The position numbers and the translations under genes were made by a program. DNA of 64,000 nucleotides from Naegleria gruberi (lineage: Eukaryota). The stretch lies in the NCBI GenBank assembly GCA_000004985.1, contig GG738845.1. One strand, 5' to 3'. This document shows positions 1 through 64,000 of the stretch, piece by piece. How positions within the stretch are numbered: the stretch's first letter is position 1; every line of letters begins with the position of its first letter. Below the pieces are notes generated by a model, which ran no database searches, was not told the origin of the DNA, and saw only the letters and a program-made list of their open reading frames with translations.

Positions 1-807
1 ATTTCCATATATTTACCAAAACGACTACTATTGTCGTTTCTCAATGTTTTAGCATTACCAAAAGCTTCTAATACTGGATTTGCTTCAATAAGAATACGTT
101 TAATATTTTCTGTAATTAATCCAGAAATTGAAATGGCACTAATATATTCAAGTAGGATTTTACAACTTTCTGTTTTACCTGCACCACTAGTTGTTGTTAT
201 TATGTTTGGTCAGAATGATGAATATTCAAAATATGTCCACACACAAATGTTGCAATAATGTGTTATCACAAAATTACTTACCTCTCACCAGAGACCACAA
301 CAGTTTGTCCCTGACCGGTTTCCTTCATTTGTCTATAGGCATCCTCCGCGAGAGAATATAAGTGAGGACCAATTTCATAGGGTTGTTTGGCGTGATAGAA
401 ACTTTATAAAGGTTGAATGTGAAAATATTAACAAGTTATACTTACGTCTTGACATGATTCTTATAATTCTTTGTTTTGGAATATGGATTGATAGCAATTA
501 TTGTTGGACCAAGATAGGTATAAAATTGAGAAACTCCTCCATTGATATCTGGCTGTTTGTTACTATATCTGTTTTTGAGTATTCGTGTGACTGTCTGATC
601 AGTTGGTTCTTTTATGAGTGATAAATCATCGAGTGTATCCGATTCAAAATTACGTTTATAAAGTTGATATAAAGCAAATTCAGAAGTTTCATTAGTTCCA
701 TCAACATCGGCTGGGTTTACATTATTCACAACTTCTACCTCAGCCTCCGCTGCTTCTTTTAGTTGGGTTGACGAAGAGTTTGCGTTCACTCCACGAGGAC
801 TCAACAT
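1..807 (-). CDS. Myosin heavy chain, N-terminal motor domain. The gene is 5' partial and continues past coordinate 1. Three exons lie at about 807-446, 401-282 and 186-1.
   Basis: The minus-strand translation reads ...[13 protein letters not shown] | [39 protein letters not shown] | [20 protein letters not shown]...[16 protein letters not shown]. This contains the myosin P-loop (GESGAGKTE) and switch I (NDNSSRFGK). The introns are 402-445 (44 bp, GTAAGT..AAAG) and 187-281 (95 bp, GTAAGT..CTAG), and both restore the frame. The ATG at 807 is a genuine ATG. Confidence 0.85.
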
Positions 808-927
808 TTAGCGATACTTGATTTTTTTTATTGTGTATTGACAAGTGAATGAAATGTTGTGACATCCAAAAACAAGAGATTTGTCAAGTTTTTCTTCAGT
901 TGATTACAGTTTTCTTCTTACGTAGCA

Positions 928-3653
928 TTACATTCTCGTATTAAACCTTTCACTAATTTCAGTCAGGAACTGGTCAATCTTCTTAATGGCTGCAGATGCA
1001 GAAGGATCTTCGATAATGTTAATTTGTCCTTCAGCTCCTTGTGGTATCTTTAACACTTCCTTTTGTCCTCTCACCATTCTCAGCTTTGGATTGATTCTAA
1101 TCAATTCAGCACCAGAATTTTGCTTTAAAACAGTGTCTGACATTGTTCTAAGTTTTTGTTCTGCTCCTATTTCTAAAATACATAATGACCTTCCTTCCTC
1201 CTGGATTGCCTTTTTGATTTTAGTGGTCCAAGTTCTAAATGGGATCATTGATGTTTTTATCCATTGCTCATCAGTAGCGTTCATCTTTGCTCTTGGTCTT
1301 GCAACTCCTCTACAGCTCTCACAGAAAATTCTGTTAATAACTGGTTGTTTCTTTGGATTGTAGAGGTCGATATCCTCTTCAGATTTTACTTTTGAGTTCA
1401 GCAGGTCAGAATACTGCATGGCCTTCTTATTGAATGGATCTTCATAAGGACTCGATGCAAGAGCTGACTTGGGAGTATTAAAAACTGTTGGCGTGGTTAC
1501 TGAAGGAGTGGGATTGGTTGATGAACTAGCAGAAAAGAATGAAGCAGTTTTTCGATCATCCTTAATCTCTGGTTGATGAACAGGTATGGTTGGATTGGCT
1601 GTTGAAAAATCACTGATTGGCATGTCAACAAAAACTGTACCAAGTTTTACACCTTGATCACCTTCTTGGATTGTTCTAAGTTTTAGAGAGTGGACACTAT
1701 CTCTTGTTTTGAGGGAGAAGTCTAACATTCGAACAGAAGCAACCGAAATGTCAGGTAGCTGGCTGTGAGGTCTTCTTAATGATCCCTCTGTTCTTGGTCG
1801 TTGCGCCAAGTTTGACTTCTTGACTGGTGTTCCCAATAAAAACCTCATATTGTATTCTCCTACAAGTTGCCAAGGTTTTTCTTCAACCCTCGTAATCAAT
1901 GTGTTTTTCCGCAGTAATGGTTGAACTACAACACTAACCTTACCTCTAACTGGCATATTTTTCAATACCTTATTTGATAGAGTGTCTTGAGCATTAATGA
2001 TAACCGAGTCAACAAAAATACCATCCTCTTCTCTCTTTCTTCTAATTGTTGGAGAGACTTGACTAGTGAAGGAAATAACGGGAAAAGGCTCATCTATTGT
2101 ATCTTCTAAATTATAAATTTGGACTGATATGATAAATTTTACATTGGTTGAGCCAGCCACCAAAGTAAAATCTTTTGGAATAATTGGAACAGGATTCTTT
2201 CGAAATTCTTGAATATCTCTTTCTGTAACTATATCATCCGAATTATGAATATCTGTGTAGAATTGGTGATAATGAATCATTGGATCAATAATTGTAACCT
2301 CCATGTACCCTTCCTCTGAAGGGTCAATTTCACCATTAACAGCAAATGAATGCAACGTTACATGAACGTCTTCTGAAAACTCTTGGAATCTAGATTCATC
2401 TCCACTCTTGTTCTCTATCAATAATTTAAGGTTATTATTTACATTATGCAAGTGAATTCCATTATTATGTATGTCAGTGTTATATTCTTCATTATTCTCG
2501 TCTTCTGTATTAATTAAATTATATCTCTGTAAAACAGCATCTCTCCTTTCGATTAAGCTCCTGCTATTCAAACCAGATTTAATTCCTTCTGAAGTTTGTT
2601 CTGCTATCTTTCCAATATCTGCCAGTGACCCTAAAACATAATTATTCTTCCCATATAGAGACGATACTCTTCTTGAGGCAGATCCTGGTCTTTGATAATT
2701 TTCTGGATTTTTAAACTTTTCTGGAACATCTTTGTTAGAAAAGAATTGGTAGAATGCTCCTCTTTTTTCCCCTATTTGTGTAGGTATCAACTTGTCTGAG
2801 TTTCCCTTATGGAAAACAGCTCCAGAGATTGGAGTATCCATGTAGAGCTTTTTTTTGAAATAATCTGTTTTTCCAGTAGCAGAATAAAAATTAAAATCTT
2901 CTTCAGATACCGAAGTAAAAAGTGAGTCAGAAAATCCATCTTCTCCTTTCTTTGTATGATGGTGTTTGTCTTGAAATTTTAAAGGTGGAGCTCTTCCACT
3001 TTCCTGGTTGATTTCAAATCTAAAATCTTCCTTAACTCTAAAAAATGATTTACAACAAGGTATTGCACATTGCCAAGTCAATAAATCTCCTCTCGTTTCG
3101 TAATATTCACTTTCCTTAAATCCTTCCTTAACCAATTCTCCATCAATACTAGAAGTGACACAGAAAAATCTGCTTGGCATGTTCATAAATTTCTTCTTGT
3201 CTTCTTGAGGAGGATTTTCATCTTTCTTTTTACTCTTATCTTCGACTTGAAATCTGGGGTCATTTTGAAGAAAAAATACCTCTTTCCAGTGATGGATGGA
3301 TTTAATTGCATTACTTGATGATTGCTTTGAGCGTTGAGATCGGTTTAATGCTTGTCCCCAAAATCCATAAAACAGCTCGTCATCCTTTTTTAATACAACA
3401 GGATCACATAAATCTTCAAGTTTCAAACCAGATTCCGCATACATTTTGGCTCTTTTTTCAAATATTTCCTCTAATATTTTGTTTCCTGATGTTGAGCCTG
3501 ATTCTTCTCCCACAATTACCAGCAAGAAGTATGACAAGAAAATGGACTGTTGAACGATTTAGAAATCAAATGAAAATAAACCTACCTCTGCAGCCCTTTC
3601 AAAAGGATCTGCTTTCTTGTTCCTCTTGAATTTTGCCAATGCTTTGCTTGACA
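928..3653 (-). CDS. Large hypothetical protein of about 890 aa with no recognisable family. Two exons, 3653-3586 and 3546-928.
   Basis: The long ORF 928-3537 begins with TTG rather than ATG. A genuine ATG (MSSKALAKFKRNKKADPFERAAE) lies upstream at 3653. It joins the long ORF in frame through a 39-bp intron (GTAGGT..CAACAG, 3547-3585). Confidence 0.55.
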
Positions 3654-3726
3654 TTGTATAATAAAGCAGAGATCCTCACTCTTTTGATAATAAGGTATTT
3701 TTTTTTGATGTGGTTAAATTTAAAAT

Positions 3727-3738
3727 TTTTGGCGCCAA
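3727..3738. promoter_or_regulatory. E2F-like element TTTTGGCGCCAA, about 75 bp upstream of the ATG at 3653
   Basis: A GC-only palindromic core GGCGCC flanked by T and A runs, sitting in an AT-rich intergenic stretch. It matches the E2F/DP consensus TTTSGCGCSAAA. Confidence 0.35.
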
Positions 3739-3798
3739 TTACTGAAGCATTTGTAATTCCGTCCACAAATTGTTGTGTTTTAACAAATTTACAACTTA

Positions 3799-6336
3799 CT
3801 ACCTAAATGATTTTATTGATCTATTTTTGGAGGAAGAATGGTAAAGAGTGGATCTTTGGGATAACGAATTTGTTCTTATGGAGATTGAGCCATCCAACAA
3901 TGCACTCAATGAAGGAGCTTTGTTCATATTTCTTTGATTGACTTGGGACTTAATAGAAGGAGATGAAAAGAGTATCGAATCACCTGATACTTTCTTTACT
4001 TTACCTCCACTATCTCTAAGAATATCAGCCATTACTTTTGAAGTTTCTTTCATTTCAACTTCGTTATTTGCATGATGAAGTGCCAATAATTTTTTGCAGG
4101 AACAAATGTGTTGATAAGCAAGAGGGTAGTTTTTCATTGTTGCGTAAACTATCGAAATATTTCTCTGACTAATTATTGTGTCAATATGATTTGTTCCAAA
4201 CAATCTTTCCCGAATAGATTTTGCATGGGTATAGAGTCGAAGTGCTTCAGTAATTTTCAATTCTCTTATTTTAGAATCATCTATTGAGGTTGATTTTTGC
4301 TGTAATATTTCTCTTACAAGTTTTTCATCCTTTTGATTATTTAAAAACGAAGTTAAATAGAGATGACCAAGGTTTGTATAAATAACAGCTGTAGCTTCGT
4401 GATCAAAGCCAAATGAGCTCTCAAAGATTGCTTTACATTTTTGATACTTTTCAAATGCTTCGATAATTTTACCTTGTTGTCTTAAAATATTTCCAATATT
4501 ATTTAAAACTGTGCCAGTAGAAGGGTGGTTATCTCCATAATACTGTTGTTTGTGTTTCAATACTCTGTAAAGCAGATCCATTGCTTCGTCTCCTTTCCCA
4601 AAATTAAGTAAAAGAGAGGATATATTTTCGAAAACAAGTATTGTTTCCGTGTGAGTATCTCCATAATGTTTCACATATATCTCCTTCGCCTTATTGTAAA
4701 ATGATAAAGCCTCCTCAAATTTTCCCATTTCCTGTCTCAGATTTCCTATGTACAAATAACCCACAGCTGTTTCAATATGGTCCTTACCGAATTCTATTTC
4801 TCTAAGCATGATTCCATGGTATAAATATTCATCTGCTTTTTCAAACTCTTGCATTGTAATATATAGGCTCCCTATCATTAGATAACAAGAAACTGTTGAC
4901 GAATGCCTTTCTCCAAGAATTCTTTCTCTTATGTTGAGAGCCTTTTCATAGAGTATTATCGCTTCCTCTGTCTGTTTCAAGCTTTTGAGACAAGTTGCCA
5001 AGTTCACCAAACTAGTTGCATAATCAGGATGGTCAATAAGAGAATTGCTTTCCAAAATACCTTCTCCCAGTCTATAATATTGGTAGGCCTTGTGATAATC
5101 TGCAACGTATAGAAATACATTTCCAATGTTATTGTAAACAGTGGCTGTTTCTAAATGATCCCTACCAAATATTTTCTCTCGAATTTCTAAAGCCTTACAA
5201 AGGCATTCCATAGAGTTTTCAAAAGATCCAACAAGACTATACACCACTCCAAGTTGTGTATAAGCAGTTGCGATCTCGTTCGTATTTACATGGTAATATT
5301 TTTGCTTTTCTAAAAGATGTTTTCTATAATACTCTATCGAGTGTTTGTACTTTCCTTGCAATTTCATTAGATAACCCAAATCATTGTAAATTTGTATTGA
5401 AAACAAGGCTAGAACTCTATTATTGTGCTTTGATTTGAATAAACCATCAACAATCTTCTTGGCCTCCAATAGGTACAACTTTGCTTGTTTGAATTTTGCA
5501 AGATGAGTCAATGATTCTCCCAAAAGAATAAAAATATAAATTAAATCCTCATTGAAACTACCTAAATGTTTCAATATCATTTGTTTGCATTCCAAAGCTT
5601 TTTCAACTGCATTCTCCAAAAATCCAGAATGAAGTAGCTCACAGGCAATTACCTTAGTTTGCTGTATCTCTCCCTTATCTATTGAGTTTGAAGGTGATAT
5701 GTTCTTTTTTAAAGACCTCTCATTTTGGAAGTTTTCTTTTACTCCGTTGAAAATAAAAGTGGTCTCTTTGAAGGGCGATAGGGCAGTGGATGGAGAAAAA
5801 TGGTTGGGAGAAGTTATCAAATTTTCACAAATCGAAATTGAAGTTGCCTTACTTAGTGGAGGAGGTGAGATGGACACTGTGATTGGCTTATCCTCAGTAA
5901 ATCCTTGCAAGAAGGGTGTATGGCCATTGCTGGGTGTATGTTCTTCGGAACTGATATGTTTCTTGTATTTCTCTACATCATCAGATAGATGTTTTCTGAA
6001 TGGTGTTGGAGTTTGTAAAGGAGGATAGATGTTCTTTCCGCAAGTTATTGGAGAGTTGTTGATTGTAAAGGGTGTGATGGGTTGTGGGGAAGACGGATTT
6101 TCTAATTCATTGTATGAGATATGAATAAAATTTGGATCACTTTCTTGTTGAATTTGTTTTACCCTTAATGCCCATGCCTCCTCTAATGATGTGTTTTGTC
6201 CTATATTTAGTGGTTGAGGGTGTGATTGTTTGGTTGATGAAAATATGTTGAAGGGGGAGAGGTTGTTGTTGAGATCCTTCTTTGGAGTTATTACTGGACG
6301 AGAGGGTGATAGAAAATTGGCATTCAAAATATTCAT
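3799..6336 (-). CDS. TPR-repeat protein with a Ser/Pro/Asn-rich N-terminal region. The C-terminal 550 aa are kinesin-light-chain/NPHP3-type TPR repeats.
   Basis: The start is a genuine ATG at 6336. The repeats have the form ...AxxYxxLGxxYxxxGxYxxAxxxYxxAL.I.E..(F/L)G..H..TA.. . This is the pattern of TPR_10/TPR_12 repeats as found in kinesin light chains and nephrocystin-3. No intron is needed. Confidence 0.65.
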   Translation of the reverse strand: MNILNANFLSPSRPVITPKKDLNNNLSPFNIFSSTKQSHPQPLNIGQNTSLEEAWALRVKQIQQESDPNFIHISYNELENPSSPQPITPFTINNSPITCGKNIYPPLQTPTPFRKHLSDDVEKYKKHISSEEHTPSNGHTPFLQGFTEDKPITVSISPPPLSKATSISICENLITSPNHFSPSTALSPFKETTFIFNGVKENFQNERSLKKNISPSNSIDKGEIQQTKVIACELLHSGFLENAVEKALECKQMILKHLGSFNEDLIYIFILLGESLTHLAKFKQAKLYLLEAKKIVDGLFKSKHNNRVLALFSIQIYNDLGYLMKLQGKYKHSIEYYRKHLLEKQKYYHVNTNEIATAYTQLGVVYSLVGSFENSMECLCKALEIREKIFGRDHLETATVYNNIGNVFLYVADYHKAYQYYRLGEGILESNSLIDHPDYATSLVNLATCLKSLKQTEEAIILYEKALNIRERILGERHSSTVSCYLMIGSLYITMQEFEKADEYLYHGIMLREIEFGKDHIETAVGYLYIGNLRQEMGKFEEALSFYNKAKEIYVKHYGDTHTETILVFENISSLLLNFGKGDEAMDLLYRVLKHKQQYYGDNHPSTGTVLNNIGNILRQQGKIIEAFEKYQKCKAIFESSFGFDHEATAVIYTNLGHLYLTSFLNNQKDEKLVREILQQKSTSIDDSKIRELKITEALRLYTHAKSIRERLFGTNHIDTIISQRNISIVYATMKNYPLAYQHICSCKKLLALHHANNEVEMKETSKVMADILRDSGGKVKKVSGDSILFSSPSIKSQVNQRNMNKAPSLSALLDGSISIRTNSLSQRSTLYHSSSKNRSIKSFR

Positions 6337-6450
6337 ATTATTGAAAAGACATTCCGTAAAGATGTGTTTTGATTTTTTTTAAAAACGTTCACCACACCTC
6401 ATTCAATTAATGAATAACGGTGCTTTTGGGAGGGAAAAGTCGTTTTGACG

Positions 6451-6460
6451 TTGGCGCCAA
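6451..6460. promoter_or_regulatory. E2F-like palindrome TTGGCGCCAA in a 152-bp divergent promoter between genes 3799-6336(-) and 6489-8183(+)
   Basis: The element lies 29 bp upstream of the ATG at 6489. It has the same core as the elements at 3731 and 20386. Confidence 0.35.
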
Positions 6461-6488
6461 GAAATTTCTTCTACAACTATTTAAAAAA

Positions 6489-8183
6489 ATGAGTGAACCA
6501 TCATCTATAGACAATCAAGAGGAAGGTTTGGAAAATGCAACTCCGTCACCTCTGCCAGAAGGTGCCGAAGAGGAAACAACACAAGGATCACCAACACCTC
6601 AAAATGAGGAAGGAAATTCTCCTGGTAATACTGACAACGGAGAGGAACCAGAAGATGACGAGGCAGGGTTTAGGCCATATGATCCTAATGGATCATTAAC
6701 TGGAGGAGTGAATGAATCTATTGTACAACAAACATTAAATGATGCAGCAAATGTTATTCAGGATGTTGAGGTATTAAGAGAGGAAGAAAATAGACAAAAA
6801 AGAGAGGAGCACCTAAGGCAACGAATTAGAGAATTGAAAGAAGAGGAACAATCATATTCAAAAATTAATATGACAAATATCAATGCGAATTGGTTATATT
6901 TAATGAGAGAAAGCAAACTAAAGGAGTTAAAAGACTCAATTCAAATCCAAGCTCAAGACCACGACCGATTGGTTGATAGAAAAAATGCAACCATCCAATT
7001 AATGTACAGAGAATTAGACGAGTCTGAAGAGCAATACAGATCTGCTTTGAGGACTCATATGCAACACATAGAGGAACTTCTTCAATTACAAGATCAAAGG
7101 TTGACAATATTGCATCAAGAGTTTAACAATGATCTGTATCTATTAAAAAAGGAATATGAAGAGGAAACGCAAGAATTAAGACAAAAACACAAGCAGGAAA
7201 TGCAAGAATGGGAGGAAATAACAAAAGAAATGGAAAAGAGGGAAGAAAAAACCAACGAAACAATGGAACTCGATTTTGCTCAAACAAAGGAAAAGATAAA
7301 AAATAGATATCAGGAAGAATTGATCCAAATGGTTGGTAATATGAATGACAAGATTGAGGAGTATAGAAAAATTACAAAGCAGGAAAACAACGACCACTAC
7401 GAATCAATGAATCAAAAATATAAGGATTATATTATTTTAAGAGAAAGAGATAGTAGTTACATTGAAATTATCAAAACTCAGACTTATCAAATTAAAATGA
7501 AGGAAGAGGCCCTTGCCCATTGGAAAGCTAAATGGTTAAACAATTTAAGAGAATGTGAAGAAAGAAATAATAAGCTCATTAAAGAAAAAGACCAACTTGC
7601 TCAACACTTTAAAGAATTGAAAAAGAAAATGAATTCATTCAGAGAATCAGAGAAGAAGAGGTTAACAGAACTTGTCAAAATGAGTACAGAAACAAAAGAA
7701 GCTCTTAAAGAAAAGCTCGAAAAAGCTTCAAGAATACTCAAATTGTCGGAAGTCAATAGGAGATACGAAACGGAAAGAGAGAGATTACTTCCTTTCGAAA
7801 GTGATATGGAAAACCATGTTGGTTTAGTTTCAGTCGCAGAGTCATCCATTGAGGAGTCTAATGTCGATGTTGATGAAAAGAACTTTTCTGAATCTGAGTG
7901 GCAACAACTGAATAGATTTTACAAAAGATACAATAAGGTGTTGCTGGATAATCTTGCCCTTGATCAAGAGAAGGAGCACCTGGTTGACCAAAACAAAAAG
8001 CTCAGAGACATGCTTAAACAATATCTTGATGGTATTTCAGTTAATGAAGATGTCCTTAACAATAGAAACCCTCTGTTGATTGTGGACCCTCTCACAAAGG
8101 GTAAGTCTGCCAATGAGGATAAACATATGGTTGTTGTTACATCTGATAACGGTGGTGGGGAAAAGGTAAAGGTTTCCAATTAA
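6489..8183 (+). CDS. Coiled-coil flagellar protein, like a nexin-dynein regulatory complex subunit (DRC1/DRC2, the CCDC164/CCDC65 family)
   Basis: The genuine ATG is at 6489; the ORF-track start at 6420 is a GTG. The product has an acidic N-terminus followed by a long coiled coil. It contains MYRELDESEEQYRSALRTHMQHIEELLQLQDQRL and, near the C-terminus, LKQYLDGISVNEDVL...NPLL. As I recall them, these resemble the NYD-SP28 and sperm-tail domains of DRC1/DRC2. Confidence 0.45.
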   Translation: MSEPSSIDNQEEGLENATPSPLPEGAEEETTQGSPTPQNEEGNSPGNTDNGEEPEDDEAGFRPYDPNGSLTGGVNESIVQQTLNDAANVIQDVEVLREEENRQKREEHLRQRIRELKEEEQSYSKINMTNINANWLYLMRESKLKELKDSIQIQAQDHDRLVDRKNATIQLMYRELDESEEQYRSALRTHMQHIEELLQLQDQRLTILHQEFNNDLYLLKKEYEEETQELRQKHKQEMQEWEEITKEMEKREEKTNETMELDFAQTKEKIKNRYQEELIQMVGNMNDKIEEYRKITKQENNDHYESMNQKYKDYIILRERDSSYIEIIKTQTYQIKMKEEALAHWKAKWLNNLRECEERNNKLIKEKDQLAQHFKELKKKMNSFRESEKKRLTELVKMSTETKEALKEKLEKASRILKLSEVNRRYETERERLLPFESDMENHVGLVSVAESSIEESNVDVDEKNFSESEWQQLNRFYKRYNKVLLDNLALDQEKEHLVDQNKKLRDMLKQYLDGISVNEDVLNNRNPLLIVDPLTKGKSANEDKHMVVVTSDNGGGEKVKVSN

Positions 8184-8216
8184 CAGAATTCTTCCATAAA
8201 GCTATAGTTTCGACAA

Positions 8217-9991
8217 TTAGTTATCATCTTTATTCTGGATAGAATAGTCATCTCTATCCACAATCTTCATCCAACTTACACAATCCAATAAAAACTTTGT
8301 ACAAATAACGGTATGACCAGTTTCTCGTTCAACTTTAGCAGCATTTTCAATGGTAATTTCATTGTCACCAATGACAATATTATCATATTTTGATTTCCTT
8401 TGTGGTTTTTTAAAAGCAGTTTGAGAAACTGTTCCACCACCAAACTCTACTAGTTCAGTTAACTCTTTCTTTGTTGGATTTTTTGCCTTGGGATCAAATT
8501 TTCCCATAAAATAGAACCTGTAACCTGAAAATAATCTAGTATCTCCATTTGCCAATCTCTCTCTTGCTACTTTGCAAGAATCATATTTTACATTTGAATC
8601 TCCAAGAGCACAATATTCCAGTTCGTCAATATGAGAATTAGAGCTAATTACTTTTTCAATCCAATCAACTCCTACAATCCACACTCCAGATACTACTCCT
8701 ATACAATATTTAATAGTTCTTCGTGAATATCTATTATCATCCAAAGTGGTTATGAGATGAGTTACCTCGTGAGTAAATTCTGTAACTACATCAGCCCCAA
8801 GAACTTTTGCAGCCAAATCTAGCTTCTTCTTTGTGTCTCCATTAAGATTAGAGCCAATTAAACAAAGTTTTTTGAGTTTAGATCTCGATATTCTTTTCCT
8901 GCCAGTGGTGCTGGAACTTGTTTGAGAGTTTGTTTGCTGAGAAATGGCCGTGCTTACACTTGGTGGAACCAGCTCAGAAGGTTGGAAATTACTGGTAAAC
9001 GTTGTTAAGAAGGGAAACTTTTCATTCGAAAACCCAAACACACCATATATATCACTCAAATCAGATAGTAAATCCTCAATTTGTGATAACTTGAGTCTTT
9101 TAGCGCTCAAGTCAGAATCCACTTTTGATAATGCCTCCTTTGATCTACTGCCAGAACTAGCATCAATTATTGCTGTTGTTGAAGAATCTGAAATATTTCC
9201 ATCCTGCTCTGATGAAGAGGAAGGTTTACTTCTTGTAAACTTTCTCTTTCTGGTTAATGTTGTAGAAGTGGAGCTGCTTCCATAAATGTTATTAGTATTT
9301 GATTTTCGATTTGGTTGGGTAGGTTTTGGTGTTTTAAACTCGATATTATTTGCGGCAAGTTTGGTTGGATCGGGATACATTGAGCATAATTCTTCATATG
9401 TGTTTCCAGTTGTTGAATTTGGGATGTTATCAGAAACTACTTGTCGTTTTGGAGAAGATGGTTGTAATTCTATTGTTTGATTGAATTTCTTCTTCAATGA
9501 ATGAAATGCCTCAATCAGATTGGCAAGAGATTGCATAGGCATTAAATCTCTCTTGGATAGGATTGGTGTTTTACATAGAGGACACTCTTTCTTAGTCTTC
9601 ATACCCTCTTCAATACATTCATAACAGTAAATGTGACTGCAATGGGTGGCTGTTGGTTCTGTCCATACATCCATACTATGAATTCAAGTAGTTAGTTTAT
9701 AGTTGAAGGAAATTTTGATGTGAATTAAAATTTTAATTAGAAAATCCAATTATCAATCTTAACCTACCAAATAGCACAGCGTAATTCACTTTCAAAGGCA
9801 TCAAAATCCCTATTGGTTAATGGAAACGGTTGAAACTCTGTACTATTTTTGTTTGGAGGGGTTGGAAAACTATCAGATGGTGGCATTGAATGTTCATCAT
9901 CAGCAAAATCCAATCTCATAGAATCCGAAGTTTTGGAATTTTCTATTGGAGAAACTTTTTGATCCGACGATGAGGTTTTTCGTCTAGGCAT
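8217..9991 (-). CDS. BRCA1-like protein with an N-terminal C3HC4 RING finger and C-terminal tandem BRCT domains. Exons 9991-9768 and 9675-8217.
   Basis: ORF 8217-9674 has a half RING (HCSHIYCYEC...CPLCKTPI) and two BRCT repeats with W...C/S motifs (WIVGVDWIEKV, LDCVSWMKIV). The upstream ORF 9764-9991 starts at a genuine ATG and ends ...ESELRCAI. It joins through a 92-bp intron (GTAGGT..TTCATAG, 9676-9767) in phase 2. The junction creates CAIC, completing C-x2-C-x11-C-x-H-x3-C-x2-C-x10-C-x2-C. The completed RING resembles the human BRCA1 RING [45 protein letters not shown]. Confidence 0.75.
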
Positions 9992-10156
9992 TTTTTATTG
10001 TAACTGTATTTAAAACAATTCCTCCACTATTACGAATTGTAAAAAGGTTATTAATTCTTGCAAATTAAATCACCATTTTGAATAAATTAAATAATAAAAT
10101 TTTAGATTATTAATTTCGGATATTTTGTTGTTATTTATTTTACGCCATTTAAAAAA

Positions 10157-11899
10157 ATGCTTCGTTCTGTCGTTAAAGGTGCTTCACATTGTTTGTCAAA
10201 TAAGAATTCATCATCTTTGCTGGTTAGTCAAAGATTGTTGAGATCATCACAACAACATTATTCCACCGGACCAACATTCCAATATGAAGATCTCTTCCAA
10301 GTTGGAAAAGATGGAACTGAATATAGGTTAGTCAGCAAGGATCACATTTCCACCATCTCTGTTAAAGATGAAAAAAGTGGTGAAACCAAGGAAATTTTAA
10401 AAGTTGAACCAGAAGCCCTTTCAAAGATCACACAAGCTGCCATTTCTGATATTCAATATCTTTTACGTCCAGCCCACTTAAAACAACTTTCAAATATTTT
10501 GAAGGATCCAGAGGCTTCCCAAAATGATAGATTTGTAGCCATGACTCTTTTGAAAAATGCAGTTATTGCATCTGGAAGAAAACTTCCTGGTTGTCAAGAC
10601 ACCGGTACTGCTATTGTTATGGGCAAGAAGGGACAATTTGTTTGGACTGATGGAAAGGATGAAAAACATATTTCAGAAGGTGTTTTCAATACATACACCA
10701 AGCAATATTTGCGTTATTCTCAAGTTGCTCCATTAAATATGTACGAGGAAAAGAACACTGCTTGTAACTTGCCAGCTCAAATTGATTTATATGCCACTGA
10801 TGGTGATGAATACAAGTTTTTATTTATTGCTAAAGGTGGAGGTAGTGCCAATAAGACTTATCTTTACCAACAAACAAAGGCATTGTTGAACCCTGCCTCA
10901 CTAATGAAATTCTTGGAAGAAAAAATCAAATCAATTGGTACATCTGCCTGTCCACCATATCACTTGGCTATTGTCATTGGTGGTTTGAGTGCTGAACTCA
11001 CTCTTAAAACTGTCAAATTGGCCAGCACCAAATATTATGATGAATTGCCAACATCTGGTAGTCCAGGTGGTAGAGCTTTCCGTGATGTTGAATTGGAAAA
11101 GGAAATTTTAAAACTGACTCAAAAAATGGGTATTGGTGCTCAATTTGGCGGTAAATATTTCTGTCATGATATTAGAGTTATTCGTTTGCCACGTCATGGT
11201 GCTTCCTGCCCTGTTGGTATTGGTGTCTCTTGTTCTGCTGATAGACAAGTAAAAGGAAAAATTACCAAGGATGGTATCTATTTGGAAAGATTAGAAACTG
11301 ATCCAGCCCAATACCTCCCAGAAGTAAAAGAAAAAGATTTGAGTGAACAAGTTGTCAAGATTGACTTGAATAGACCAATGAAGGATATTTTGAGTGTTCT
11401 GAGCAAATACCCAATCAAGACAAGACTTTCATTGTCTGGTCCATTAATAGTTGCTCGTGATATTGCCCATGCTAAATTGAAGGAAAGACTTGATAGAGGA
11501 GAAGGTTTGCCAGATTATGTCAAAAATCATATTATTTATTATGCTGGTCCAGCCAAGACTCCTGAAGGATATGCCTCAGGTTCTTTCGGTCCAACCACTG
11601 CAGGTAGAATGGACTCATATGTAGACCTCTTCCAAAAGAATGGTGGTAGTTTAATCACTTTGGCTAAGGGTAACAGATCTCGTGAAGTCACTAAAGCTTG
11701 TTCTGAAAATGGTGGCTTCTATTTGGGATCTATTGGTGGTCCAGCTGCTATCTTGGCTGCTAATAACATCAAGAAGGTTGAAGTTGTTGAATATGCTGAG
11801 TTAGGTATGGAAGCTATCTGGAAGATTGAAGTTGAAGATTTCCCTGCATTCATTATTGTTGATGACAAGGGTGCTGACTTTTTCAAGGATTTGAACTAA
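10157..11899 (+). CDS. Class I fumarate hydratase (Fe-S dependent, FumA/FumB type, fused alpha and beta domains) with an N-terminal mitochondrial-type presequence
   Basis: The ATG at 10157 follows AAAAAAA. The 580-aa product has the class I fumarase N-terminal catalytic domain and a C-terminal beta domain (...[11 protein letters not shown]..., ...[14 protein letters not shown]..., ...[26 protein letters not shown]...). The presequence is Arg/Ser-rich ([36 protein letters not shown]). Confidence 0.9.
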
Positions 11900-11961
11900 A
11901 TTTTCCCACCAATTTTCTTTCCTATTGCGTGTTTTTTAGAAATAAAACTATTGTTTTAGTG

Positions 11962-12270
11962 TTAGTTTTTATCCCTTAGTAAATTTTTTTGTGACTTGAA
12001 CCAACTTTGGCCACTCCATAAAAGTTCCATAATCAGAAGTAGATATGGTCCGTTAAATATCTTGATAGCATAGCAAGTCCACTTCTTCAATTTCTTGTTG
12101 GATATCAGCTTGCTCAGTGGGTCTGATAACAATGGTAGGATTGGAATTTTGGATAAAAGAAATATGTGCTGTTTCAATCGAACTTTTCTTTTCTCTGTCT
12201 GTTGCATACAATTTCGCAGAACTGAGACATTTTCATATTGAACTCCATCCTTAGTTGCCAATTTGTTCAT
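11962..12270 (-). CDS. Questionable 102-aa ORF in the 450-bp gap between the fumarase and CDC16. It could be a small spliced gene or could be spurious.
   Basis: The ORF is open from a genuine ATG. The sequence is low-complexity with no recognisable family. A second frame reads ...EQADIQQEIEEVDLLCYQDI*. An ORF of this length is expected by chance a few times in AT-rich DNA. Confidence 0.15.
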   Translation of the reverse strand: MNKLATKDGVQYENVSVLRNCMQQTEKRKVRLKQHIFLLSKIPILPLLSDPLSKLISNKKLKKWTCYAIKIFNGPYLLLIMELLWSGQSWFKSQKNLLRDKN

Positions 12271-12307
12271 TATTATTGTCGCTTCACCATGATTGTCATC
12301 AAGTAAA

Positions 12308-12320
12308 TTTTCCCGCCAAT
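12308..12320. promoter_or_regulatory. E2F-like element TTTTCCCGCCAAT, 33 bp upstream of the CDC16 ATG
   Basis: A TTTCCCGCC core sits in an AT-rich 80-bp intergenic region. Confidence 0.35.
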
Positions 12321-12352
12321 TTACTTTCTTTTTAAAATATTAATTTAAAAAA

Positions 12353-14313
12353 ATGCAACAATTACCAACAACACCTAGTTTTATTCTGGACTCGATAAAG
12401 AAGAAAGTAGAGTTTTTTATGGATCAACAGGAATATAGGAATGCCATATTTCATGCAGATAAATTATATCATTTAACTTTTCAAAATAAGAGAGATTGGA
12501 GTGTAAACAAAATTGAAAATTATTCCGATAAAGAACACGAAGCAATCTACTTGTTGGCTAAATCTTTCTATGGATCGGGGCAATACAAGAGAGCTTTACA
12601 TTTACTTACATCATCATTTGTAAATTTTTCTCAAACAGCACCAATGGACTGTTTCTTTTTGGCTGCTAAATGTTTGGAAAGATGTGACGATTGGTTGGAA
12701 ATTCTGAGCTTATTAGGCGACAATGATAATGAATTTGAACAAATCTTGGCAAGAAATGGATCTGAAAAGGTTGGTATTTCATTTTTATTACGTAACTACA
12801 ACTTGTAAAGTTTATTGCCAGTTTGTGTTTTTTAAGAGCCAAATCATTTGACATGATTGATAACAAACAGAGAGCAATTACATGGTATTCAAAGACTCTT
12901 GTTAATGACCCAAATTTTTATGAAGCATTTGAGAAATTAGTTGAAAAGAATTTATTGACAAACGCAAGTCAAGTATCACTTTTAAATCAAATTAATTTTT
13001 CCCAAGAGGATCAGTGGGTTAAATACTTTTATGAAACAAAAATTGATAGATATAGCTTTGTTATTGAAAATAGTAAGACTGCTCTTAAAAAATTGAGCGT
13101 GGAATATAACTTGTCTAAAAATCATGATGTAAGATGCAGTGAAGCAGAAAGGCACTTTTATTCCCAAAGATTCAATCAAGCTTATGACATTACCAAGCAA
13201 ATTATTGAAGAAGATCCATACAATCAGACGTGTTTACCAATTCATATTCTTACTTTGATTGAACTCAATAAGAAAAGTGAATTATTTTCACTTTCACACA
13301 AATTAGTTGATGATTATAAGGAATCGGCTGTTTCTTGGTTTGCCGTAGCTTGTTACTATTACAGCATTAAAAAATTCGCATCAGCACGGTCTTACTTTAC
13401 GTAAGTATATTCTCATAAGAAGGGTATTGATTGTAAACTCTTGTTACAAAAACTAAATTGAACAACTAGAAAGGCAACTAATCAAAATCCTCACTTTTTG
13501 GAAGCTTGGTTAGGCATTGGACATTGTTTTTCTGGTGATGTAAGTACAAGCAAATACCCTTTGTAAATAATTAAACTTTTCAAAAAGAATGAACCAGATC
13601 AAGCAATGGCAGCTTATAGAACAGCTTATAGATTGTTTACTGGAAGTCATTTACCGCCTCTGTATATTGGGATGGAACATATGAAAATTAACAATCTTAC
13701 ACTAGCTCAAAAATTTATTGAGCAAGCCCTAACAATATGTCCAACAGATCCCCTAGTACATAACGAGTTGGGTATGATTTGCTACAAGTGGAAGCTCTAT
13801 GATGAGGCCAAAAAACATTTTGAGAAAGCCTTACGACTTAATCCAAGAAAAGATGATTACTCGAGTAGTGAAGGAGTTATTACAAACCAATACTCATCAC
13901 ATTTTGTAGATAATGATAATAACCTAGTTGTTCAAATGTGGGAACCCATCCTTTTCAATTTGGCCAATACTTATAGAAAATTGAAACAATATGAACCAGC
14001 ATTAATCAATTACAAAAAGTGTCTGAGTTTACAACCAAAAAATGCCTCAATATACTCTGCTATTGGTCAAACATACCATTTACAACAATACAGTGGCAGC
14101 TCCAATTTACACACAGCTATAGAGTACTACCACAAGGCGCTTGCCCTTCAGCCAGATCATTCATTTACAGCAACAATGCTAAGTAAGGCACTAATTCAAA
14201 TATCCAGTCAATCACTGGAATATTTATTACAAGTTGAAGAACTGAGTGATGAAATGCAATACTCAATAGAGGAAGATGAAAATGCAAAACTCAATCAAGT
14301 TGTTCATCATTAA
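12353..14313 (+). CDS. CDC16: Anaphase-promoting complex subunit 6 (CDC16/APC6). Exons at about 12353-12804, about 12822-13400, 13470-13539 and 13588-14313.
   Basis: Three ORF-track fragments (12353-12808, 12823-13404, 13606-14313) plus a 23-codon exon all match human CDC16 block by block. Examples are LDSIKKKVEFFMDQQEYRNAIFHADKLYHL, CLPIHILTLIELNKKSELFSLSHKLVDDYKESAVSWFAVACYY, HLPPLYIGMEHMKINNLTLAQKF and WEPILFNLANTYRKLKQYEPALINYKKCLSLQPKNASIYSAIG. The introns 13401-13469 (GTAAGT..CTAG) and 13540-13587 (GTAAGT..AAAG) restore the frame. The first junction, near 12800-12837, is anomalous; see the findings. Confidence 0.85.
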
Positions 14314-14361
14314 TTGACTATCACCAGAAAACCCGTGTTAGAAATAAATTAATTCTTTTAA

Positions 14362-16047
14362 TTAGAGATTTTTCAAAACTTCATTCAAAGTTTGGAGGAA
14401 GATATTAGCATGATATTGGTGGAAGACTAACATTGGTCTGAGACGAATGGTGTTTGAACCACAAGCACCAGCTTCGACACCTCTGTGGAGCATTTGTTTC
14501 AATAATTCTCCTTGCTTGTTAGAATCGAAAGCAATGAAAGTACCAACACCTCTAACATTATCAATCTTTCCTGGATATCTTTGAGACAATTCTTGCAAAT
14601 GCTTCATCATGTAAGCACCAGTTTCATTGACCAATGACAAGAGATTATCTTTTTCAATAACATCAATAACATGACCAAATTGGATAGCACGGGTGTAATC
14701 ACCAAGCCAAGTATTGAAAATTCTGTATGGCATGTCAATCTTGAATTCTGGACGATGGAAAATACCAGCAGTTTGACACTTTTTGGAGAAACAGACGATA
14801 TCAGGACCATTTTCACCCAAACCCCATTGTTCATGAGCCCAGAAAGTACCAGTAGCACAGACACCAGTTTGAACTTCGTCACAAATAAAGGCAACATTAT
14901 TTTCCTTAGTAATTCTTCTCAATTCTCTGAAGAAATATGGCAAAGCATGTCTGTCACCACCTTCGGATTGGATAGGTTCAACAACCAAACCAGCAACATC
15001 ACCCCAAGGTGAGTTGGTTGAGTGGGAGAGTTTGATAGTCTTTTCAACTTCTTCCAAACATCTGTCCATTTCCTTCTTATTTTCAACTTCATGTTCACTC
15101 AATGGATATTTCAATTGAGGGAAGTCACAAACTGGCCAGTTGAAAGATGGGAAATCAACTTTGTGAATAGCCTTGCTGTGGGTGGCAGTAAGAGATCCAA
15201 GAGTTCTACCGTGGAATGATGCTTTGAAGGACAAAATTGACAAGTTTGGTGTACCTGGAGCATTGTTGAGAACAGAAGAGTCCATTTCTTGTTGGGATGG
15301 TGACTTGCCACCTCTTTGCAATTGACGATATCTACAGAAAGCAGTCTTGTAAGCATTTTCGTTACTATAGTCAAAATGAAAATTAGTTCAATTTCACAAA
15401 TTGAAACTTACGCTTCAGCTCCTGATGACAATGTAACAACATCAGTCATACCCTTTGGCATAACTCTAACAAATGATTCATTAAGAATGTCAATATAATT
15501 GTGTGGTGGATTGATACCCAAACTTGGTCTATTCAAGAAGCTGGTAGCATATCTGGAATCAGTTTGGAATTTTTCAATGAGATATGGATGGTTGTAACCG
15601 AGAGGGAGAGCAGAAATTTGAGTGAAAGTATCCAAAATAACATTGTCATCAGCATCAACAACAAAGTTACCCTTGCTCTTTTCAAAGTTAGCAACAAAGT
15701 GAGCAGTTCTCATATCCTAAATTAAATAATAAATATTTTCAATTTCCACAACGATTCTACATACCTGAATTTTGTTCATTCTCTCAACAAGTTCTTTGCT
15801 CTTTGGACCTGGACGTTCAGCAGATACCAATTTAATATTGTCATATTCTCCTGGGACATAATCTGGTTTCTTGGCATCGTTCAAAGCCAAAGTAAAGTTA
15901 CGTTGGCAAGCTAATCAAAATCCACAATATTTATAACATATTTTCCTACTATAAAAATCATCTGCAGCATCATAACTTACCCTTCTTTGCCAAAGTGGAG
16001 GTAGCCTTCTTTTGAGCAGCGTAAAGGATTGTCTTGTTTGCAAGCAT
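14362..16047 (-). CDS. ABAT: 4-aminobutyrate aminotransferase (GABA transaminase), mitochondrial. Four exons: 16047-15981, 15910-15765, 15716-15412, 15364-14362.
   Basis: The sequence matches human ABAT closely (FNWPVCDFPQLKYPLSEH..., IVEPIQSEGGDRHA, RIFNTWLGD, NENAYKTAFCRYRQLQ, KLVSAERPGPKSKELVERMNKIQ). The introns are 15911-15980 (GTAAGT..ATTAG), 15717-15764 (GTATGT..TTTAG) and 15365-15411 (GTAAGT..CTATAG), and all are frame-consistent. Exon 1 (MLANKTILYAAQKKATSTLAKK) looks like a mitochondrial presequence. Confidence 0.85.
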
Positions 16048-16407
16048 TTTTTTCAACGAAGAAATTTTATTGGATCACCATCTTGAATCAATTCTATCCG
16101 ATTATTCAACGTTCTTTGAGAGTATTATTAAGGTCTTTTATGTTTTAGGATGAATTATTTTGTGCTGAGGTGATTTCAAAATAAAGAGAAACAAAATAAT
16201 TAATATGACAATTAATTGGAATAAGCTGAAATATTTGGTATTTCGAAAAAAATTACAAAAAAATTAAAAATAAATTAAAAAAAAACCCTACAGCATTTAT
16301 CACTCCTTCAGTCAGTGGTGTTTGTTGTTCAACTGATCAAAAACATCGCGCCTTGTACAAACTTCAAAAAATTATTTATTTATCATTATTATCTGTCGGA
16401 AAAAGGA

Positions 16408-19400
16408 ATGAGCAATAATCCACAAAATCCTTTTCAGAGAGGAGCTCCTGTGAATGCTCCAGGTACTTTTATACCATCTCCTAGGCTCTCCCCTCAAAAT
16501 AATAATTCACGAAATGTCACTCTACCACCACAACCTGTATCCTACTCAAGTAGCATTATGACATTAATTCCTCTTGATGCACCAGATGAATGGGATAAAC
16601 TGTTATCACAATGTTGGACAACACTTTGTGAGGAAATACAATTGCAACAAATAAGAAAAGATGAAAACTTGATATTAACAAAATTACAGGAAAAAAACTT
16701 TCCACCAAACAATAAGGTACCAATGTATGGCTTATTGTATGGAATATTAACAGCAGAAGATGCTACCCAATCTGGAATATTCTTTAGAATTTTAAACGCA
16801 ATTGTCCATGACCATAAGACTTTAAGTGATGAATTGAAAAAGTTTATAGAATCTAAATTTTACAAACTTCAGGATCCAATAACAGAAAGAATAGCAACAT
16901 TTTTGAATGATTGTATCAAAATTAATCCTCAATTTGATGCACCTTTCATTTCACTTGTTAAAAATATGAAAACCTACGAGTTTACGAAGAGAAATCTGAC
17001 TCTTGCCGATAAAATTTTGGACATTTGCTACCAAAATAAGGAATGGATTTATGCGAATGCCAAAGTTTTAATGAAAGTTTTGTATAGTTTCTTGAGAATG
17101 ATTGAGGATATGAAAATTTTTGGTGTGGATCGTCAGTATGAAGCTCTAATGAGAAAACAACTTCAATTGGTTGAAGATATAATCAGAGACAATTTACAAA
17201 AGGAGGCTATTCAATCTATGGGACGTGATTTTGTCAGAGTTGTTTATAGTCTTGCTAAGAAATACAAAGTGAGTGATAGTATGGAAAAACTTTTAGGAAA
17301 TCAAGATTTTTTAAAGATTATGAACTACCCTTCTTCATCACGCGTTTTAGATTGCAGAATTAGCCATGATATGTACACGCAAATTTCATTTTTAATAAGT
17401 AATGTCAAATTTGGTAATCAAAAAAGATATCAATCATGGTTTGCACAAAGATTTTTTGCAACTCCAGAAAGTGAAGCAGTTATTCCTGACTTGGTTCGTT
17501 ATATTAATTGTGTCTATCACCCACCTCATGAGTCTATGCCTAGATGGGCAGTACTAGGTTGGTTATTAAAATCTGTAAAGAATGAGAAGATTTTGGAAAA
17601 TACCAAACTAGCGATTGTTTATGATTTATTATTTACTATATCAAGTGATATGAATGAAGAGTTTGTAAAGAACATTGTTTCTCCAACATTCTTAATCCTT
17701 TCCAACAATGTTGGTAAATACCCAGAAATTACAAATTCCCTTCTAGACTTTATTTTCTACTTTATTGAAAGAACAGATCAATATTTACATTTAACCAAAC
17801 AACAGATTATTGGTTCATTACAGACCTGTACTCAAAAATTTGGTGCCAGTCATATTGCAACTGTAATAGAAAAAACTGATAATGAGAGAAGAGAAAGAGT
17901 TAAGAAATATTTCACAATCCAAAGTACACCACAAGTACAACCACCAGTTACTGTTACTCCTCTTCAAATACCTGAGGGAGCTCAATCAAATTCAAACAAT
18001 AAGTCCCCAACTCTCTCTCCATCAAAGATACCACCAAGCGCAAAGCAACCATCACAACAAACAAACCCTCCATCATCCGTTGATCCAACCAAGAACAATC
18101 CTCCTCTGGCTGTCAAAACAAATAATAGATCTGGCACAACTCCTTTAGCTCCAGTTTCTGTAAAATCTCCAACCTCACCATCAAGACAGCCATTTGCCTC
18201 TATTTCAAAAGAAACTGATAATAAGACTATTCGAGAATTGATTGAAGAAACCACAAAGACAGCAACTAACAAAACCAAATTTTTGGAATCGTTTGAACCA
18301 CTCATATCAAATCTTACCAAGCAAGTCGGTGACTATTATGACTCAATTTCGTCAACTAAACAAGAAGATAAAGAGGTAGAGGAACTAAGAAAGACTTGTA
18401 ATCAAACAATCAAGGAAGTTGTGGAGTTTTTCTCCAATAATGTCCTCAATCAACAACCTACAGATATTCAAGCTTTTGCCACATTTATCATGAGACTAGT
18501 TAGTTTTGAAATGTTGGCCCAAACACAATCAAATACATACAACCTACAACAAGGAAATCCTTCAGCAGTTATTGTACAAACCATTCTTAAAGAGCGTGCA
18601 GAAGATGAGAAAAAACATTTTGAAAAATGTTTACTTAGAAATCAATCAACTTTATTGTGTTGTCTTTTGGATGAAATTTGTACTAGAGTTCTATCATATC
18701 TTGGTAATCAAAACAAGGAAGCTTCATCAGCTGAAAAGAATAGAATTGCTAAATTGAAAGAAAAATTCTCCCATCTTGTCAAATTCATGTACAAGACGGA
18801 CATGTCACTTGGATATAGACTACTTTGTTTTTATGTCAGTAAGATTTACAATGATAAGATACAAGCATTGGATTTGCTTAAACCAACAAGCACTGATCCA
18901 TTTATTAACATTTTAATATTCAGTAACCACTATAAGTACAAATCGGGATATTCTGTATTTTATGATTGGACACTTGGTGCTCGGAAATCCAGTACCGAAG
19001 GAGCTCAAACACAAGATCAGGTTTTTATCAAAGATTTATCAACTTGCTTGGAAGATAATCATCTTCTTTTTATTAATTTGTTGCCAATTATTTCTAGAGA
19101 TTTTTCTCATTATATTCAAAAGAATAAGGAAGAATTTTTCAAATTAATCATAACCAAGTTACATCCATACGAACTGCAGCATGTTAACACATTTGTCCAA
19201 AATGGAAAACTTAAAATTTTATTCTCGCAAGGAAAAGCGAAGAAGGCTTCGGGTTCTGCTCAAACAAACCTGAATGGATTAGATTATATCTCTCAGGCGA
19301 TAGTAATGATTCAAAATCTGAATGATCACTTCTCAGACGATTACGAACACCAAATGTTTTGGACTTTACTCTCTAATGAAATCTGCTATAATCATACACT

Positions 19401-20382
19401 CTTCTGTATCAATCAAACAGAAGAGGAAAGCGAAAAGAAGACCAGCCAACAACAACAACAAGTAGGTCTCTATTACAAATTCCCAATATCCCAATTCATC
19501 ATTTCTCTCCTAAATACTTTATCTCAACATGAAGTTTATTCTGATATTCTTCTAACTCTTGTACAAAGACTTACAGCTATTAATCCTGACGGAGAGGCTT
19601 TGTTTAGCTATGAATTCATTCAATACGTAATGACGTTACCATTTGAAAAGTATACTACTTTCCCTTCAACCCTTTTGCATCACTATTTACAGTGCCAATA
19701 TATCAAAAATGATGGTTTCCTTCTTGAAGTTACTGAAAAGCATATTATTGGCGTTCTACAGGAATATCTTGAAAAGATGAACGACAAGAATGCCGAAACT
19801 TGTCAAGATATTCTTATGCATCTCTATTATATGAAACTTTTAACCAATCACTCACTTCACTATATGTCTTCAAACACCAATAATCATTACTTACTTTTTG
19901 AATGCGAAAATTTCCTCAAACAGATCAGAAAGATTAAGGGTCAATTGTCAAGTAAGAATGAAAAGATGAAGTTTATATTTACACAATTGATAGGAGATTT
20001 CGACCAGGGAGAAAATGAAGAAGATATCAACGAAGCAACCACTGATGATGCTGACGTCAAGATGACAGAAAAAACAGAGGAAGAAAAGGAAGAAGAAGAA
20101 TCTCCAAAGCCTCCAAGAAGTGCCAGAAACAAAAGAAATAAGAAAGTAGAGGTTAGTGAGGATGAAGAGGAGGTAGAAGAAGACGAAGAACAAAACAGTC
20201 AGGAAGAAGATGATGAAGAAACAAAACCTAAAAAGAGAAAAGTCACAAAGGAACAAAACGAGGAAGAACAAGAAAATGATGAGACCATTGAAGAAGAAAT
20301 ATCAGAAGATGAAGAAACCAAAGTTTTGAACAATATCAAGTCCAAGAGAAGAGGCTTTGTCAGAAGAAAGAAGGTAAAATAA
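16408..20382 (+). CDS. Large uncharacterised protein of about 1,320 aa. It has helical-repeat-like N- and C-terminal halves, a Ser/Pro/Thr-rich linker and a strongly acidic, Lys-rich C-terminal tail with NLS-like KKRK.
   Basis: The genuine ATG at 16408 (MSNNPQNPFQRG...) lies inside the longer ORF-track frame 16315-20382. The reading frame is uninterrupted. The tail reads ...EEEKEEEESPKPPRSARNKRNKKVEVSEDEEEVEEDEEQNSQEEDDEETKPKKRKV.... I could not recognise any family. Confidence 0.55.
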   Translation: MSNNPQNPFQRGAPVNAPGTFIPSPRLSPQNNNSRNVTLPPQPVSYSSSIMTLIPLDAPDEWDKLLSQCWTTLCEEIQLQQIRKDENLILTKLQEKNFPPNNKVPMYGLLYGILTAEDATQSGIFFRILNAIVHDHKTLSDELKKFIESKFYKLQDPITERIATFLNDCIKINPQFDAPFISLVKNMKTYEFTKRNLTLADKILDICYQNKEWIYANAKVLMKVLYSFLRMIEDMKIFGVDRQYEALMRKQLQLVEDIIRDNLQKEAIQSMGRDFVRVVYSLAKKYKVSDSMEKLLGNQDFLKIMNYPSSSRVLDCRISHDMYTQISFLISNVKFGNQKRYQSWFAQRFFATPESEAVIPDLVRYINCVYHPPHESMPRWAVLGWLLKSVKNEKILENTKLAIVYDLLFTISSDMNEEFVKNIVSPTFLILSNNVGKYPEITNSLLDFIFYFIERTDQYLHLTKQQIIGSLQTCTQKFGASHIATVIEKTDNERRERVKKYFTIQSTPQVQPPVTVTPLQIPEGAQSNSNNKSPTLSPSKIPPSAKQPSQQTNPPSSVDPTKNNPPLAVKTNNRSGTTPLAPVSVKSPTSPSRQPFASISKETDNKTIRELIEETTKTATNKTKFLESFEPLISNLTKQVGDYYDSISSTKQEDKEVEELRKTCNQTIKEVVEFFSNNVLNQQPTDIQAFATFIMRLVSFEMLAQTQSNTYNLQQGNPSAVIVQTILKERAEDEKKHFEKCLLRNQSTLLCCLLDEICTRVLSYLGNQNKEASSAEKNRIAKLKEKFSHLVKFMYKTDMSLGYRLLCFYVSKIYNDKIQALDLLKPTSTDPFINILIFSNHYKYKSGYSVFYDWTLGARKSSTEGAQTQDQVFIKDLSTCLEDNHLLFINLLPIISRDFSHYIQKNKEEFFKLIITKLHPYELQHVNTFVQNGKLKILFSQGKAKKASGSAQTNLNGLDYISQAIVMIQNLNDHFSDDYEHQMFWTLLSNEICYNHTLFCINQTEEESEKKTSQQQQQVGLYYKFPISQFIISLLNTLSQHEVYSDILLTLVQRLTAINPDGEALFSYEFIQYVMTLPFEKYTTFPSTLLHHYLQCQYIKNDGFLLEVTEKHIIGVLQEYLEKMNDKNAETCQDILMHLYYMKLLTNHSLHYMSSNTNNHYLLFECENFLKQIRKIKGQLSSKNEKMKFIFTQLIGDFDQGENEEDINEATTDDADVKMTEKTEEEKEEEESPKPPRSARNKRNKKVEVSEDEEEVEEDEEQNSQEEDDEETKPKKRKVTKEQNEEEQENDETIEEEISEDEETKVLNNIKSKRRGFVRRKKVK

Positions 20383-20383
20383 A

Positions 20384-20395
20384 TTTGGCGCCAAA
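20384..20395. promoter_or_regulatory. Perfect palindromic E2F consensus TTTGGCGCCAAA, 55 bp upstream of the ATG at 20451
   Basis: This is the textbook optimal E2F/DP site, sitting in a 68-bp intergenic spacer. Confidence 0.45.
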
Positions 20396-20450
20396 TTTTA
20401 AAAATAAAACAGTTACGCTTGTTTAAAAGCAATAAAAAAAGCAAAAAAAA

Positions 20451-21275
20451 ATGAATCAAGACTCGTTGTTCACTCAGTACGTTAGGAGAAAAAACCGAGT
20501 GAGAAGGAAGAAGGCCAGAACTCCAAAACGATTTGCCACTTTATTGCAACAACAACAAATTGAAGAGGTCATAGTTCCATCCTCATCAACAGAGCATTTC
20601 GATGAGGACGAAATAAACTGCCCAACAGAAAGTATCGGAACAAAAAAAACTTCATTCAAAGAAGAAGATATCGAAATAGAAATACCTAGATCTGAAGATT
20701 ATGAATCTGCCAAGGAATCAGATGCCGAATTCAAAGATCCACGAACACCACTCAACCAACTCTTGAGAAAGAGGCATTTTGATTCGTGTGACAAGGAAAA
20801 CTTTGTCCTCTCTACCCGTAAAATTAAATCTATGCTAATGGACGAGGAACAACTCAATTTCCTTCTCTATGCATATGATAAGGAGATTGATATCAAAGTG
20901 AATACCGTTAAGTCCTACACAGAGATCAATTGTAAAATGTTTGAAATGAGGCTAAATATGATTTTAGCTCGTCTTCCTGATTCTGTGAAGAATATGACTG
21001 TTGGAGAATTCCAAGAAAAGTATAACGAAGATGTAAACACCCTCCTCAAGACCAGAGCTGAAGAAAACATTCAAGAGCTAGAAGAGAAATTTGCTAAACT
21101 TAAGAGTTCCGCATCCTCTCACAAGACTCCATCTGTAAATAGGTACCGTGCTTCAGCAATGTTTCCACCTCAATCTAATCTTCAAACACCTCAACACCAA
21201 CAAAAGAAGAAGAAGACAACTAACTTTCTCAATACTCCACTCAACCATAGCAGATTGCAAGCAAATAAAATGTAA
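20451..21275 (+). CDS. Hypothetical 274-aa protein with a D-box-like motif (RTPLNQLL) and a KEN box (CDKENFV). Candidate APC/C substrate or cell-cycle protein.
   Basis: The ATG follows AAAAAAAAA. The N-terminus is basic (RRKNRVRRKKARTPKRF). The D-box-like and KEN-box motifs occur within about 15 residues of each other. No family was recognised. Confidence 0.5.
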   Translation: MNQDSLFTQYVRRKNRVRRKKARTPKRFATLLQQQQIEEVIVPSSSTEHFDEDEINCPTESIGTKKTSFKEEDIEIEIPRSEDYESAKESDAEFKDPRTPLNQLLRKRHFDSCDKENFVLSTRKIKSMLMDEEQLNFLLYAYDKEIDIKVNTVKSYTEINCKMFEMRLNMILARLPDSVKNMTVGEFQEKYNEDVNTLLKTRAEENIQELEEKFAKLKSSASSHKTPSVNRYRASAMFPPQSNLQTPQHQQKKKKTTNFLNTPLNHSRLQANKM

Positions 21276-21293
21276 ATAAGTTAAATTGTTTAT

Positions 21294-24200
21294 TTAATTA
21301 AGAATTCCAGACACGTCTAAATCATCATCATCTTGAGCTGTTTGAGATGCCCTAAATAAAGCTTCTTTAGTGGTTGAGCTTAGTTCTGAAGAGCTCAACT
21401 TTGGAATAGCCACATTCTTCTTTACAAACTCGAGTACGGATGGTTGTGAAATTGGTTGCTTCTTTTTCTTTGTTTCAACTTGTTTGGTAGGTTCTTCTGT
21501 TTGTTTCTCCTCCACTCTCTTTCTCTTCTTGTCTTCACCCCCCAAACTAGAAATTCTGGAAAGAATATTTGAAGAGGTGGAAGACTGATTGTTGGAGTCT
21601 TTGGTCTTGACAGGCTCCTCTGGAGTATTCTTCTCATTTAATGCAAGGAAAGGATTAGAAGATGAGTTACTAACAGAAGTCGATTTAGAGGTGATTTTTT
21701 TCTTTAGATTGTTATCAATGCTCTTCTTCTTTGGTCTCTTTGGAGAAAACATTTGGGCAAGAGGTTTTGCTGATTCAGACTCGAATTGGAACTCCACTTC
21801 ACCATCCAATTTATCCTCTGTAGTATCAGATTTTGTTGGTGAAATAGTGGCTAATGAACGCGATGAAACAGGTGATTGGCTCTCAATTCTTACAGGAGAG
21901 ACTGTATTGATTATTTCTACATTGGTTGAGGAGGTATTGGACTTTAACAATTGTTTCACTACTTCGCTGACTTGCTCTTTTGTCATGTACTGTGTGGAGG
22001 TTGAGGGTGTGGAAACGAAGGCTGATTGTTGATAGGAATGAGGCCATGCTGGGTTCTTTGCAGATTCTTGAACAAAAAGCTCTGTATTCTTAAGTGTCGC
22101 AGAAAGTTTGATATCTTTTTGAGATTCTGCAAAATTGGCAATGATATTCAAGCTTGACTTCATTCTCAATAGTTTAGCAAAATTCAAAGCAGCTGAGTAT
22201 TCTTTAAGCTCTATACATCTGGTAATGATGGTAACTATTAATCTATCAATTTCAACGATACCTTCCTTTGTGGCATTCCCCTTTCTGAAGGATTGATTGA
22301 AATATATATTCTTAATAAAATATCTGAAATACGAAAGTTTAACAGATTTGTCATGGCCTTTTTCTAAATCTATTGATGACCCAATAAATACATCCTCAAC
22401 ATTAGTAGCGTTGAGCTTGAAGGAAGTCATATCATGAGTAGCGGTTGGAACACCTTTTTGATTATTGCATAAAATTGAATAGATAGTACTGTCATTAATA
22501 ATACTAATAAAATGGGTATTTTCTCCCTTTTTCAAATCACACCAAGCAGAGAAAGAGTCAGTATCAGGGTTCATCAAGTACAATATTTGAGTGGAGTCAA
22601 AAACGTAAAGCAAGTCTTTTGTTCCTGTACCGAAACCAATCCAAGCAAGTTCAGAACAAGGTAGAGGTCTGTGTGCCTTTACACATGAAAACATGTTAAT
22701 ATCATACCAATCCAAAAATAAGCATGTACCTTGTTGATAAACAATCACCAAATTATTATCAGATCCACATAATGAAACAATATTTCCTCCAATAGCAATA
22801 TTTCCAAGGTCTAAGTTATCTTTAGTCTTAACCTTTACAAAAGATGTACGAGTACTGCCCTTATTTTCCTTTTCTATTGCAGCAGCAACAAATGAGGAAC
22901 CAAGAGTAACACATAGTATTTTTTCATCATGGGGGAGAATTGATTTCCATCCCTTATCCTGGTGAGTGAGTCTGAGCTTTCTAAATGAAATAACACCATT
23001 ATCATTTAGATTATTAGGATTGGATCCAAACACTATACCATTCTCGCTAAGAGCTGCTACGTGCGGTTTGTTATTATCTTGGTATTTCTCTTCAGAATGA
23101 CCTGCTAAATTAAATTTGATATGAATATTATAGTAAGGAGCTCTGTCAGGTGTCATGTTGGTAACTGAGGCTGTTATTAAGCCAATATGTTGTGTTACAG
23201 CTAGGTATCTTTTGTGATCATTTCCAACCTTTTCAAAAGGAGAAGAAGTTGGTTGAAGAGCTTGGTGCTTGTGCATATATGGAGCAAGAGGAATAGAGGT
23301 TTCAAAAGCGTGATGGGAATCTTCTTTGAATTGAGATTCCACTAGGGTTGGACGATCAAGATCCACTACTTCAAGTGGTTCTATTTCTTCCTGTTCCTCT
23401 AACTCTTCTTCTCTATCATTCAATATCGAATCGATGTCATCATGAATTTTAGGCTTTGATTTGTTTGGGGTTGGTTGTTTTTTTGGAGGCTCTGTTTCTA
23501 TCAAAGACATAATATCATCGTCATCCATCATTTGAAGAGATTTGATATACCTTTCACAATCAACAGCTTTGTATGTTGTTTTTTGCTTTTTTAGATTAAC
23601 AAAATTCTTAATGAGATGAACCTTTCCATCAAGAGTACAAACATAAAACTTGTTGTCTGTAGCTGACCATTCAATAGAGGTCACTAGAGATTTCATTTGA
23701 AGTGATTGATAAGGTCTTGGTCTTTTAGATGTGAGAGAATCAACTTCATACAAGTTGATATTCTTATCTATATCAATCATTGCAGCATGTACAGAGTTTG
23801 GAGAGAAGGATGCAATGTAATTATTTACGTCAATCTTGCCCAGAGATGACTTTTTCCAACCATCAATATCAGTAATAAGAGTAGAGTTGGGAGTTATAAT
23901 AGAATCAGAACACAAGTGCCATGACATAACCAGTGGACATAAGGCGTCTGCCTTGGATTGATTATTCCAAAATGAGAGTAAATCTTTTGAAATATGGTTT
24001 GAGTTTGAAAAGATTTTGTCTTCCTCGTCTAATTTAAATAAACTAAACTCTCTATTTCTGTTCAATAAAGCAATAACATCATTGTCATTAATTTTGACAG
24101 AAACAGTGCCACCTTGGGTTGAAATTGTACGAATGGTTTTTGGCTCCTCATTATTACTAACATCAATAATCTGCACTGATAATTTTTCTGACATACTACC

Positions 24201-24476
24201 AATTGCAATGATATTCTTCCTATTAATACTCAAGCTGGTAATGGTATGGTCAGAGCGAGAAATGAGAGCTTCAAACTCTAATGATGGATATTTGTAGCAA
24301 TTTACTACATTATCCTTTGAACCTACAAATAAATGACATCCATCCAAAGAAAACACTGCACAAGTTGGCTCTTTTTGTTTTGTTTTCACTACTCTTTGAT
24401 CTGCTATTTTATCATCCTTGAGTGATAGCACCATCAATTGGTTATCAGTATCGGTAGTAACGATTGACCTATTCAT
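21294..24476 (-). CDS. WD40-repeat protein of 1,060+ aa: an N-terminal WD40 propeller, a second beta-propeller/helical region and a Ser-rich, Lys-rich C-terminal tail. Possibly Ctf4/WDHD1 (AND-1)-like. The first exon may lie at 24594-24509.
   Basis: WD repeats include CAVFSLDGCHLFVGSKDNVVNCYKY. The domain order matches the Ctf4 SepB layout, but I cannot verify the conserved Ctf4 motifs from memory. A candidate upstream exon (MASQSILINNGGKS...) would join via a 41-bp GTATGT..AATAG intron in frame, but this is not certain. The stop at 21294 is only 18 bp from the convergent gene that ends at 21275. Confidence 0.4.
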   Translation of the reverse strand: MNRSIVTTDTDNQLMVLSLKDDKIADQRVVKTKQKEPTCAVFSLDGCHLFVGSKDNVVNCYKYPSLEFEALISRSDHTITSLSINRKNIIAIGSMSEKLSVQIIDVSNNEEPKTIRTISTQGGTVSVKINDNDVIALLNRNREFSLFKLDEEDKIFSNSNHISKDLLSFWNNQSKADALCPLVMSWHLCSDSIITPNSTLITDIDGWKKSSLGKIDVNNYIASFSPNSVHAAMIDIDKNINLYEVDSLTSKRPRPYQSLQMKSLVTSIEWSATDNKFYVCTLDGKVHLIKNFVNLKKQKTTYKAVDCERYIKSLQMMDDDDIMSLIETEPPKKQPTPNKSKPKIHDDIDSILNDREEELEEQEEIEPLEVVDLDRPTLVESQFKEDSHHAFETSIPLAPYMHKHQALQPTSSPFEKVGNDHKRYLAVTQHIGLITASVTNMTPDRAPYYNIHIKFNLAGHSEEKYQDNNKPHVAALSENGIVFGSNPNNLNDNGVISFRKLRLTHQDKGWKSILPHDEKILCVTLGSSFVAAAIEKENKGSTRTSFVKVKTKDNLDLGNIAIGGNIVSLCGSDNNLVIVYQQGTCLFLDWYDINMFSCVKAHRPLPCSELAWIGFGTGTKDLLYVFDSTQILYLMNPDTDSFSAWCDLKKGENTHFISIINDSTIYSILCNNQKGVPTATHDMTSFKLNATNVEDVFIGSSIDLEKGHDKSVKLSYFRYFIKNIYFNQSFRKGNATKEGIVEIDRLIVTIITRCIELKEYSAALNFAKLLRMKSSLNIIANFAESQKDIKLSATLKNTELFVQESAKNPAWPHSYQQSAFVSTPSTSTQYMTKEQVSEVVKQLLKSNTSSTNVEIINTVSPVRIESQSPVSSRSLATISPTKSDTTEDKLDGEVEFQFESESAKPLAQMFSPKRPKKKSIDNNLKKKITSKSTSVSNSSSNPFLALNEKNTPEEPVKTKDSNNQSSTSSNILSRISSLGGEDKKRKRVEEKQTEEPTKQVETKKKKQPISQPSVLEFVKKNVAIPKLSSSELSSTTKEALFRASQTAQDDDDLDVSGILN

Positions 24477-24615
24477 ATGAATAAACTTCTATTATTTGAA
24501 AGTACATACTCTTCAGTTGGGTGATGAACCAACCAGCAACACAAAGAAGATTTAGATTTTCCTCCATTGTTTATCAGTATGGATTGTGAAGCCATTTTTT
24601 TTGAATTATTTTTTA

Positions 24616-24626
24616 AAATTGGCGGG
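24616..24626. promoter_or_regulatory. E2F-like element AAATTGGCGGG in a divergent promoter between the genes starting at 24476/24594(-) and 24830(+)
   Basis: A GC-only core GGCGGG in an AT-rich spacer. The classic E2F site has the form TTTGGCGGGAAA. Confidence 0.3.
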
Positions 24627-24829
24627 TTCTTAAAAAGAGTGGGAAATAACAATTTGACAGGAAAATAATGTTTTGAAAATATTTTCCAATTCTGACTTAT
24701 AAAATCAATCATTAATTCTTTTTGTCATTAAACAGAACAGTAATACATTAAATAATTATAATTGGTGGTATTGTTATTGTGAATATTGTTAAAATTAAAT
24801 GCTTTTTTTGAAAATAATAAAATAAAAAA

Positions 24830-25501
24830 ATGTTAAAACGATTCGTCCGTTCTGCCTCAATTTGTCAATCATCGATATGCTCTCACCAGCATTCAATCAA
24901 TTTTAAAATAATAACATTATTGAATAGACGTAATTTTCATAATCTTCCTTATTTTCAAGCAATATTGTCGGAAAAGGATTTTGAAAAGTTAGAAAAAGAA
25001 CAACAAACAGAGGAGGATTTAAAACCACAATCAAAATCACCAGAAATTATCACCAATACAACAAGTGAAAATCCATCATCACCACCATTCAACAACTCTG
25101 ATGATCCATCACTATTTGCTGAATTTATGAAAATGAAGAAAAAAGAGGAACACGACATGGAAGGATATAATAACCCTTTCTATAGAGATGTGGATGAAAA
25201 AACAGCTATTGAATACCAAGATGCTATCAATGATAAGGAATCTACCCCATTTCCGACATGGATGATGAATTTCTATAGGGTTGCCTCTATTTCTGTTGTT
25301 GTCATAGTATGTTATGGACTTGTTGTGGCAAAACTAGATGAACAATCGATTAATGAACGATATGCTCTCTTAGAAAAGAAGAGAAACGAAAGAGAGGAAC
25401 AAATGAGAAATATGCAATTTGAATTGGAATTAACAACCTCAGTAAAAGAGAAAAAGAGTCTTTTTTCTGGTTTGAAAGCTCTTGTAGAGGAAGAAAAATA
25501 A
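24830..25501 (+). CDS. Hypothetical 223-aa protein with an Arg/Ser-rich mitochondrial-type N-terminus and one predicted transmembrane helix (FYRVASISVVVIVCYGLVVAKL)
   Basis: The ATG follows AAAAAAA. The frame is open for 223 codons. No family was recognised. Confidence 0.45.
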   Translation: MLKRFVRSASICQSSICSHQHSINFKIITLLNRRNFHNLPYFQAILSEKDFEKLEKEQQTEEDLKPQSKSPEIITNTTSENPSSPPFNNSDDPSLFAEFMKMKKKEEHDMEGYNNPFYRDVDEKTAIEYQDAINDKESTPFPTWMMNFYRVASISVVVIVCYGLVVAKLDEQSINERYALLEKKRNEREEQMRNMQFELELTTSVKEKKSLFSGLKALVEEEK

Positions 25502-25630
25502 ATCATTTTCATTCTCTAACAACAATGCTTGCTAAGAGATATCGATGATTTGGGATTCATTCTCAACTTTTTCAATAGGAACAATTTTAATTATTTATAA
25601 TAAATCATTTTTAAAAAATAAATTAAAAAA

Positions 25631-26107
25631 ATGCTAGAATTGTTGAAGGGAAAACCTAAACTTGTCGCGGAACTTATTCAAACGCTACCATTCAGCGCCC
25701 AGCCATTGAAAGTAAATGGACAATGGAGACCAGCAAAGTTAAGAACAAGACAAGTTAAAGCTCTTTATGAAGCTTCTCGTTTACATAATATACCATTCCC
25801 AGAACAACATTTGTCTTTGATGGAAAACCAAGGAACGGAACAACCAAAGAAGCACGGATTCATAAAACCACAACGTTTGAGAGGTGAAGTTAAAAATTAT
25901 AGTGATAGAATTGATAAAATTAACAAGGCTTTGGCTCAACAAACACCAAAGATTGAAAAACACAGAGAAGAGGAACGTGATAAGAGATATAAGGATTGGT
26001 ATGATTTGGGATTATTTGGTAAAGTTTCTACAGATGATCCAAAGAATAAGTATATGGTGGACAAAATTTTGAAGGCTCAAAAGAGTCCAGCCAAGAAAAA
26101 GAAGTAA
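25631..26107 (+). CDS. Small basic protein of 158 aa, possibly a mitochondrial ribosomal protein of the mL59/MRPL25 type
   Basis: The ATG follows AAAAAAA. The product is Lys/Arg-rich with a KKKK tail. I see loose similarity in order and spacing to fungal Mrpl25 (LPF..Q...K..GQW......LR...V..LY..). This is a low-confidence call. Confidence 0.35.
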   Translation: MLELLKGKPKLVAELIQTLPFSAQPLKVNGQWRPAKLRTRQVKALYEASRLHNIPFPEQHLSLMENQGTEQPKKHGFIKPQRLRGEVKNYSDRIDKINKALAQQTPKIEKHREEERDKRYKDWYDLGLFGKVSTDDPKNKYMVDKILKAQKSPAKKKK

Positions 26108-26441
26108 ATGATAAATTTGAATATATAGTAATAACCTAATTAAATTGGAATAATCGGAAATTAACTCATCACTTTATTGATAAATAAGGTCTAGTAAAAA
26201 TCACAAAAATTTATTATATTTATTTATTATGTAAGAAATCATTCAATTAAATTGTACCATCCTGTTTTCAGTTCTATTAATATATGAAACCAATAATTTA
26301 GATACTAGTAGCAACAACTTTTTCAATTATTGTAAAGAGGATCCATTATGGTTGGAGCATAAGACGCAGTCCATTCAATTATTCCTCATTCAAAAAAATA
26401 CCTCACTCTGATTGCTTGATAGTCATCCACATCACTCAACA

Positions 26442-27431
26442 ATGGAAAACAAACCATCATCGGAAGCTGTACCAGAAAATGCAAATGAACACTGTCCAGG
26501 TGTAGAAAGTCAAAATGCAGGAAAGTCATCATCTTGTGCTGGATGTCCAAATCAGTCCTTGTGTGCAAGTGGAGGAATGAAGAATGGTATTAACCAAACT
26601 GCTGTAGAAACTGAACAAATCAAGGAAGCTATGAAATCGATCAAAAGAAAGTTTCTAGTTTTATCTGGTAAAGGAGGTGTTGGAAAATCTACTGTTTCCT
26701 CCCAATTAGCTCTCACTATGGCACTTTGTGAAAAGGATAGTGTTCCACAAGTAGGAGTTTTGGACGTAGATTTATGTGGGCCATCTATTCCAACAATGTT
26801 TGGTTTAGAGGGGTATCAATTACATCAAAGTAATTTAGGATGGACACCTGCATACTATGAAGATAATTTGGCTGTTGTTAGTATCGGATTCATGTTACCA
26901 AACAAGGATGATGCTGTAATATGGAGAGGACCAAAGAAGAATGGGTTAATCAAACAATTTTTGAGAGATGTTTATTGGGGAGATTATTTGGATTATCTCA
27001 TTATTGACACACCACCAGGAACAAGTGATGAACACATAACAATTGTTCAATATTTGAAAAATGTGGATATTGATGGAGCTATTATTGTGACAACACCACA
27101 AGATGTCAGTTGTAATGATGTAAGAAGAGAAATTAATTTTTGCAAAAAAGTTGGAATACCAATTATTGGAATAATTGAAAATATGAGTGGTTTTGTTTGT
27201 CCAAATTGTAAGAATAAGGCAATGATTTTTAAACCAACAAGTGGTGGAGGTCAACAATTGGCTATTGATTATGAAATACCATTCTTAGGAAGTATTCCTC
27301 TTGATCCAATGGTTATGCAATCCTGTGAAACTGGTAAAAGCATTGTTAAAGACCATCCTGAATCTCCAGCTTCTCAAGCAATGAAAGAAATTGTTCAAAA
27401 AATAATTACTCACAAAAAGAACAATCAATAA
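26442..27431 (+). CDS. NUBP1: Cytosolic Fe-S cluster assembly factor NUBP1/Nbp35 (Mrp/NBP35 P-loop ATPase)
   Basis: The genuine ATG at 26442 (MENKPSS...) lies inside the longer ORF-track frame 26412-27431. The N-terminus has a C-x13-C-x2-C-x5-C motif ([24 protein letters not shown]), which is diagnostic of Nbp35 rather than Cfd1. Other matches are the Walker A motif [13 protein letters not shown], the C-terminal CPNCKNKA, and [10 protein letters not shown]. Confidence 0.85.
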
Positions 27432-27734
27432 ATGTAAATACTATTCTCTCTTCATACCCTGTTCTAGATTAAAATTCTTCTTCCAACAATGTAGATTCTC
27501 AAATATTGAGCATAACATTGTGGTAGAATAAAATTAGGGCTACTTACCTCTTCAATCAACGATTATAAAAATAAAATACGATAAAAACACACGACAACAG
27601 GTCAGCAAAGTAAAGAGTTCGTTTGGAGTCAAGGGGTTTCCCTCTTATACAAGAAGGAAGACAGAATTGAGAGGCCAAAGCCAGCTGCAACTCCGTTAAG
27701 GGTTTTGAATAACATTAGGGTTACTAAGTGTCAT

Positions 27735-28874
27735 TCAGAAAAAGTCTCCACTTTCAGAAGAACTGTCAGTGAAGGTGGATGGTTGATTAGCCATCACAAT
27801 AGCATCAGATCCAAAGCACTTTGCAAACTTATTAATAATAGTTTGCATTGCAATCTTCTTCTCTTCATCAGCAAATTTATGAGCCAACTCAAAACATTTG
27901 TCAAGTTGACTAGTGAAATCATTAAACTCTTTTTCTTGAGCTTCCTTGATTTTCTTACTTTTAAGCTCTTTAGCTTCTTCTCTCATTCTTTTAGTCTTGT
28001 TTGGTTTGCGTGCGTAAACTTTGAGAGGACAAGATCTCTTAATCAAAATTGGATTATCCAATTTATCATTCAAGTAAAACTTGAGTTCAAGAGCAACCAA
28101 CTTTTTCTCTTGATGGTAGGAATAATCGAATTGAATTTTCATTTTACATTCAAATTCATCAGCATTCTTACTGGTTGGATCCTTGGTTAAGGCTGATTCA
28201 ATATTACCTTTGAGCACTGGTTTAGCTAATTTGATTTCCTTATTAGTTTCAGCATCAACAACAGTGGCACGACACAAAAGCAATGGAACAGTAGTAAGGA
28301 AGTTACCACTTGCCTTTTGAATAATTTCATACTTCAAGGAAGAATACATCTTTTCAGGAAGGTATTCAGAAGGTTTATCCCTTCTAGTTTTCAATAAAAC
28401 TTGAGTATCCAAGTTACCAGCAGATTCATCAACATGAATAGTTTTCCACACACGTTCAGAGGTGGAAACAGGAGTAGAGTCCTTCTTTTTCTTGGAAGCA
28501 ATAATCTTTTTTCTCTTTTGAGTAGATTGATCTTCATCTTCATCATTAACAGAGGACATATCGTTAGAGTCAGTACTGCTATCATCTAGATGAGCGTTTT
28601 GTACTTCAAAGAAGGAAGAAAACAAGTCAGTCTTAACTTCACCGGATGGAGATGGTTGAAAGTCATACATCAAGGATTGGAAGGTATTATCCAATTCATT
28701 GGTAGCCTGTTTGGAAGTACCAGAAACAAGGATAGCAGGAGTGCCCAATACAATTTGTTGGGTATCAATGGAGAGAGTATTCTTCTTGGAACTAACAGGA
28801 GTGGTTGGATCCAAAGAGAAAAAGTCGAATGGCTCGTCAAAGAAGGCAAAGTCGGTTGGGGTTTCAGCAAACAT
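27735..28874 (-). CDS. Hypothetical 379-aa protein with an acidic, aromatic N-terminus (FDFFSLD) and a basic C-terminal region. Possibly a DNA-binding beta-sandwich factor.
   Basis: The ORF runs uninterrupted from a genuine ATG. The C-terminal region reads ...KFYLNDKLDNPILIKRSCPLKVYARKPNKTKR.... No family was recognised. Confidence 0.45.
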   Translation of the reverse strand: MFAETPTDFAFFDEPFDFFSLDPTTPVSSKKNTLSIDTQQIVLGTPAILVSGTSKQATNELDNTFQSLMYDFQPSPSGEVKTDLFSSFFEVQNAHLDDSSTDSNDMSSVNDEDEDQSTQKRKKIIASKKKKDSTPVSTSERVWKTIHVDESAGNLDTQVLLKTRRDKPSEYLPEKMYSSLKYEIIQKASGNFLTTVPLLLCRATVVDAETNKEIKLAKPVLKGNIESALTKDPTSKNADEFECKMKIQFDYSYHQEKKLVALELKFYLNDKLDNPILIKRSCPLKVYARKPNKTKRMREEAKELKSKKIKEAQEKEFNDFTSQLDKCFELAHKFADEEKKIAMQTIINKFAKCFGSDAIVMANQPSTFTDSSSESGDFF

Positions 28875-29011
28875 TTTTAAAAGGGAATAATTTTGTTGTA
28901 TTGATTGTTCAATTTAGTGATTGTGTAATAATTATTAAAAAAGTGGCTATTTGATGATAATTAAAGGTTTAATAATGAGCGATATGGAGAGTGAGTTGTT
29001 CGAGATATTTT

Positions 29012-29278
29012 TCATCCTTGTTGTTTATTAAAAATAAAACTCGCGTCAGTTTTTAAAGGTGAACAAGCTGGAAGATATTTTACAATTAATTCTAAAAATA
29101 ATAGCCAATAATTGTCTACGAAACGTGCTGTTACAATCTCTCTTTCAGTGCGTTTTTGAATTTGCTCTTGTTCATCCATGTTTTTTAGAATAATGTAATT
29201 AAGAAATGTTAAAAAACATGACTCTACATCTAACAGGCTGAGATGATCTTCAAGTTCTGCAGTTACAAATAATTCCAT
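29012..29278 (-). CDS. Questionable small ORF of 88 aa from the genuine ATG (MELFVTAELEDHLSLLDVESCF...). It lies in the 790-bp spacer upstream of RPC34.
   Basis: The ORF is open with a plausible ATG. No family was recognised. It could be a chance ORF or an unannotated small protein. Confidence 0.2.
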   Translation of the reverse strand: MELFVTAELEDHLSLLDVESCFLTFLNYIILKNMDEQEQIQKRTEREIVTARFVDNYWLLFLELIVKYLPACSPLKTDASFIFNKQQG

Positions 29279-29667
29279 ATTATGTATACCTATTGACTCC
29301 CTTTTCAGCAAAAGACAGGCTTCTCATCTGGATTCTTCAATAACTTGTTTAAAATTTTGTCATTTCGATAGAATTCTTGTTAAACAACGGTATCGATTTC
29401 AGTATAATACTATCACTTCAAAGAGTAACAGAACGTGTCAAACATTGCAATAGTGAACTTTTACAAAAATCCCCACAATTTCAGATTATATTAAATAAAC
29501 ATTGAAAAGCAATTATTTGTTGTATTTTAGATTTAGTGTGGAACAAACATCTGTCCTGACTTCAATAACAAATTTTCACTCGCTGCTGTCTGTGGCTGTA
29601 GTGCAAAATAATAATTGCAACAAATTTAATTTAAATGATTCAAGTAAAATAAAATATTGCAGAAAAA

Positions 29668-30627
29668 ATGAAGAGAACAACACCAGCTGCCTCATCATCT
29701 AGAGGTGTGTCATCATCGGCAGCTACATCAAATACAATAACTGAAGGTCCAAAAGTACAAATTTTAAATGATGAACAAAGAAAATTAACAGTGGTATATA
29801 TGAAACAAATCATAAAAGAATTATCACAACATTCGGATGGTATTATGGATGGTGTACTTCGAGAAAAATTTTCAGACCAAATGGTTTTTATGGAAAGCAT
29901 AAATCAATTGAATATTAAAGGAAGAATTCGACACTTTAAAGTTGGAAAGAATATAATATTCCAACATGTTTCAAAGGAAGATTCTGTAAAATATAAAGGA
30001 TTGACTGATGAACAAATTGGAATTTATCAAATGATTGAACTTTCCGGAAACAAGGGTATTTGGAAAAAGAGCATTTCTAAAAAAGCCAAAAAGAATGAAA
30101 AGGACCTTGAAAAGATATTAAAAGCTCTTGAATCTAAGCAATTAATTAGAAAAATTTCAGACATTACACAAAAGAAGGGAACTCAGATTGTTTATATAGC
30201 TTCACATATAGAACCTAGTAAGGAGATTACAGGAGGTATTTGGTATATTGATGGAAAATTTAATTCGGAACTTGTTGATAAACTGAGAACAGAAACCATA
30301 ACTTATTTAGAAAAGAAACCAAAGAGAACACATGAAGTATTGGAACATATTAAATCTTTGGCTATTATAGATCATGTTGATTTGGGATCAGATGATATGC
30401 AACAAGTTATTGACACTTTGGTTTTTGATGGATTTTTAGAGAAAATTATTGATAATAATAATGTGGGAAATCAATCTCTTTACAGAGTTGCCCTATCAAG
30501 TGTTTCAACAGAAAACGCTTTTGTGGATATTCCTTGTTCTACTTGTCCAGTATTTGATCAATGTACAGAAAATGGAGATATTACTCCAAAGACTTGTCCT
30601 TATTTGAAAAAGTGGATGGATTTTTAA
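29668..30627 (+). CDS. POLR3F: DNA-directed RNA polymerase III subunit RPC6/RPC34
   Basis: The 319-aa product has tandem winged-helix regions. The C-terminal cysteine cluster CSTCPVFDQCTENGDITPKTCPYL is typical of the RPC34/RPC6 Fe-S domain. Confidence 0.75.
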   Translation: MKRTTPAASSSRGVSSSAATSNTITEGPKVQILNDEQRKLTVVYMKQIIKELSQHSDGIMDGVLREKFSDQMVFMESINQLNIKGRIRHFKVGKNIIFQHVSKEDSVKYKGLTDEQIGIYQMIELSGNKGIWKKSISKKAKKNEKDLEKILKALESKQLIRKISDITQKKGTQIVYIASHIEPSKEITGGIWYIDGKFNSELVDKLRTETITYLEKKPKRTHEVLEHIKSLAIIDHVDLGSDDMQQVIDTLVFDGFLEKIIDNNNVGNQSLYRVALSSVSTENAFVDIPCSTCPVFDQCTENGDITPKTCPYLKKWMDF

Positions 30628-30697
30628 ACAATAAATTGTACAATCAAATTTTATTAAAAGCACCTCTTCAAGATAATTTTGGATAAATTCAAAAAAA

Positions 30698-33600
30698 ATG
30701 CAGAAGGGCAATAACCAGCAGAATAAGAAGAGAGTGGCGTCTTCATCAACAAATACCAACAACAACAATTCTACAACAGTGGAACGTCCAACAAAAAAGA
30801 TTAAAGAATCACAACAAGGTACTATAGCACCTTCCGATGGAAAGAATGACATTATTTCAAAGGAGTTGCAAAAATCTCTTCCATTTGACCCTCATTTTGT
30901 TGATAGCAATAACGAAAAGAAGGAAAAAACACAATCAACAACACATGTTAAACCAATCAAAGCACTACCTCAAAAAAGTAGAAAAAAGCAAAAGAGTGAG
31001 GAAAGAAAAAAGAAAAAGGTGGAAGAAAAGAAGGCTAAAGATACTATGAGACAACAATTAATTGAATCTCACCAAAAGAATACACTAAAAGATGAAGAAT
31101 TAAAATTATTAAAACCTATAGGATCTATTGGTATTGGATCAGAGACAACAAAACAGGAGTTACAAAGAAAGGCAATTTACGAACAACTTGGTATCAAGGA
31201 AACAGCTCCTAAAGCTGAAAAGTTTTGGAATAAGAGGAATCCCGAATTAATTAATGAAAAGTGGAATGAACAAGGTTTACAATTGTATGAAGAAAATGAT
31301 GAGGATTTGATAAAAATCAATTCAATCATTCAAACAAATTCAAAGGATTCTTCATCAGATAAAATGCAAGTTGATGAAGATAACAAACCAGAAGAAAAGA
31401 AGCCACTCATGGTTCTGGACTTTTTTGGAACAGGAAACACAGTTAGTAACGTACCTTCTGCTAAAAACATTTCTAAAAAGGAAAATGAAGAGAAAAAGGA
31501 ACAAATTACAGAGTCTATCTTTTATGATAGTGATGAAGATCCAATGGTTGGCTTAAATTTGGAAGATATGGGTAAATCTCATAATCAACTTATTGATGAT
31601 ATGATTGAAAAGCTAGATCAATCAAAAACAGATGAGGAAAAGGAAATTAAGTTCACAAGATTTTATGTCACTGTTAAAAGAAAACCAGAAATACAAGATC
31701 AAAGAATGCTTCTTCCTATCTGCGGTGAAGAACAGAGAATTATGGAAACAATCAATGAAAGTGAAATTACCATTGTTAAGGGTGAAACTGGTAGTGGTAA
31801 AACAACACAAATCCCTCAATTTTTATACGAATATGGATATGGCAGAGTTGAATCAGGTTTCCCTGGAATTATTGGAGTCACTCAACCAAGAAGAGTTGCT
31901 GCAGTGAGTACAGCTAAGCGTGTTGCTGAAGAATTGAACGTTGTTTTTGGTGAAGAAGTTGCCTATCAAGTTAGATTTGACAAGAATGTCAATACAGAAA
32001 AGACAAAGATTAAATTTATGACTGATGGTATTTTGATGAGAGAAATTCAAACAGATCCTCTTTTGCTTAAATATTCAGTTATTGCTTTGGATGAAATTCA
32101 CGAAAGAAATGTAAATACAGACATATTGATTGGTTGGTTATCCAGATTTATACCTCAAAGAAATAGAATGGCAGCTGCTGGATTAACAACTCCAGAGGGA
32201 CAAACTATAACACCACTCAAATTAATTATCATGAGTGCTACACTCCAATTAGAAAACTTTACTGATAACAAGAAGCTTTTCGCTAATCCACCTCCTGTTG
32301 TTGATGTTCAATCAAGACAATATCCAGTTGTTGTTCATTTTAATAAGAGAACAATTTTCAATGACTATATGGAGGCTGCATTCAAGAAGGTTGTAAAAAT
32401 TCATGAAAGTTTACCAAATGGTGGTATTTTAATTTTTCTTACTGGTAGAAAAGAGATTGAATTTTTGGTTGAAAAGTTGAAAAATTACTCAACCAAACGT
32501 TATGTTCAAATTGTTAAAAAAGAGATGGAAAGGAAGAAATCTCTTAAAGAAAAGGAAGAGGAAAATCAAAGAACGGTAGAGGAAGAAGAAGAATTAATTA
32601 ATCAACTGGGTGATTTGAGTGATAGTGATGATGACGGTGATGAAATTTCCTCCAGTAAGAAGGCTGTTGGACTTAAGGAAGATGAAAATTTATTTGACGA
32701 CGACCAAGATCAATCCGAGCAAGAAGAAAAAGAAGAAAAAGAAATCAAAGAAGAGGAAGAAAAGGGAAAGAGTGAAACTGTTGTTCTCTTCCAAGAAAAT
32801 ATTAAATCCGATAAGGTAAAGAAGGAAGGTGAGGAAAATAATGCCAAGCTCAATAGTAAGAAAAAGGCTGAAAGATTGCATGTACTTCCACTCTATGCTA
32901 TGCTTCAACCTCATGAACAAATGAAAGTTTTCAACAATCCGCCTGAGGGTCATAGATTAGTTGTTGTGGCTACCAACGTTGCTGAAACCAGTTTGACCAT
33001 TCCAAATGTTAGATATGTTGTTGATTGTGGTCGTACTAAGGAAAAACAATTTGAAAAGAGTACTGGTATTTTCAAATTCCAAATTGGTTGGACTTCACAA
33101 GCAAGTGCCAATCAGAGAGCAGGTCGTGCAGGTCGTACAGGACCTGGTCATTGTTACAGATTATTCAGCAGTGCTGTGTTTGATCAAAGATTCAAGAATT
33201 ATACTGAACCAGACATTCTCAAAGCCCCAATAGAAAATATCATTTTACAAATGAAGAGTATGGGTATCAAACAAGTCGAAAAATTCCCATTCCCAACTCC
33301 TCCCGATGCTGATTCTGTGAAAAAAGGGGTTGACGCTTTAGTCAATTTAGGTGCTCTTGATAAATTTATCTCAAAAGAGGGAAATATTGAAACAATGATT
33401 ACCAAAATGGGTTCTGCCATGAATAGATTCCCACTCCATCCTAGATTTGCAAAAATGTTAATTCTCTCAAACAATAATCCCGACTTACTATTATATACTG
33501 CAGGTGCTGTGAGTGTAATGACGGTCCAACAAATATTTATGCATGATAACCATTTAACTCTTTTGAAAGAAAAGATTGAGAGAAGAAAACAAGAAGAATT

Positions 33601-34798
33601 GAAAGAAAAATTCTCTCGATTAGGAATGAAATCAGATGCCATTGATAAGAACAAGAAGTTGCAAATCGACTTGGAAGAAATTGAAGAAGAGCAAGCTGCA
33701 GAAAGTTTGGAAGAAAATTTATCTGAAGAACAAATCAATGAAGAGAAACAATATTTGGATGAGCAAGAGCTTGAAATGAAGACTAAATGTAAGGAAATTA
33801 AGAAAATGTGGTCCCATCCTCTCAGTGATCATTTGGCAATGCTTAAGGCAGTTGGTGCCTATTTATATGCAGATGATGCAAAAGAGTTTTGTCTCGAATA
33901 TATGTTACATCAAAAGAATATGAGAGAAGTTAGAAAGTTGCATAGACAATTATTAAATACAGTTAGATCAGAATTAAAAGCATCTGCCTTGGAGATTGAT
34001 ACAGACGAAACTGAAGTTGATATTCACGAGAAGGATGAAACTGTTGAATTCCCAGAACCAAAAGATGATGAAGATGAACAATATCAAGTTGATACTGCTA
34101 TCAGACAAGTTATTTGTGCTGGTATGGTCGATCAAGTTGCCAGATTAGCCACTGTGGAAGATTTGGCTCATATGGATGTTTCATATAAGGAAACAAGCAA
34201 GCCTTATGTAACTCTTTCATTGGGAAGGTCTGTACCTGTATTTATTCATCCTGGATCTTGTCTCTTTGGTCGTCATCCAGAGTATGTTGTATTTACCGAA
34301 TTGAGTAAGAGTAGAAAGAATAAGACTTATATGAGAGGAGTGACAGCAATTGAACCAAACTGGATTTCTAGATTTGGTAACAGCAAGTGTGGATTTGTTA
34401 AATTTTCAGACCCTCTCGAATCTCCAGCTCCATTCTATGACTCTGTTGATGATATGGTTAAATGCTTTGTGAGACCAACAATTCGCCAATCGGCTACGGG
34501 TGTTGTTTGGACTCTTCCAATAGAACCTGTTGAGTTTAAGGATGGATCAAGACAGGTTAATGTCTTTGCTAAATCTATTCTCGAAGGAAAGGTGTTCGAA
34601 GGTCTAAAACTTTCAAAAGAAACTATGGTCAACCTTCCAACAATCATTCAATCAAAACGTTTCTTGGACTTGACAATATCTCTAAAGAAAGTGTTCCCAA
34701 ATGGCCTTAAATGCTCCAAAGCCAAATTGCAAGCAAAATGGAATGAAGACTCATCCTTCCTTAGGAAAGAACTTTCAAACCTTGGGTTAAAGTTTTAA
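30698..34798 (+). CDS. DHX37: DEAH-box ATP-dependent RNA helicase, like DHX37/Dhr1, a small-subunit processome factor
   Basis: The helicase motifs are present: GETGSGKTTQIPQFL, TQPRRVAAVSTAKRVAEE, DEIHERN, MSATLQ, VVATNVAETSLTIPNVRYVVDCG and QRAGRAGRTGPGHCYRLFS. The protein also has a long Lys-rich N-terminus and an acidic insertion within RecA2, as in DHX37. No intron is required. Confidence 0.8.
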   Translation: MQKGNNQQNKKRVASSSTNTNNNNSTTVERPTKKIKESQQGTIAPSDGKNDIISKELQKSLPFDPHFVDSNNEKKEKTQSTTHVKPIKALPQKSRKKQKSEERKKKKVEEKKAKDTMRQQLIESHQKNTLKDEELKLLKPIGSIGIGSETTKQELQRKAIYEQLGIKETAPKAEKFWNKRNPELINEKWNEQGLQLYEENDEDLIKINSIIQTNSKDSSSDKMQVDEDNKPEEKKPLMVLDFFGTGNTVSNVPSAKNISKKENEEKKEQITESIFYDSDEDPMVGLNLEDMGKSHNQLIDDMIEKLDQSKTDEEKEIKFTRFYVTVKRKPEIQDQRMLLPICGEEQRIMETINESEITIVKGETGSGKTTQIPQFLYEYGYGRVESGFPGIIGVTQPRRVAAVSTAKRVAEELNVVFGEEVAYQVRFDKNVNTEKTKIKFMTDGILMREIQTDPLLLKYSVIALDEIHERNVNTDILIGWLSRFIPQRNRMAAAGLTTPEGQTITPLKLIIMSATLQLENFTDNKKLFANPPPVVDVQSRQYPVVVHFNKRTIFNDYMEAAFKKVVKIHESLPNGGILIFLTGRKEIEFLVEKLKNYSTKRYVQIVKKEMERKKSLKEKEEENQRTVEEEEELINQLGDLSDSDDDGDEISSSKKAVGLKEDENLFDDDQDQSEQEEKEEKEIKEEEEKGKSETVVLFQENIKSDKVKKEGEENNAKLNSKKKAERLHVLPLYAMLQPHEQMKVFNNPPEGHRLVVVATNVAETSLTIPNVRYVVDCGRTKEKQFEKSTGIFKFQIGWTSQASANQRAGRAGRTGPGHCYRLFSSAVFDQRFKNYTEPDILKAPIENIILQMKSMGIKQVEKFPFPTPPDADSVKKGVDALVNLGALDKFISKEGNIETMITKMGSAMNRFPLHPRFAKMLILSNNNPDLLLYTAGAVSVMTVQQIFMHDNHLTLLKEKIERRKQEELKEKFSRLGMKSDAIDKNKKLQIDLEEIEEEQAAESLEENLSEEQINEEKQYLDEQELEMKTKCKEIKKMWSHPLSDHLAMLKAVGAYLYADDAKEFCLEYMLHQKNMREVRKLHRQLLNTVRSELKASALEIDTDETEVDIHEKDETVEFPEPKDDEDEQYQVDTAIRQVICAGMVDQVARLATVEDLAHMDVSYKETSKPYVTLSLGRSVPVFIHPGSCLFGRHPEYVVFTELSKSRKNKTYMRGVTAIEPNWISRFGNSKCGFVKFSDPLESPAPFYDSVDDMVKCFVRPTIRQSATGVVWTLPIEPVEFKDGSRQVNVFAKSILEGKVFEGLKLSKETMVNLPTIIQSKRFLDLTISLKKVFPNGLKCSKAKLQAKWNEDSSFLRKELSNLGLKF

Positions 34799-34824
34799 TA
34801 AAAACATTATTTGAACAAAAAAAA

Positions 34825-34977
34825 TGGAATCAAAAGGAGTGATTGATTTGTTAGGAGGTGGAGCGTTAGGATATTTTGTTGTTCTTTTAATCTTTTTGCA
34901 CCTTGCTGCCTTTGGTTTCTGGATTGTAAAGGTAATGTGCACTAACACTGATGCTGTAGATGAAAGGAAGAACAAAT
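34825..34977 (+). CDS. Candidate 50-codon micro-ORF encoding a single-pass membrane peptide (MESKGVIDLLGGGALGYFVVLLIFLHLAAFGFWIVKVMCTNTDAVDERKNK)
   Basis: It is absent from the ORF track because it is under 60 aa. It has an ATG, one hydrophobic helix and a charged tail. It lies in the 288-bp gap between convergent genes. It could also be a chance ORF. Confidence 0.2.
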
Positions 34978-35085
34978 AGTCATCGGAATTAATGAATGAA
35001 CCGCTGAAATAAAATCCTTTATTGTAGTCGATTTGGGATATGAATTGTGATAAATATTGCAGAAATAATTTATTAATATTATAAA

Positions 35086-36048
35086 CTATCCTTTCTGCAC
35101 TCTGTACTGTTGATATTGCAAAATAACAGACACCAATTGCCAAAATGAAAATTCTGGCCAATACAGAGAAGAAATATAAATCATGGATTTTTCGCACTGC
35201 CACGTCAAGAAATCTGACAATCTCATCTCTCCACTTGTTCTAACAATAATATCAGGTTCACTTGTAGTAAGGAAATACTTGTCGAGTAGTTTAGTTTCTT
35301 CCTCTATTACTATCGACTTTTTTTTCTCCTCATTTGATAAATCTTTGTTGCTGATCTTATCTGAAATGTAATTGGTGATAGCATTTTCGATTTCATAGGT
35401 TGATGTATATGGACAACATAAATTCAATATAAGAGCATCATTACCATATTTTGAATTAATTTTGTAAGAATAGTCCATGGCTCTTTGGGCACTATCTTGA
35501 ACATATTGTGGAAATCTGTTGAAATCTCCTAAAACTCGTAAAATTACCTTATACTTGATTATGAAAGATTTCTTTTTTGTGACCATGTCTTTAAATCTTC
35601 TATCCATTAGATCCATAATATTGTCAACCTCCTGTTTATCCCTTTTAAAATTATCAATCGAAAAAGCATAAACAGTAACAGTTTTCACACCCAACATTTC
35701 ACACCAATTTAGACATTGTTTCAGTTTCTTATATCCGGAACGATGACCCTCTTTGATTGGAATATTCTTTTTAGTTGCATACCTTCTATTACCATCCATA
35801 ATGAAGGCTATGTGTTGTGGAAGCAAATCATTAGTCTTTGGGTCGTATCGTAAAATTCTAACAATACATGTTATTATTAATTCATAAAACCATGTGAACC
35901 ACGAAACTATTACTTGAACAAAAGATTTTTGTTTTTTAATAATCCGAGAATTGTTTCTTTCCGAAATTTTATATTCATTCATTGAGGATTCCAAATTACT
36001 ACTTGTACTACTATTATCATTCCAAGTCATATTAAGCAATAAATTCAT
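35086..36048 (-). CDS. cis-prenyltransferase / dehydrodolichyl diphosphate synthase (UPP-synthase family) with an N-terminal hydrophobic extension
   Basis: The conserved motifs HIAFIMDGNRRYA and RTSGEMRLSDFLTWQ are present. The genuine ATG is at 36048; the ORF-track start at 36051 is a TTG. Confidence 0.8.
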   Translation of the reverse strand: MNLLLNMTWNDNSSTSSNLESSMNEYKISERNNSRIIKKQKSFVQVIVSWFTWFYELIITCIVRILRYDPKTNDLLPQHIAFIMDGNRRYATKKNIPIKEGHRSGYKKLKQCLNWCEMLGVKTVTVYAFSIDNFKRDKQEVDNIMDLMDRRFKDMVTKKKSFIIKYKVILRVLGDFNRFPQYVQDSAQRAMDYSYKINSKYGNDALILNLCCPYTSTYEIENAITNYISDKISNKDLSNEEKKKSIVIEEETKLLDKYFLTTSEPDIIVRTSGEMRLSDFLTWQCEKSMIYISSLYWPEFSFWQLVSVILQYQQYRVQKG

Positions 36049-36128
36049 CAAAAAACAAAGTGTTTGTATTTTTTTTTGTTTTTTATTTCGGACTTTATTT
36101 TGGACACGTTTTCCAATACTGATGTGAC

Positions 36129-39100
36129 CTAGTTGTGTTTGTTTTTTTTGGAATGTGGCCTAATATTGTTGTCTATTGGTTTTCTCTTCTTAGTGAGAAT
36201 GGTACGAATGGTTGGACCACTATTCTCTAAAACCTTATCAACAAGTTGTTCTTGCCCGTTGTGGAGAAATGAGTGTATAACTGGATTATAGTCTTGTTTG
36301 AAATGCAATACAGACCACTCTATGAAAATTATTATTAAATTGGGAACGGACATTGCTGTTGTGGTAAAATCTCTAACAAGTGTTTCAAAAAAACCAAGTA
36401 CTTCATCACGTTCATGATTTGCAAGAAGATTTGTTCTATCAAATACCTCAGTAATGATGAAAGATAACTTTTTTGAAAAATTTTCACAATTGCCAGCTTG
36501 GTTGATTAATATTTTCAATCCATCTAGAAACCAAGATTTAGAATTTTGGTCTGATTTTGTTGCCAAATAAATTTCTAATTCTCTATCACACATTCTTAAA
36601 ATTGAGAAGAAATCTGTAGGCAAGCGTGTCAATATATTAGTGCTAAGATTTGCTAATTCCACAAATATATTTCTCATGACAGAGTTCAAGTCTTCCTCAT
36701 CCCTCATAAAGTGGTTGAATATTATGCTCTTAATATGATCAGATAAATTATGAATCACTGATGCAAGATCTGGTAGCCAATATATCCAATACTTCAGTTC
36801 TAACACCTCACAAAGAGTTTTGGAAGCTAGTAAGTTATTTGTTAAAATGCTGGAAAACCATAGAAATTCTTGATTCGATAACATTTTAAATTGACCAGTA
36901 TGGAAGAGTAATGCCAATCTCTGTAGAAGAGGAGGAAATTTCTCATTTTGTTTTGCCATATTTATGGAGAATACTCGATTTTCTCCAATGATTTGGCAAA
37001 TAGTCTTTAAAAAGGGAACAATATTTTGAGAAGAGTCTTTCCATTTGATCACTTTACAAGTTATGCCATCAAAAACAATGTTTAAAAAGTTAACGTGATC
37101 CCTAGAGTGTAAACTTTTGAAAATCACCTCTAAAATTTTTCCAAATCCATCATAACTCTTTTTCTGTGAGCATTCCACAAATATCTCCCTGCAAACTATT
37201 CCCAAATCCTCCAACAAGAACACATCTCTATATTTTTCTATTATATCCGAAAGACATCTGTTGAAGGTACTACTTTGGGTTATCATTCCAGCTCTTACCA
37301 ATTGTCGAGTTAGAGAGGAAGAGTCTATAAGAGTGTTGGACTCTATGAGCTCAAAAACAAACTTTCTAATCTCAAATGGATTTTGCTCTGCAATCTCTTT
37401 TTCCATTATAATTCTGAAAGAAAAACAGTTATGAAAAGGATGAACCTGGGGTAGATTGATTCTTAGGAAATTTAGCAGACCCAAAGATTTGATAGAGAGT
37501 TTTGTTTGGAATTCTTTAAAACGTTTTAACATTTTTTCAGAATTTTCGCAGAAGAATTGTAAAAATTCTATAGGTCTGTTGGAATACATTTCTAAAATGG
37601 ATTCTAAAATTGTATTCTCAGAAGTTGGATCAATAGGTTGAGATTTGGAATCAGAGAGGTAAAACTTGGAAAGAATGGATAGTCGTATTGAATTTGCGAC
37701 TGGTCCTATCGATTCTTCTTCAATTGATTCAAGGGGAGATATGATACATTGCCTAGCATGCGTTGAATCCTCTAAAATTATTCTCTCTTCAATTGTTGAT
37801 AGTAAAGGTATGGTAAACTTGTTTTTTTGCAAGAGGGATTTAAGCCATGTTTGAAAGTTGAATCTTAAAATACAATCAGAAGAATGATTGGTTATAACTT
37901 ACTTAATGGATTTCGAATAATGAAATAATGTAGCCCAGTACATGCAATTGTGGATGTAAAATCGTGATAAAGTATTGGAAGTTATGTTCGGATGTAAAAA
38001 TAAAATATTATCTATTATATCAATGAATGAATTTTCATCCCTAGTATCTGATAAAAGTTGTACAAATCTATTTACAAAAATGTCATTATCTTGTCTGACC
38101 ATAAAAATAAAACCAGAAATTTTCAATTGTTTTGAATGAAGGAAATGTTGCTGAGAAATTCTAAAGCAAATCTTGGCCAAAAACCTTTTAAAAAATGATT
38201 TCTCACATGCCTTGTATACCAATAGCACTTTTTCTATCAATTCTTTTTTAAATTCGTCAGAATATAGTAATAATATGAAAATGGTAGCTGTTAAATCTTC
38301 TACAATATTATAAGGTATATGTTTAGTAGCCTCACCAAATATAAAGCTATTATCCTTACTGATAAATGAATAATCAATTTCAGGCCGTGAATTGAATATC
38401 TTTAACAAATCGAATAACTTTGTTGATGGCAACTCCTGAAAAATAAACCGTTGAACCAAATTACTTATTGTGAAATTATTAATACAGTGAATACTAGCAA
38501 TGCAATCCCAAACATCAAAAAGATCTTTTTTTTCGAGAGGAGTCATTTCTAAAAAGAGGCGAAGGAATTTTGCAATGTTCTCCATGATTTTAAGTAGAAT
38601 TGACTCGCTAGTACTCGACTCTTCCAGACTTGTAAATTCTATCTGGGTTGGCATTGAGAAAACCATTGATGAATTTTGAATTAATAAATTCAATTCCATA
38701 CTACAGTTTTTCAATATGGTCGCTAAACTTTGAAAGTTATAAATATTGAATTGTTTTGAGGTATTAGACACAAAGGTAAAATCGATTAGGTTACATTTTT
38801 CAAGTTCGTCAAAAAATTGCTGTAGAATTCCTCTACCAAAAATATAATTAGATTCTGTGCATAAAATCATGTCAGTCACATTATGGTATTTTTTCATTAA
38901 ATGTGAGGCTATTCTTTCAGAAATAAAGCCAATGCTAATTAATTTATCCTCCTCTGATGTGTCAAGAAAGAAAAAGGTAAGCCTTCTTTGTTGACTGCAT
39001 ACTTCAAATAATGAATAATTTTTGAATTTTGGATTAATAAATCTATGAATATCATTCTCAATCTTATCCAGAAAAGTATGCTCAAGTAATAGAAAAATCC

Positions 39101-39641
39101 AAGTGTTCATACTAAAAAAACTTTCTCCACCCAAACTTGAAATTCCACTATCTGATAAATCTCCAAACATGATTAATTCCTCTTCCAAAACTTGTTTAAC
39201 TGAAAGATGAAATATATTCAATTGTTCCAATAAAACTTCTGTAATTCTATCCTTTAGAATAGTTTCTAAATATTTAAACGAATTTTGCTTGGCATTTTTC
39301 GAAATGGAAAAGTATAATGTTGTAAACAAGCTCATAAAAATGTCAAACCACAACATTTTGTGATTAAATATTATTTTCTTATAGATTTCATCTAGATTGG
39401 CTGACGATTTGCTTGTTTCATTGAACAGTCTCGCAAGATATTCAATAAATAATTTTGAAATTGATGAGAACAATATCGGAAATTTGTGCATGTAGTAATT
39501 CAAATTTTGCCATTGTGTATGTGATAAATCTAAATAATTGGAAGATGAATCCCGTTTAATAGCCTCTTCTATTCCCTTCCAAATTATTTGAAAGGTGTGG
39601 AAAGCCTTTATATGTGTGGAAGACATGACGGTAATCAACAT
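36129..39641 (-). CDS. Large uncharacterised alpha-helical protein of about 1,150 aa with a C-terminal basic NLS-like tail (KKRKPIDNNIRPHSKKNKHN). Two exons, 39641-37903 and 37863-36129.
   Basis: ORFs 37899-39746 and 36129-37832 join in frame through a 39-bp intron (GTAAGT..TTTTAAG, 37864-37902), giving ...HYSKSIK|FNFQTWLKSLLQKNKF.... The likely genuine ATG is at 39641 (MLITVMSSTHIK...). Upstream of that, the ORF-track frame is hydrophobic junk. No family was recognised. Confidence 0.55.
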
Positions 39642-39705
39642 GAAAACATTTTTTGCTTCAATTCTAAAAATAAAACATAATTGCGAATAAATAATAACAA
39701 AAAAA

Positions 39706-40028
39706 ATGGCCAACGATAAGAAGGTTGATAACGAAGTGGAAAACAAAGTCGATGAACAAGATGTTTTGGAAGATGATGACTTTGAGGAATTTGAAGATGA
39801 AAGTATGTATTATTAATAGTAAAAATCAACAAAAATATGGTCCGATCTTGAATGATTGCTTAATAATTTTTATTATTTAATTGTAATACAACAGAATGGG
39901 ATGTAAACCAAAAGGAAGAACAAGAACAATTAGAATGGGAAGAAGATTGGGACGATGAAGATGTGGACGATTTTTCGAAACAATTACGTGAAGAACTCAA
40001 ACGACACGAAATGCAAGACGATCAATAA
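39706..40028 (+). CDS. SEM1: DSS1/SEM1 family 26S proteasome lid subunit (also the BRCA2/TREX-2 partner). Two exons, 39706-39802 and 39895-40028. Not in the ORF track.
   Basis: The spliced product is MANDKKVDNEVENKVDEQDVLEDDDFEEFEDEK|WDVNQKEEQEQLEWEEDWDDEDVDDFSKQLREELKRHEMQDDQ. Human DSS1 reads ...[50 protein letters not shown].... The intron is 92 bp (GTATGT..AACAG). The ATG follows AAAAAAAA and is only 64 bp from the divergent ATG at 39641. Confidence 0.75.
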
Positions 40029-40180
40029 TTATTTATTCATTAAACAGTCACCATTTACAACCCATTATCATTCCCTCCATCCCTAATACTCTTCTGCAAT
40101 AATTCTATCATTGTAGATGTGCTTTATATTCCATTGTAAAAATAAAAACAAATTGCTTATTTGTAATGTTAATAAAAAAT

Positions 40181-42454
40181 TTATTGTTTTGTTAGAGCAG
40201 TAAACAGAGATTCAGCTCTGGAGTAATAACTCTTTTTGGAAACTGAAGAAGGTGATTGCATCGGAGAAGCCGATAATGGAGAAGATGTTAAGAAGCTAGA
40301 AGTCTTAGAACTGAATGGTGAATAGCTTAATGAAGAAATATCTCTTTCTGGTGTGTATGGAAGTTTGTCAGAAGGGGATTTGAAGGCGTCAAACTTTTCA
40401 GCTGAACCATTAATCTTGGAATTGATTAAATTGAAATTAACACCCATTCCAATAATATTGGTTGTAACAGGAGTACTTGTAATTGAGGAGGATCTTTGAG
40501 GTTGAGGAGTAATACTAACGTCATCAGTAAAATCCAATCGCTTACCAAATCCTTGCTTTCTTTCTCTACCAGTTATTTGGTTTTGAGGAGTGGATGGACT
40601 GAAAAGATATGATGGGCTTCCAAAACTATTGTTAATTGGGGATTTCTTTTTTGGAGTATTAATATTTGAGCCAGTTGGACTATCAGATTCGCGTTTACGT
40701 TTTCTTAAAATGGAAGGAGAATTAAATTTGAGTGGAGACATGAAATCTTTTGAAGGTGAAAAGAATGGAATATGTTTTGAAGGTGTTTTGGATGGACTAA
40801 ACAGAATGGAATTTCTATCATGTTTAGGACTGGAAAACATTTCCTCAAAACTGAAGGAAGAATTTAAATTTGAAGTATCATGCTTACTTGGGGAAGGAGC
40901 CATGGCAATATCATAATGTAAATTATTTGGATAAACATCAGTGCTCATTTCTGGGTTGTATGTTGGTGGTTGTACAAGAATTGAATTATTCGCATCATTG
41001 ACTGGTTGAATTTCAACAAATAATGATTCTCCATAACACTCATTTTGAGGTTCATCATACTCAATCAAAGAAGGTGCAATATCAACAACTGATCCTTCAG
41101 CTGTAGTAATAGTCTCAGTAACTGTTGTTTCAACTTGTTGTGGAGCCACTGTAAGTGACACCATTGGAGGAATAGTTGGTGGTACAGAACTGGATGGAAA
41201 AGTGGATGGAATTTGTGGAGGTTGTGATTTTGGTGGCAACTCATTGAGTTGATCTGTTTTCTTAGATTTTCTTCTCGTGTATTTTCTCTTTGGTTTGGCA
41301 TTAGGATCTATGAGAGGTGTTGAGCAAGTGGAAGTTGTTGTGCTATTTGTTTGACTGGATACAATTGAAGTTGTACTAGCTTCTGAAACTGTATCTAAAC
41401 CATCGTCAGACTTTTTCTTAGCAGCACGTCCTCTAGGTTTTGTTGGTGGAAGACCTTCTTTTTCTCTTCGTTCCCTTTCCATCTTTCTTCTCATTGTTGA
41501 ATTCCAATGATTCTTAATGGCATTGTCAGTTCTTCCAGGTAAAAGTTTAGCAATTTGTGCCCATTTGTTACCATAATCTTTATGTGCTTGATAAATGATA
41601 CGATCTTCTTCCTCAGTCCATGGTCCTTTGTTGATATCTGGATTAAGATGATTGTGCCACCTTTCACGACATTGTTTACCAATTCTTCCAGGTAAATGTT
41701 GAGCAATGAGTGACCATTTTTTGGCACCATACTTTTTAACTAATTCGACAACTTGATTGTCTTCCTCCTGGGTCCATGGTCCTTTGACAACTTCAGGATT
41801 CAAAACTTTTTGCCATCTGTGAAGACATTGAACATCAGTTCTTTCAGGGAAATGTTCGGCGATCTTCTTCCAATTTTTGGCTCTATGATGCAAAACAGCA
41901 GCCTTTAATATTCTGTCTTCTTCTGGTGTCCATTTTACTTTGGATTTGTCCCTTATAAGAATTAGCTAATAATCTTCTGATTTCACTTACTTTTTAGAAC
42001 AAGTACTCTCTCCTTCCGATTCATCAGTACTTTCGGATGGATCAGCTTCGTCATCGGAAACAGCATCTTTAGACTTGGATGTCGACACGATGATTGGGGT
42101 ATTCATTTTCAAGGGTGTATCTGGAGAAATAGAAGCAACAATACCACTCGGTGGAATTATTCCTGTTGCACTTGTATATGGAGATGAATAATTGTTATGG
42201 ATATTAATTTCTGAGAGTAATCCTGAGTGATGATGAATTGTTCCATTGAACATTAAAAATTGTTTAGTGCCATTTGAATCGGTGGATGGGACAAGTGGAG
42301 AAGGATGATGTGGATCCATCATTGGAGGATATGGGGTTGTTGGAGTTGAATATAAAACAGGATTTGTAGTGCTTGTACTTGTGGAAGGAGGAGGGTTAGT
42401 TGGGTTTTGAAGAAAAGCAGAGTTAGGTTGTTTCTTTGTTGTGTTAGGGTTCAT
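40181..42454 (-). CDS. Myb-family transcription factor with three tandem Myb repeats (R1R2R3, c-Myb/B-Myb type). Exons 42454-41991 and 41951-40181.
   Basis: The Myb repeats are [100 protein letters not shown] and [50 protein letters not shown]. The upstream exon starts at a genuine ATG at 42454 and joins through a 39-bp intron (GTAAGT..TATAAG, 41952-41990), phase 2. The flanks are Ser/Thr/Pro-rich. Confidence 0.85.
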
Positions 42455-42926
42455 GATGATTGTTTCGATCAGAGAACTTGTGTTGACTTTGAATTATGGC
42501 AGTAACGATATTGCAAGAGGAAGGAAATATTGAATTGGCTTCCGTGATTGGCTATAAAGCAGAATACAAGAATATATTTGTTGAAAGGATTTGATGAAAT
42601 ATTAGATTGCAATCATTTGATATAATTTAATATTACACAAGAGTAGGAAGGTAAGCATCATAAGAAATCAAATACAAACCTCTTTTTAAAGAAAGGTCAA
42701 GTTGTTGCCGACCTTGTAACAAACAAGATAATTCCAAGTAGATGATGTCTAATTTTGTATCCACAACTCACCTATGGTTGTGAATGGATGATGCTATAGT
42801 AAAGAGGAATTAATTTAATAAAAACTTTGAAATTTTAGGCTTGATAGAGACTACCTAACATACGCTTGTAAGTCTCGTGCTGGATGCTGTGGAAATTTTT
42901 TTGGAGTGGTTGAACAAGTGATTTAT

Positions 42927-42938
42927 TTTGGCGCAAAT
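42927..42938. promoter_or_regulatory. E2F-like element TTTTGGCGCAAA, about 480 bp upstream of the Myb ATG. The 10-bp palindrome AACGGCCGTT follows at 42948-42957.
   Basis: GC-only cores sit in an AT-rich 960-bp intergenic region. Confidence 0.3.
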
Positions 42939-43343
42939 TTTTTTTAACGGCCGTTACAATAACGTTCATTTTTTCAAATGCTTGTTGTATCTAACACAGA
43001 GAAAATATCAACGCTAGTCATTTCTTCCTAATCACCTCTGTAGTATTAAACAAAGTTCTTGAAAAATAAGAATTAGATCCTCTTCACAATTCTGCCTCTT
43101 TATCTAACCATTCCTTCCCTAATTGACAACTGTTGTGTGGGGGTTATACTCTTCTTTTTTCGTCTTGAGCAGAATAAACTTTTTGAACAGCAAGCATAAT
43201 ACTATAATTGCTTGCAAATTAATGCTGAAGCCAATGGTGATATTTTAATTCCATCGCATGATGTGTTTCACATGCATATCATTATTATGTTTTTTTTTGT
43301 GGATTTTCTTGCAACATTTTTTAATTTCTTATTGAAACGATTA

Positions 43344-43358
43344 TTTTTCGCGCCAAAA
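43344..43358. promoter_or_regulatory. E2F consensus-like element TTTTTCGCGCCAAAA, about 900 bp upstream of Myb and 60 bp downstream of the HD-domain gene's stop
   Basis: It matches TTTSGCGCSAAA. Confidence 0.3.
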
Positions 43359-43417
43359 CGGTCAGTTATGTCTCGACAATTGATTATTCCAAATTCGTTG
43401 TTTCATGAAGTGATAAT

Positions 43418-44704
43418 TTATTTCGTTGTTCTACGTTTCATTGGAAGGAGTGTTTGTTCTTGATTATTCATTTCATTAAACATAATTTTAGCAAAATTGG
43501 AGCATTCTGAAATATATTCTAACTTCCCATCAGTTTGTTGGACCTTAAAGTCAACCACCCTCTTTTTTCTTTTTGGGAAATAGTCACTTTCTGATGGGTC
43601 ACTAACAATCTCTACATAGTTTTGGATAATATCTTGCTCGATTAATGATTCATTTTGTGTTGAAATAATGTTTGCTCTAAATTTCAAAGTATTAATAATT
43701 TCTGTTACTTTTTGATTCAAAATAGGTTGGGTAGGGCTAAAAATTTTCCCAAGACAATATAAATCATCTCCCCAAATCATATCTTCAATTGTAATTATAT
43801 TAATTTTCATGCATTCTCTCAATAAATCTCCAACAAGATCATTGAAAAATAAATTGGGGAGACCAAGGAAAAAATCAACCACTAACACCTTATAAACTTT
43901 CATAAAAAGTTCAGCAGATAACAAATCCTCAATGGAAAAAGAAATGATTTCCTGTTCTTCAAATTCAATTCTTTTAAGAGAAGACACCATTTTCGAAAAA
44001 TCTTCTTGAGTGAAATTTAACAATTTGTAACAATAAGAATCTCTTAGAGTATAATCAATTCTATCTGCACAAAGCATTGGAAAATCCTTTTCCAATAATG
44101 TGTAAGTGTCCAGTTTTAAATTTTCAACAACATCTTGCATGTTAAATTCTTTCAAAATATCCATAAGGGAGAGAGAATTTCCAATATAATTAATAAACTT
44201 ATCATTTGGAGCTTGAATAATGTTATCCAAAATAGTTTCATGGAAATCATCTTTTCTATTTTCCAAAATAATATCAACCAAGTGGCTAAAAGCTGTATGT
44301 GAAATGTCATGTAGTAAACCAGCTAATTGTTGCTTGTGATCTGTTGGGCTGAGTTTTCTAATCAGTAACATAACCCCAATGGAGTGTTCCAATCTTGTGA
44401 CGTTATACTTGTGAGTATTCCACAAGAAGAAGCCTCCTGCTTGATGAATTTTATCTAATCTTCTGATAGCACTGCATTTAAACAACAGGGAATGCAATAA
44501 TTGGGAAAATTTATAATCTCGTGTAAAGTCAAAAGAACCGTAAACAGGATCCTGTATTGTCAAAATTATATCATCAGTATGAGTAATTAAAGTTTGACGT
44601 TTTTGATCAACATCTCCAACAACTTGGTTCGACGAATAATTGCCAAAGTCGCCGAGAGCAGTAATCTGTGTTCCATTCATTTTTTTTACAGATTTTTGCA
44701 TCAT
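43418..44704 (-). CDS. HD-domain phosphohydrolase of the dNTP triphosphohydrolase (dGTPase/SAMHD1-like) family
   Basis: The start is two genuine ATGs (ATGATG). The protein carries the HD-domain histidine/aspartate motifs: ...RLEHSIGVMLL...AGLLHDISHTAFSH...CADRIDYTLRDSYCY.... These parallel RFEHSLGV / HDLGHGPFSH / DVDKWDYFARD in SAMHD1. Confidence 0.55.
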   Translation of the reverse strand: MMQKSVKKMNGTQITALGDFGNYSSNQVVGDVDQKRQTLITHTDDIILTIQDPVYGSFDFTRDYKFSQLLHSLLFKCSAIRRLDKIHQAGGFFLWNTHKYNVTRLEHSIGVMLLIRKLSPTDHKQQLAGLLHDISHTAFSHLVDIILENRKDDFHETILDNIIQAPNDKFINYIGNSLSLMDILKEFNMQDVVENLKLDTYTLLEKDFPMLCADRIDYTLRDSYCYKLLNFTQEDFSKMVSSLKRIEFEEQEIISFSIEDLLSAELFMKVYKVLVVDFFLGLPNLFFNDLVGDLLRECMKINIITIEDMIWGDDLYCLGKIFSPTQPILNQKVTEIINTLKFRANIISTQNESLIEQDIIQNYVEIVSDPSESDYFPKRKKRVVDFKVQQTDGKLEYISECSNFAKIMFNEMNNQEQTLLPMKRRTTK

Positions 44705-44724
44705 TCGAGTTAACTCATTGACTT

Positions 44725-46949
44725 TTATTTCATAAACTTCTTGAGGTATGTAAATTTTCTTCTCTTTTGTTTTTCAGTGAGCTTTTCGTAAGGTGATTGA
44801 TTATCAACAGGTTGTTCTTCTGGTTTTTGTTCAACAAGAATGGTTTGTTCATCCAATTCAAATGGATCATAACCTTTGGCTTGAATGATCTTTTCCTTCT
44901 TTCTCTCAAGAGACTCGGTATGAACATTGACACGATTGAAATCATCAATTTCACCTTCCCATTCCATTTCGTCCTCAGATTCTTCTAATGTAGCCTCTTC
45001 TTCTTCATCAGAGTTGTAAATGTCTTCTTCGTCATCATGATATTCTCCTTCTTCTTCGTCTTCACTTTCTGTAAAGTATTCACCATCGTCTTCCAATTCT
45101 TCATCATGATTAATGACAATGATTTCATCATTATCATTAAGCATTCCTTCTGATTGTATCTTATCATTTTCTTCCAAATCATCAACTTGAATATTTTCAG
45201 GAGGTGCATGGCAATACAGAATTTTACCATCTATGTAATCTTTCAAAATACGACGAGCAGCTGTTGGATAGTTGGGCACGAAATTCTTGGACATCAAACT
45301 CTTTGCAATACAAAAAGTCTTAAGTAAATTTTCTGGAGTAACAAATGTCATACGTTGTTTTCCAGGAAGTTTTGGGAACGACAAACCATATGTAAGTTCG
45401 AAAACACGTCTAGGAACACGACAACAAACCAATTCTATTGGTGGAATGTGATCTCTCATTTGGTGATCAATTGAAATAATACCATTTACAATCATTTCTT
45501 CCTTGGTTGTTGTAATTGATGGGAAAACTAGACCTGGACAGTCAGCAATCATTATACTTTCACCAATTGGAAGTGTTTGGAAATGTTTTGTTTTACCTGG
45601 AGTGGAACCAACTGCAACCTTCTTTTTACCACATAACACATTTACAAGTGATGATTTACCAACGTTTGGATAACCGACCATACCAACAACAACTCTACCA
45701 ATGTCACTCTTCTTATTTTCAGGATTGAACTTATTCATCAAACTCTTAAAGAAGAATAACAATTCAGATCTATCAAAAATATATGTCCAATCTTTTTCTT
45801 GGGGATTTTCATAATTAGTAGTATCGAATGAATCTAGTTCCTCTTGTTGTTCTTTTAAAAGATCTTCTCTGGTAATTTGACGATTTGCAATTTTAGAAAT
45901 TTCATTCAAAGCAGAGAAGAAGATAAAGTTAATCTTCTTCTTTTTAAAGTAGCATGCCCATTTGAATCTTTGCTTTTTTGTAAGCAAATCAGCCTTATTC
46001 AAAAGTAAAAAGTTTTCCTTTGATGAATCAACCTCTTTCACATACTTTTCTAAATCTTCACTTTGAAATAATAATGGATTACGAGAATCTACAATTTGAA
46101 TAACAATGTCACTTCTCTCCACAACACGCCATAATTGTCTCCAAACTTCAATGTTCTTTTCATATGGTGTGAGTGTAGCATCATAACTTTCTTCAATCTC
46201 TGCCAAATTTCTTCTCCACTTTAAGAATGATTCGGTTTCAAATTGAATGAGTTTCTTCTTTGCTAGTTCATTCTTTTTTTCCTTTTTCTTCTTTTTCTTC
46301 TTTTGTTCGGGCTCAGTTGACTCTTGAACATAATTCATCAAATCATAGGCTTCCTTTGGTCTTCTAGGTATTGGTAATTGTATTCCCATTTCTTGTAATT
46401 CACGAACACGTTCATAAATTTCATCTTGTGATTTTTCCTTCAAAACCAATGTTCCTTCAGCATAGGCTTCATCGTCATCATCTTGATTTTCCTCATCTAA
46501 AATTATTTCATATTATTTAAAAAAATTATTAATCAATGATAAAACATACCATCTCCTTCTTCTTCTTCATCCCTATCAACGACATGAAATTCTCTCCGAG
46601 AGCCATCTTCATCAGTATGTATTAAAACAGTAGCACTATCTTTTTCATACTTTTTTAAGCTCATCTTGGCGTTTAACATTAAATCTTGGAGATCTGTTGT
46701 TCCAATTAAACTTTCCAATTTTCCTCTGCCTTTGTTGAGCATATTGTGCATGATATTATCTTCACGTAAAATTTCTTCTTCGATAGGAAGTTCATCGGAG
46801 CCCATGGTTACGGTTTCTTTACCCAATATTGCATCAGCAACTGGTTCTTGATGTCTATCAGAAAACACCTTGTCCTTCTTTCGGTTACGAGCTTTTAAAA
46901 TTGTTTTACCTAATCCTCCGGATTTATTCTTGGTTCTTGTTCCTGGCAT
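44725..46949 (-). CDS. LSG1: Large-subunit GTPase 1 (LSG1), a 60S ribosome biogenesis GTPase. Exons 46949-46550 and 46496-44725.
   Basis: Exon 1 (MPGTRTKNKSGGLGKTILKARNRKK...) matches the LSG1 N-terminus. Exon 2 matches FLEWRR.L...E....LTPFE.N...WRQLWRV.ERSD.V.QIVD.RNPLLF..DLE.YVKE... and has the circularly permuted GTPase motifs NKADLL and GYPNVGKSS. The intron 46497-46549 (GTATGT..TTTTAG) is in phase 1. Confidence 0.85.
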
Positions 46950-47022
46950 TTTTTTGATTCAATTATTTACGTGAATGGAACAATTTAATGATTATACCAA
47001 TTTTTTTACTTTCTGTTGTTGA

Positions 47023-48676
47023 TCAGTGTTTTGTTGTGAGTGAAAAAGTGTGATTACATTTGAGAATTTCCTGTGTTTGCATTTGGGAAAGTCTGTTGCT
47101 TATTAAAAACACCTTTGTTCTTCCTAGAAGATCTCCTGTTGCCATTAGCATTGGATTATGTTTGTTGAACTCTAGACATGAAAGAGCCTTTCCATCTTGT
47201 GAAACGTCAATATCATTAATTGGCTCAGTTGTGGACTCTAAGAGATCGAACATGTATAGGTGTCCATTGGAGCTGGCAACAGCAACTACCATTGGACGAA
47301 ATGGAGAGAATTTAGAACAACTACTAGGATCAGTGGATGGTTGCAAAGTTAGAATATCTTTTGTTCTGAAAGCATTATATATCCTTACTAATCCGTCACT
47401 GCAACAAGACATAAATAAATCCTTATTAAAAGTATTGGCATCAAGAGTGTAAATAATTCCAGTTCCAGAGTCAAATTCAGATTCCATCTTTTCTTCCTTA
47501 AAGTTTACATTTGTTTTCTTTAAGGTAGCCATTTTTCTGGTGCTAATCATTTTAGAGTCTGATATCGATAGTTTAAACACATTTCCAACTTCTGTTCCTA
47601 AAATAAATGAGCTGTCAAGTGTTGGTGTTTTCTTTTGAGATAGGGCGCTACTGCCAAATAAATTTAAAAAACAAAGTGATGAACCACCCAAAGGAGTAGA
47701 CTTGAGTGGGCTATTCAGGGCAATCGCGTGAATAGGTTGCTCTAGCTTGTTATGTAAACTCCATAATAATATTTTTCCGTCTCCACTCATACTCAATATA
47801 AGAAATGAGTCATCATATCTATTTCTTACCCATTGAAGACTAGTTATTGGATCTCTATGGGAGTAGGATTCAATTGAGGTTTGGCAAAGAAGACTGTCTG
47901 TATCCTGATGAAGTTTGTAAACCTTAATACCTCCATCATATGTACCTGCTGCAATAATATTATGCTTATCTGGATGGAATGCTAATTTCATAACGTAACT
48001 CTCTTCGTTTTCGATTGTAACTTTTGGTTCTAGGTTGTAATCTGTATAAATATCAGGATTTATCAAAAAGAAACACATATATCCTGGATCAACACACCAC
48101 CCACTAGCCGAGGGTTTTCCAAAGCTCACACCCAACATGTTTCCTTTACAATTCCAAGATAAGTCAGTTACTGACAATGGTTCATGTAACTTTTTAATTA
48201 TTCTCTCTGGTAATTTTAATTCGTGAGCTGTTGACATTTCCTCAATATCCACAGACCAATTAACATCGTAATCAATGAACGATAAATAATGAACTGTTTC
48301 AGCGTTAATCAATTCCTTTTCCATTTGAGGGTAGACTTTTTTCAAGAATGTAGATATTTCTCCTTCATTGCTTGTTGTTTCATTCCTTACTCTTTTAATA
48401 ACATCCTCAATTGAGTCCGTTTGTATCTTCCCTTGTAAACATTTAAATAATTTACTTCCAACCTACTTCTTGATCGGCCACAATGCCTTGCTCCACTGAA
48501 AAATCATTACTAATACATGATGCATTGGATTGAACTCCAGAATCCTCAAAAGACAAACTCATCGTCTGTGTAGAATGGTCTGCACTCGGATTCTTTTTCT
48601 GGCCCCACTTTGAATTAAAATTGGCTCCTTGAACAAATCCGAACGAATAGAAAACTTCGTTATTTGCCTTGTTCAT
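47023..48676 (-). CDS. WD40-repeat protein of about 500 aa, possibly like a dynein intermediate chain. The main exon is 47023-48324 or longer. A probable 5' exon lies at 48676 to about 48457.
   Basis: The main ORF has WD repeats (...AAGTYDGGIKVYKL..., ...CCSDGLVRIYNA..., ...ASSNGHLYMFDL...). The upstream ORF (MNKANNEVFYSFGF..., genuine ATG 48676) can join via a GTAGGT (40-bp) or GTAAAT (64-bp) intron. The exact junction is ambiguous. Confidence 0.45.
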
Positions 48677-48705
48677 CTTGTATTTTTTTGTTGTTTGACC
48701 AAAAA

Positions 48706-48713
48706 TTTGGCGC
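48706..48713. promoter_or_regulatory. E2F-like element TTTGGCGC, 30 bp upstream of the ATG at 48676
   Basis: A GC-only core within an A/T run (AAAATTTGGCGCTTTTTTT). Confidence 0.3.
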
Positions 48714-48927
48714 TTTTTTTTGTACAAACATCGACAATATTCACTAAACTTTTTCCAGTGGAGCTTGATTAAATTAATATGGCTCTAATTCATGTTTTGT
48801 GAGAAACCTGAAGAAAGTTCCTGACACCATTGACATCACTATCCAAAACCAGGTAAAAATGTTTTAGCCCAAGTAAAAAATTATAATTATTTATTAATTT
48901 AAAAGTAAGCTAAATGAAATTGATAAT

Positions 48928-51900
48928 TTAAACAATTGTCTTTCTAATAATTCTTCCATCTCCACCAGATGTATAGAAAAATTGAGTGCTTATCTCAGAC
49001 CATGTAACACCTTCTTGAGTGAAAAGTTTCTTCTTTGGGTGAGTGTCTGGATAAAAGTATAATTGTTTCTTTAAATTCTTCATATCCCAAACAGTTATGT
49101 GACCATTGGAGCAACCAGTAACAAAGAAATCTTCTGTAACATCAATATTTAAAACTTGAATACTGTCATGTTGAGTGGAGGTCTTTTGTAAAAAACCATA
49201 ACTTCCATCTTCTGCATCAAAGATGTAAATATCTCCCTTCTTGGTACCAACAAGTAATAGTTTATACTTGTAAGAATAGCGAAGGGCAATTGGTTCATCA
49301 TTGTTAGGGAATAAGTAATAGAACATTTTAGCATCTTGATTTGGCAAGAATAAATCCCAAATACACAATTCGCCTCCCTTTTGTGATTGTCCAATAGTTG
49401 CAATCAAACTGCCTGACTCTAAAAATGAAAAATCATTTACCTTAGTGCCATGACAATGTAAATGATAAAAGTAATGTAGACTTTCCTTGGATGCTTCAAA
49501 TCTCCATAATGTAAGATAACCTGATGTATCTGTGACACCAAATTTGTATCCAAATCTGGAGAAACGAATGTTAGTAATTGGTGATGTACCAGGTTCTCTA
49601 TAAGTTCTCAAAGCATATTGGAATCCATATTGCCACATGAATACAGAACCATCTGCACCTCCAGATATATAGAAAGGTAAAAATGGATGAGATACTAAAA
49701 CGTTGGCTGTTTGATTTCTGTCAATTTTTCCAACTTTTTTGACTGGTTGTTTAGATGGAGGAACATTTGATTGTCTTCTAAAATGAGATGCAGATGGAGT
49801 TGTAGTCGTGAAGGAAGGTCTTTTACCAACAGAAAATCTTTGTTTAAGCTTGTTCATATAAGAATTGCTTGAATCGACAGAAGACATTGGATTGGAGAAA
49901 CCAATAAACTTTTTCAAATTCTTGTTGGACATGGCTTCATCATCATTTACCGTATCTAGGAAGTCAAAAACGTTAAAGTTTGAAATGCTTGGAACTTTAG
50001 CAATAGAAGAGGACTGCTGTACAAACTTGGTATTATTTACATCCTTGGCAGCAATTTCATCAAATCGGTGGAATGATTGATCCCAAGTATTGGCTTCCTC
50101 ATCTAAAAGTTTGTCAAGTGAAGGATTTCTCTTTCTGTATCTAATAGAATGTTCAATATTAATCTCTCTAATACATTTGCCAGATGCATATGCCAAATAG
50201 CTTGGGTTATTGGAGTCTACACAGAAAGATTTGATCAATTCTTTACATTTGACAATTTCAATATCTGCAGAGAATTTCAAAACTTCATCTGATTCTGTCT
50301 TTGAGAAGTCGGAGGAAGTTTCGGTAGTGTTCTCACCACTAGCAAATTTTGCTAGACTACTATTGACGCTTACGGAACTGCTAATATTTGGTTTTGGTTT
50401 AGATGATAAATCCATCAAGTAGCTCCATAATTGTTGGGAAGTTGGATCAGACTTGAAAGTATCGAAAATCTTTTCATCCTCTAACCAATGATCACTAATA
50501 CAAGACAAGAGAAGATTTTGTTGTCCTCCAACTTGTTCCAATCCCAACTCTGGTAGAGCATGTGCCAATGAGTGGAAATGATCCTTTGACGATTGAGTAC
50601 GTTGATGCATTTTCTTTGATCCATGAGAAAGGGTTTCTACCATGCTTGATAAATTATTTCTTGTTGAGAGTGCGTTTACATCTTTCAAATTAGGAGCCCC
50701 ATGCTCAGAGACAGTGTATACTTCCATTTCTCTATATTGAAGTCGTCTTTCTAAATGGGAGCACCACAATGCAGAACATGAAAGAGCAGTTTGTGCACAG
50801 AGTGAATATTGTTGCTTATTGATATCATCCCTCTTCTTTTGGGATTGTTTGACAAATCCAGAGTAGGTTTCATCATAGGCATGTTCAATAAAATCCTTTA
50901 GAGTTGTTGTAAACTTGAACACTACAAATGCATCAAACATTTCCCAATGAAATTGCTTTTCAATTCTTTCAACATCCTCGTTTCTATCACTTCCAGATTT
51001 TGTGGTCTTGTTGTGATAGTTTTCGAGAAGATTTTTGTAATAGTCTTTCTTCTTCTCAGCTTCTTCTTTGTTAATGATCAAACCGGATGTCTTATTGACA
51101 GGAGCTTTTTTCTTTCTTTTCTCTTCTTGGTCAATTTCCTCTTGCATTGCCTTGTTTATCTTATTATCCAACATCTTTTTCTTGAATTTTTTGTGGAACA
51201 TGGCCATTCTATCGAAAAGTAAATGATAAAACTTGTCAAATACTTCTTTTCCTTCAAAGCTTGGACGAGAGGACAACGAATCTCTTTCCTTTTTATCAAA
51301 ATCTTGATGAAGAGTAAAAAGTGTGAAAAGCCCCTCAAAATCACGGTTAAAGTATAAAATTACAAACATCATTGTCTATTCAAGTTAAAAATGATCTATG
51401 TTTTTTTCAAAATACTTACTAAAAGAGTTGATGAGAGATCTGATTGTTGGTGTTCGGTAATGATTACCTTATTGCTCTTCATTCTACTGTAACAATGGAC
51501 ATATTCCTTTAGTAATCCTTCTAAAACGTTAACTTGTGATTTTCTTAATTGATTCTTGATTACAAGAGAAAGTGTGTTTTCAACTTGATAAACAAAAGAT
51601 TCCAAAATTCTAAGAATTGAACTTGGCTTGGAGCAAAGTAAACACCTTGCTGCTAATAATCCATTGACTCTTGTGAACACTTTGAGCTTTTTGATTAGCA
51701 TTTGTTTGTCAATATCCAATTTTTCAACAAGCTCATCAATATCTGTCATTATCTTCTTATGATTCTTGTCCCAGTCACTGTGGTAATTTGAATTGGTACG
51801 ATAACAACAATCATAAAGTTCTTGAGAAATGATTGTGAGGGCTGTTTTGAATTTGAGAAGTTCAGTAAGATCAGTTTGTTCTTTAGCATCCTCAATGGAA

Positions 51901-54900
51901 ATAGTGGAAGAGTTCAATTGCTGTTGTTTAGTGTTACCCATTCCCATACCACTCATTCCACCAAACCCACTCAAAGTTCCACTTGCAAGATTTCCTGATG
52001 TGCCTGATCCTCTCATGGAGTTACTCATTCCCATATTGTTCATTCCACCAAATCCACTCAGAGTTCCACTAGATAGATTTCCAGAAGCCATGGAATTACC
52101 CATTCCCATACTGCCCATACCAAACCCACTTAAAGTTCCACTTGCAAGATTGCCCGAGTTAATGGAAGAAGTCTTACTCATTGAATTACCCATTCCCATA
52201 CCACTCATTCCACCAAATCCACTTAAAGTTCCACTAGACAAATTTCCAGAAGCCATGGAATTACTCATTCCCATACCACTCATTCCACCAAATCCACCCA
52301 AGGTACCGCTAGATAAGTTGCCAGATGTCATAGAGCTATTCATACCCATTCCCATACTACTCATTCCGCCAAACCCTCCCAAAGTTCCACTTGTCAAATT
52401 TCCTGAAGTACTAGGTGTAGTTTTAGGTGTCCCAAAGGCTCCCATATTGATTTGACCAGACATTAAATCATTTTGTCCAGTTGAAGTATTCAACTTTCTT
52501 TTAGAAGTATATTGTTCCATATTTTTAAGTTTCAATAAATGTTCTAAACAAAGTGTGTAAAGTCCAACTTGGCTATAATAATGAGCAGTTCTTAATAATA
52601 TTGGAAGAGCATGCTTTGCAACAAGATCTGATGAATTCAAGTGTGGCTTGGAATCTACCTTAATACAGAATGCAAAAAGAGAAGGATCAAAAGCTTCATT
52701 CTCCTCTCCTCTCTTGATGAGTGTTTCAATGGATGTTTCATACTTTTTCAGTGTCCACAAAATAACACCTTGCATCCATACATCCTTGCTTTCAGTGTAT
52801 CGTTGATAGAGTTCATTTTCCAACATGTTCTTACAGAAATTACTATCATCACCACAATATAGACGAGCAATGAAGAAAGCTAAATCGTATTCTTTGGCGC
52901 TTTTGATGAGAATACTGATAGCGTCTTTAGGATTATCAGCAAGTAAAAAATATGCGGCAGCATAGTAATAATCCTGTCTACTAAGTAAAGTATAGGCATT
53001 CTTAGATGCTGCTACTCTACATTTTTCATCTGTGAAATCCTTATTTAAGAATTCAGCAACCTTCTCATTACCTTTGAGTTTGAAAAGTCTAGCCAATGCT
53101 CCTTTCTTCTTAATAGCCATATAATACAAAGCACATTTGGTAGGATCATTTGTTTCCTTATAAATTTCTGTTGCAAGTCGTTCAGCAACCTTTCTCAAAG
53201 AATTATTATTCATCCAGTAACAAACACCCAACTGTTCTACAAGTTTCCAACAAATATCCTCTTCTTCTGGGCAAATCATACGCCATAATGAATCCTGTGT
53301 TTCAGAAAGTAAAGCCCAAGCTATCATTGAACTGTTTACCTTTTCTATTAATAAATTATCATGCTCCGTTGATGATTTTGAAGAATCCCTCATTTCGGGT
53401 TTTCTTTTATCGTATAGAAACTGTAAATACTTGACTGTCACAAGATATCTGATACCAGCTGGATCTAAGGCTTCAGGATTTCTTTGAAGCTCAATAAAAG
53501 TGTCAACTACAGCCTGTAAGTTCATTTGCTCTATCTTTGAAATGCCAGGTAAGTGAATACTACTTTTAGAAAGGAGAGAGTTTAAATAATGGACATCGGA
53601 ATAAATGTTAATTTCTTCTTCTTCAGTTTCTGTCGGGGTTTCCTTCTTTTGGTTTTCTTCTTTGGCTATTTCTTCGTCAATATTTGTGAACTTGTCAAGG
53701 AGTGTTCTTCTCTTTTGTACAACAGGTTCTGTCTTCTTTGATTCTTCCTTTAAGAGAGAGGTCACTTTAATTGATGGAATTTCCAATAGGTGAGAATAGT
53801 CCTTGTCCTTATTTAGATATTCTTCAATTTTATCATTCTTCTTCTTTTCAACCAAATCTTCATAAATCTTCAAATGCTTAACTAAATGATGTATAATTGT
53901 CTTGATTATACTAAATCTTCCATCCATAAGTAATTCTAAAAGGAAATTTGGGTGATAGTCTACTAGTCTTCTGTGCGTAAGTAAGGATTCTGTATTAAGA
54001 GTTGGTTCAGATGCCAATTTGAAAAGAGACATTAGAGCAAGAGAATCATCATTTTGTTGAGTCTTTGTGTACACATGCAAAGATGAACCAAAAGAGGCGA
54101 TAATAGCCTTATCCTTTGTAACTGTAATTTTGGAACATGGATGACCTTTAACTGAAGGCATAAATTGTGTAACCTTTTTCCAGTATTGTTTTTGTTGTTT
54201 GATTATTCCTGGAGGTATCTTTGATTGAGTGTAGTACAATATCTTGGAATCTGTTCCAATACAAATAACAAACTGACCGTCTCCATAGCTCAACCATTCA
54301 AAATCGTGCACGAAATCACTCTCTGTATTGATAGATTGTTCTAATGTGTATGTTACATGGGATTCATTTTCCCAAATTTTTACACAACTTGAGGAAGAGG
54401 TTGTAGTAGCAATTCTAGAAACCAATTCACAGCACCTAACAGTAGTAATTGGTTCTTTTTCGGCTCTAAACTCGAACCACTTTTGTAATATGAGTTTTTC
54501 CTCATCTGTATTAATACTGGCTGTAGAAGAGCTAGAATTGGAAGTAGTGGCGGTAAATTTTCCAAGAAGACCACCAATCTTTGGTTTCGGAGGCTCTTTG
54601 ACTTCATTTTCCTGTTTTTTCAATCTTATTACAGAGACAGTACCATCCTTATTACCCAGAGTAATAACTACCACTCTTTGATTAGAAAAATACTTCTTAA
54701 TACTGGATTCATTTGATAAAGCTGTCTTACTCTCTACAGTAAAATGTTTTAAAGTTGTATATAAAATTAAATGACTTACTATGAATATCATACACAAAAG
54801 GAACTCCTTTTACACAGTCTGCACTGCAAACGATCTTTTCAAGATTTTGTTTGATAAGGGTTTTACATTCGAATTGATTTACATCATTTTGCTTTGCCTC

Positions 54901-56968
54901 AACTTGGAAAATGCCAATGGTTTTACAATTCGAAGCAATAGCAACTACCAATGCTCCAATTGAGGAGGTTTTTTCTGGACTAGTAGGAGATGTTCCAAAA
55001 GGCAAAACTTTGAGGAACATACAATCAGAAAAATCTTCTGAATTTGGAAGAATAAAATTCAATGAATGAATATTATAGTAAGAAGGTGAAGGTGGAAATA
55101 TTGTAGATTCATAGATGCTAGAGAGGTTGTGAGTGAGAGGGTTGACTGATTTTACGTGAATGACTTCAATACCTTTGTTTGTTGAGCAAAACAAATGAGG
55201 AGAAGTAGGAAACCATGAAATATTTGTTGCATTAATTTGAAAATCTTGAATATTGGTCAAAACATCTTTAGGGCTATAAAATGGTGTATCTCTTATATGC
55301 CATGCTACAAGATGGTTATTATCCTTATCTAATGATGCCATTATTGGTAGACTTGGGTGGCATTCCATATTTTTAACATCTCCAATATGTCCTGTAAATA
55401 CATTAAGTAATTCTAATTGAGGACGTTTAGCCAAGTTTAACTCCCAACTAGATAACATTCCATTTCTACTTTGTACATAGATTGTTAAAATTTTTGGAGT
55501 TGTAGAACCCAAATCAAGATTTGAATCATCAGCTGTTTTGTAAACCATTGATACATTTAATGGATCTTCAATACCTTTTAATGCATTAGGCATCTTTATC
55601 CACATGGAAGTTTTTGGAGTTCTTCTTGGAAAATCGGCCAATCCTTGTAATAAATCAATCATTAATGTACCATCAGATTGAACTGTTCCTAACCATGTTT
55701 GTGATTCGAATAGACCTGTATCAGAACTTGCTTTTTGAAGTTTAGTCTCCAAACTGATCTTTGTCTCACTCTCTAAAATTATATCCTTGTGATCACCTTC
55801 ATAAGACTTCTTTCTTTTTTTTCTGAGGTATTGTAGAAGTAGCTCATTTGGGCTCCTCTCATTAGCTGTATTTAACCATTGCACATTGGAAGGAGTTTCC
55901 TTTTCAATGATAGAACAAACATAAAATGACAAGTCTTCATTCTCGTTTGTTTCACTCCATACACGTACCACATTGTCAATAGATGTTGTCAATAAAACAT
56001 TAGCTGTAAATTCATCTCTTTGTTGTGATTGTATATCCTTAAATCTCCATGAGATGGAAGTAACTGAACGAGGATGAGGTAAATAAATGTAGGAAAAACT
56101 TTCTTCTTCATCATCCTCAATAGTTTGTGAAGTAGATTTTGGATCTACAATAGTAATTACTGGAGTAAATAATGATACTCTGACTTGAGGTTTGTTTCTA
56201 TACCAAACCTTTACAAGACGATCAAACTTGGACACTGTTGCAAAATATTTTTCATCTGGTGAATATGCAACTAAGTAAATTGGAGTTGGATTGTCATATT
56301 TCCAAACCATATTCCATTTCTAAACTATATTATAAATTTCTAAACATAAAGAAACATACATAAACTTGATTTCCTAGAATAGGTTTTCCTTCAAAAATCA
56401 TTGTAGTTTTTCCACCAACAATTAGTCTATCACCATAAAAATTCCAATCCATGCATTCGAATTCATCTGTTGAGTTAATAACCTGTTCAACAATCCAAGA
56501 AGGGCTCTTTTTCAAGGCACCATTGTCAACCTCATCTTCAACTGGAGAATAAATAACAATTTTTCCTCTTGAGCAAGCAGCAATTCTTCCATGAAGATTA
56601 CTCCATTTTACGCTGGTAATAGTTTCATCATGACCATCCAATAATTGAACAAAACTATTTCCACAATAAACCATAACATGTCTTCCGCTTGCAAAAGCAA
56701 TCACTTCATCACCCATAAATGTTGACCATGTAAAAGCTTGAGGATAGGGATTAATAGAACCAGGACAAACCTGCCAAGCATTAATCCCTTTTGATCTGTT
56801 GATACTTGGTGTTGTCTGTTGTTCCGTTGCATTGGATCCTAATATATTTAAACCGTTTGAGAAGATATTTCCTCCAAACGATGATGAAGAACCAGCAGGT
56901 GTAGAGGGAGTACTTTTTGGTGTATTAACCAAAGGAGTAGTGGTTCCGCTCGAAACACCGTTAAACAT
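48928..56968 (-). CDS. Giant protein of about 2,630 aa with WD40 propellers at both ends and a central Rav1p_C-like region, like rabconnectin-3alpha/DMXL/Rav1 (V-ATPase RAVE complex). Four exons: 56968-56360, 56319-54780, 54733-51420, 51375-48928.
   Basis: Four ORF-track pieces join in frame through introns 56320-56359 (GTATGT..TTTAG), 54734-54779 (GTAAGT..CTGTAG) and 51376-51419 (GTAAGT..GAATAG). The central block reads ...AAAYFLLADNPKDAISILIKSAKEYDLAFFIARLYCGDD.... This resembles the Rav1p_C signature (AA.FLL.G...DA..VC...L.D.QLA..IARLYEG). The C-terminal and N-terminal regions are WD repeats. Confidence 0.55.
51930..52440 (-). repeat. In-frame tandem repeat inside the DMXL-like gene. There are about 7 copies of a unit of about 75 nt, encoding SGNL(A/S)SGTLSGFGGMSGMGMGNSM(A/T).
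   Basis: The repeat is visible directly in both the DNA and the protein (...SGNLTSGTLGGFGGMSSMGMGMNSSMTSGNLSSGTLGGFGGMSGMGMSNSMASGNLSSGTLSGFGGMSGMGMGNSMSKT...). Its antisense reading gives the spurious proline-rich ORF 51829-52455. Confidence 0.8.
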
Positions 56969-57113
56969 TTTTTTTAAATAGATTTTTTAATACGTAAATC
57001 TAAAATAGGTTTATTAATTTAATAAATACCTAATTATTTTTTATTTATTTATTAAAAATATTTTTCGTCACCTTTTGCAAAGTAGATGTAATTTTAACGA
57101 AATAATTTACATT

Positions 57114-57668
57114 TTATTCTAAAACCATTTTTTCTTCATTTTCCTTTTGTTCCTTACTTCCATTATATACAAGTCTATCAAAGGAGCCAAATATTTTTTC
57201 CTTATCAGGAATATCAAGGTTTGTTAGGATGGCAGGTATCTTTGACATTATTTTTGGAAGTTTGGGTATTGGATTTTCTTTTGTTAGTTCATCACTCGAC
57301 AAACAATGTGCAAATATACAACAATTTTCATCCTTTACATTTTTTTGAACAAAAGTCTTGTACCAAAATTCCAATTCCTTTACATGATTAATGTTTGAAG
57401 GATTATACACTATAATACATCCGTTCATGTCCTTCATTATTGCAGGCCAACAATTTTCGAAATTTCGATCTCCAGAAATATCCCAAAGTTCTACCGACAC
57501 CTTTTCCATTGATTGCATCTCTCTATCACATTCGCAAATTCTTAGACCCATAGTTGGTCTGTATTCATTTGAAAATTCCTTATATCCACTAAGAAAATTA
57601 CAAATAGCACTCTTGCCACTCTTTTTTGGTCCAACAACAATAAGTTTTACAGTTTGTGAGTCACTCAT
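57114..57668 (-). CDS. IFT22: Intraflagellar transport protein 22 (IFT22/RABL5), an atypical Rab-like small GTPase
   Basis: The match to human IFT22 is close: ILFVGPCESGKTVLANFL / ELWDCGGDAKFESCWPALMKDAHGVVIVFN / EMWYSCFVQQ in human against LIVVGPKKSGKSAICNFL / ELWDISGDRNFENCWPAIMKDMNGCIIVYN / EFWYKTFVQK here. The start is a genuine ATG. Confidence 0.75.
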   Translation of the reverse strand: MSDSQTVKLIVVGPKKSGKSAICNFLSGYKEFSNEYRPTMGLRICECDREMQSMEKVSVELWDISGDRNFENCWPAIMKDMNGCIIVYNPSNINHVKELEFWYKTFVQKNVKDENCCIFAHCLSSDELTKENPIPKLPKIMSKIPAILTNLDIPDKEKIFGSFDRLVYNGSKEQKENEEKMVLE

Positions 57669-57683
57669 TTTTTTTGTAGTTTT

Positions 57684-57703
57684 ATTGGCACTCTCCCGCC
57701 AAT
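57684..57703. promoter_or_regulatory. Inverted CCAAT pair with an embedded E2F-like core (ATTGGCACTCTCCCGCCAAT), 16-35 bp upstream of the IFT22 ATG. It sits in a divergent promoter shared with the gene at 57909(+).
   Basis: ATTGG ... CCAAT form an inverted repeat. TCCCGCCAA resembles TTTCCCGCC-type E2F sites. Confidence 0.3.
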
Positions 57704-57908
57704 ATGCAAAAGAATAAGAATAGAATTTGTAAACCGGTTATTTCTCTTGAAGTTTTCGTCCACCATTCGAATGTTAGAGGTCATAACCGATATTTGATGC
57801 TGGTACCTTATTGCACCACTTAAAAATTTAGAGTCCCCACTAAACAATAACGGGCAACAAATTGAAAAATTTGCCAAGTCAAAAAAAGACACCAAACTGG
57901 CTTGAACG

Positions 57909-58652
57909 ATGCACTTCACAAAACCAATTGAAATTCCTCTCAACAGGTCCACATACCACGAATTAGACTACAATAGATATTGCCAACACTTTAGAACTAT
58001 TTCTAAACCTACCACACACCCATGTGTTAGTAAACAGAAGAAACCTATTCTGTTGGAACATCCCAAGATGCTTTCAAATTTGCACAAGAACTTTTCTTCA
58101 CAATCCATGAAAAAATTGGAGAAAGAAATATTGTTTTCACAACCTATTTTGAAACAATCATATGCGCTGCATGAAGATGAGCTATTAGAAGAAATGGTTT
58201 GCATGATTAAGAATCATAAACTCGCAAAACAAAAGGTCAACTCTACACAAGAGCCAGTTCATCAATCAGATAACGAAGAAACCAGAAGATTATTTGTTTC
58301 CAATTCACTTACAATCAAATTTCTAGAAGAACAGGATGTTGTCTTGATTACAGTATCTGAAGAATTACAAATTTCACAAGTGGTGGATGCCAATTTTCAT
58401 TTAAAGGTTGGGAGAATTGTTAAAAAATTAGAGTTTGATGAGTGTTTAGTAGAAGTTGGAACTAATGACATTGTTACTGTGCCATCATTCTGTCTCTGTC
58501 TAGAAGATAGGGTTTTGTTTGATAGAATGCAAACTATGAGAAATAAGATGATATTCAGAAGAAGCAATGAAGAAATTAATGAATTGGAAATATCAATGGA
58601 AGAAAAACAAGATGTTTCCTCAAAACCAAAAAGAAAGTTCAAGAGTTGTTGA
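57909..58652 (+). CDS. Hypothetical 247-aa protein
   Basis: The ORF is uninterrupted from a genuine ATG. No family was recognised. Confidence 0.4.
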   Translation: MHFTKPIEIPLNRSTYHELDYNRYCQHFRTISKPTTHPCVSKQKKPILLEHPKMLSNLHKNFSSQSMKKLEKEILFSQPILKQSYALHEDELLEEMVCMIKNHKLAKQKVNSTQEPVHQSDNEETRRLFVSNSLTIKFLEEQDVVLITVSEELQISQVVDANFHLKVGRIVKKLEFDECLVEVGTNDIVTVPSFCLCLEDRVLFDRMQTMRNKMIFRRSNEEINELEISMEEKQDVSSKPKRKFKSC

Positions 58653-58883
58653 GCTGTCAAATTAATTTGTAAAACAACAAATGAATGGTAGAAAGAACTT
58701 AATTGAATTAAATGAGAAAGAAAGCTTAATGAAGAATTGATGTATGAATTCAAATCAGACAATTTGATAATATTTTACAACAAACCAGTTAACAGTTTTT
58801 TGCAATAAAGTGCAATGTACGATCAATCATAAAGGTTTGAAGATTTTAAACAACGTTATTACCATCTGGCCAAGTTTTATTTT

Positions 58884-59891
58884 TTAAAAAGAGAAGAAAT
58901 GATCACCACGTTTCATTTCTAATTTTTCTTCCAAAACCTTCTTCATTGCAGCCAACATTGGTGGAGGTCCACACATTAAAATATTCATCTTATCACCCTT
59001 TGCTGGCAAGTACTTTTCAATCAATTCTTGAGTAATAAAACCAACACCTTGAGTCCAACCAGCTGGTGGTTCGTTCAAAACATTGAAAAGAGTAAAGTTC
59101 TTGTGTTTAGATGCCAATTCCTCGAGTCTATCACGCAAAATGATATCTTGTTCAGTCAAATTACCATATAATAAACTAACTTCAGTCTTGTCATCTTCAT
59201 GTTTGAGAATTTCTTCAATAACTTGTAACATTGGAGTAATACCAGTACCACCGGCAATCATACCCAATTTGTTATACTTGTTCTTTTCATATGTAAAACG
59301 TCCCTTTGGACCACTAACCAAAATACTTTCTCCAACTTGCATATTTTCCAAATGTTGGGTCATTAATCCTTTTGGATAAATTTTGGCAACAACATCGAAG
59401 AATCCCTTATCATCATTAGATGATGTTGGTGTATAGCTTCTAGCGATTTCTTCTCCATTGATTGAAGCCCTATTACAACAATTATTCCGATTGTTAAAAA
59501 GGATAGTAGATTACACTTACTTCAAGGAAATGTGTTGACCGACTGGTAAACCCAAGCACTTTCCAGTTGGAAGTTCAAATCTAAAGAGACGAACTGGGCA
59601 TTTAACTTCAGGACCATCGGTAAGAGTGATCTTTTTGATGAGTTTGAATGGTCTATATTCTTCGGTGGAGAGAACACCTTCACTCTTTACAGCAGCAGTA
59701 GTATTACTGGTAGTGCTGATTGGTTTGGTTGGTTTACTACCCATAAGTTTTTTAATTAAAACTGAAAAAGCTACTATAGCAAAAGCTGTTACTCCAAGTG
59801 TTGTCAAATCTCCGGAGAGAAGTCTTTCAATTNNNNNNNNNNNNNNNNNNNNNNNNNNNNNNNNNNNNNNNNNNNNNNNNNNGATCTTCAT
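58884..59891 (-). CDS. NADH-cytochrome b5 reductase (FNR-like flavoprotein) with an N-terminal membrane anchor. Exons at about 59891-59521 and 59469-58884. The 5' end is interrupted by an assembly gap.
   Basis: Exon 2 reads ASINGEEIARSYTPTSS...GKMSQ-like...MIAGGTGITPMLQV...LLYGNLTEQDIILRDRLEEL...MCGPPPM. The human CYB5R3 equivalents are RPYTPISS, GMIAGGTGITPMLQVI and LMCGPPPM. The intron 59470-59520 (GTAAGT..TAATAG) is in phase 2 and frame-consistent. The run of 60 N at 59823-59882 falls in the N-terminal anchor region, so the true start is uncertain. Confidence 0.75.
59823..59882. other. Assembly gap (60 N)
   Basis: A run of n characters in the sequence, inside the 5' coding region of the b5 reductase gene. 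Confidence 1.
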
Positions 59892-59995
59892 TAATTCGAA
59901 ATAGATTAAAGTTGATTTCAAAAATTAATGCATGTATTTTACGGCTGTTGATTTTAAATTGATTTAAATTATTATTTATTAGTTTTGAAACTTCT

Positions 59996-61955
59996 TTAAT
60001 TGGACCAAACATCCTTTTGATATCTGTGACCTAATTTTTCCAAATAATCTTGGGCATCCTTTTCAGTCATTCTACCATATTTTTGAATACTGTTCAACAT
60101 TACATTTTCTACATCCTTTGCCATATGTTTAGCATCACCACAAATGTAGAAATAGCCACCATTATTCAAAAAGTTGAATAATTCTTCACTTCTAGATTCT
60201 AATCTATGTTGAACGTAAACCTTATTTCCTTGATCTCTAGAGAAGGCAACATCTAAAAGAGAAATAACACCATCTCTTTCTGCCTTTTCCATTTCTTCAC
60301 TATAAATATAATCTTCACCTCTCTTTCTACAACCAAAATAGAGATGACATGGTCCTAGTTCAACTCCTCTATTCTTCATAGCTGTTCTTTGTTCAAGGAA
60401 TCCAAGGAATGGAGCAATACCAGTACCAGGTCCAACCATGATAACAGGAGTCTTTGGATCTTGTGGAAGACGGAAACTTGATTGACGAACATAAATAAAA
60501 GCCTTTTTGTCTACATCAATTCTTTCCAAATATGATGAACAGACACCTTCCTTGTTTGCTCCGATTGGAGTAGTATACTTGACAACAGCAACAACGGCGG
60601 AAATAGTATTTGGATGTAATTGAGATGAGGAAGCAATAGAGTAGTAACGAACTTGCATCTTTGGAACAATTTCTAAAAGGCCGTCAACTGGTAACTTGAC
60701 AGATGTGAAATGATTCAAAACCTCAAGAACATTACGACATCCTTCCTTAACAAAAGAATTGTACTTGGCTTTACCCTCCTCGCTATTTGAAGCAAGAAGT
60801 TTGAGTTCAGTACGTTCAGATTCATTTTGAGCATAGTGAGCCATAACTTTGAAAGCTTTCTTCTTTGCGAGTTCATTAAGATCCATATAATAAGTGAATG
60901 CAATTCTGAGAGTCATTGCATCCTTTGGGAAATAACTAGCCAATCTGTTATCTTTGTGATTTCTCAATTGGAATGGTGCATCGGCTTGTTCATTAGTAAT
61001 TCCGATTCTAGCCAAATAAGCATTTACCAAATTTTCATTATTAGCTGGATAGACAGCCAAGTGATCGCCTGCTTCATATTTGATTCCACTATCAGTAATG
61101 TTGAAATCTACATGAACAGTACTTCTATTATCCGATCCAGAACTCTTCAACAATTGTTCCTTCTTACTAATGGTAGCCAAGAATGGGTGTTTAGCATCAG
61201 GAGCAGAACTTGATGATTTGAATGGGGTCATGGCAATATTCTTCTTTAAGAAGTCGAGAGTAAACTTTGGTTCATATTCCTCTTCTTCTTCTGTAATGGT
61301 TGTAGAGAAAATGTCAGAAGCTGTCAATAACATGTGTGACTTCCATTCTTCAAAATCTTCTTCAATATCAGCATCAGCATCACCTTCTCCCTTTCTAAAG
61401 AATCTTTCACCACCGAGCTCTTCAAATCTTTTATCAAAGAATCTCGCCATTGCTTGGTAAATCTTGTATTGCTTGTTACCCAATCCAAAAACAGAAAACT
61501 TGACACCTGAAAGCATATCAGAGGAAATACTTGTGTCTTTGTAGTATTCATAAAAATCACGAGCGTTATCAGTTGGTTCACCCTCACCGTAAGTTGCAAC
61601 CATTAGGATGACAAGTTTTTCATTTGAAATTTGGTCAGGCTCAAAGTCAACCATATCCTTAGCAACAGCATTAAAGCCGTACTTTTTAGCATCTTGTGCT
61701 AATGTATTAGAGAATTCTTCAGCTGTACCTGTTTGAGAACCATAGAGAATGAGCATCTTTGGCCTTCCATCATCAACATATTCCTTGCTAAAGTTTAAAA
61801 TTATTTTAAATTTAATTATCTTATACAGTAGAAAATAAAACCTACTTTTCTTCTTCAACTTCTTCTTCGGTTTCTTGGTTATCCGATCTCAGGACAAACC
61901 AGTAGGTAAAGAAAGCACCAATAGCAGCCAAAAATCCATATAAAATGTAACTCAT
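59996..61955 (-). CDS. NADPH-cytochrome P450 reductase (FMN plus FAD/NADPH domains). Exons 61955-61846 and 61787-59996.
   Basis: Exon 1 (MSYILYGFLAAIGAFFTYWFVLRSDNQETEEEVEEE) is the N-terminal membrane anchor. It joins via a 58-bp intron (GTAGGT..CTTTAG, 61788-61845), phase 2, to KEYVDDGRPKMLILYGSQTGTAEEFSNTLAQDAKKYGF.... Other matches are YYSIASSS, GPGTGIAPF and the C-terminal DVWSN; human POR ends DVWS. Confidence 0.85.
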
Positions 61956-62175
61956 TTTTTTTTGCTTGTTTGAGGTACAGTCGGTAGGTATCCTTTTAGT
62001 TTTTATTGCGCACAAGTATGGTCGCATACAGTCGGGAGTGATGCCAGGACAAAGGTCAATCAATACGCGTCGGAATACATGTTTTTTGTGCGGTAGGTAG
62101 TTGGAATATTAATTCATAATTATTAGAATTATTTAAATACATTGTATTTAATTATTAAGTTAAATTTTTAAAACA

Positions 62176-62673
62176 ATGATTATTCGGTTTTCTAAAAAAT
62201 TAAAAATGAACGAACAATCAGAGGGAACAAAAAATATTCAACAGGACAGTCAAGAAGATGATCAACTGGAAAAGAAAAGATCCACCTATAGAGAAAGAAG
62301 TAATTCTGCAGTTAAATCTGCACAAATCACTTCGGAAAATCAATCACATACTAAAAATTTGGAAGAATTAACCGAGGAAATGTTTTCGGATTTTATTCAA
62401 TTATTGCAAGGAGAAATGCAAGCAGGATTTAACGAACTTGATTTATTACAACAAATGAATGGAGCCATCTCCAAGAAATATGAAAATTTGAATGGTAGAG
62501 TGGATATTGTTCATTCAAATCTTCAAAAAATGATGAAACTTTATGAAAATTTACAAAATAATTTTCAAGAAGTCGATGCTATTGATCAATCTGTTTCTGA
62601 ATTGGCCAATGTTGTAAATTATTTAGATCATTACACAAAACAATTAGAACTTCAATTAAAACCTTATTTATAA
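62176..62673 (+). CDS. Small coiled-coil protein like BLOC-1 subunit 2 (BLOS2). Alternative ATG at 62206.
   Basis: ...TEEMFSDFIQLLQGEMQAGFNELDLLQQMNGAISKKYENLNGRVDIVHSNLQKMMKLYENLQ...VSELANVVNYLDHYTKQLELQLK follows the BLOC1S2 pattern (...EDMFSKMATYLEKEL...LLENMNKLTSLKY...AALEQAAYKLDAYSKKLE). Confidence 0.45.
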   Translation: MIIRFSKKLKMNEQSEGTKNIQQDSQEDDQLEKKRSTYRERSNSAVKSAQITSENQSHTKNLEELTEEMFSDFIQLLQGEMQAGFNELDLLQQMNGAISKKYENLNGRVDIVHSNLQKMMKLYENLQNNFQEVDAIDQSVSELANVVNYLDHYTKQLELQLKPYL

Positions 62674-62807
62674 AAAAAATTAAAAATACAAATACCTCGG
62701 TTATCAAGACAACTTCAAAATCTCGTTCCGATTTCTAAAAAACAAAAGTTGAACCAAATATTACTGTTATTTTATAACAAACATTTTTTATCAGAAAGGT
62801 TGGGAAA

Positions 62808-63890
62808 ATGGGAGTCGGTATATGTCTTGTTAATAATCCTCATTCACTAGAGTGGAGTCCCTTTATTGAAAATCAACTTGCTGTGGCAACCTCAAACAGA
62901 CCAGGTCATACACCAATTTCTGGCATTATTTATTTACTCTCTTTTTTACCAAAGAACGAAATTGAAATTGAACATCAAATTCAGCTAAATGTTGGATGTC
63001 AACATATCCTTTGGTCACACAGAAACGAAAGTATTCTTCTCAGTTCCTGTCATGATAATGTATTAAGATTTTTTGATACACAGAATACAGATTGTATGTA
63101 TAGAGAATGGTTCGATACTCAAAGTATCTCAAATTTGGATTGGGATAAAATCTCTCTAGAGTGGATAATAACAGGAGGAATAGATTCATCTATCAAGTTG
63201 TATCATGAAAATCAAGATTCCAATGAATCTCTTCAAACATTTCACACTAAAAAACATGAACTTGTCATTAAGGAACAAGAATCAAATTTGGAAAGTATTG
63301 ATGATTTGCAGGCCCCTCCTATTCATGATATTCAGTGGAATACTCATTCTCCCATGCAATTTCTCACTACTGATAGAGATGGTTTTGTGTGCTTATGGGA
63401 TTTGAGACAAGAGGAAGATCCTTGTGTTAAATCGTTTAGAATTCATAACAAGACATGTGCCTTAAAAATGGATTTGAATATATTTGATGAAAACTCTTTA
63501 GCTTTGGGATGTTTTGATAATTCATTAATGACCTATGATTTGAGAAATGTGAAGAAACCAAAATCTATTCTATCTAACATTCACTACTCCCAAATAACGT
63601 CAACACAATGGAGTCCACATACGCAACATTTAGTGGCTACAAGCTCCACTGATAGAACATTAAGGATATGGGACATGAGAGAATCAAATAACCTATTGCA
63701 ATTCAATAATGATACCCCAAATGATTCATACGAGACTGAAGTTAGTTTTGGAGGGAGAGTGTCAAATTTTAAAAATCAAAAGATGGAAGATTGGGTGAAT
63801 GATATTGCATGGAATATTCATGAAGTTGGTTTGATGGCTCTATGTTGTAATGATCAACTTGTAAAGGCCTACAATATTAAAGAAGATTAG
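62808..63890 (+). CDS. PEX7: Peroxisomal targeting signal 2 receptor PEX7 (WD40)
   Basis: The sequence matches human PEX7 block by block. Here: SLEWSPFIENQLAVATSNRPG..., NESILLSSCHDNVLRFFDT, DWDKISLEWIITGGIDSSIKLY, TQWSPHTQHLVATSSTDRTLRIWDMR. Human: [90 protein letters not shown]. Confidence 0.75.
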   Translation: MGVGICLVNNPHSLEWSPFIENQLAVATSNRPGHTPISGIIYLLSFLPKNEIEIEHQIQLNVGCQHILWSHRNESILLSSCHDNVLRFFDTQNTDCMYREWFDTQSISNLDWDKISLEWIITGGIDSSIKLYHENQDSNESLQTFHTKKHELVIKEQESNLESIDDLQAPPIHDIQWNTHSPMQFLTTDRDGFVCLWDLRQEEDPCVKSFRIHNKTCALKMDLNIFDENSLALGCFDNSLMTYDLRNVKKPKSILSNIHYSQITSTQWSPHTQHLVATSSTDRTLRIWDMRESNNLLQFNNDTPNDSYETEVSFGGRVSNFKNQKMEDWVNDIAWNIHEVGLMALCCNDQLVKAYNIKED

Positions 63891-63968
63891 ATGCGTGATT
63901 GGAAGCTGGTAAAATATTACTGTCGCCCTATTTTATCTCCTTTCTTTTTTTAACTTTCTAATAAAAAA

Positions 63969-64000
63969 AATGTCAGCAGAGAAACTGAAAGAAGCAGACA
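63969..64000 (+). CDS. Possible start of another gene (MSAEKLKEAD...), truncated by the window end
   Basis: An ATG in the AAAAAAAATG context typical of this window. Only 10 codons are visible. Confidence 0.15.

Follow-up and report, generated by a model that had tools for sequence, protein, structure and literature searches.

E2F-type elements in promoters of cell-cycle and flagellar genes of Naegleria gruberi

The spacers between genes in a 64-kb stretch of Naegleria gruberi DNA (64,000 nucleotides of contig GG738845.1, hereafter the window) carry recurrent GC-only words that resemble E2F sites. Are these functional elements, what would read them, and which genes do they mark? [quoted passage not shown] We consider it likely that the elements are functional promoter-proximal sites for the E2F-family winged-helix factors of N. 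gruberi. The data show the motif, its enrichment, position and conservation and the presence of the factors; the identity of the binding factor and the direction of regulation are inferred. Sites of this family are expected on cell-cycle genes and unexpected on flagellar genes.

A GC-cored word in AT-rich spacers

The window has a GC content of 33.8%, in agreement with an earlier by-eye estimate of one-third. This composition predicts ~1.5 occurrences of GGCGCC (an earlier note on this DNA had put it at about one), so the observed three are unremarkable by themselves. Each is embedded in TTGGCGCCAA, as that note had described, and one of the three is TTTGGCGCCAAA. What stands out is not the bare hexamer count but the longer words and where they lie: across the whole window, TTGGCGCCAA occurs three times against 0.00 expected (100 dinucleotide shuffles), TTTSSCGC has nine exact matches against 1.28, and TTGGCGS has 16 against 2.33 (dinucleotide shuffles in both cases). 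The ten elements first listed are all present, seven at their exact coordinates and three displaced by one (GGCGCC begins at 20387, not 20386; AATTGGCGGG at 24617; TTTTGGCGCAAA at 42926).

The proposed non-random placement between genes also holds. Non-coding DNA, 13.9% of the window by a provisional ORF mask, contains 8 of the 9 TTTSSCGC, 12 of the 16 TTGGCGS and all 13 SSCGCS matches, a very strong promoter enrichment within the window. TTGGCGS is ~18 times as dense in non-coding as in coding sequence, and an order-2 Markov model fitted to this same non-coding DNA predicts 0.6 occurrences there against the 12 observed. A scan of all k-mers returned CGCCAA (13 observed vs 1.0 expected), GCGCCAA (9 vs 0.15) and GGCGCCAA (6 vs 0.023) as the top words of the non-coding DNA other than poly-A. 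To call the elements confined to promoters was slightly overstated, as look-alikes that the earlier note had missed occur in coding sequence at 1803, 11145, 52366 and 52893.

Nine of the sites yield the logo TTGGCG[CG][CG]AA; the element at 16345, ATCGCGCC, is the weakest member, fitting the GC core only and lacking the TTGG/CCAA flank common to the other nine. The E2F-family consensus (TTTSSCGC / TTTSGCGCSAAA) is matched by the window sites. The forms that occur correspond to three known ones: TTTGGCGCCAAA, the E2F consensus as a palindrome; TTTCGCGCCAAA, from the DHFR promoter; and TTCCCGCCAAAA, the motif of E2F7/8. Other identities were considered and rejected. A CCAAT box or NF-Y site does not fit, as CCAAT is found in only four of the ten sites (3729, 12308, 24617 and 57694), the others reading CCAAG, CCAAA or GCAAA or lacking any CCAA. 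Nor does an NFI site, TTGGC(N5)GCCAA: the half-sites in TTGGCGCCAA abut without the five-base spacer. Non-coding RNA genes beneath the sites are ruled out by Rfam and tRNA searches of the whole window, which gave no match. Finally, the sites are not fragments of a dispersed repeat or mobile element, a reservation raised in the earlier note, because their likeness stops at the core: flanks share a mean identity of 30% (maximum 43%), and 30% is the level for unrelated AT-rich DNA.

Genes carrying the sites and their conservation

With the upstream first exons corrected, eight of the ten sites lie at -22 to -84 relative to a start codon (Table 1), and the suggested upstream distance of 30-100 bp from an ATG is borne out for these eight; the true Ctf4 ATG (24595), for example, sits in an upstream exon. 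The remaining two are distal, at -472 and -890 from the Myb ORF ATG, close to the ~480 and 900 bp first estimated. Proximal sites stand before the genes for an APC/C TPR subunit, borealin, Ctf4, INTS3 (the weak site), DRC2, IFT22 and WDR34, and before one uncharacterised gene. As to gene identities, Ctf4, the R1R2R3 Myb, DRC2 and IFT22 had been named correctly, the protein noted for its D-box and KEN box is borealin, and the supposed CDC16 can be named only as an APC/C TPR subunit. Both reported flagellar genes were confirmed, and a third with a site, WDR34, had been missed.

Table 1. E2F-type sites in the window and the genes associated with them
Feature	Coordinates	Strand	Position or remark
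TTGGCGCCAA, E2F-type palindrome	3729..3738		75-84 bp upstream of ATG (3654), 870-aa gene
TTGGCGCCAA, E2F-type palindrome	6451..6460		29-38 bp upstream of DRC2 ATG (6489)
TTTCCCGCCAAT	12309..12320	+	33-44 bp upstream of APC/C TPR subunit ATG
ATCGCGCC	16345..16352		56-63 bp upstream of INTS3 ATG
TTTGGCGCCAAA, perfect palindrome	20384..20395		56-67 bp upstream of borealin ATG (20451)
CCCGCCAATT (gene orientation)	24617..24626	-	22-31 bp upstream of Ctf4 ATG (24595)
TTTTGGCGCAAA	42926..42937		472 bp upstream of Myb ORF ATG
TTTTTCGCGCCAAAA	43344..43358		890 bp upstream of Myb ORF ATG
GCGCCAAA (gene orientation)	48706..48713	-	30-37 bp upstream of WDR34 true ATG (48676)
TCCCGCCAAT	57694..57703	+	26-35 bp upstream of IFT22 ATG (57668, minus strand)
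DRC2 (dynein regulatory complex subunit 2), flagellar	6489..8183	+	E 1e-71 to DRC2 in 7ju4
APC/C TPR subunit (CDC16/CDC27 family)	12353..14313	+	Split by introns
Borealin	20451..21275	+	
Ctf4/WDHD1/Mcl1	21294..24595	-	Including upstream first exon
R1R2R3 Myb	40181..42454	-	Three Myb repeats in ORF 40181-41893
WDR34 (cytoplasmic dynein-2 intermediate chain 2, IFT motor subunit)	47023..48676	-	Including upstream first exon
IFT22/RabL5	57114..57668	-	

Some sites have further neighbours. The one before DRC2 is 115 bp from a divergent TPR gene, and that at 43344..43358 also follows the stop codon of an HD-domain gene by 60 bp. A TAACGGCCGTTA palindrome lies 8 bp from the 42926 site, upstream of the Myb gene, which has a further upstream ORF or exon at 41987-42454. 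Near-site genes at 928-3654, 24830-25501 and 57909-58652, as well as several others, had no Pfam or PDB matches.

Of the 8 genes in the window that can be recognised as cell-cycle or flagellar, 6 have a proximal site, against 1 of 22 others (Fisher P = 3e-4, pooling two small classes of five cell-cycle and three flagellar genes). A BRCA1-like RING-BRCT gene, which could plausibly be an E2F target, lacks a site, and so do the window's housekeeping genes (fumarase, NUBP1, Rpc34, a DEAH helicase, a prenyltransferase and RAVE). Less expected is that all three flagellar genes in the window (DRC2, IFT22 and WDR34) bear a site, with conservation out to Willaertia.

Conservation was checked for four promoters, those of DRC2, Ctf4, borealin and WDR34, in two to five species each. 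Between them, N. lovaniensis, N. fowleri, a metagenomic Naegleria and Willaertia repeat the sites at these orthologous promoters, within DNA that is itself unconserved and beside proteins that are only 40-80% identical. Among DRC2 promoters of five species, T[TG][GC]GCGCCAA is the sole conserved block besides an A-run and the ATG, and the four other species keep it although the upstream neighbour gene changes; in Acrasis, the DRC2 promoter has a CGGCGG element only. Ctf4 is preceded by one or two sites in N. lovaniensis, N. fowleri and Willaertia alike. Before borealin, a GC core occupies the matching position in N. lovaniensis (TTTCCCGCGC) and, in the degenerate form CCGCC, in N. fowleri. Willaertia WDR34 has TTTTTGGCGCCAAAAA at about -48. 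In the loci from species other than N. gruberi (~167 kb), 7 of ~14 TTGGCGS lie within the 100 bp upstream of these target genes, and about 1-2 of ~64 neighbouring non-target genes carry a site. This persistence at orthologous promoters points to purifying selection on the site. The sample comprises one 64-kb N. gruberi window and ~170 kb of orthologous loci, from which genome-wide enrichment is an extrapolation.

Candidate readers and competing explanations

N. gruberi encodes the expected factors. Sequences of NgruE2F, NgruDP, NgruDEL and NgruRB were given by Medina et al. 2016 (PMC4862756), and we confirmed Pfam E2F_TDP, CC-MB and DP domains in the N. gruberi factors. The DNA-binding domain of NgruE2F matches human E2F4 in structure 1CF7 (E 7e-25) and keeps RRIYD, so that the conserved RRxYD recognition helix is present, and NgruDEL has two E2F_TDP domains, as in DEL-type (E2F7/8-like) proteins. 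The homologues that the earlier note had proposed to look for, E2F, DP and RB, thus exist, together with a DEL-type factor. Its E2F-type reading of the promoters is supported by the enrichment in the window, the encoded factors and the sites kept at orthologous promoters.

We envisage the site as a 10-bp GC-cored word, TTGGCG[CG][CG]AA, within an AT-rich spacer, usually 20-85 bp before the start codon; this probably places it at the transcription start or a short way upstream. In most cases its CGCCAA half points toward the gene. Its reader would be an E2F-DP heterodimer, the two-domain DEL (E2F7/8-like) protein, or both. If the factors work as they do in animals and plants, E2F-DP would be the activator of these promoters and DEL or RB-bound E2F the repressor, and transcription of genes for replication and mitosis (Ctf4, borealin, the APC/C subunit and Myb3R) would thereby be tied to the cell cycle. 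As the same element stands on DRC2, IFT22 and WDR34, it probably feeds the flagellar programme too, either by repression in cycling amoebae or by activation at differentiation. A single shared factor needs extra assumptions, because the two gene classes should be regulated in opposite directions once amoebae stop dividing and differentiate. We propose only tentatively that in Naegleria and related genera an E2F-family factor acting through TTGGCGSSAA directly controls structural flagellar and IFT genes (DRC2, IFT22, dynein-2 intermediate chain) in addition to those of the cell cycle. Also counting against the E2F reading are the unusual distance of the Myb-linked sites from an ATG, the lack of a site at the BRCA1-like gene, the CGGCGG element at Acrasis DRC2, the degenerate borealin site of N. 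fowleri and the small size of the gene classes.

It is conceivable, though in our judgement unlikely, that these are real conserved cis-regulatory sites read by some other factor, such as a lineage-specific GGCGCC-binding dimer, and that their E2F likeness is coincidental. A motif by itself names no binding protein; the sites on flagellar genes, which are not classical E2F targets, are mostly GGCGCC or GCGCGCC palindromes; and four sites include CCAAT. However, the agreement with the E2F consensus spans 10 positions, the T and A flanks among them, CCAAT is missing from six of the ten sites, and E2F, DP and DEL are encoded with intact recognition helices. Palindromic and CCCGCC forms also swap at the same orthologous promoter (borealin, Ctf4), as expected of a single E2F-type specificity. 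We give very little weight to a third view, in which some promoters use the word as a general core-promoter or start-site-positioning element, independently of cell-cycle or flagellar programmes. The tight, very proximal placement of the sites would suit such an element, as would their presence at the uncharacterised gene, at INTS3 and at a Willaertia Spt20 gene, but the base rate among unrelated genes in the window and in the other loci is low beside 6 of 8, and the housekeeping genes of the window do without. Chance, a compositional artefact or a dispersed-repeat fragment can practically be dismissed: the non-significant GGCGCC count would agree with it, but the dinucleotide shuffles, the order-2 Markov control, the unrelated flanks, the lack of Rfam or tRNA matches in the window and conservation in up to five species all speak against it.

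Comparison with known E2F systems

The same word is under selection in a heterolobosean; if E2F-family factors read it, the cis-regulatory side of E2F conservation reaches Discoba. The motif also gives a ready way to approach cell-cycle transcription in Naegleria species, among them the pathogen N. fowleri. The flagellar-gene sites suggest how an organism lacking the usual cilia regulators might turn on its flagellar genes. According to a 2025 review (PMC12183034), the Naegleria lineage lacks RFX, FOXJ1 and XAP5, and the regulators of its cilia genes are for that reason unknown; the motif makes this question directly testable. An E2F-family factor that controlled these genes directly would be a candidate for the transcriptional switch still missing from accounts of amoeba-to-flagellate differentiation in this lineage. 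Our literature search for Naegleria together with E2F, promoter motifs or MuvB found nothing specific, and it yielded no description of such promoter elements in a heterolobosean.

The Naegleria consensus equals that of canonical G1/S E2F-DP sites of animals and plants (TTTSSCGC; the DHFR palindrome TTTCGCGCCAAA) down to the T/A flanks. As in those systems, the sites are proximal and lie by genes of replication and mitosis and by a B-Myb-like R1R2R3 Myb, in a genome encoding E2F, DP and RB. Unlike those systems, the host is a heterolobosean (Discoba), its sites are known from sequence, and the site is nearly the sole GC-rich word in the promoter, given spacers of extreme shortness and AT content. 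Atypical E2F7/E2F8/DEL sites (TTCCCGCCAAAA) are fitted by TTTTCCCGCCAAT (APC/C subunit), CCCGCCAATT (Ctf4) and TCCCGCCAAT (IFT22); atypical E2Fs of animals and plants are repressors, and in Naegleria the motif is compatible with DEL and E2F-DP use alike, which sequence cannot separate.

For the DREAM/MuvB CDE-CHR arrangement of animals (CHR, TTYGAA), and for E2F plus MSA/Myb3R in plants, the observations point both ways. In 6 of 7 promoters of Ctf4 and borealin, TTCAAA or TTTGAA lies no more than 20 bp from the site, although it is absent near most other sites, has a background density of 3.5 per kb and was counted in tiny samples; its spacing is variable, unlike the fixed 4 nt of animal CDE-CHR. 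A Myb-type CCGTTA or CAGTTA stands between site and ATG in the borealin promoters of three Naegleria species, and the TAACGGCCGTTA palindrome beside the 42926 site belongs with these observations. The Myb-type TAACGG that accompanies the E2F-type site near DRC2 is not conserved as a pair in DRC2 orthologues.

The closest parallel on the flagellar side is the vertebrate multiciliated cell, in which E2F4/5-DP1 acts with MCIDAS and GEMC1, both vertebrate proteins. There, as proposed here for Naegleria, the E2F family is linked to basal bodies and cilia, and Naegleria likewise makes basal bodies and flagella de novo after cell-cycle exit. In vertebrates, E2F4/5 mainly serve centriole-amplification genes and upstream regulators, and RFX and FOXJ1 drive the structural cilia genes; in Naegleria, by contrast, the sites stand directly on structural and IFT genes (DRC2, IFT22 and WDR34). 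If E2F-family factors do control these genes directly, this would suggest that the E2F-ciliogenesis link of vertebrate multiciliated cells is ancient or arose more than once.

A GC-cored word concentrated in non-coding DNA

All ten E2F-type elements listed in the earlier note were found in the window (starts at 3729, 6451, 12309, 16345, 20384, 24617, 42926, 43344, 48706 and 57694), three of them one base from the listed coordinate; E2F-type site words include TTTGGCGCCAAA and TTTCCCGCCAAT, and TTTGGATCCAAA is a core-mutant version. The nine aligned sites that share TTGGCGS yielded the logo TTGGCG[CG][CG]AA, with zero information outside it. The element at 16345 (ATCGCGCC) matches the GC core only and is doubtful. 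Site flanks are only 30% identical, which rules out a dispersed repeat, an outcome that the earlier note had named as refuting its proposal. CCAAT/NF-Y and NFI readings were rejected on sequence.

GGCGCC does occur three times, each time inside TTGGCGCCAA, but the weight placed on this count was not borne out, as ~1.5 occurrences are expected. Longer words were clearly in excess over 100 dinucleotide shuffles of the window: TTGGCGCCAA (3 observed, 0.00 expected), TTTSSCGC (9 against 1.28) and TTGGCGS (16 against 2.33). The non-coding share of the window, 13.9% (8.9 kb) by a provisional ORF mask, contains 8 of 9 TTTSSCGC, 12 of 16 TTGGCGS and all 13 SSCGCS matches. An order-2 Markov model trained on this same non-coding DNA predicted 0.6 TTGGCGS matches there and never gave more than 5 in 1000 simulations, against the 12 observed. 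Confinement to promoters therefore holds for most matches but not for all, with four coding look-alikes at 1803, 11145, 52366 and 52893. When all 6-, 7- and 8-mers in non-coding DNA were scanned, CGCCAA (13 vs 1.0 expected), GCGCCAA (9 vs 0.15) and GGCGCCAA (6 vs 0.023) ranked next below poly-A, so the motif is discoverable without prior knowledge of the E2F consensus. GC-only tetramers are depleted across the window (GCGC 16 and CGCG 10 in 64 kb, vs ~52 expected from base composition), making GC-cored sites even more conspicuous.

Once first exons are corrected, eight sites fall 22-84 bp 5' of a start codon, in line with the proximity first proposed, and the CGCCAA half is mostly directed at the gene. 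The two sites linked to Myb are indeed distant, at -472 and -890, within an ORF-free spacer of 960 bp. For this genome, such a length of spacer (42455-43417, 5' of the Myb gene) is unusual; no convincing ORF was seen in it, and Rfam and tRNA searches of it returned no match. Possible readings are a long 5' leader or untranslated exon, or an unannotated transcript.

Genes with a site and their orthologous promoters

The window (33.8% GC) is very gene-dense with short introns. Its ORFs for fumarase and NUBP1 match N. gruberi NEG-M XP_002683156.1 and XP_002683161.1 exactly, on a 1.56-Mb scaffold. Genes were named by Pfam and PDB searches. Several genes have upstream first exons behind short introns, and the start codons of Ctf4, WDR34 and the 928-3654 gene fall in such short exons. 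The Ctf4 exon is kept in N. fowleri, and the N-terminal residues of the N. fowleri WDR34 protein (P0045) are identical. Public N. gruberi models for DRC2 (NAEGRDRAFT_1424, 435 aa) and WDR34 (400 aa) are flagged as partial, and the cytochrome-P450-reductase-like gene is interrupted by an assembly gap (50 N, 59833-59882). Exact copies of the fumarase and RING-BRCT proteins of the window are also encoded on a 4.7-kb metagenome contig (ENA ERZ929261), so N. gruberi or a near-identical strain is part of that sample or contaminates it.

Genes of the window, with corrected first exons and start codons
Gene	Position	Strand	Evidence	Upstream first exon	Start codon
No assigned function	928-3654			3538-3654	3654
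TPR protein	3799-6336	-	Pfam/PDB
DRC2	6489-8183	+	E 1e-71 to DRC2 of axoneme structures
RING-BRCT protein, BRCA1-like	8217-9674	-	Pfam/PDB	9675-9990
Fumarase	10157-11899	+	Pfam/PDB
APC/C TPR subunit, intron-split	12353-14313	+	Pfam/PDB
Aminotransferase	14362-16047	-	Pfam/PDB
INTS3	16408-20382	+	Pfam/PDB
Borealin	20451-21275	+	Pfam/PDB
Ctf4/WDHD1	21294-24595	-	Pfam/PDB	24477-24595	24595
R1R2R3 Myb	40181-42454	-	Pfam/PDB
WDR34 (dynein-2 intermediate chain 2)	47023-48676	-	PDB/Pfam, E 2e-44	48346-48676	48676
RAVE/Rav1	51396-56968	-	Pfam/PDB
IFT22	57114-57668	-	E 1.3e-23
NUBP1, Rpc34, DEAH helicase, cis-prenyltransferase, HD-domain, GTPase, cytochrome-P450-reductase-like, BLOC1S2, further WD40 genes

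Proximal sites were found at an APC/C subunit, borealin, Ctf4, INTS3 (weak) and one gene without assigned function, and at all three flagellar genes in the window (DRC2, IFT22 and WDR34). Window genes without one are those for fumarase, the aminotransferase, NUBP1, Rpc34, the DEAH helicase, the prenyltransferase, the HD and GTPase proteins, RAVE, the reductase, BLOC1S2, other WD40 proteins and the BRCA1-like RING-BRCT protein. Proximal sites mark 6 of 8 recognisable cell-cycle or flagellar genes and 1 of the 22 remaining genes (Fisher P = 3e-4; the classes are small).

We compared the loci of Ctf4, DRC2 and WDR34 orthologues from N. lovaniensis, N. fowleri, a metagenomic Naegleria, Willaertia magna and Acrasis kona, whose proteins are 40-80% identical to those of N. 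gruberi. All five Naegleria and Willaertia sequences carry the DRC2 element between -25 and -46, in the forms TTGGCGCCAA, TTTGGCGCCAAAA, TTGCGCGCCAAAA, TTTTGGCGCCAAAA and ATTGGCGCCAAA, and a MAFFT alignment of these promoters left the element, an A-run and the ATG as the only conserved blocks. Because the upstream neighbour of DRC2 varies among species, the element belongs to DRC2. The Acrasis DRC2 promoter has CGGCGG at -65 only. Ctf4 promoters of N. lovaniensis and N. fowleri each carry CCGCCAAAA and a further CCGCC, and that of Willaertia carries TTTTTCCCGCC and CCGCGCCAAG, the sole TTSSCGC matches in its 23-kb locus. Borealin is preceded by TTTCCCGCGC at -55 in N. lovaniensis and by a weaker CCGCC in N. 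fowleri, and WDR34 by TTTTTGGCGCCAAAAA at about -48 in Willaertia and GCGCGCC at -33 in the metagenomic Naegleria. Altogether, ~167 kb of orthologous loci held ~14 distinct TTGGCGS sites, 7 of them inside the targets' 100-bp upstream windows, and only 1-2 of ~64 non-target genes carried one. Orthologous placement and rarity at other genes argue that the sites are under selection and gene-specific.

Two side observations emerged from these loci. A TTSSCGS match in Willaertia (locus L005, 19985-20010) falls inside tRNA T-arm-like sequence (GGGAATCGAACCCG) and is probably a tRNA gene rather than a promoter site. CAACAA/ACAACAA is enriched in the window's non-coding DNA (25 vs 5.9 expected). Four Naegleria species have CTACAA between site and ATG at DRC2, as does the IFT22 promoter (window 6470-6478 and 57672-57680; loci L006, L007 and L012, 5' of DRC2); this word may belong to the start site or leader.

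Candidate factors and neighbouring words

The E2F, DP and Rb homologues that the earlier note proposed to seek are present: Medina et al. 2016 (PMC4862756) list NgruE2F, NgruDP, NgruDEL and NgruRB. Pfam confirmed E2F_TDP and CC-MB domains in NgruE2F and E2F_TDP and DP domains in NgruDP, and found two E2F_TDP domains in NgruDEL, as in E2F7/8. In an alignment with DNA-bound human E2F4 (structure 1CF7, E 7e-25), the NgruE2F DNA-binding domain keeps RRIYD intact. E2F-DP prefers TTTSGCGCSAAA and E2F7/8 prefers TTCCCGCCAAAA; both forms are present and swap at orthologous promoters, making E2F-family binding the most economical reading. On these sequence grounds, E2F-family factors probably bind the predicted sites. 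That an unrelated factor of the same specificity reads them is unlikely, and a general core-promoter element is considerably more so, since few unrelated genes carry a site; chance or a repeat can be dismissed almost entirely.

Of 7 Ctf4 and borealin promoters, 6 have CHR-like TTCAAA/TTTGAA, resembling the element of the animal DREAM complex, within 20 bp of a site, at variable spacing (Ctf4, 4/4 species; borealin, 2/3 promoters; window 24596-24616, N. lovaniensis L002 9950-10000, N. fowleri L003 9770-9810, Willaertia L005 9960-9985). Myb-type CCGTTA/CAGTTA lies between site and borealin ATG in N. gruberi (20400-20450), N. lovaniensis (L002 14428-14480) and N. fowleri (L003 14369-14440), a pairing reminiscent of MSA elements in plants or of promoters targeted by Myb-MuvB in animals. 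At 42945-42956, 8 bp from the site at 42926-42937 and 5' of the R1R2R3 Myb gene, two Myb/MSA-type YAACGG sites form the palindrome TAACGGCCGTTA, and TAACGG is ~5x denser in the window's non-coding than coding DNA. These words would fit an E2F, Myb and CHR arrangement, with small numbers and variable spacing. A literature search on MuvB, the DREAM core, found no Naegleria report.

Sites at flagellar genes

Sites at cell-cycle genes are what conservation of an ancient system would lead one to expect; those at flagellar genes are a surprise. A literature search found no such elements described for Naegleria or other heteroloboseans. The flagellar sites are kept as far as Willaertia in both genes compared, of the three. 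According to a 2025 review (PMC12183034), Naegleria lacks RFX, FOXJ1 and XAP5, and the regulators of its cilia genes are unknown. In Willaertia magna, a Pfam XAP5-domain gene lies immediately 3' of DRC2 (L008 11578-12552). Were the association to hold genome-wide, the element would be a concrete candidate for cilia-gene regulation in Naegleria and would bring to mind the programme run by E2F4/5 in vertebrate multiciliated cells; from three genes, we regard this reading as a tentative proposal, somewhat less likely than not.

Follow-up and report, generated by a model that had tools for sequence, protein, structure and literature searches.

The closest described relatives of the gene reported here are BRCA1 and BARD1. 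Human BRCA1, of 1863 aa, has an N-terminal, helix-flanked C3HC4 RING (RING 1-109) and C-terminal tandem BRCT repeats (BRCT 1646-1859), pairs with BARD1, and contacts the nucleosome acidic patch through K70/R71 (PMC13345330). BARD1 likewise contains a RING and tandem BRCT repeats, accompanied by ankyrin repeats in animals and by a PHD finger in plants, where this finger is common to BRCA1 and BARD1 (PMC5287110). Compact proteins with the same architecture are found in protists and early fungi, including Balamuthia (KAL6071313), Mortierella (KAI1318181), Calcarisporiella (XP_069253460), Capsaspora (XP_004366013), Peranema, Flabellula and Tetrahymena; most have 370-620 aa, with 982 aa in Capsaspora. 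Within Naegleria, the proteins of N. fowleri (XP_044561721) and N. lovaniensis (XP_044551160), of 589 and 595 aa, are annotated and are called 'RING-type E3 ubiquitin transferase BRCA1' in UniRef.

The minus strand of the 64-kb stretch of DNA analysed here (the window), from the amoeboflagellate Naegleria gruberi NEG-M, carries a further member, which we consider, with a probability of roughly 75%, to be a functional two-exon gene for a 560-aa E3 ligase of the BRCA1/BARD1 family, on balance of the catalytic BRCA1 type. The features of the locus are as follows.

9991-8217, minus strand: whole gene, two exons, product of 560 aa
9768..9991, minus strand: exon 1, with ATG at 9991-9989; 74 codons plus the TG of Cys75
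9676..9767, minus strand: intron of 92 nt, phase 2, within the codon of the second RING cysteine
8217..9675, minus strand: exon 2, with the final base of Cys75, residues 76-560 and the stop codon at 8219-8217
9477..9820 (intron included), minus strand: RING module, residues 58-141, made up of the C3HC4 RING between a flanking helix and a long C-terminal helix (Pfam, AF2, alignment)
9573-9778, minus strand: C3HC4 RING, residues 72-109
9360..9407, minus strand: conserved linker motif GNTYEELCSMYPDPTK, residues 165-180
8997..9128, minus strand: conserved helix and FGFSNEKFPFL motif, residues 258-301
8232..8888, minus strand: tandem BRCT repeats, residues 338-556 (Pfam, AF2, PDB structure matches, alignment)
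9992..10156, no strand: divergent intergenic region of 165 bp, the presumed promoter, common to the class I fumarate hydratase gene
10157-11899, plus strand: class I fumarate hydratase gene, its ORF identical to N. gruberi XP_002683156.1

Exon 1 encodes a disordered N-terminus, a pre-RING helix and C72, the first cysteine of the RING, and ends at 9768 with ...CGC TGT GCT ATT TG; exon 2 begins with the T at 9675, and splicing restores the codon of the second cysteine of the C3HC4 RING (TG|T), giving a CDS of 1683 nt, in frame, and the RING CAICMDVWTEPTATHCSHIYCYECIEEGMKTKKECPLC at residues 72-109. The intron has the ends GTAGGT...CATAG, 23% GC and a CTAAC branch-like site, and its retention leads to an immediate in-frame stop (..CAIW*). 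The gene models of N. lovaniensis and N. fowleri contain a single intron each, longer than that of N. gruberi (179 and 191 nt), at the same phase-2 position of the same Cys codon. Additionally, exon 1 can be aligned with the N-terminal ends of the proteins from N. lovaniensis, N. fowleri and Willaertia, and its substitutions follow a coding pattern, in which third-codon positions vary most and the protein is conserved. Because the orthologous introns share phase and codon, and because exon 1 is conserved as protein, neither the intron nor exon 1 can be attributed to chance. A preliminary description of the locus had proposed a BRCA1-like gene with tandem BRCT repeats, its RING split by an intron that hides the first exon; Pfam, the orthologue introns, the family search and the structure models all bear this out, and every coordinate given for the 485-aa ORF, the upstream exon, the 92-bp GTAGGT intron and the product of about 560 aa was confirmed.

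Since the phase-2 intron splits a RING cysteine codon, ORF callers yield a product with a truncated RING, namely a 485-aa ORF (8217-9674, minus strand) separated from a 75-codon ORF upstream (9764-9991). This 485-aa ORF is identical to the database protein P0001, and prokaryote-style gene calling of an identical metagenome contig gave separate ORFs of 485 and 75 aa; a metagenomic relative, P0009, shows in-frame read-through at the intron position. No N. gruberi protein for the RING-BRCT gene was found in the protein collections searched, and therefore the gene appears to be unannotated in this species and to be missing from its reference protein set.

Judged from its sequence, the 560-aa protein is a member of the BRCA1/BARD1 family. 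An exhaustive profile search of 1.84 billion proteins, with a query alignment headed by the N. lovaniensis sequence, retrieved 230 matches at E<=1e-30, among them proteins named BRCA1 and BARD1 from both animals and plants; these named proteins matched with E values of 1e-34 to 1e-46, most of them in two stretches corresponding to RING and BRCT. Compact forms were also matched in Balamuthia, Flabellula, Mortierella ('Breast cancer 1, early onset'), Capsaspora ('...BRCA1') and Peranema, and the compact protist and early-fungal relatives are just 21-30% identical to the N. gruberi product. The N. fowleri and N. lovaniensis orthologues are 53-56% identical to it over the aligned protein and have the same domain order; the downstream neighbour, NYD-SP28, is common to the three species, whereas the upstream neighbour is fumarase in N. 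gruberi and another gene in the other two. Several ankyrin-containing short matches (P0034, P0092, P0141 and others) were considered as protist BARD1 and discarded, as they look like invertebrate BARD1 and not like Naegleria proteins.

All eight zinc ligands of the RING are present only after splicing (C72-x2-C75-x11-C87-x-H89-x2-C92-x2-C95-x10-C106-x2-C109). In Pfam searches with the spliced product, the RING, BRCT and BRCT_2 families all exceeded their cut-offs, and four RING models did so; zf-C3HC4_2 was covered over positions 1-40 of 40 (39.1 bits) with exon 1, but over positions 6-40 (29.4 bits) without it. As modelled by AF2, the N. lovaniensis orthologue has helices H69-78 and H132-156 on either side of the RING, with pLDDT of about 70-77, and the flanking helices are predicted to be of the BRCA1/BARD1-family dimerization-bundle type. 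The motifs CAIC, CPLCK and SKRDL align with CPIC, CPLCK and TKRSL of BRCA1 and are absent from animal BARD1. In alignments, I74, L108 and K110 are the equivalents of residues I26, L63 and K65 of the human BRCA1 E2 surface, and K116/R117 in SKRDL correspond to K70/R71; R117 is invariant in a six-sequence alignment of Heterolobosea and Tetrahymena. The tail of the RING, CKTPILSKRDL, also contains a BARD1-like Thr-Pro at residues 111-112, beside the BRCA1-like K-R.

In profile comparisons, the RING scored 73.4 bits against BRCA1 and 63.3 bits against BARD1, and zf-RING_6, the Pfam model of the BARD1-type RING, reached 28.3 bits, under its 35-bit cut-off. Nevertheless, calling this RING strikingly close to that of human BRCA1, as had been done, overstates the case: the region shares 33% identity with mammalian BRCA1 and, in a PDB search, RNF8 (47 bits) and TRIM21 (41) outscored BRCA1 (37.4), with RING1B about level (38) and BARD1 at 32.1. 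RNF8 and RING1B (RNF2), which are top matches for the isolated RING, belong to different families: RING1B has a SKRSL-type arginine-anchor motif resembling that of N. gruberi and pairs with BMI1, RNF8 has an FHA domain, and both lack BRCT repeats.

The BRCT repeats match Pfam BRCT at residues 344-417 (43.5 bits) and BRCT_2 at 456-552 (48.5 bits). The predicted phosphoserine-pocket residues are kept, with S350, T395 and K397 aligned to S1655, T1700 and K1702 of BRCA1, and R394 is the equivalent of R1699, which in BRCA1 serves pSer-x-x-Phe specificity along with M1775; the pocket differs in an Asn in place of G1656 and in a Lys in place of M1775, of the +3 pocket, beside a four-residue insertion. 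From these residues, binding of phosphopeptides by the repeats is likely. The N. gruberi AF2 model of this region has a pLDDT of about 90, and the PDB entries that match it best are BRCT structures of human BRCA1 (target-normalised TM-score 0.83-0.88). When superposed, the modelled pair fits human BRCA1 BRCT with TM 0.83-0.89 and rmsd 2.2-2.9 A, and BARD1 BRCT less well, with TM 0.75-0.78 and rmsd 3.3-5.1 A, although AF2 may lean towards BRCA1 BRCT, of which its training set contains many structures. In Foldseek searches of the PDB, the best 40 matches of the N. lovaniensis model and the best 39 of the N. gruberi model were all BRCA1 or BARD1 BRCT, with MDC1 and MCPH1 ranking below.

The 560-aa product is much shorter than human BRCA1 and has no region resembling that encoded by exon 11, nor is a BARD1 partner known for it. 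Its linker is predicted by AF2 to be disordered save for one helix. The YP.P[ET]K motif of the linker is common to the Heterolobosea-like sequences, Capsaspora, Mortierella and Calcarisporiella, whereas the helix followed by FGFSNEKFPFL (FGFSxEKFPFL across Heterolobosea-like sequences) is absent from the compact relatives outside this group, its motif HMM matching Heterolobosea-like relatives only. Residues 258-285 are helical in the AF2 models of both N. gruberi and N. lovaniensis, and the segment 258-301 is possibly a coiled coil or a partner-binding element. Homology of this helix to the PALB2-binding coiled coil of BRCA1 was considered, and the motif HMM gave no significant match in animal BRCA1 (best E=0.2).

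How the gene starts, and which side of the family it represents, are the two points on which other readings can be proposed. If exon 1 lay outside the gene, translation would start at the ATG at 9674, directly after the acceptor site, and produce exactly the 485-aa protein reported by ORF callers, with a crippled RING. We find this hardly credible, because four species conserve the protein sequence of exon 1 and two annotated orthologues have the same phase-2 intron, and because a RING without exon 1 loses two zinc ligands and is modelled poorly, with pLDDT of 37-57 in N. gruberi versus about 70-77 for the complete RING of the N. lovaniensis model. The product could, instead, be a non-catalytic subunit of the BARD1 type, without ankyrin repeats, as in plant BARD1. 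Indeed, the best PDB sequence match of the whole chain is BARD1 (8off, 2.5e-18), the second BRCT repeat has an insertion (KAKNP) similar to a loop of animal BARD1, and the BRCT profile HMMs gave 160 bits for animal BARD1 versus 135 for BRCA1. This profile comparison is, however, uninformative, and was rejected as a means of classification, because bona fide plant BRCA1, used as a control, also scores about 33 bits higher with the BRCT model of animal BARD1. Absence of ankyrin repeats had been advanced as a reason to discard BARD1; they are indeed absent (no match to Ank families at E<=1 in the Pfam search of the 560-aa product, in which no PHD finger was found either), but the argument is invalid because none of 13 sequences labelled as plant BARD1 matched the ankyrin motif used to screen them, which shows that these repeats are dispensable for the name. 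Against a BARD1-type subunit, the RING keeps the Ile of the E2 surface, the Lys that follows the final Cys, and the K-R anchor, all missing from animal BARD1, zf-RING_6 remains below its cut-off and the BRCT geometry is closer to BRCA1, so that we regard this assignment as improbable.

A less improbable reading, although still an unlikely one, is that of an undifferentiated, single-copy member of the family, orthologous to neither BRCA1 nor BARD1, whose homodimer would unite both roles. In NJ trees (100 bootstraps), Heterolobosea form a clade with 100% support in the concatenated RING+BRCT analysis that attaches to neither of the animal clades, and the BRCA1 and BARD1 sequences of plants form one cluster (85-88%), which hints that such pairs may have originated repeatedly; nonetheless, on such saturated distances these trees are weak evidence. 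The coexistence of K-R and Thr-Pro in the RING tail also suits a single-copy protein, as does the finding of one family member per Naegleria species among the matches listed, which for the exhaustive search comprise 150 unnamed ones. The two N. fowleri entries, which might have been taken for a BRCA1/BARD1 pair, are 99.7% identical copies. More speculatively, and in our view doubtful, the protein could be of an ancestral, homodimeric type, combining the E2 and acidic-patch features of BRCA1 with the Thr-Pro of BARD1 and recruiting a partner through the linker motif L-S/T-Q-x-Y-P-x-P-E-K, the heterodimers of animals and plants having appeared later. Between the BRCA1 type and the BARD1 type, we lean towards the former, short of proof, on account of the profile score of the RING, its counterparts of I26, K65, K70 and R71, and the modelled BRCT geometry.

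A protein of the catalytic BRCA1 type might operate as follows. The C3HC4 RING at the N-terminus, together with the helix on either side of it, would dimerize; the surface around I74, P107-L108 and K110 would recruit a ubiquitin-charged E2, and K116/R117 would anchor the RING on the H2A/H2B acidic patch of the nucleosome, by analogy with human BRCA1 K70/R71. The tandem BRCT repeats would bind phosphoserine motifs of DNA-damage-response partners via S350, T395 and K397, and RING and BRCT together may bring the ligase to damaged or replicating chromatin, favouring homologous recombination.

The window does contain a DSS1-like gene, at about 39.7-40.0 kb, as the preliminary description claimed; the 30-kb distance is of no functional significance, and DSS1/Sem1 is also a proteasome subunit. 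E2F-like motifs are enriched across the 64-kb window, but a search of the gene's own 165-bp promoter for the TTTSSCGC E2F-like site found none. Apart from this gene, the window has no RING or BRCT.

Our results add to the N. gruberi catalogue a gene that appears to be missing from it and that is already annotated in the sister species; this is an ordinary but useful correction, and not a new kind of system. They also contradict, for N. fowleri and Balamuthia, a 2026 review that describes 'no obvious BRCA1 homolog' for N. fowleri, Balamuthia and Acanthamoeba alike (PMC13315211), because XP_044561721 and KAL6071313, the latter misnamed TRIM47, belong to the BRCA1/BARD1 family. Being compact and from a deep-branching, culturable eukaryote, the 560-aa protein could be a tractable minimal model of RING and BRCT functions, and it is a data point on when the BRCA1/BARD1 pair arose. 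If the ancestral reading were true, Naegleria, perhaps together with many protists and early fungi, would carry a single BRCA1/BARD1 protein, its Thr-Pro would correspond to the nucleosome-contact feature of BARD1, the linker motif would be a previously undescribed one, and the heterodimers of animals and plants would be later, possibly independent, subfunctionalizations.

The RING-BRCT gene (8217-9991, minus strand) is predicted to comprise two exons, at 9991-9768 and 9675-8217, separated by an intron that is shared by the orthologue gene models. As outlined in the preliminary description, we found an ORF of 485 aa at 8217-9674, opening with MDVWTEPTATHCSHIYCYEC..CPLC, and an upstream ORF of 75 codons at 9764-9991 that ends in ..ESELRCAIW before its stop; removal of a 92-nt intron, joining 9768 to 9675, results in an in-frame CDS of 1683 nt for a product of 560 aa. 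The intron (GTAGGT...CATAG) has a GC content of 23%, versus 36% in the CDS; on its removal a cysteine codon forms across TG|T, and its retention would lead to an immediate translation stop. The spliced product contains a complete C3HC4 RING (residues 72-109), and the Pfam model zf-C3HC4_2 matched over its full span when exon 1 was included (1-40 of 40, 39.1 bits) but only over positions 6-40 without it (29.4 bits). The HMM search of the spliced product recovered both the RING and the BRCT domains, the latter as BRCT (residues 344-417) and BRCT_2 (456-552); Pfam identified no ankyrin or PHD domain in the 560 aa.

Full-length relatives from Naegleria lovaniensis (XP_044551160, 589 aa), N. fowleri (XP_044561721, 595 aa) and Willaertia magna (586 aa) can be aligned from their first residues (MPRKK...) across the RING, the linker and the BRCT repeats. 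An exhaustive splice search in the loci of N. lovaniensis and N. fowleri, for a join reproducing the annotated protein, yielded one intron each, of 179 and 191 nt respectively, in phase 2 and in the same Cys codon as in N. gruberi, with the junction ...CGATGTGC(T/G)ATATG|GT...AG|TTTGGAAGTT in the Naegleria orthologues. Exon 1 of these two species differs by 0.09, 0.11 and 0.31 at codon positions 1, 2 and 3, indicating that it evolves as coding sequence. Three distant metagenomic relatives (P0004, P0010 and P0011) start at M(D/E)IW, indicating that exon 1 was dropped by the ORF caller, and a fourth (P0009) shows an in-frame intron read-through at the same point. The N. fowleri assembly contains two copies of the orthologue (P0003 and P0160; FDP41_003661 and FDP41_004641) on different contigs, identical in 593 of 595 residues; haplotigs, or a duplication of very recent date, are the probable explanation.

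With HMMER, a profile was run exhaustively against 1.84 billion representative proteins and retrieved 17,808 matches at E<=0.001, 230 of them at E<=1e-30, and most of the best 150 matched in two stretches, the RING and the BRCT. Cluster look-ups returned fish BRCA1 and invertebrate BARD1 among animals, and 'BREAST CANCER SUSCEPTIBILITY 1' and 'Breast cancer associated RING 1' (BARD1) proteins among plants; compact matches came from Capsaspora (BRCA1 in UniRef), Mortierella ('Breast cancer 1, early onset'), Calcarisporiella, Balamuthia, Flabellula and Peranema. Both Naegleria orthologues are named 'RING-type E3 ubiquitin transferase BRCA1' in UniRef. Together, these names make membership of the N. 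gruberi protein in the BRCA1/BARD1 family secure. The Balamuthia mandrillaris match (P0020; KAL6071313/KAL6072001) is a clear RING plus tandem-BRCT member, and its GenBank name, 'E3 ubiquitin-protein ligase TRIM47', is a misannotation. The window encodes no further RING or BRCT.

Whether the protein is of BRCA1 or BARD1 type was evaluated with separate RING and BRCT alignments and reference groups labelled from the match list (24 animal BRCA1, 12 animal BARD1 with ankyrin motifs, 29 plant BRCA1 and 13 plant BARD1). The lack of ankyrin repeats, previously taken to exclude a BARD1-like protein, is not a valid argument, because the ankyrin motif was matched by none of the 13 sequences labelled plant BARD1; instead, plant BRCA1 and BARD1 have a PHD finger in common (PMC5287110). 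The RING scored 73.4 bits with the BRCA1 profile versus 63.3 with that of BARD1, and the BRCT repeats 135 versus 160, a comparison that does not discriminate because genuine plant BRCA1 BRCT repeats also favour the animal BARD1 profile, by ca. 33 bits. Neighbour-joining trees (100 bootstraps, saturated distances) recovered the Heterolobosea clade at 96-100%, with Tetrahymena or unnamed sequences as its sister at no more than 25% support. Plant BRCA1 and BARD1 formed one clade (85-88%), so the BRCA1/BARD1 split may not be a single ancient dichotomy. In PDB sequence searches, the top match for the whole chain was BARD1 (8off, 2.5e-18), while the RING alone scored 37.4 bits with BRCA1 and 32.1 with BARD1; nevertheless, RNF8 (47) and TRIM21 (41) were above BRCA1 and RING1B (38) about equal, indicating that the RING alone is not specifically BRCA1-like. 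Describing it as strikingly close to the human BRCA1 RING was therefore an overstatement, as the RING region shares 33% identity with mammalian BRCA1 and 25-27% with BARD1.

Individual residues in the alignment lean towards BRCA1: the Ile of I26 is kept within CAIC, L63 and K65 within CPLCK, and TKRSL, with the K70/R71 that in human BRCA1 contact the nucleosome acidic patch (PMC13345330), aligns with SKRDL, motifs that the animal BARD1 sequences lack. On the other side, Thr-Pro at residues 111-112 resembles the TP(A)W segment of BARD1, whose P89/W91 contact the H2B/H4 cleft (PMC13345330). The RING tail KTPILSKRDL (9540-9572, minus strand; residues 110-120) hence carries both a BRCA1-like Lys-Arg (K70/R71) and a BARD1-like Thr-Pro (T88/P89); P112 and R117 are invariant in a six-sequence alignment of Heterolobosea and Tetrahymena. 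In AlphaFold2 models, built for the N. lovaniensis orthologue and for the 485-aa ORF from shallow alignments of 6-8 sequences, the BRCT pairs had pLDDT ca. 90, and their best Foldseek fit was the human BRCA1 BRCT (target-normalised TM 0.83-0.89, rmsd 2.2-2.9 Å); BARD1 BRCT fitted more poorly (0.75-0.78, 3.3-5.1 Å), followed by MDC1 and MCPH1. The complete RING of the N. lovaniensis model had pLDDT ca. 70-77 and flanking helices, versus 37-57 for the RING without exon 1 in the 485-aa model. Sequence and models thus point to a BRCA1/BARD1-family protein with a putative BRCA1-type catalytic RING, which does not imply strict orthology to BRCA1.

Two elements are conserved in the linker:
9360-9407, minus strand (residues 165-180): motif GNTYEELCSMYPDPTK / ..YEELCSMYPDPTK, core YP.P[ET]K, ca. 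55-65 residues past the RING
8997-9128, minus strand (residues 258-301): predicted helix and, after it, FGFSNEKFPFL, with strong conservation confined to Heterolobosea-like sequences
The YP.P[ET]K core is common to Heterolobosea, Capsaspora (ENLSQMYPQPEK) and Mucoromycota (NLSQMYPYPEK); among the labelled BRCA1/BARD1 sequences of animals and plants it occurs only once, within a BRCT repeat of an animal BARD1. The second element may be a lineage-specific partner-binding element; comparison of the helix with the PALB2-binding coiled coil of BRCA1 revealed no link (best E-value 0.2).

By analogy, the RING and its flanking helices would dimerise, with itself or another partner, and bind a charged E2, K116/R117 would dock the RING on the nucleosome acidic patch for H2A ubiquitylation, and the BRCT pair would bind phosphoserine motifs. 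In the alignment, the phosphoserine pocket (S350, T395, K397) is conserved and R394 is equivalent to R1699. The +3 pocket differs from that of human BRCA1 (G1656 is Asn, and M1775 is Lys beside an insertion of 4 residues), and pSer-x-x-Phe specificity can therefore not be taken for granted.

Other features of the window are as follows:
6420-8183, plus strand: NYD-SP28 (sperm-tail/ciliary) domain gene, convergent, ca. 33 bp from the RING-BRCT stop codon
12353-14313, plus strand: APC3/CDC27-like TPR gene, in at least three ORFs (12353-12808, 12823-13404, 13606-14313)
ca. 39706-40027, plus strand: DSS1/SEM1-like two-exon gene, exon 1 MANDKK...LEDDDFEEFEDE, exon 2 ending in ..EWDVNQKEEQEQLEWEEDWDDEDVDDFSKQLREELKRHEMQDDQ and a stop
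ca. 39802-39895, plus strand: intron of the DSS1/SEM1-like gene, GTATGT...ACAG
3728, 12309, 20384/20388, 42927, 43346/43350, 48706 and 52893: E2F-like TTTSSCGC sites, two being overlapping palindromic pairs
The NYD-SP28 neighbour is kept in all three Naegleria species (N. gruberi, N. lovaniensis and N. fowleri). The gene announced 30 kb away does exist as a DSS1/SEM1-like gene, but no functional meaning attaches to that distance; DSS1 is also a proteasome subunit. As to the proposed vicinity of E2F-regulated genes, TTTSSCGC is enriched in the window (9 versus 1.28 expected, a count reached in none of 100 shuffles), but the presumed 165-bp promoter of the RING-BRCT gene (9992-10156) has no site; the nearest, TTTCCCGC at 12309-12316, lies upstream of the APC3/CDC27-like gene, whose division over at least three ORFs makes introns probable.

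Adjacent to the gene, the ORF at 10157-11899 encodes exactly the class I fumarate hydratase of N. gruberi NEG-M, XP_002683156.1. This entry was found in our searches, and no N. gruberi protein for the RING-BRCT locus appeared among the NCBI, UniRef and EukProt collections searched; judging from this absence, the gene seems to be missing from the N. gruberi reference protein set. In the databases, the 485-aa ORF has a single exact counterpart, on a metagenome contig identical to the window across the look-up region, where prokaryote-style gene calling gave separate 485-aa and 75-aa genes. The 485-aa, 75-aa and fumarase products encoded by this contig (L001; ENA ERZ929261, k127_76137, 4662 bp, run ERR1078381, PRJEB11402) are those of the window, indicating N. 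gruberi NEG-M-like DNA in that sample.

In N. fowleri and N. lovaniensis, the family already carries automatic annotation, and the gene described here is its N. gruberi member. For N. fowleri, Balamuthia and Acanthamoeba, a 2026 review (PMC13315211) reported 'no obvious BRCA1 homolog'; the practical value of the finding is that, contrary to this, a BRCA1-family member is present both in N. fowleri and in Balamuthia.

What the first reader, a model, noticed from the sequence alone, without database searches (positions are those of the whole stretch)
48928..56968. Rav1/DMXL-like gene of about 2,630 aa carrying an internal Gly/Ser/Met tandem repeat
Four long ORFs on the minus strand fuse through three 40-46 bp introns into one gene. 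It has WD40 propellers at both ends and a central AAAYFLLADNPKDAI...LAFFIARLYCGDD block like that of RAVE/rabconnectin-3alpha. Inside it, about 7 tandem copies of SGNLxSGTLSGFGGMSGMGMGNSM run from about 51930 to 52440. This is an FG/GM-rich, nucleoporin-like, low-complexity array not typical of DMXL proteins. It could mediate phase separation or membrane association, or it could be a recently expanded microsatellite-like coding repeat that is polymorphic between strains.
Basis: partly seen in the sequence, partly recalled or inferred. Interest (0 to 1): 0.5.

Follow-up and report, generated by a model that had tools for sequence, protein, structure and literature searches.

The report
Naegleria Rav1/DMXL gene, disordered repeat linker
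This is the already-annotated Naegleria gruberi homologue of Rav1/DMXL, the factor that assembles the vacuolar proton pump; its odd Gly/Ser/Met repeat is a real, old, six-copy expansion of the floppy linker behind the pump-binding domain, and it sits next to a short motif that is conserved in this protein family from yeasts to animals.

Summary
Four minus-strand exons (56968-48928) joined across introns of 40, 46 and 44 nt give a 2636-aa protein. It is residue-for-residue identical to Naegleria gruberi XP_002683483.1 (UniProt D2UY64, named as containing the Rav1 C-terminal domain). Pfam Rav1p_C scores 295 bits (E=1e-87), and yeast Rav1p (PDB 9COP) matches by sequence and by fold. The repeat has six units, not seven: SGNLxSGTLxGFGGMxxMGMGNSM, aa 1493-1650, window 51933-52406. 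It is not an assembly artefact, because an independent metagenome contig (99.7% identical) carries the identical array. It is not a recent microsatellite: units are 75-88% identical in DNA, with pS 0.54 against pN 0.09. AlphaFold2 predicts aa ~1460-1662 to be disordered, starting right after the V1-binding helical bundle. The claim that the tract is atypical for DMXL is only half right. All heterolobosean orthologues have a G/F/M tract at this position (about 30-160 aa; N. fowleri about 45). Immediately upstream lies DLMSGQINMGAFG, one instance of a short motif (roughly SG-x-Φ-D-Φ-x-x-F/P, Φ = hydrophobic residue) found in this linker across the eukaryotes sampled, and at the extreme C-terminus of three ascomycete Rav1 sequences. 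The motif's partner is unknown. The gene itself is ordinary; the motif is the useful lead.

The parts
48928..56968 (-). Rav1/DMXL gene of Naegleria gruberi (NAEGRDRAFT_77763). Exons are 56968-56360, 56319-54780, 54733-51420 and 51375-48928 (stop codon included). The protein is 2636 aa.
   Evidence: splice enumeration and translation. (exact identity to XP_002683483.1).
56320..56359 (-). Intron 1, 40 nt, GTATGT...TTTAG.
   Evidence: Confirmed by identity of the spliced product to the RefSeq protein.
54734..54779 (-). Intron 2, 46 nt, GTAAGT...TGTAG.
51376..51419 (-). Intron 3, 44 nt, GTAAGT...AATAG.
52701..54527 (-). Rav1p_C domain (Pfam PF12234), aa 786-1394. It comprises the last propeller blades plus the alpha-solenoid.
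   Evidence: E=1e-87, 295.5 bits. In the AF2 model, beta strands span aa ~738-938 and helices follow.
53949..53966 (-). LVDYHP (aa 973-978). It aligns with yeast Rav1p 757-762 (LPVYHP), the six-residue motif reported to bind the Vo a-subunit N-terminal domain.
   Evidence: Alignment. H is invariant and Y, P nearly invariant in alignment A3. The role of the motif comes from PMC8264551. Position.
52902..53018 (-). Equivalent (aa 1289-1327) of the three Rav1p helices 1012-1050 that contact V1 subunit A.
   Evidence: alignment. Mapped onto the window, the Rav1p contact residues become F1020->Y, L1023->L, F1035->F, D1043->D and K1050->K (kept), and T1013->V and L1016->S (changed). The contact list is from PMC11648922.
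52506..53333 (-). Confidently modelled alpha-solenoid / terminal helical bundle (aa ~1184-1459).
   Evidence: AF2 pLDDT is mostly >90. Foldseek's only significant PDB match is 9cop_x, yeast Rav1p (E=7.9e-12).
51903..52484 (-). Predicted intrinsically disordered linker, aa ~1467-1660.
   Evidence: pLDDT <50 in two independent AF2 runs (aa 1467-1660, aa 1460-1662). No secondary structure; only a 3-residue helix (aa 1473-1475).
52431..52469 (-). Conserved short linear motif DLMSGQINMGAFG (aa 1472-1484), the family-wide post-solenoid motif.
   Evidence: A PSSM built from other lineages scores 20.8 at aa 1475. This exceeds every one of 200 whole-protein shuffles and 500 shuffles of the low-complexity region. 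It aligns with LMSGQINMGSFG, NSGMLDMGSFG and MTGTLDMSSFN of the orthologues.
51933..52406 (-). Tandem array of six units SGNLxSGTLxGFGGMxxMGMGNSM(x0-7), aa 1493-1650. Unit coordinates: u1 52406-52326, u2 52325-52251, u3 52250-52158, u4 52157-52086, u5 52085-51999, u6 51998-51933.
   Evidence: Identical in the independent contig L002.
48931..49701 (-). C-terminal WD40 beta-propeller (aa ~2380-2636). DMXL proteins have it; yeast Rav1 lacks it.
   Evidence: multiple beta-propeller families, E down to 2e-19.

Best explanation
The gene encodes the Naegleria gruberi Rav1/DMXL subunit of a RAVE/rabconnectin-3-type complex, which re-attaches the V1 sector of the vacuolar H+-ATPase to the membrane Vo sector.

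The Gly/Ser/Met repeat is part of an intrinsically disordered, almost uncharged linker of about 200 aa. The linker begins directly after the V1-binding helical bundle and connects it to the C-terminal helical/WD40 half.

The first 13 residues of the linker (DLMSGQINMGAFG) are an instance of an ancient short linear motif of the family, and presumably a docking site for a partner not yet identified. The six SGNL...GFGGM...MGMG units are a sub-lineage-specific tandem amplification of the G/F/M-rich tract that follows this motif in all heteroloboseans. The last step was probably a two-unit (165-nt) duplication.

The units are kept by selection at the peptide level. I infer that they act as a flexible tether carrying evenly spaced weak hydrophobic 'stickers' (Leu, Phe, Met), which add reach and multivalency to whatever the adjacent motif does.

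Shown: gene identity, domain architecture, reality, age and conservation of the array, position, and family-wide occurrence of the motif. Predicted only: disorder. Inferred: that the motif is a docking site, that the units derive from motif plus tract, and that they act multivalently.
For: Identity:
- Exact match to XP_002683483.1.
- Rav1p_C at 295 bits.
- 9COP Rav1p matches by sequence (E=1e-36) and by fold (E=8e-12).
- Five of seven V1-A contact residues are kept, and LVDYHP is present.

Disorder: two AF2 runs give pLDDT 25-40 over aa ~1460-1662, flanked by helices with pLDDT >85.

Position:
- The human DMXL2 helical-bundle construct that suffices for V1 binding ends at ...GCPVLALEVLSKI. This is the counterpart of window ...LCLEHLLKL (aa ~1459).
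- In yeast, everything after the solenoid (residues 1194-1357) is disordered and unresolved.

The array is real and old:
- Contig L002 is identical over the array.
- Unit DNA identity is 75-88%, pooled pS is 0.54 against pN 0.094, and dN/dS is 0.04-0.17 for 13 of 15 unit pairs.
- The 8-mer SGNLSSGT(L/F) is shared with orthologue P0002, which is only 64% identical overall.

The tract is ancestral but elastic. The window has about 160 aa, P0002 about 130, Willaertia about 75, N. fowleri about 45, and P0003/P0004 about 30-40, all at the same alignment position.

The motif is family-wide:
- A strict pattern, fixed before testing, gave 15 hits in the linker zone against 1 elsewhere in 146 new representatives. 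Shuffles gave 0.03-0.12.
- A loose 6-mer hit 77 times in 39 of 78 proteins, against 4.0 hits expected from composition-preserving shuffles.
- Named carriers are Willaertia, N. fowleri, Capsaspora, Chromosphaera, Coemansia, Linnemannia, three chytrid genera, insect, hemichordate and fish DMXL, with a looser match in Leishmania.
- It also forms the extreme C-terminus of three ascomycete Rav1 sequences (Wickerhamomyces, Nadsonia, Polychaeton).

Motif and GM tract can behave as one repeat unit: P0072 has seven copies of DSGTMNFFGGGMMGMGMGMG.
Against: - The six SGNL units do not match the ancestral motif in an ungapped PSSM (scores <=4, no better than shuffles). Their derivation from it rests on a gapped by-eye alignment (12/16 identities to the P0072 unit).
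- N. fowleri manages with about 45 aa, so a high copy number is not essential to the family's function.
- The human helical bundle binds V1 without the linker, so the motif is not needed for that contact.
- AF2 does not dock the motif onto the domains that could be included.
- The partner is unknown.
- The dN/dS estimate rests on about 25 codons per unit and on non-independent pairs. Low-complexity composition could inflate apparent constraint.
- There are no expression or protein data.
- A database search with the array alone returned nothing, so it cannot be said whether other proteins share it.
Confidence: 0.6

Rival explanations
1. Neutral spacer. The array is a product of replication slippage or unequal crossing-over in a disordered linker where only length and flexibility matter loosely. 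The individual units have no function of their own.
For: - Tract length varies about five-fold among close relatives, and N. fowleri has about 45 aa and no SGNL unit.
- The region is predicted disordered.
- The units do not match the conserved motif.
- Tandem expansions at this spot recur in many lineages, as expected of a slippage-prone, tolerant region.
Against: - Units differ mostly at synonymous sites (pS 0.54 against pN 0.09).
- The SGNLSSGT(L/F)..GFGG core is kept in six copies here and four in P0002, despite 36% overall divergence between the proteins.
- The two available genotypes do not differ in copy number.
Confidence: 0.28
2. FG-nucleoporin-like cohesive domain. The uncharged FG/GM tract drives self-association, phase separation or hydrogel formation, concentrating the assembly factor on membranes.
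For: Composition resembles cohesive GLFG-type spacers: G/S/N/T-rich, 4 charged residues in 180, and 7 regularly spaced FG. The region is predicted disordered.
Against: - There are only 7 FG.
- No nucleoporin family or anchoring domain was found.
- The closest relative with a name (N. fowleri) has a tract about four times shorter.
- There is no experimental or comparative hint of condensates for Rav1/DMXL in the papers read.
- The resemblance is compositional only.
Confidence: 0.1
3. Assembly collapse or expansion, or a mis-annotated non-coding stretch.
For: None beyond the general risk with tandem repeats.
Against: - The independent ENA metagenome contig L002 (7477 bp, 99.67% identical) spans the array and 187 nt beyond it, with no difference.
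- Copies are only 75-88% identical, so they are easy to assemble.
- The frame stays open for 474 nt.
- The substitution pattern is that of coding sequence.
- The RefSeq model includes it.
Confidence: 0.01

Closest known systems
Yeast Rav1p (RAVE complex; PDB 9COP)
   Same: - Rav1p_C domain.
- An alpha-solenoid whose helices 1012-1050 bind V1 subunit A; 5 of 7 contact residues are kept.
- The LPVYHP/LVDYHP motif.
- A disordered stretch that begins right after the solenoid (Rav1p 1194-1357, unresolved).
Sources.
   Different: Rav1p ends with that disordered tail. The Naegleria protein continues for about 1000 aa (helical region plus a third propeller), as DMXL does. In the ascomycete sequences examined the motif sits at the very C-terminus (EPDMSSFNFGF-COOH in Wickerhamomyces) and is not followed by a G/M tract. 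I could not check S. cerevisiae itself.
Metazoan DMXL1/DMXL2 (rabconnectin-3alpha, mRAVE)
   Same: - Overall architecture: N-terminal propellers, Rav1-C helical bundle, unstructured region, helical region, C-terminal WD40.
- 25-30% identity with E about 1e-90 to 1e-103.
- The linker after the bundle carries the same class of motif, as (G)LDWSQPV, usually twice, then L.L.W(D/S)DD(D/E).
   Different: The metazoan linker is acidic, uses Trp/Pro rather than Met/Phe, and has no G/M tract. Partner subunits WDR7 and ROGDI were not looked for in Naegleria.
Other lineage-specific amplifications in the same linker
   Same: Tandem copies of motif plus spacer at the same position:
- Linnemannia: SGTFDFDSFG in 5-6 copies with GMSLMGGFK spacers.
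- Chytrids: GG(M/I/L)DWG(E/A)PV in 5-7 copies.
- P0068: NDMFANFGAKPKPKP in 8 copies.
- P0064: SGQVSMTGGFG in 5 copies.
- P0072: DSGTMNFFGGGMMGMGMGMG in 7 copies.
Sources.
   Different: In those arrays every unit contains a clear copy of the motif. In Naegleria gruberi only the leader does, and the units have lost the acidic residue and the second hydrophobic residue.
FG-repeat domains of nucleoporins
   Same: Uncharged, disordered, Gly/Ser/Asn/Thr-rich sequence with regularly spaced FG.
   Different: The tract has 7 FG rather than dozens and is Met-rich. There is no nucleoporin domain or anchor, and the host protein is a V-ATPase assembly factor.
G/F and G/M regions of class B J-domain proteins (e.g. 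yeast Sis1), and the Met-rich low-complexity domain of yeast Pbp1. Both are recalled from memory and were not tested here.
   Same: Gly/Phe followed by Gly/Met low-complexity composition in a flexible regulatory linker. Pbp1's Met-rich domain is reported to be redox-sensitive.
   Different: There is no J domain and no sequence relationship. The comparison is a compositional analogy only, offered as a lead.

Membership tests
Rav1 / DMXL (RAVE, rabconnectin-3alpha) | Rav1p_C domain (PF12234) above Pfam's gathering score | tested here: met
   295.5 bits against a cut-off of 27, E=1e-87, aa 786-1394.
Rav1 / DMXL (RAVE, rabconnectin-3alpha) | Alpha-solenoid / terminal helical bundle homologous to the V1 subunit A-binding helices of Rav1p | tested here: met
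   phmmer against 9cop_x gives E=1.1e-36. Foldseek of the AF2 model gives 9cop_x at E=7.9e-12 as the only significant hit. Five of seven published contact residues are conserved or conservative.
Rav1 / DMXL (RAVE, rabconnectin-3alpha) | Six-residue motif (Rav1p 757-762, LPVYHP) implicated in binding the Vo a-subunit N-terminal domain | tested here: met
   LVDYHP at aa 973-978 aligns with it. H is invariant and Y, P nearly invariant among 37 aligned homologues. The role of the motif is taken from PMC8264551.
Rav1 / DMXL (RAVE, rabconnectin-3alpha) | N-terminal double beta-propeller | tested here: inconclusive
   Pfam WD40 hits aa 106-140 (51.7 bits overall). The conserved blade YSPDEKYFATVSKFDRLVKVWY matches the family consensus FSPDG.LFAT....DRLVKIWY. 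AF2 shows blades for aa ~738-938. The first 717 aa were not modelled.
Rav1 / DMXL (RAVE, rabconnectin-3alpha) | C-terminal WD40 propeller (DMXL-type, absent from yeast Rav1) | tested here: met
   Several beta-propeller families hit aa 2380-2630, E down to 2e-19. The region is colinear with DMXL2 C-termini (consensus).
Rav1 / DMXL (RAVE, rabconnectin-3alpha) | Forms a complex with Rav2/ROGDI (and WDR7 or Skp1) and promotes V1-Vo assembly | not testable with these tools
   This needs the rest of the genome and experiments. N. gruberi has a full bafilomycin-sensitive V-ATPase, which is needed for contractile-vacuole filling (PMC10002747).
Post-solenoid short linear motif of Rav1/DMXL (defined in this report) | Match to [STAG]G.[LIFMV][DNS][FMW][GDST].[FP][GSVAN], or to the PSSM built from it, located after the last solenoid helix (16 aa after it in the window; up to a few hundred aa in other family members) | tested here: met
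   SGQINMGAFG at aa 1475 scores 20.8, above all shuffles. It lies 16 aa after the last helix.
Post-solenoid short linear motif of Rav1/DMXL (defined in this report) | The six tandem units are themselves copies of the motif | tested here: not met
   PSSM scores are <=4, no better than shuffles of the same region. Similarity appears only with a gap (12/16 identities to the P0072 unit, by eye).
FG nucleoporins | Nucleoporin FG-repeat or other Nup family match, plus an NPC-anchoring domain | tested here: not met
   No such family was found at E<=0.01. The rest of the protein is Rav1/DMXL.
FG nucleoporins | Dozens of FG motifs in an uncharged disordered domain | tested here: not met
   There are 7 FG in 180 aa. 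The composition is uncharged (4 D/E/K/R) and the region is predicted disordered.
Recent microsatellite-like coding repeat | Near-identical copies, and copy number differing between close genotypes | tested here: not met
   Copies are 75-88% identical and pS is 0.54. The window and contig L002 (99.67% identical) have the same six units. This is only two genotypes.

The most novel reading that the evidence does not exclude
The short motif at the start of this linker (consensus about Φ-(I/M/L)-(S/T)-(S/T)-G-x-Φ-(D/N/S)-(F/M/W)-x-x-(F/P)-G, Φ = hydrophobic residue) is a so far undescribed, pan-eukaryotic docking site of RAVE/rabconnectin-3. It occurs as MSGQINMGAFG in Naegleria, SGTFDFDSFG in Mucoromycota, GGMDWGEPV in chytrids, LDWSQPV in animals and EPDMSSFNFGF-COOH in yeasts. 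It would bind a conserved partner: for example a V-ATPase subunit other than the A/D contacts of the bundle, Rav2/ROGDI, an adaptor ear domain, or the membrane. Lineages such as N. gruberi have tuned avidity or reach by amplifying it, or its G/F/M tail, in tandem.
Probability: 0.35. Interest if true: 0.6.

Novelty: new variant of a known kind. Interest (0 to 1): 0.4.

Why it matters
The gene itself adds nothing new. It is an annotated orthologue of a well-studied V-ATPase assembly factor.

The comparison it prompted is what could matter. The region after the V1-binding bundle is described in current structural papers only as 'disordered' or 'unstructured'. Yet it carries a short motif, specific to this position, that is conserved across the eukaryotic groups sampled and is repeatedly amplified.

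How RAVE/mRAVE is recruited to the membrane sector, and how it senses the signal for reassembly, are open questions (PMC12527914). A conserved docking motif next to the V1-binding domain is a concrete, mutable candidate for that missing contact.

For Naegleria, V-ATPase drives contractile-vacuole filling, and that paper proposes the contractile vacuole as a potential drug target (PMC10002747). The N. gruberi and N. fowleri proteins differ by about 115 aa in this linker.

Tried and rejected
- A protein search with the array alone (aa 1467-1659) scored 6699 candidates and none reached E<=0.001. Not even the P0002 array was recovered, so the search says nothing about other proteins with such units.
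- The first whole-protein search did not return the N. gruberi protein itself or the N. fowleri orthologue, although both are in the collection. Exact look-up and the exhaustive representative search recovered them.
- A third structure prediction, of the linker plus the C-terminal half, was meant to see whether the motif docks on the last propeller. The two accepted runs show no docking in cis.
- A search of PDB sequences with a yeast-type Rav1 tail did not retrieve the tail of S. cerevisiae Rav1p. I therefore make no claim for that species.
- Neighbouring genes show no synteny between the window and the P0002 contig L001.
- The window contains no tRNA and no Rfam hit.
- Literature searches for a described motif in the Rav1/DMXL tail found none. 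The library is incomplete, so this is absence of evidence only.
- Candidate partners were considered from memory: the gamma-ear/GAE 'DFGxΦ' motif, kinesin-light-chain W-acidic motifs (for the metazoan L.W(D)DD element), LIR, clathrin box, class II PDZ ligands, and the ribosomal-stalk tail DDMGFGLFD. None fits all variants and none was tested.

Full report
**What is there.** The window has about 34% G+C and is densely packed with ORFs. On the minus strand, four long ORFs between 56968 and 48928 can be joined in frame by only one set of short consensus introns. These are 56359-56320 (40 nt, GTATGT..TAG), 54779-54734 (46 nt, GTAAGT..TAG) and 51419-51376 (44 nt, GTAAGT..TAG). The product has 2636 aa. 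An exact-sequence look-up finds this very protein as Naegleria gruberi XP_002683483.1 / EFC50739.1 (NAEGRDRAFT_77763). UniProt D2UY64 names it 'RAVE complex protein Rav1 C-terminal domain-containing protein', and it lies on a 1.56-Mb scaffold.

**Family.**
- Pfam Rav1p_C covers aa 786-1394 (E=1e-87, 295.5 bits). A WD40 repeat lies at aa 106-140, and many beta-propeller families hit aa 2380-2630.
- The best named relatives are Willaertia magna (55-58% identity) and N. fowleri (65%), then metazoan DMXL2 (about 25%, E 1e-90 to 1e-103) and fungal 'regulator of (H+)-ATPase in vacuolar membrane'.
- The only solved structure that matches is yeast Rav1p in the RAVE-V1 complex, PDB 9COP. It matches by sequence (E=1.1e-36) and by fold of an AlphaFold2 model (Foldseek E=7.9e-12).
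Of the seven published contact residues, five are kept or conservatively replaced (F1020->Y, L1023, F1035, D1043, K1050).
- LVDYHP (aa 973-978) aligns with Rav1p 757-762, the motif reported to bind the Vo a-subunit N-terminal domain.

Membership in the Rav1/DMXL family is therefore well supported. The DMXL-type C-terminal propeller is present. Partner subunits and activity were not testable.

**The repeat.**
- TRF reports overlapping arrays at 51934-52408 with periods 72, 75, 93 and 165.
- At protein level there are six units of 22-31 aa, each beginning with SGNL: SGNLxSGTLxGFGGMxxMGMGNSM plus a variable tail. They span aa 1493-1650, window 52406-51933.
- With its leader, the stretch is 28% Gly, 22% Ser and 14% Met. 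It has 7 FG and only 4 charged residues in 180, and it is the only low-entropy segment of the protein.
- The 165-nt period, together with the pattern of tails and of Ala/Ser at unit position 5, suggests that the last step duplicated a two-unit block, u3u4 -> u5u6. This is an inference.

**Artefact or recent expansion?** Neither.
- An ENA metagenome contig assembled independently (L002; ERZ929261, PRJEB11402; 7477 bp) aligns to window 59242-51746 at 99.67% identity.
- It differs by five substitutions and by two AT-rich indels in the 5' intergenic region.
- It is identical through the leader, all six units and 187 nt beyond.
- The units are only 75-88% identical in DNA. In codon-by-codon comparison the pooled synonymous difference is 0.54 per site against 0.094 per replacement site, and dN/dS is 0.04-0.17 for 13 of 15 pairs.
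- The copies are therefore far older than the 0.07% substitution divergence between the two genotypes, and their peptide sequence has been conserved.
- Caveats: the units are short, the pairs are not independent, and the composition is biased.

**Where it sits.** Two AlphaFold2 runs used a 37-sequence alignment, one for aa 1096-1760 and one for aa 718-1821. Both give a confident alpha-solenoid up to about aa 1459 (pLDDT >90). Then comes a stretch with pLDDT 25-40 and essentially no secondary structure (aa 1467-1660 and 1460-1662 respectively). Confident helices resume at about aa 1663. Two comparisons fix the meaning of this position:
- The human DMXL2 'helical bundle' construct that suffices to bind V1 ends at ...GCPVLALEVLSKI, the counterpart of the last helix before this stretch (PMC12527914).
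- In yeast, everything after the solenoid (1194-1357) is disordered and unresolved.

The repeat is thus part of the family's usual flexible region directly behind the V1-binding domain. In DMXL-type proteins that region links the bundle to the C-terminal half.

**Comparison with orthologues.** All eight heterolobosean sequences compared have a G/F/M-rich, uncharged tract at exactly this alignment position. Its length is elastic:
- window: about 160 aa, six SGNL units;
- metagenomic orthologue P0002 (64% identical overall): about 130 aa, four SGNLSSGT(L/F) units;
- Willaertia: about 75 aa;
- N. fowleri: about 45 aa, no SGNL unit;
- P0003/P0004: about 30-40 aa;
- P0070/P0071: the motif followed only by a short GGF stub.

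The window, N. fowleri and P0002 are about equidistant (64-65%). It therefore cannot be decided whether the SGNL array was gained in one branch or lost in N. fowleri. The array in P0002 is also a diverged tandem repeat in DNA.

**An unexpected by-product.** All eight sequences share, just before the tract, a short motif:
- LMSGQINMGAFG (window)
- LMSGQINMGSFG
- INSGMLDMGSFG
- LMTGTLDMSSFN
- LLTGEIDMHSF
- IMSGALDMSSF
- degenerate in Willaertia and N. fowleri, as LMSGQLS-GFGG and LMSGTFS-GFGG

Related motifs stand at the same place in very distant homologues:
- SGTFDFDSFG, five to six copies, in Linnemannia
- SGTFDFGSFGGFDD, twice, in a EukProt sequence
- AGVLDMDSFG followed by seven GGMDWGEPVS in Phlyctochytrium, and similar arrays in Borealophlyctis and Zopfochytrium
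- TGTLDMSAFS and SGMLSMDSFG in Coemansia
- INSGTFDFDNWGFGG in Chromosphaera
- STGQVSSGDWDWSQPAS in Capsaspora
- a looser STGTLLFRGFGGDSDDDD in Leishmania
- (G)LDWSQPV, usually twice, in insect, hemichordate and fish DMXL1/2

In three named ascomycetes the Rav1 protein ends with the motif...FEEPDMSSFNFGF in Wickerhamomyces...EPDMSAFNFGN in Nadsonia and ...FKEPDTGSLLDSFGF in Polychaeton.

*Test of the motif.* I fixed a strict pattern on the first set of sequences and then applied it to 146 new representatives from an exhaustive search.
- The strict pattern gave 15 hits in the linker zone, 1 elsewhere, and 0.03-0.12 in shuffles.
- A looser 6-mer occurs 77 times in the zone, in 39 of 78 proteins. 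Shuffles that keep local composition give 4.0 hits in 3.8 proteins. The density outside the zone is 0.10 per 1000 aa, against 1.93 inside.
- A PSSM built only from other lineages picks out a single site in the window protein, SGQINMGAFG at aa 1475. Its score of 20.8 is above every shuffle.

The papers I could read describe this region only as disordered or unstructured and do not mention the motif. The library is incomplete, so it may be described elsewhere.

**How the array relates to the motif.** The six units do not match the motif PSSM (scores <=4), so they are not simply extra copies. In the unnamed protein P0072, however, the repeated unit is motif plus Gly/Met tract (DSGTMNFFGGGMMGMGMGMG, seven near-identical copies). 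The second half of the Naegleria unit (SGTLSGFGG-MSGMGMG) matches it at 12 of 16 positions with one gap. I therefore infer, but have not shown, that the Naegleria unit descends from 'motif + G/F/M tail' and has lost the acidic residue and the second hydrophobic residue.

**Most likely mechanism.** I put this at about 0.6. The protein is the Rav1/DMXL scaffold of a V-ATPase assembly complex. N. gruberi has a complete, bafilomycin-sensitive V-ATPase that is needed to refill the contractile vacuole (PMC10002747). The stretch aa ~1460-1662 is a flexible, uncharged tether. It starts with a conserved docking motif and continues with six selected copies of a module bearing Leu/Phe/Met 'stickers'. These would lengthen the reach of the complex and add weak multivalent contacts.

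What the motif binds is unknown. It is not needed for the bundle-V1 contact, and AlphaFold2 did not dock it on the parts of the protein that could be included.

Rival views:
- A merely tolerated slippage product (0.28). It is favoured by the length variation and by N. fowleri, and disfavoured by the substitution pattern.
- A nucleoporin-like cohesive domain (0.1). The support is composition only.
- An artefact (0.01).

**Verdict.** The gene is already annotated. The repeat is a new, sub-lineage-specific variant of the family's disordered linker, and it is neither recent nor an artefact. The most interesting outcome is the conserved post-solenoid motif, which gives a concrete experimental handle on an unexplained part of RAVE/rabconnectin-3.

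Noticed in passing
window 57117-57668 (-): A 184-aa Ras/Roc-type small GTPase ORF (Pfam Roc E=3e-15, Ras E=1e-12). It ends about 146 bp upstream of the DMXL start codon on the same strand. A GTPase next to a 'rabconnectin' gene is a curiosity. The P0002 contig L001 shows no detectable similarity to the window outside the DMXL gene.
   Followed up: partly
window 51829-52455 (+): A 208-aa ORF antisense to the repeat. It is probably a mechanical consequence of the array rather than a gene: none of the codons used in the array gives a stop codon when reverse-complemented codon by codon.
   Followed up: no
window 56789-56968 (-), protein aa 1-60: A second Ser/Thr/Gly/Asn low-complexity stretch at the N-terminus, with SSSSFGGNIFSNGLNILGSN. 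Willaertia (SSDIFASNNNLLNLFSN) and N. fowleri (SSSNVFGGVAPLP) have similar hydrophobic-dotted N-termini. It may be another short motif.
   Followed up: no
window 57050-57058 and 57007-57017: Two AT-rich indels (9 and 11 nt) distinguish the window from the 99.67%-identical ENA metagenome contig L002. There are also five substitutions, at window 58821, 58182, 57183, 56453 and 54266. A second N. gruberi genotype therefore exists in public metagenome data (PRJEB11402).
   Followed up: partly
metazoan DMXL1/2 linkers (P0005, P0015, P0038, P0048, P0059), not in the window: After the LDWSQPV copies, animal sequences carry a conserved L-x-(L/I/K)-x-W-(D/S/G)-D-(D/E)-rich element: IEWDDDSNDE, LKLDWGDVKEDDEDEDD, LELTWSDDDDEDD, LDLKWDDDEEE. 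From memory, it resembles the tryptophan-acidic motifs bound by kinesin light chain. This was not tested.
   Followed up: no
P0072 (ENA, 2778 aa), linker about aa 1500-1750: Seven near-identical tandem copies of DSGTMNFFGGGMMGMGMGMG(A/M)GADPAPAAPQTAT occur in an unnamed eukaryote's Rav1/DMXL. This array looks truly recent, unlike the Naegleria one.
   Followed up: partly
window 47026-48345 (-), 59999-61858 (-), 44728-46449 (-): The neighbouring ORFs are a 440-aa WD40 protein directly downstream, an ORF with flavodoxin, FAD-binding and NAD-binding domains (an architecture that, from memory, resembles NADPH-cytochrome P450 reductase), and an MMR_HSR1-type GTPase. The whole window has no tRNA and no Rfam family.
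   Followed up: partly
database behaviour: The word-indexed protein search missed both the self hit (N. gruberi XP_002683483.1) and the N. fowleri orthologue. Possibly the low-complexity words of the array filled the candidate list. The absence of a self hit in that tool should not be read as absence from the database.
   Followed up: yes
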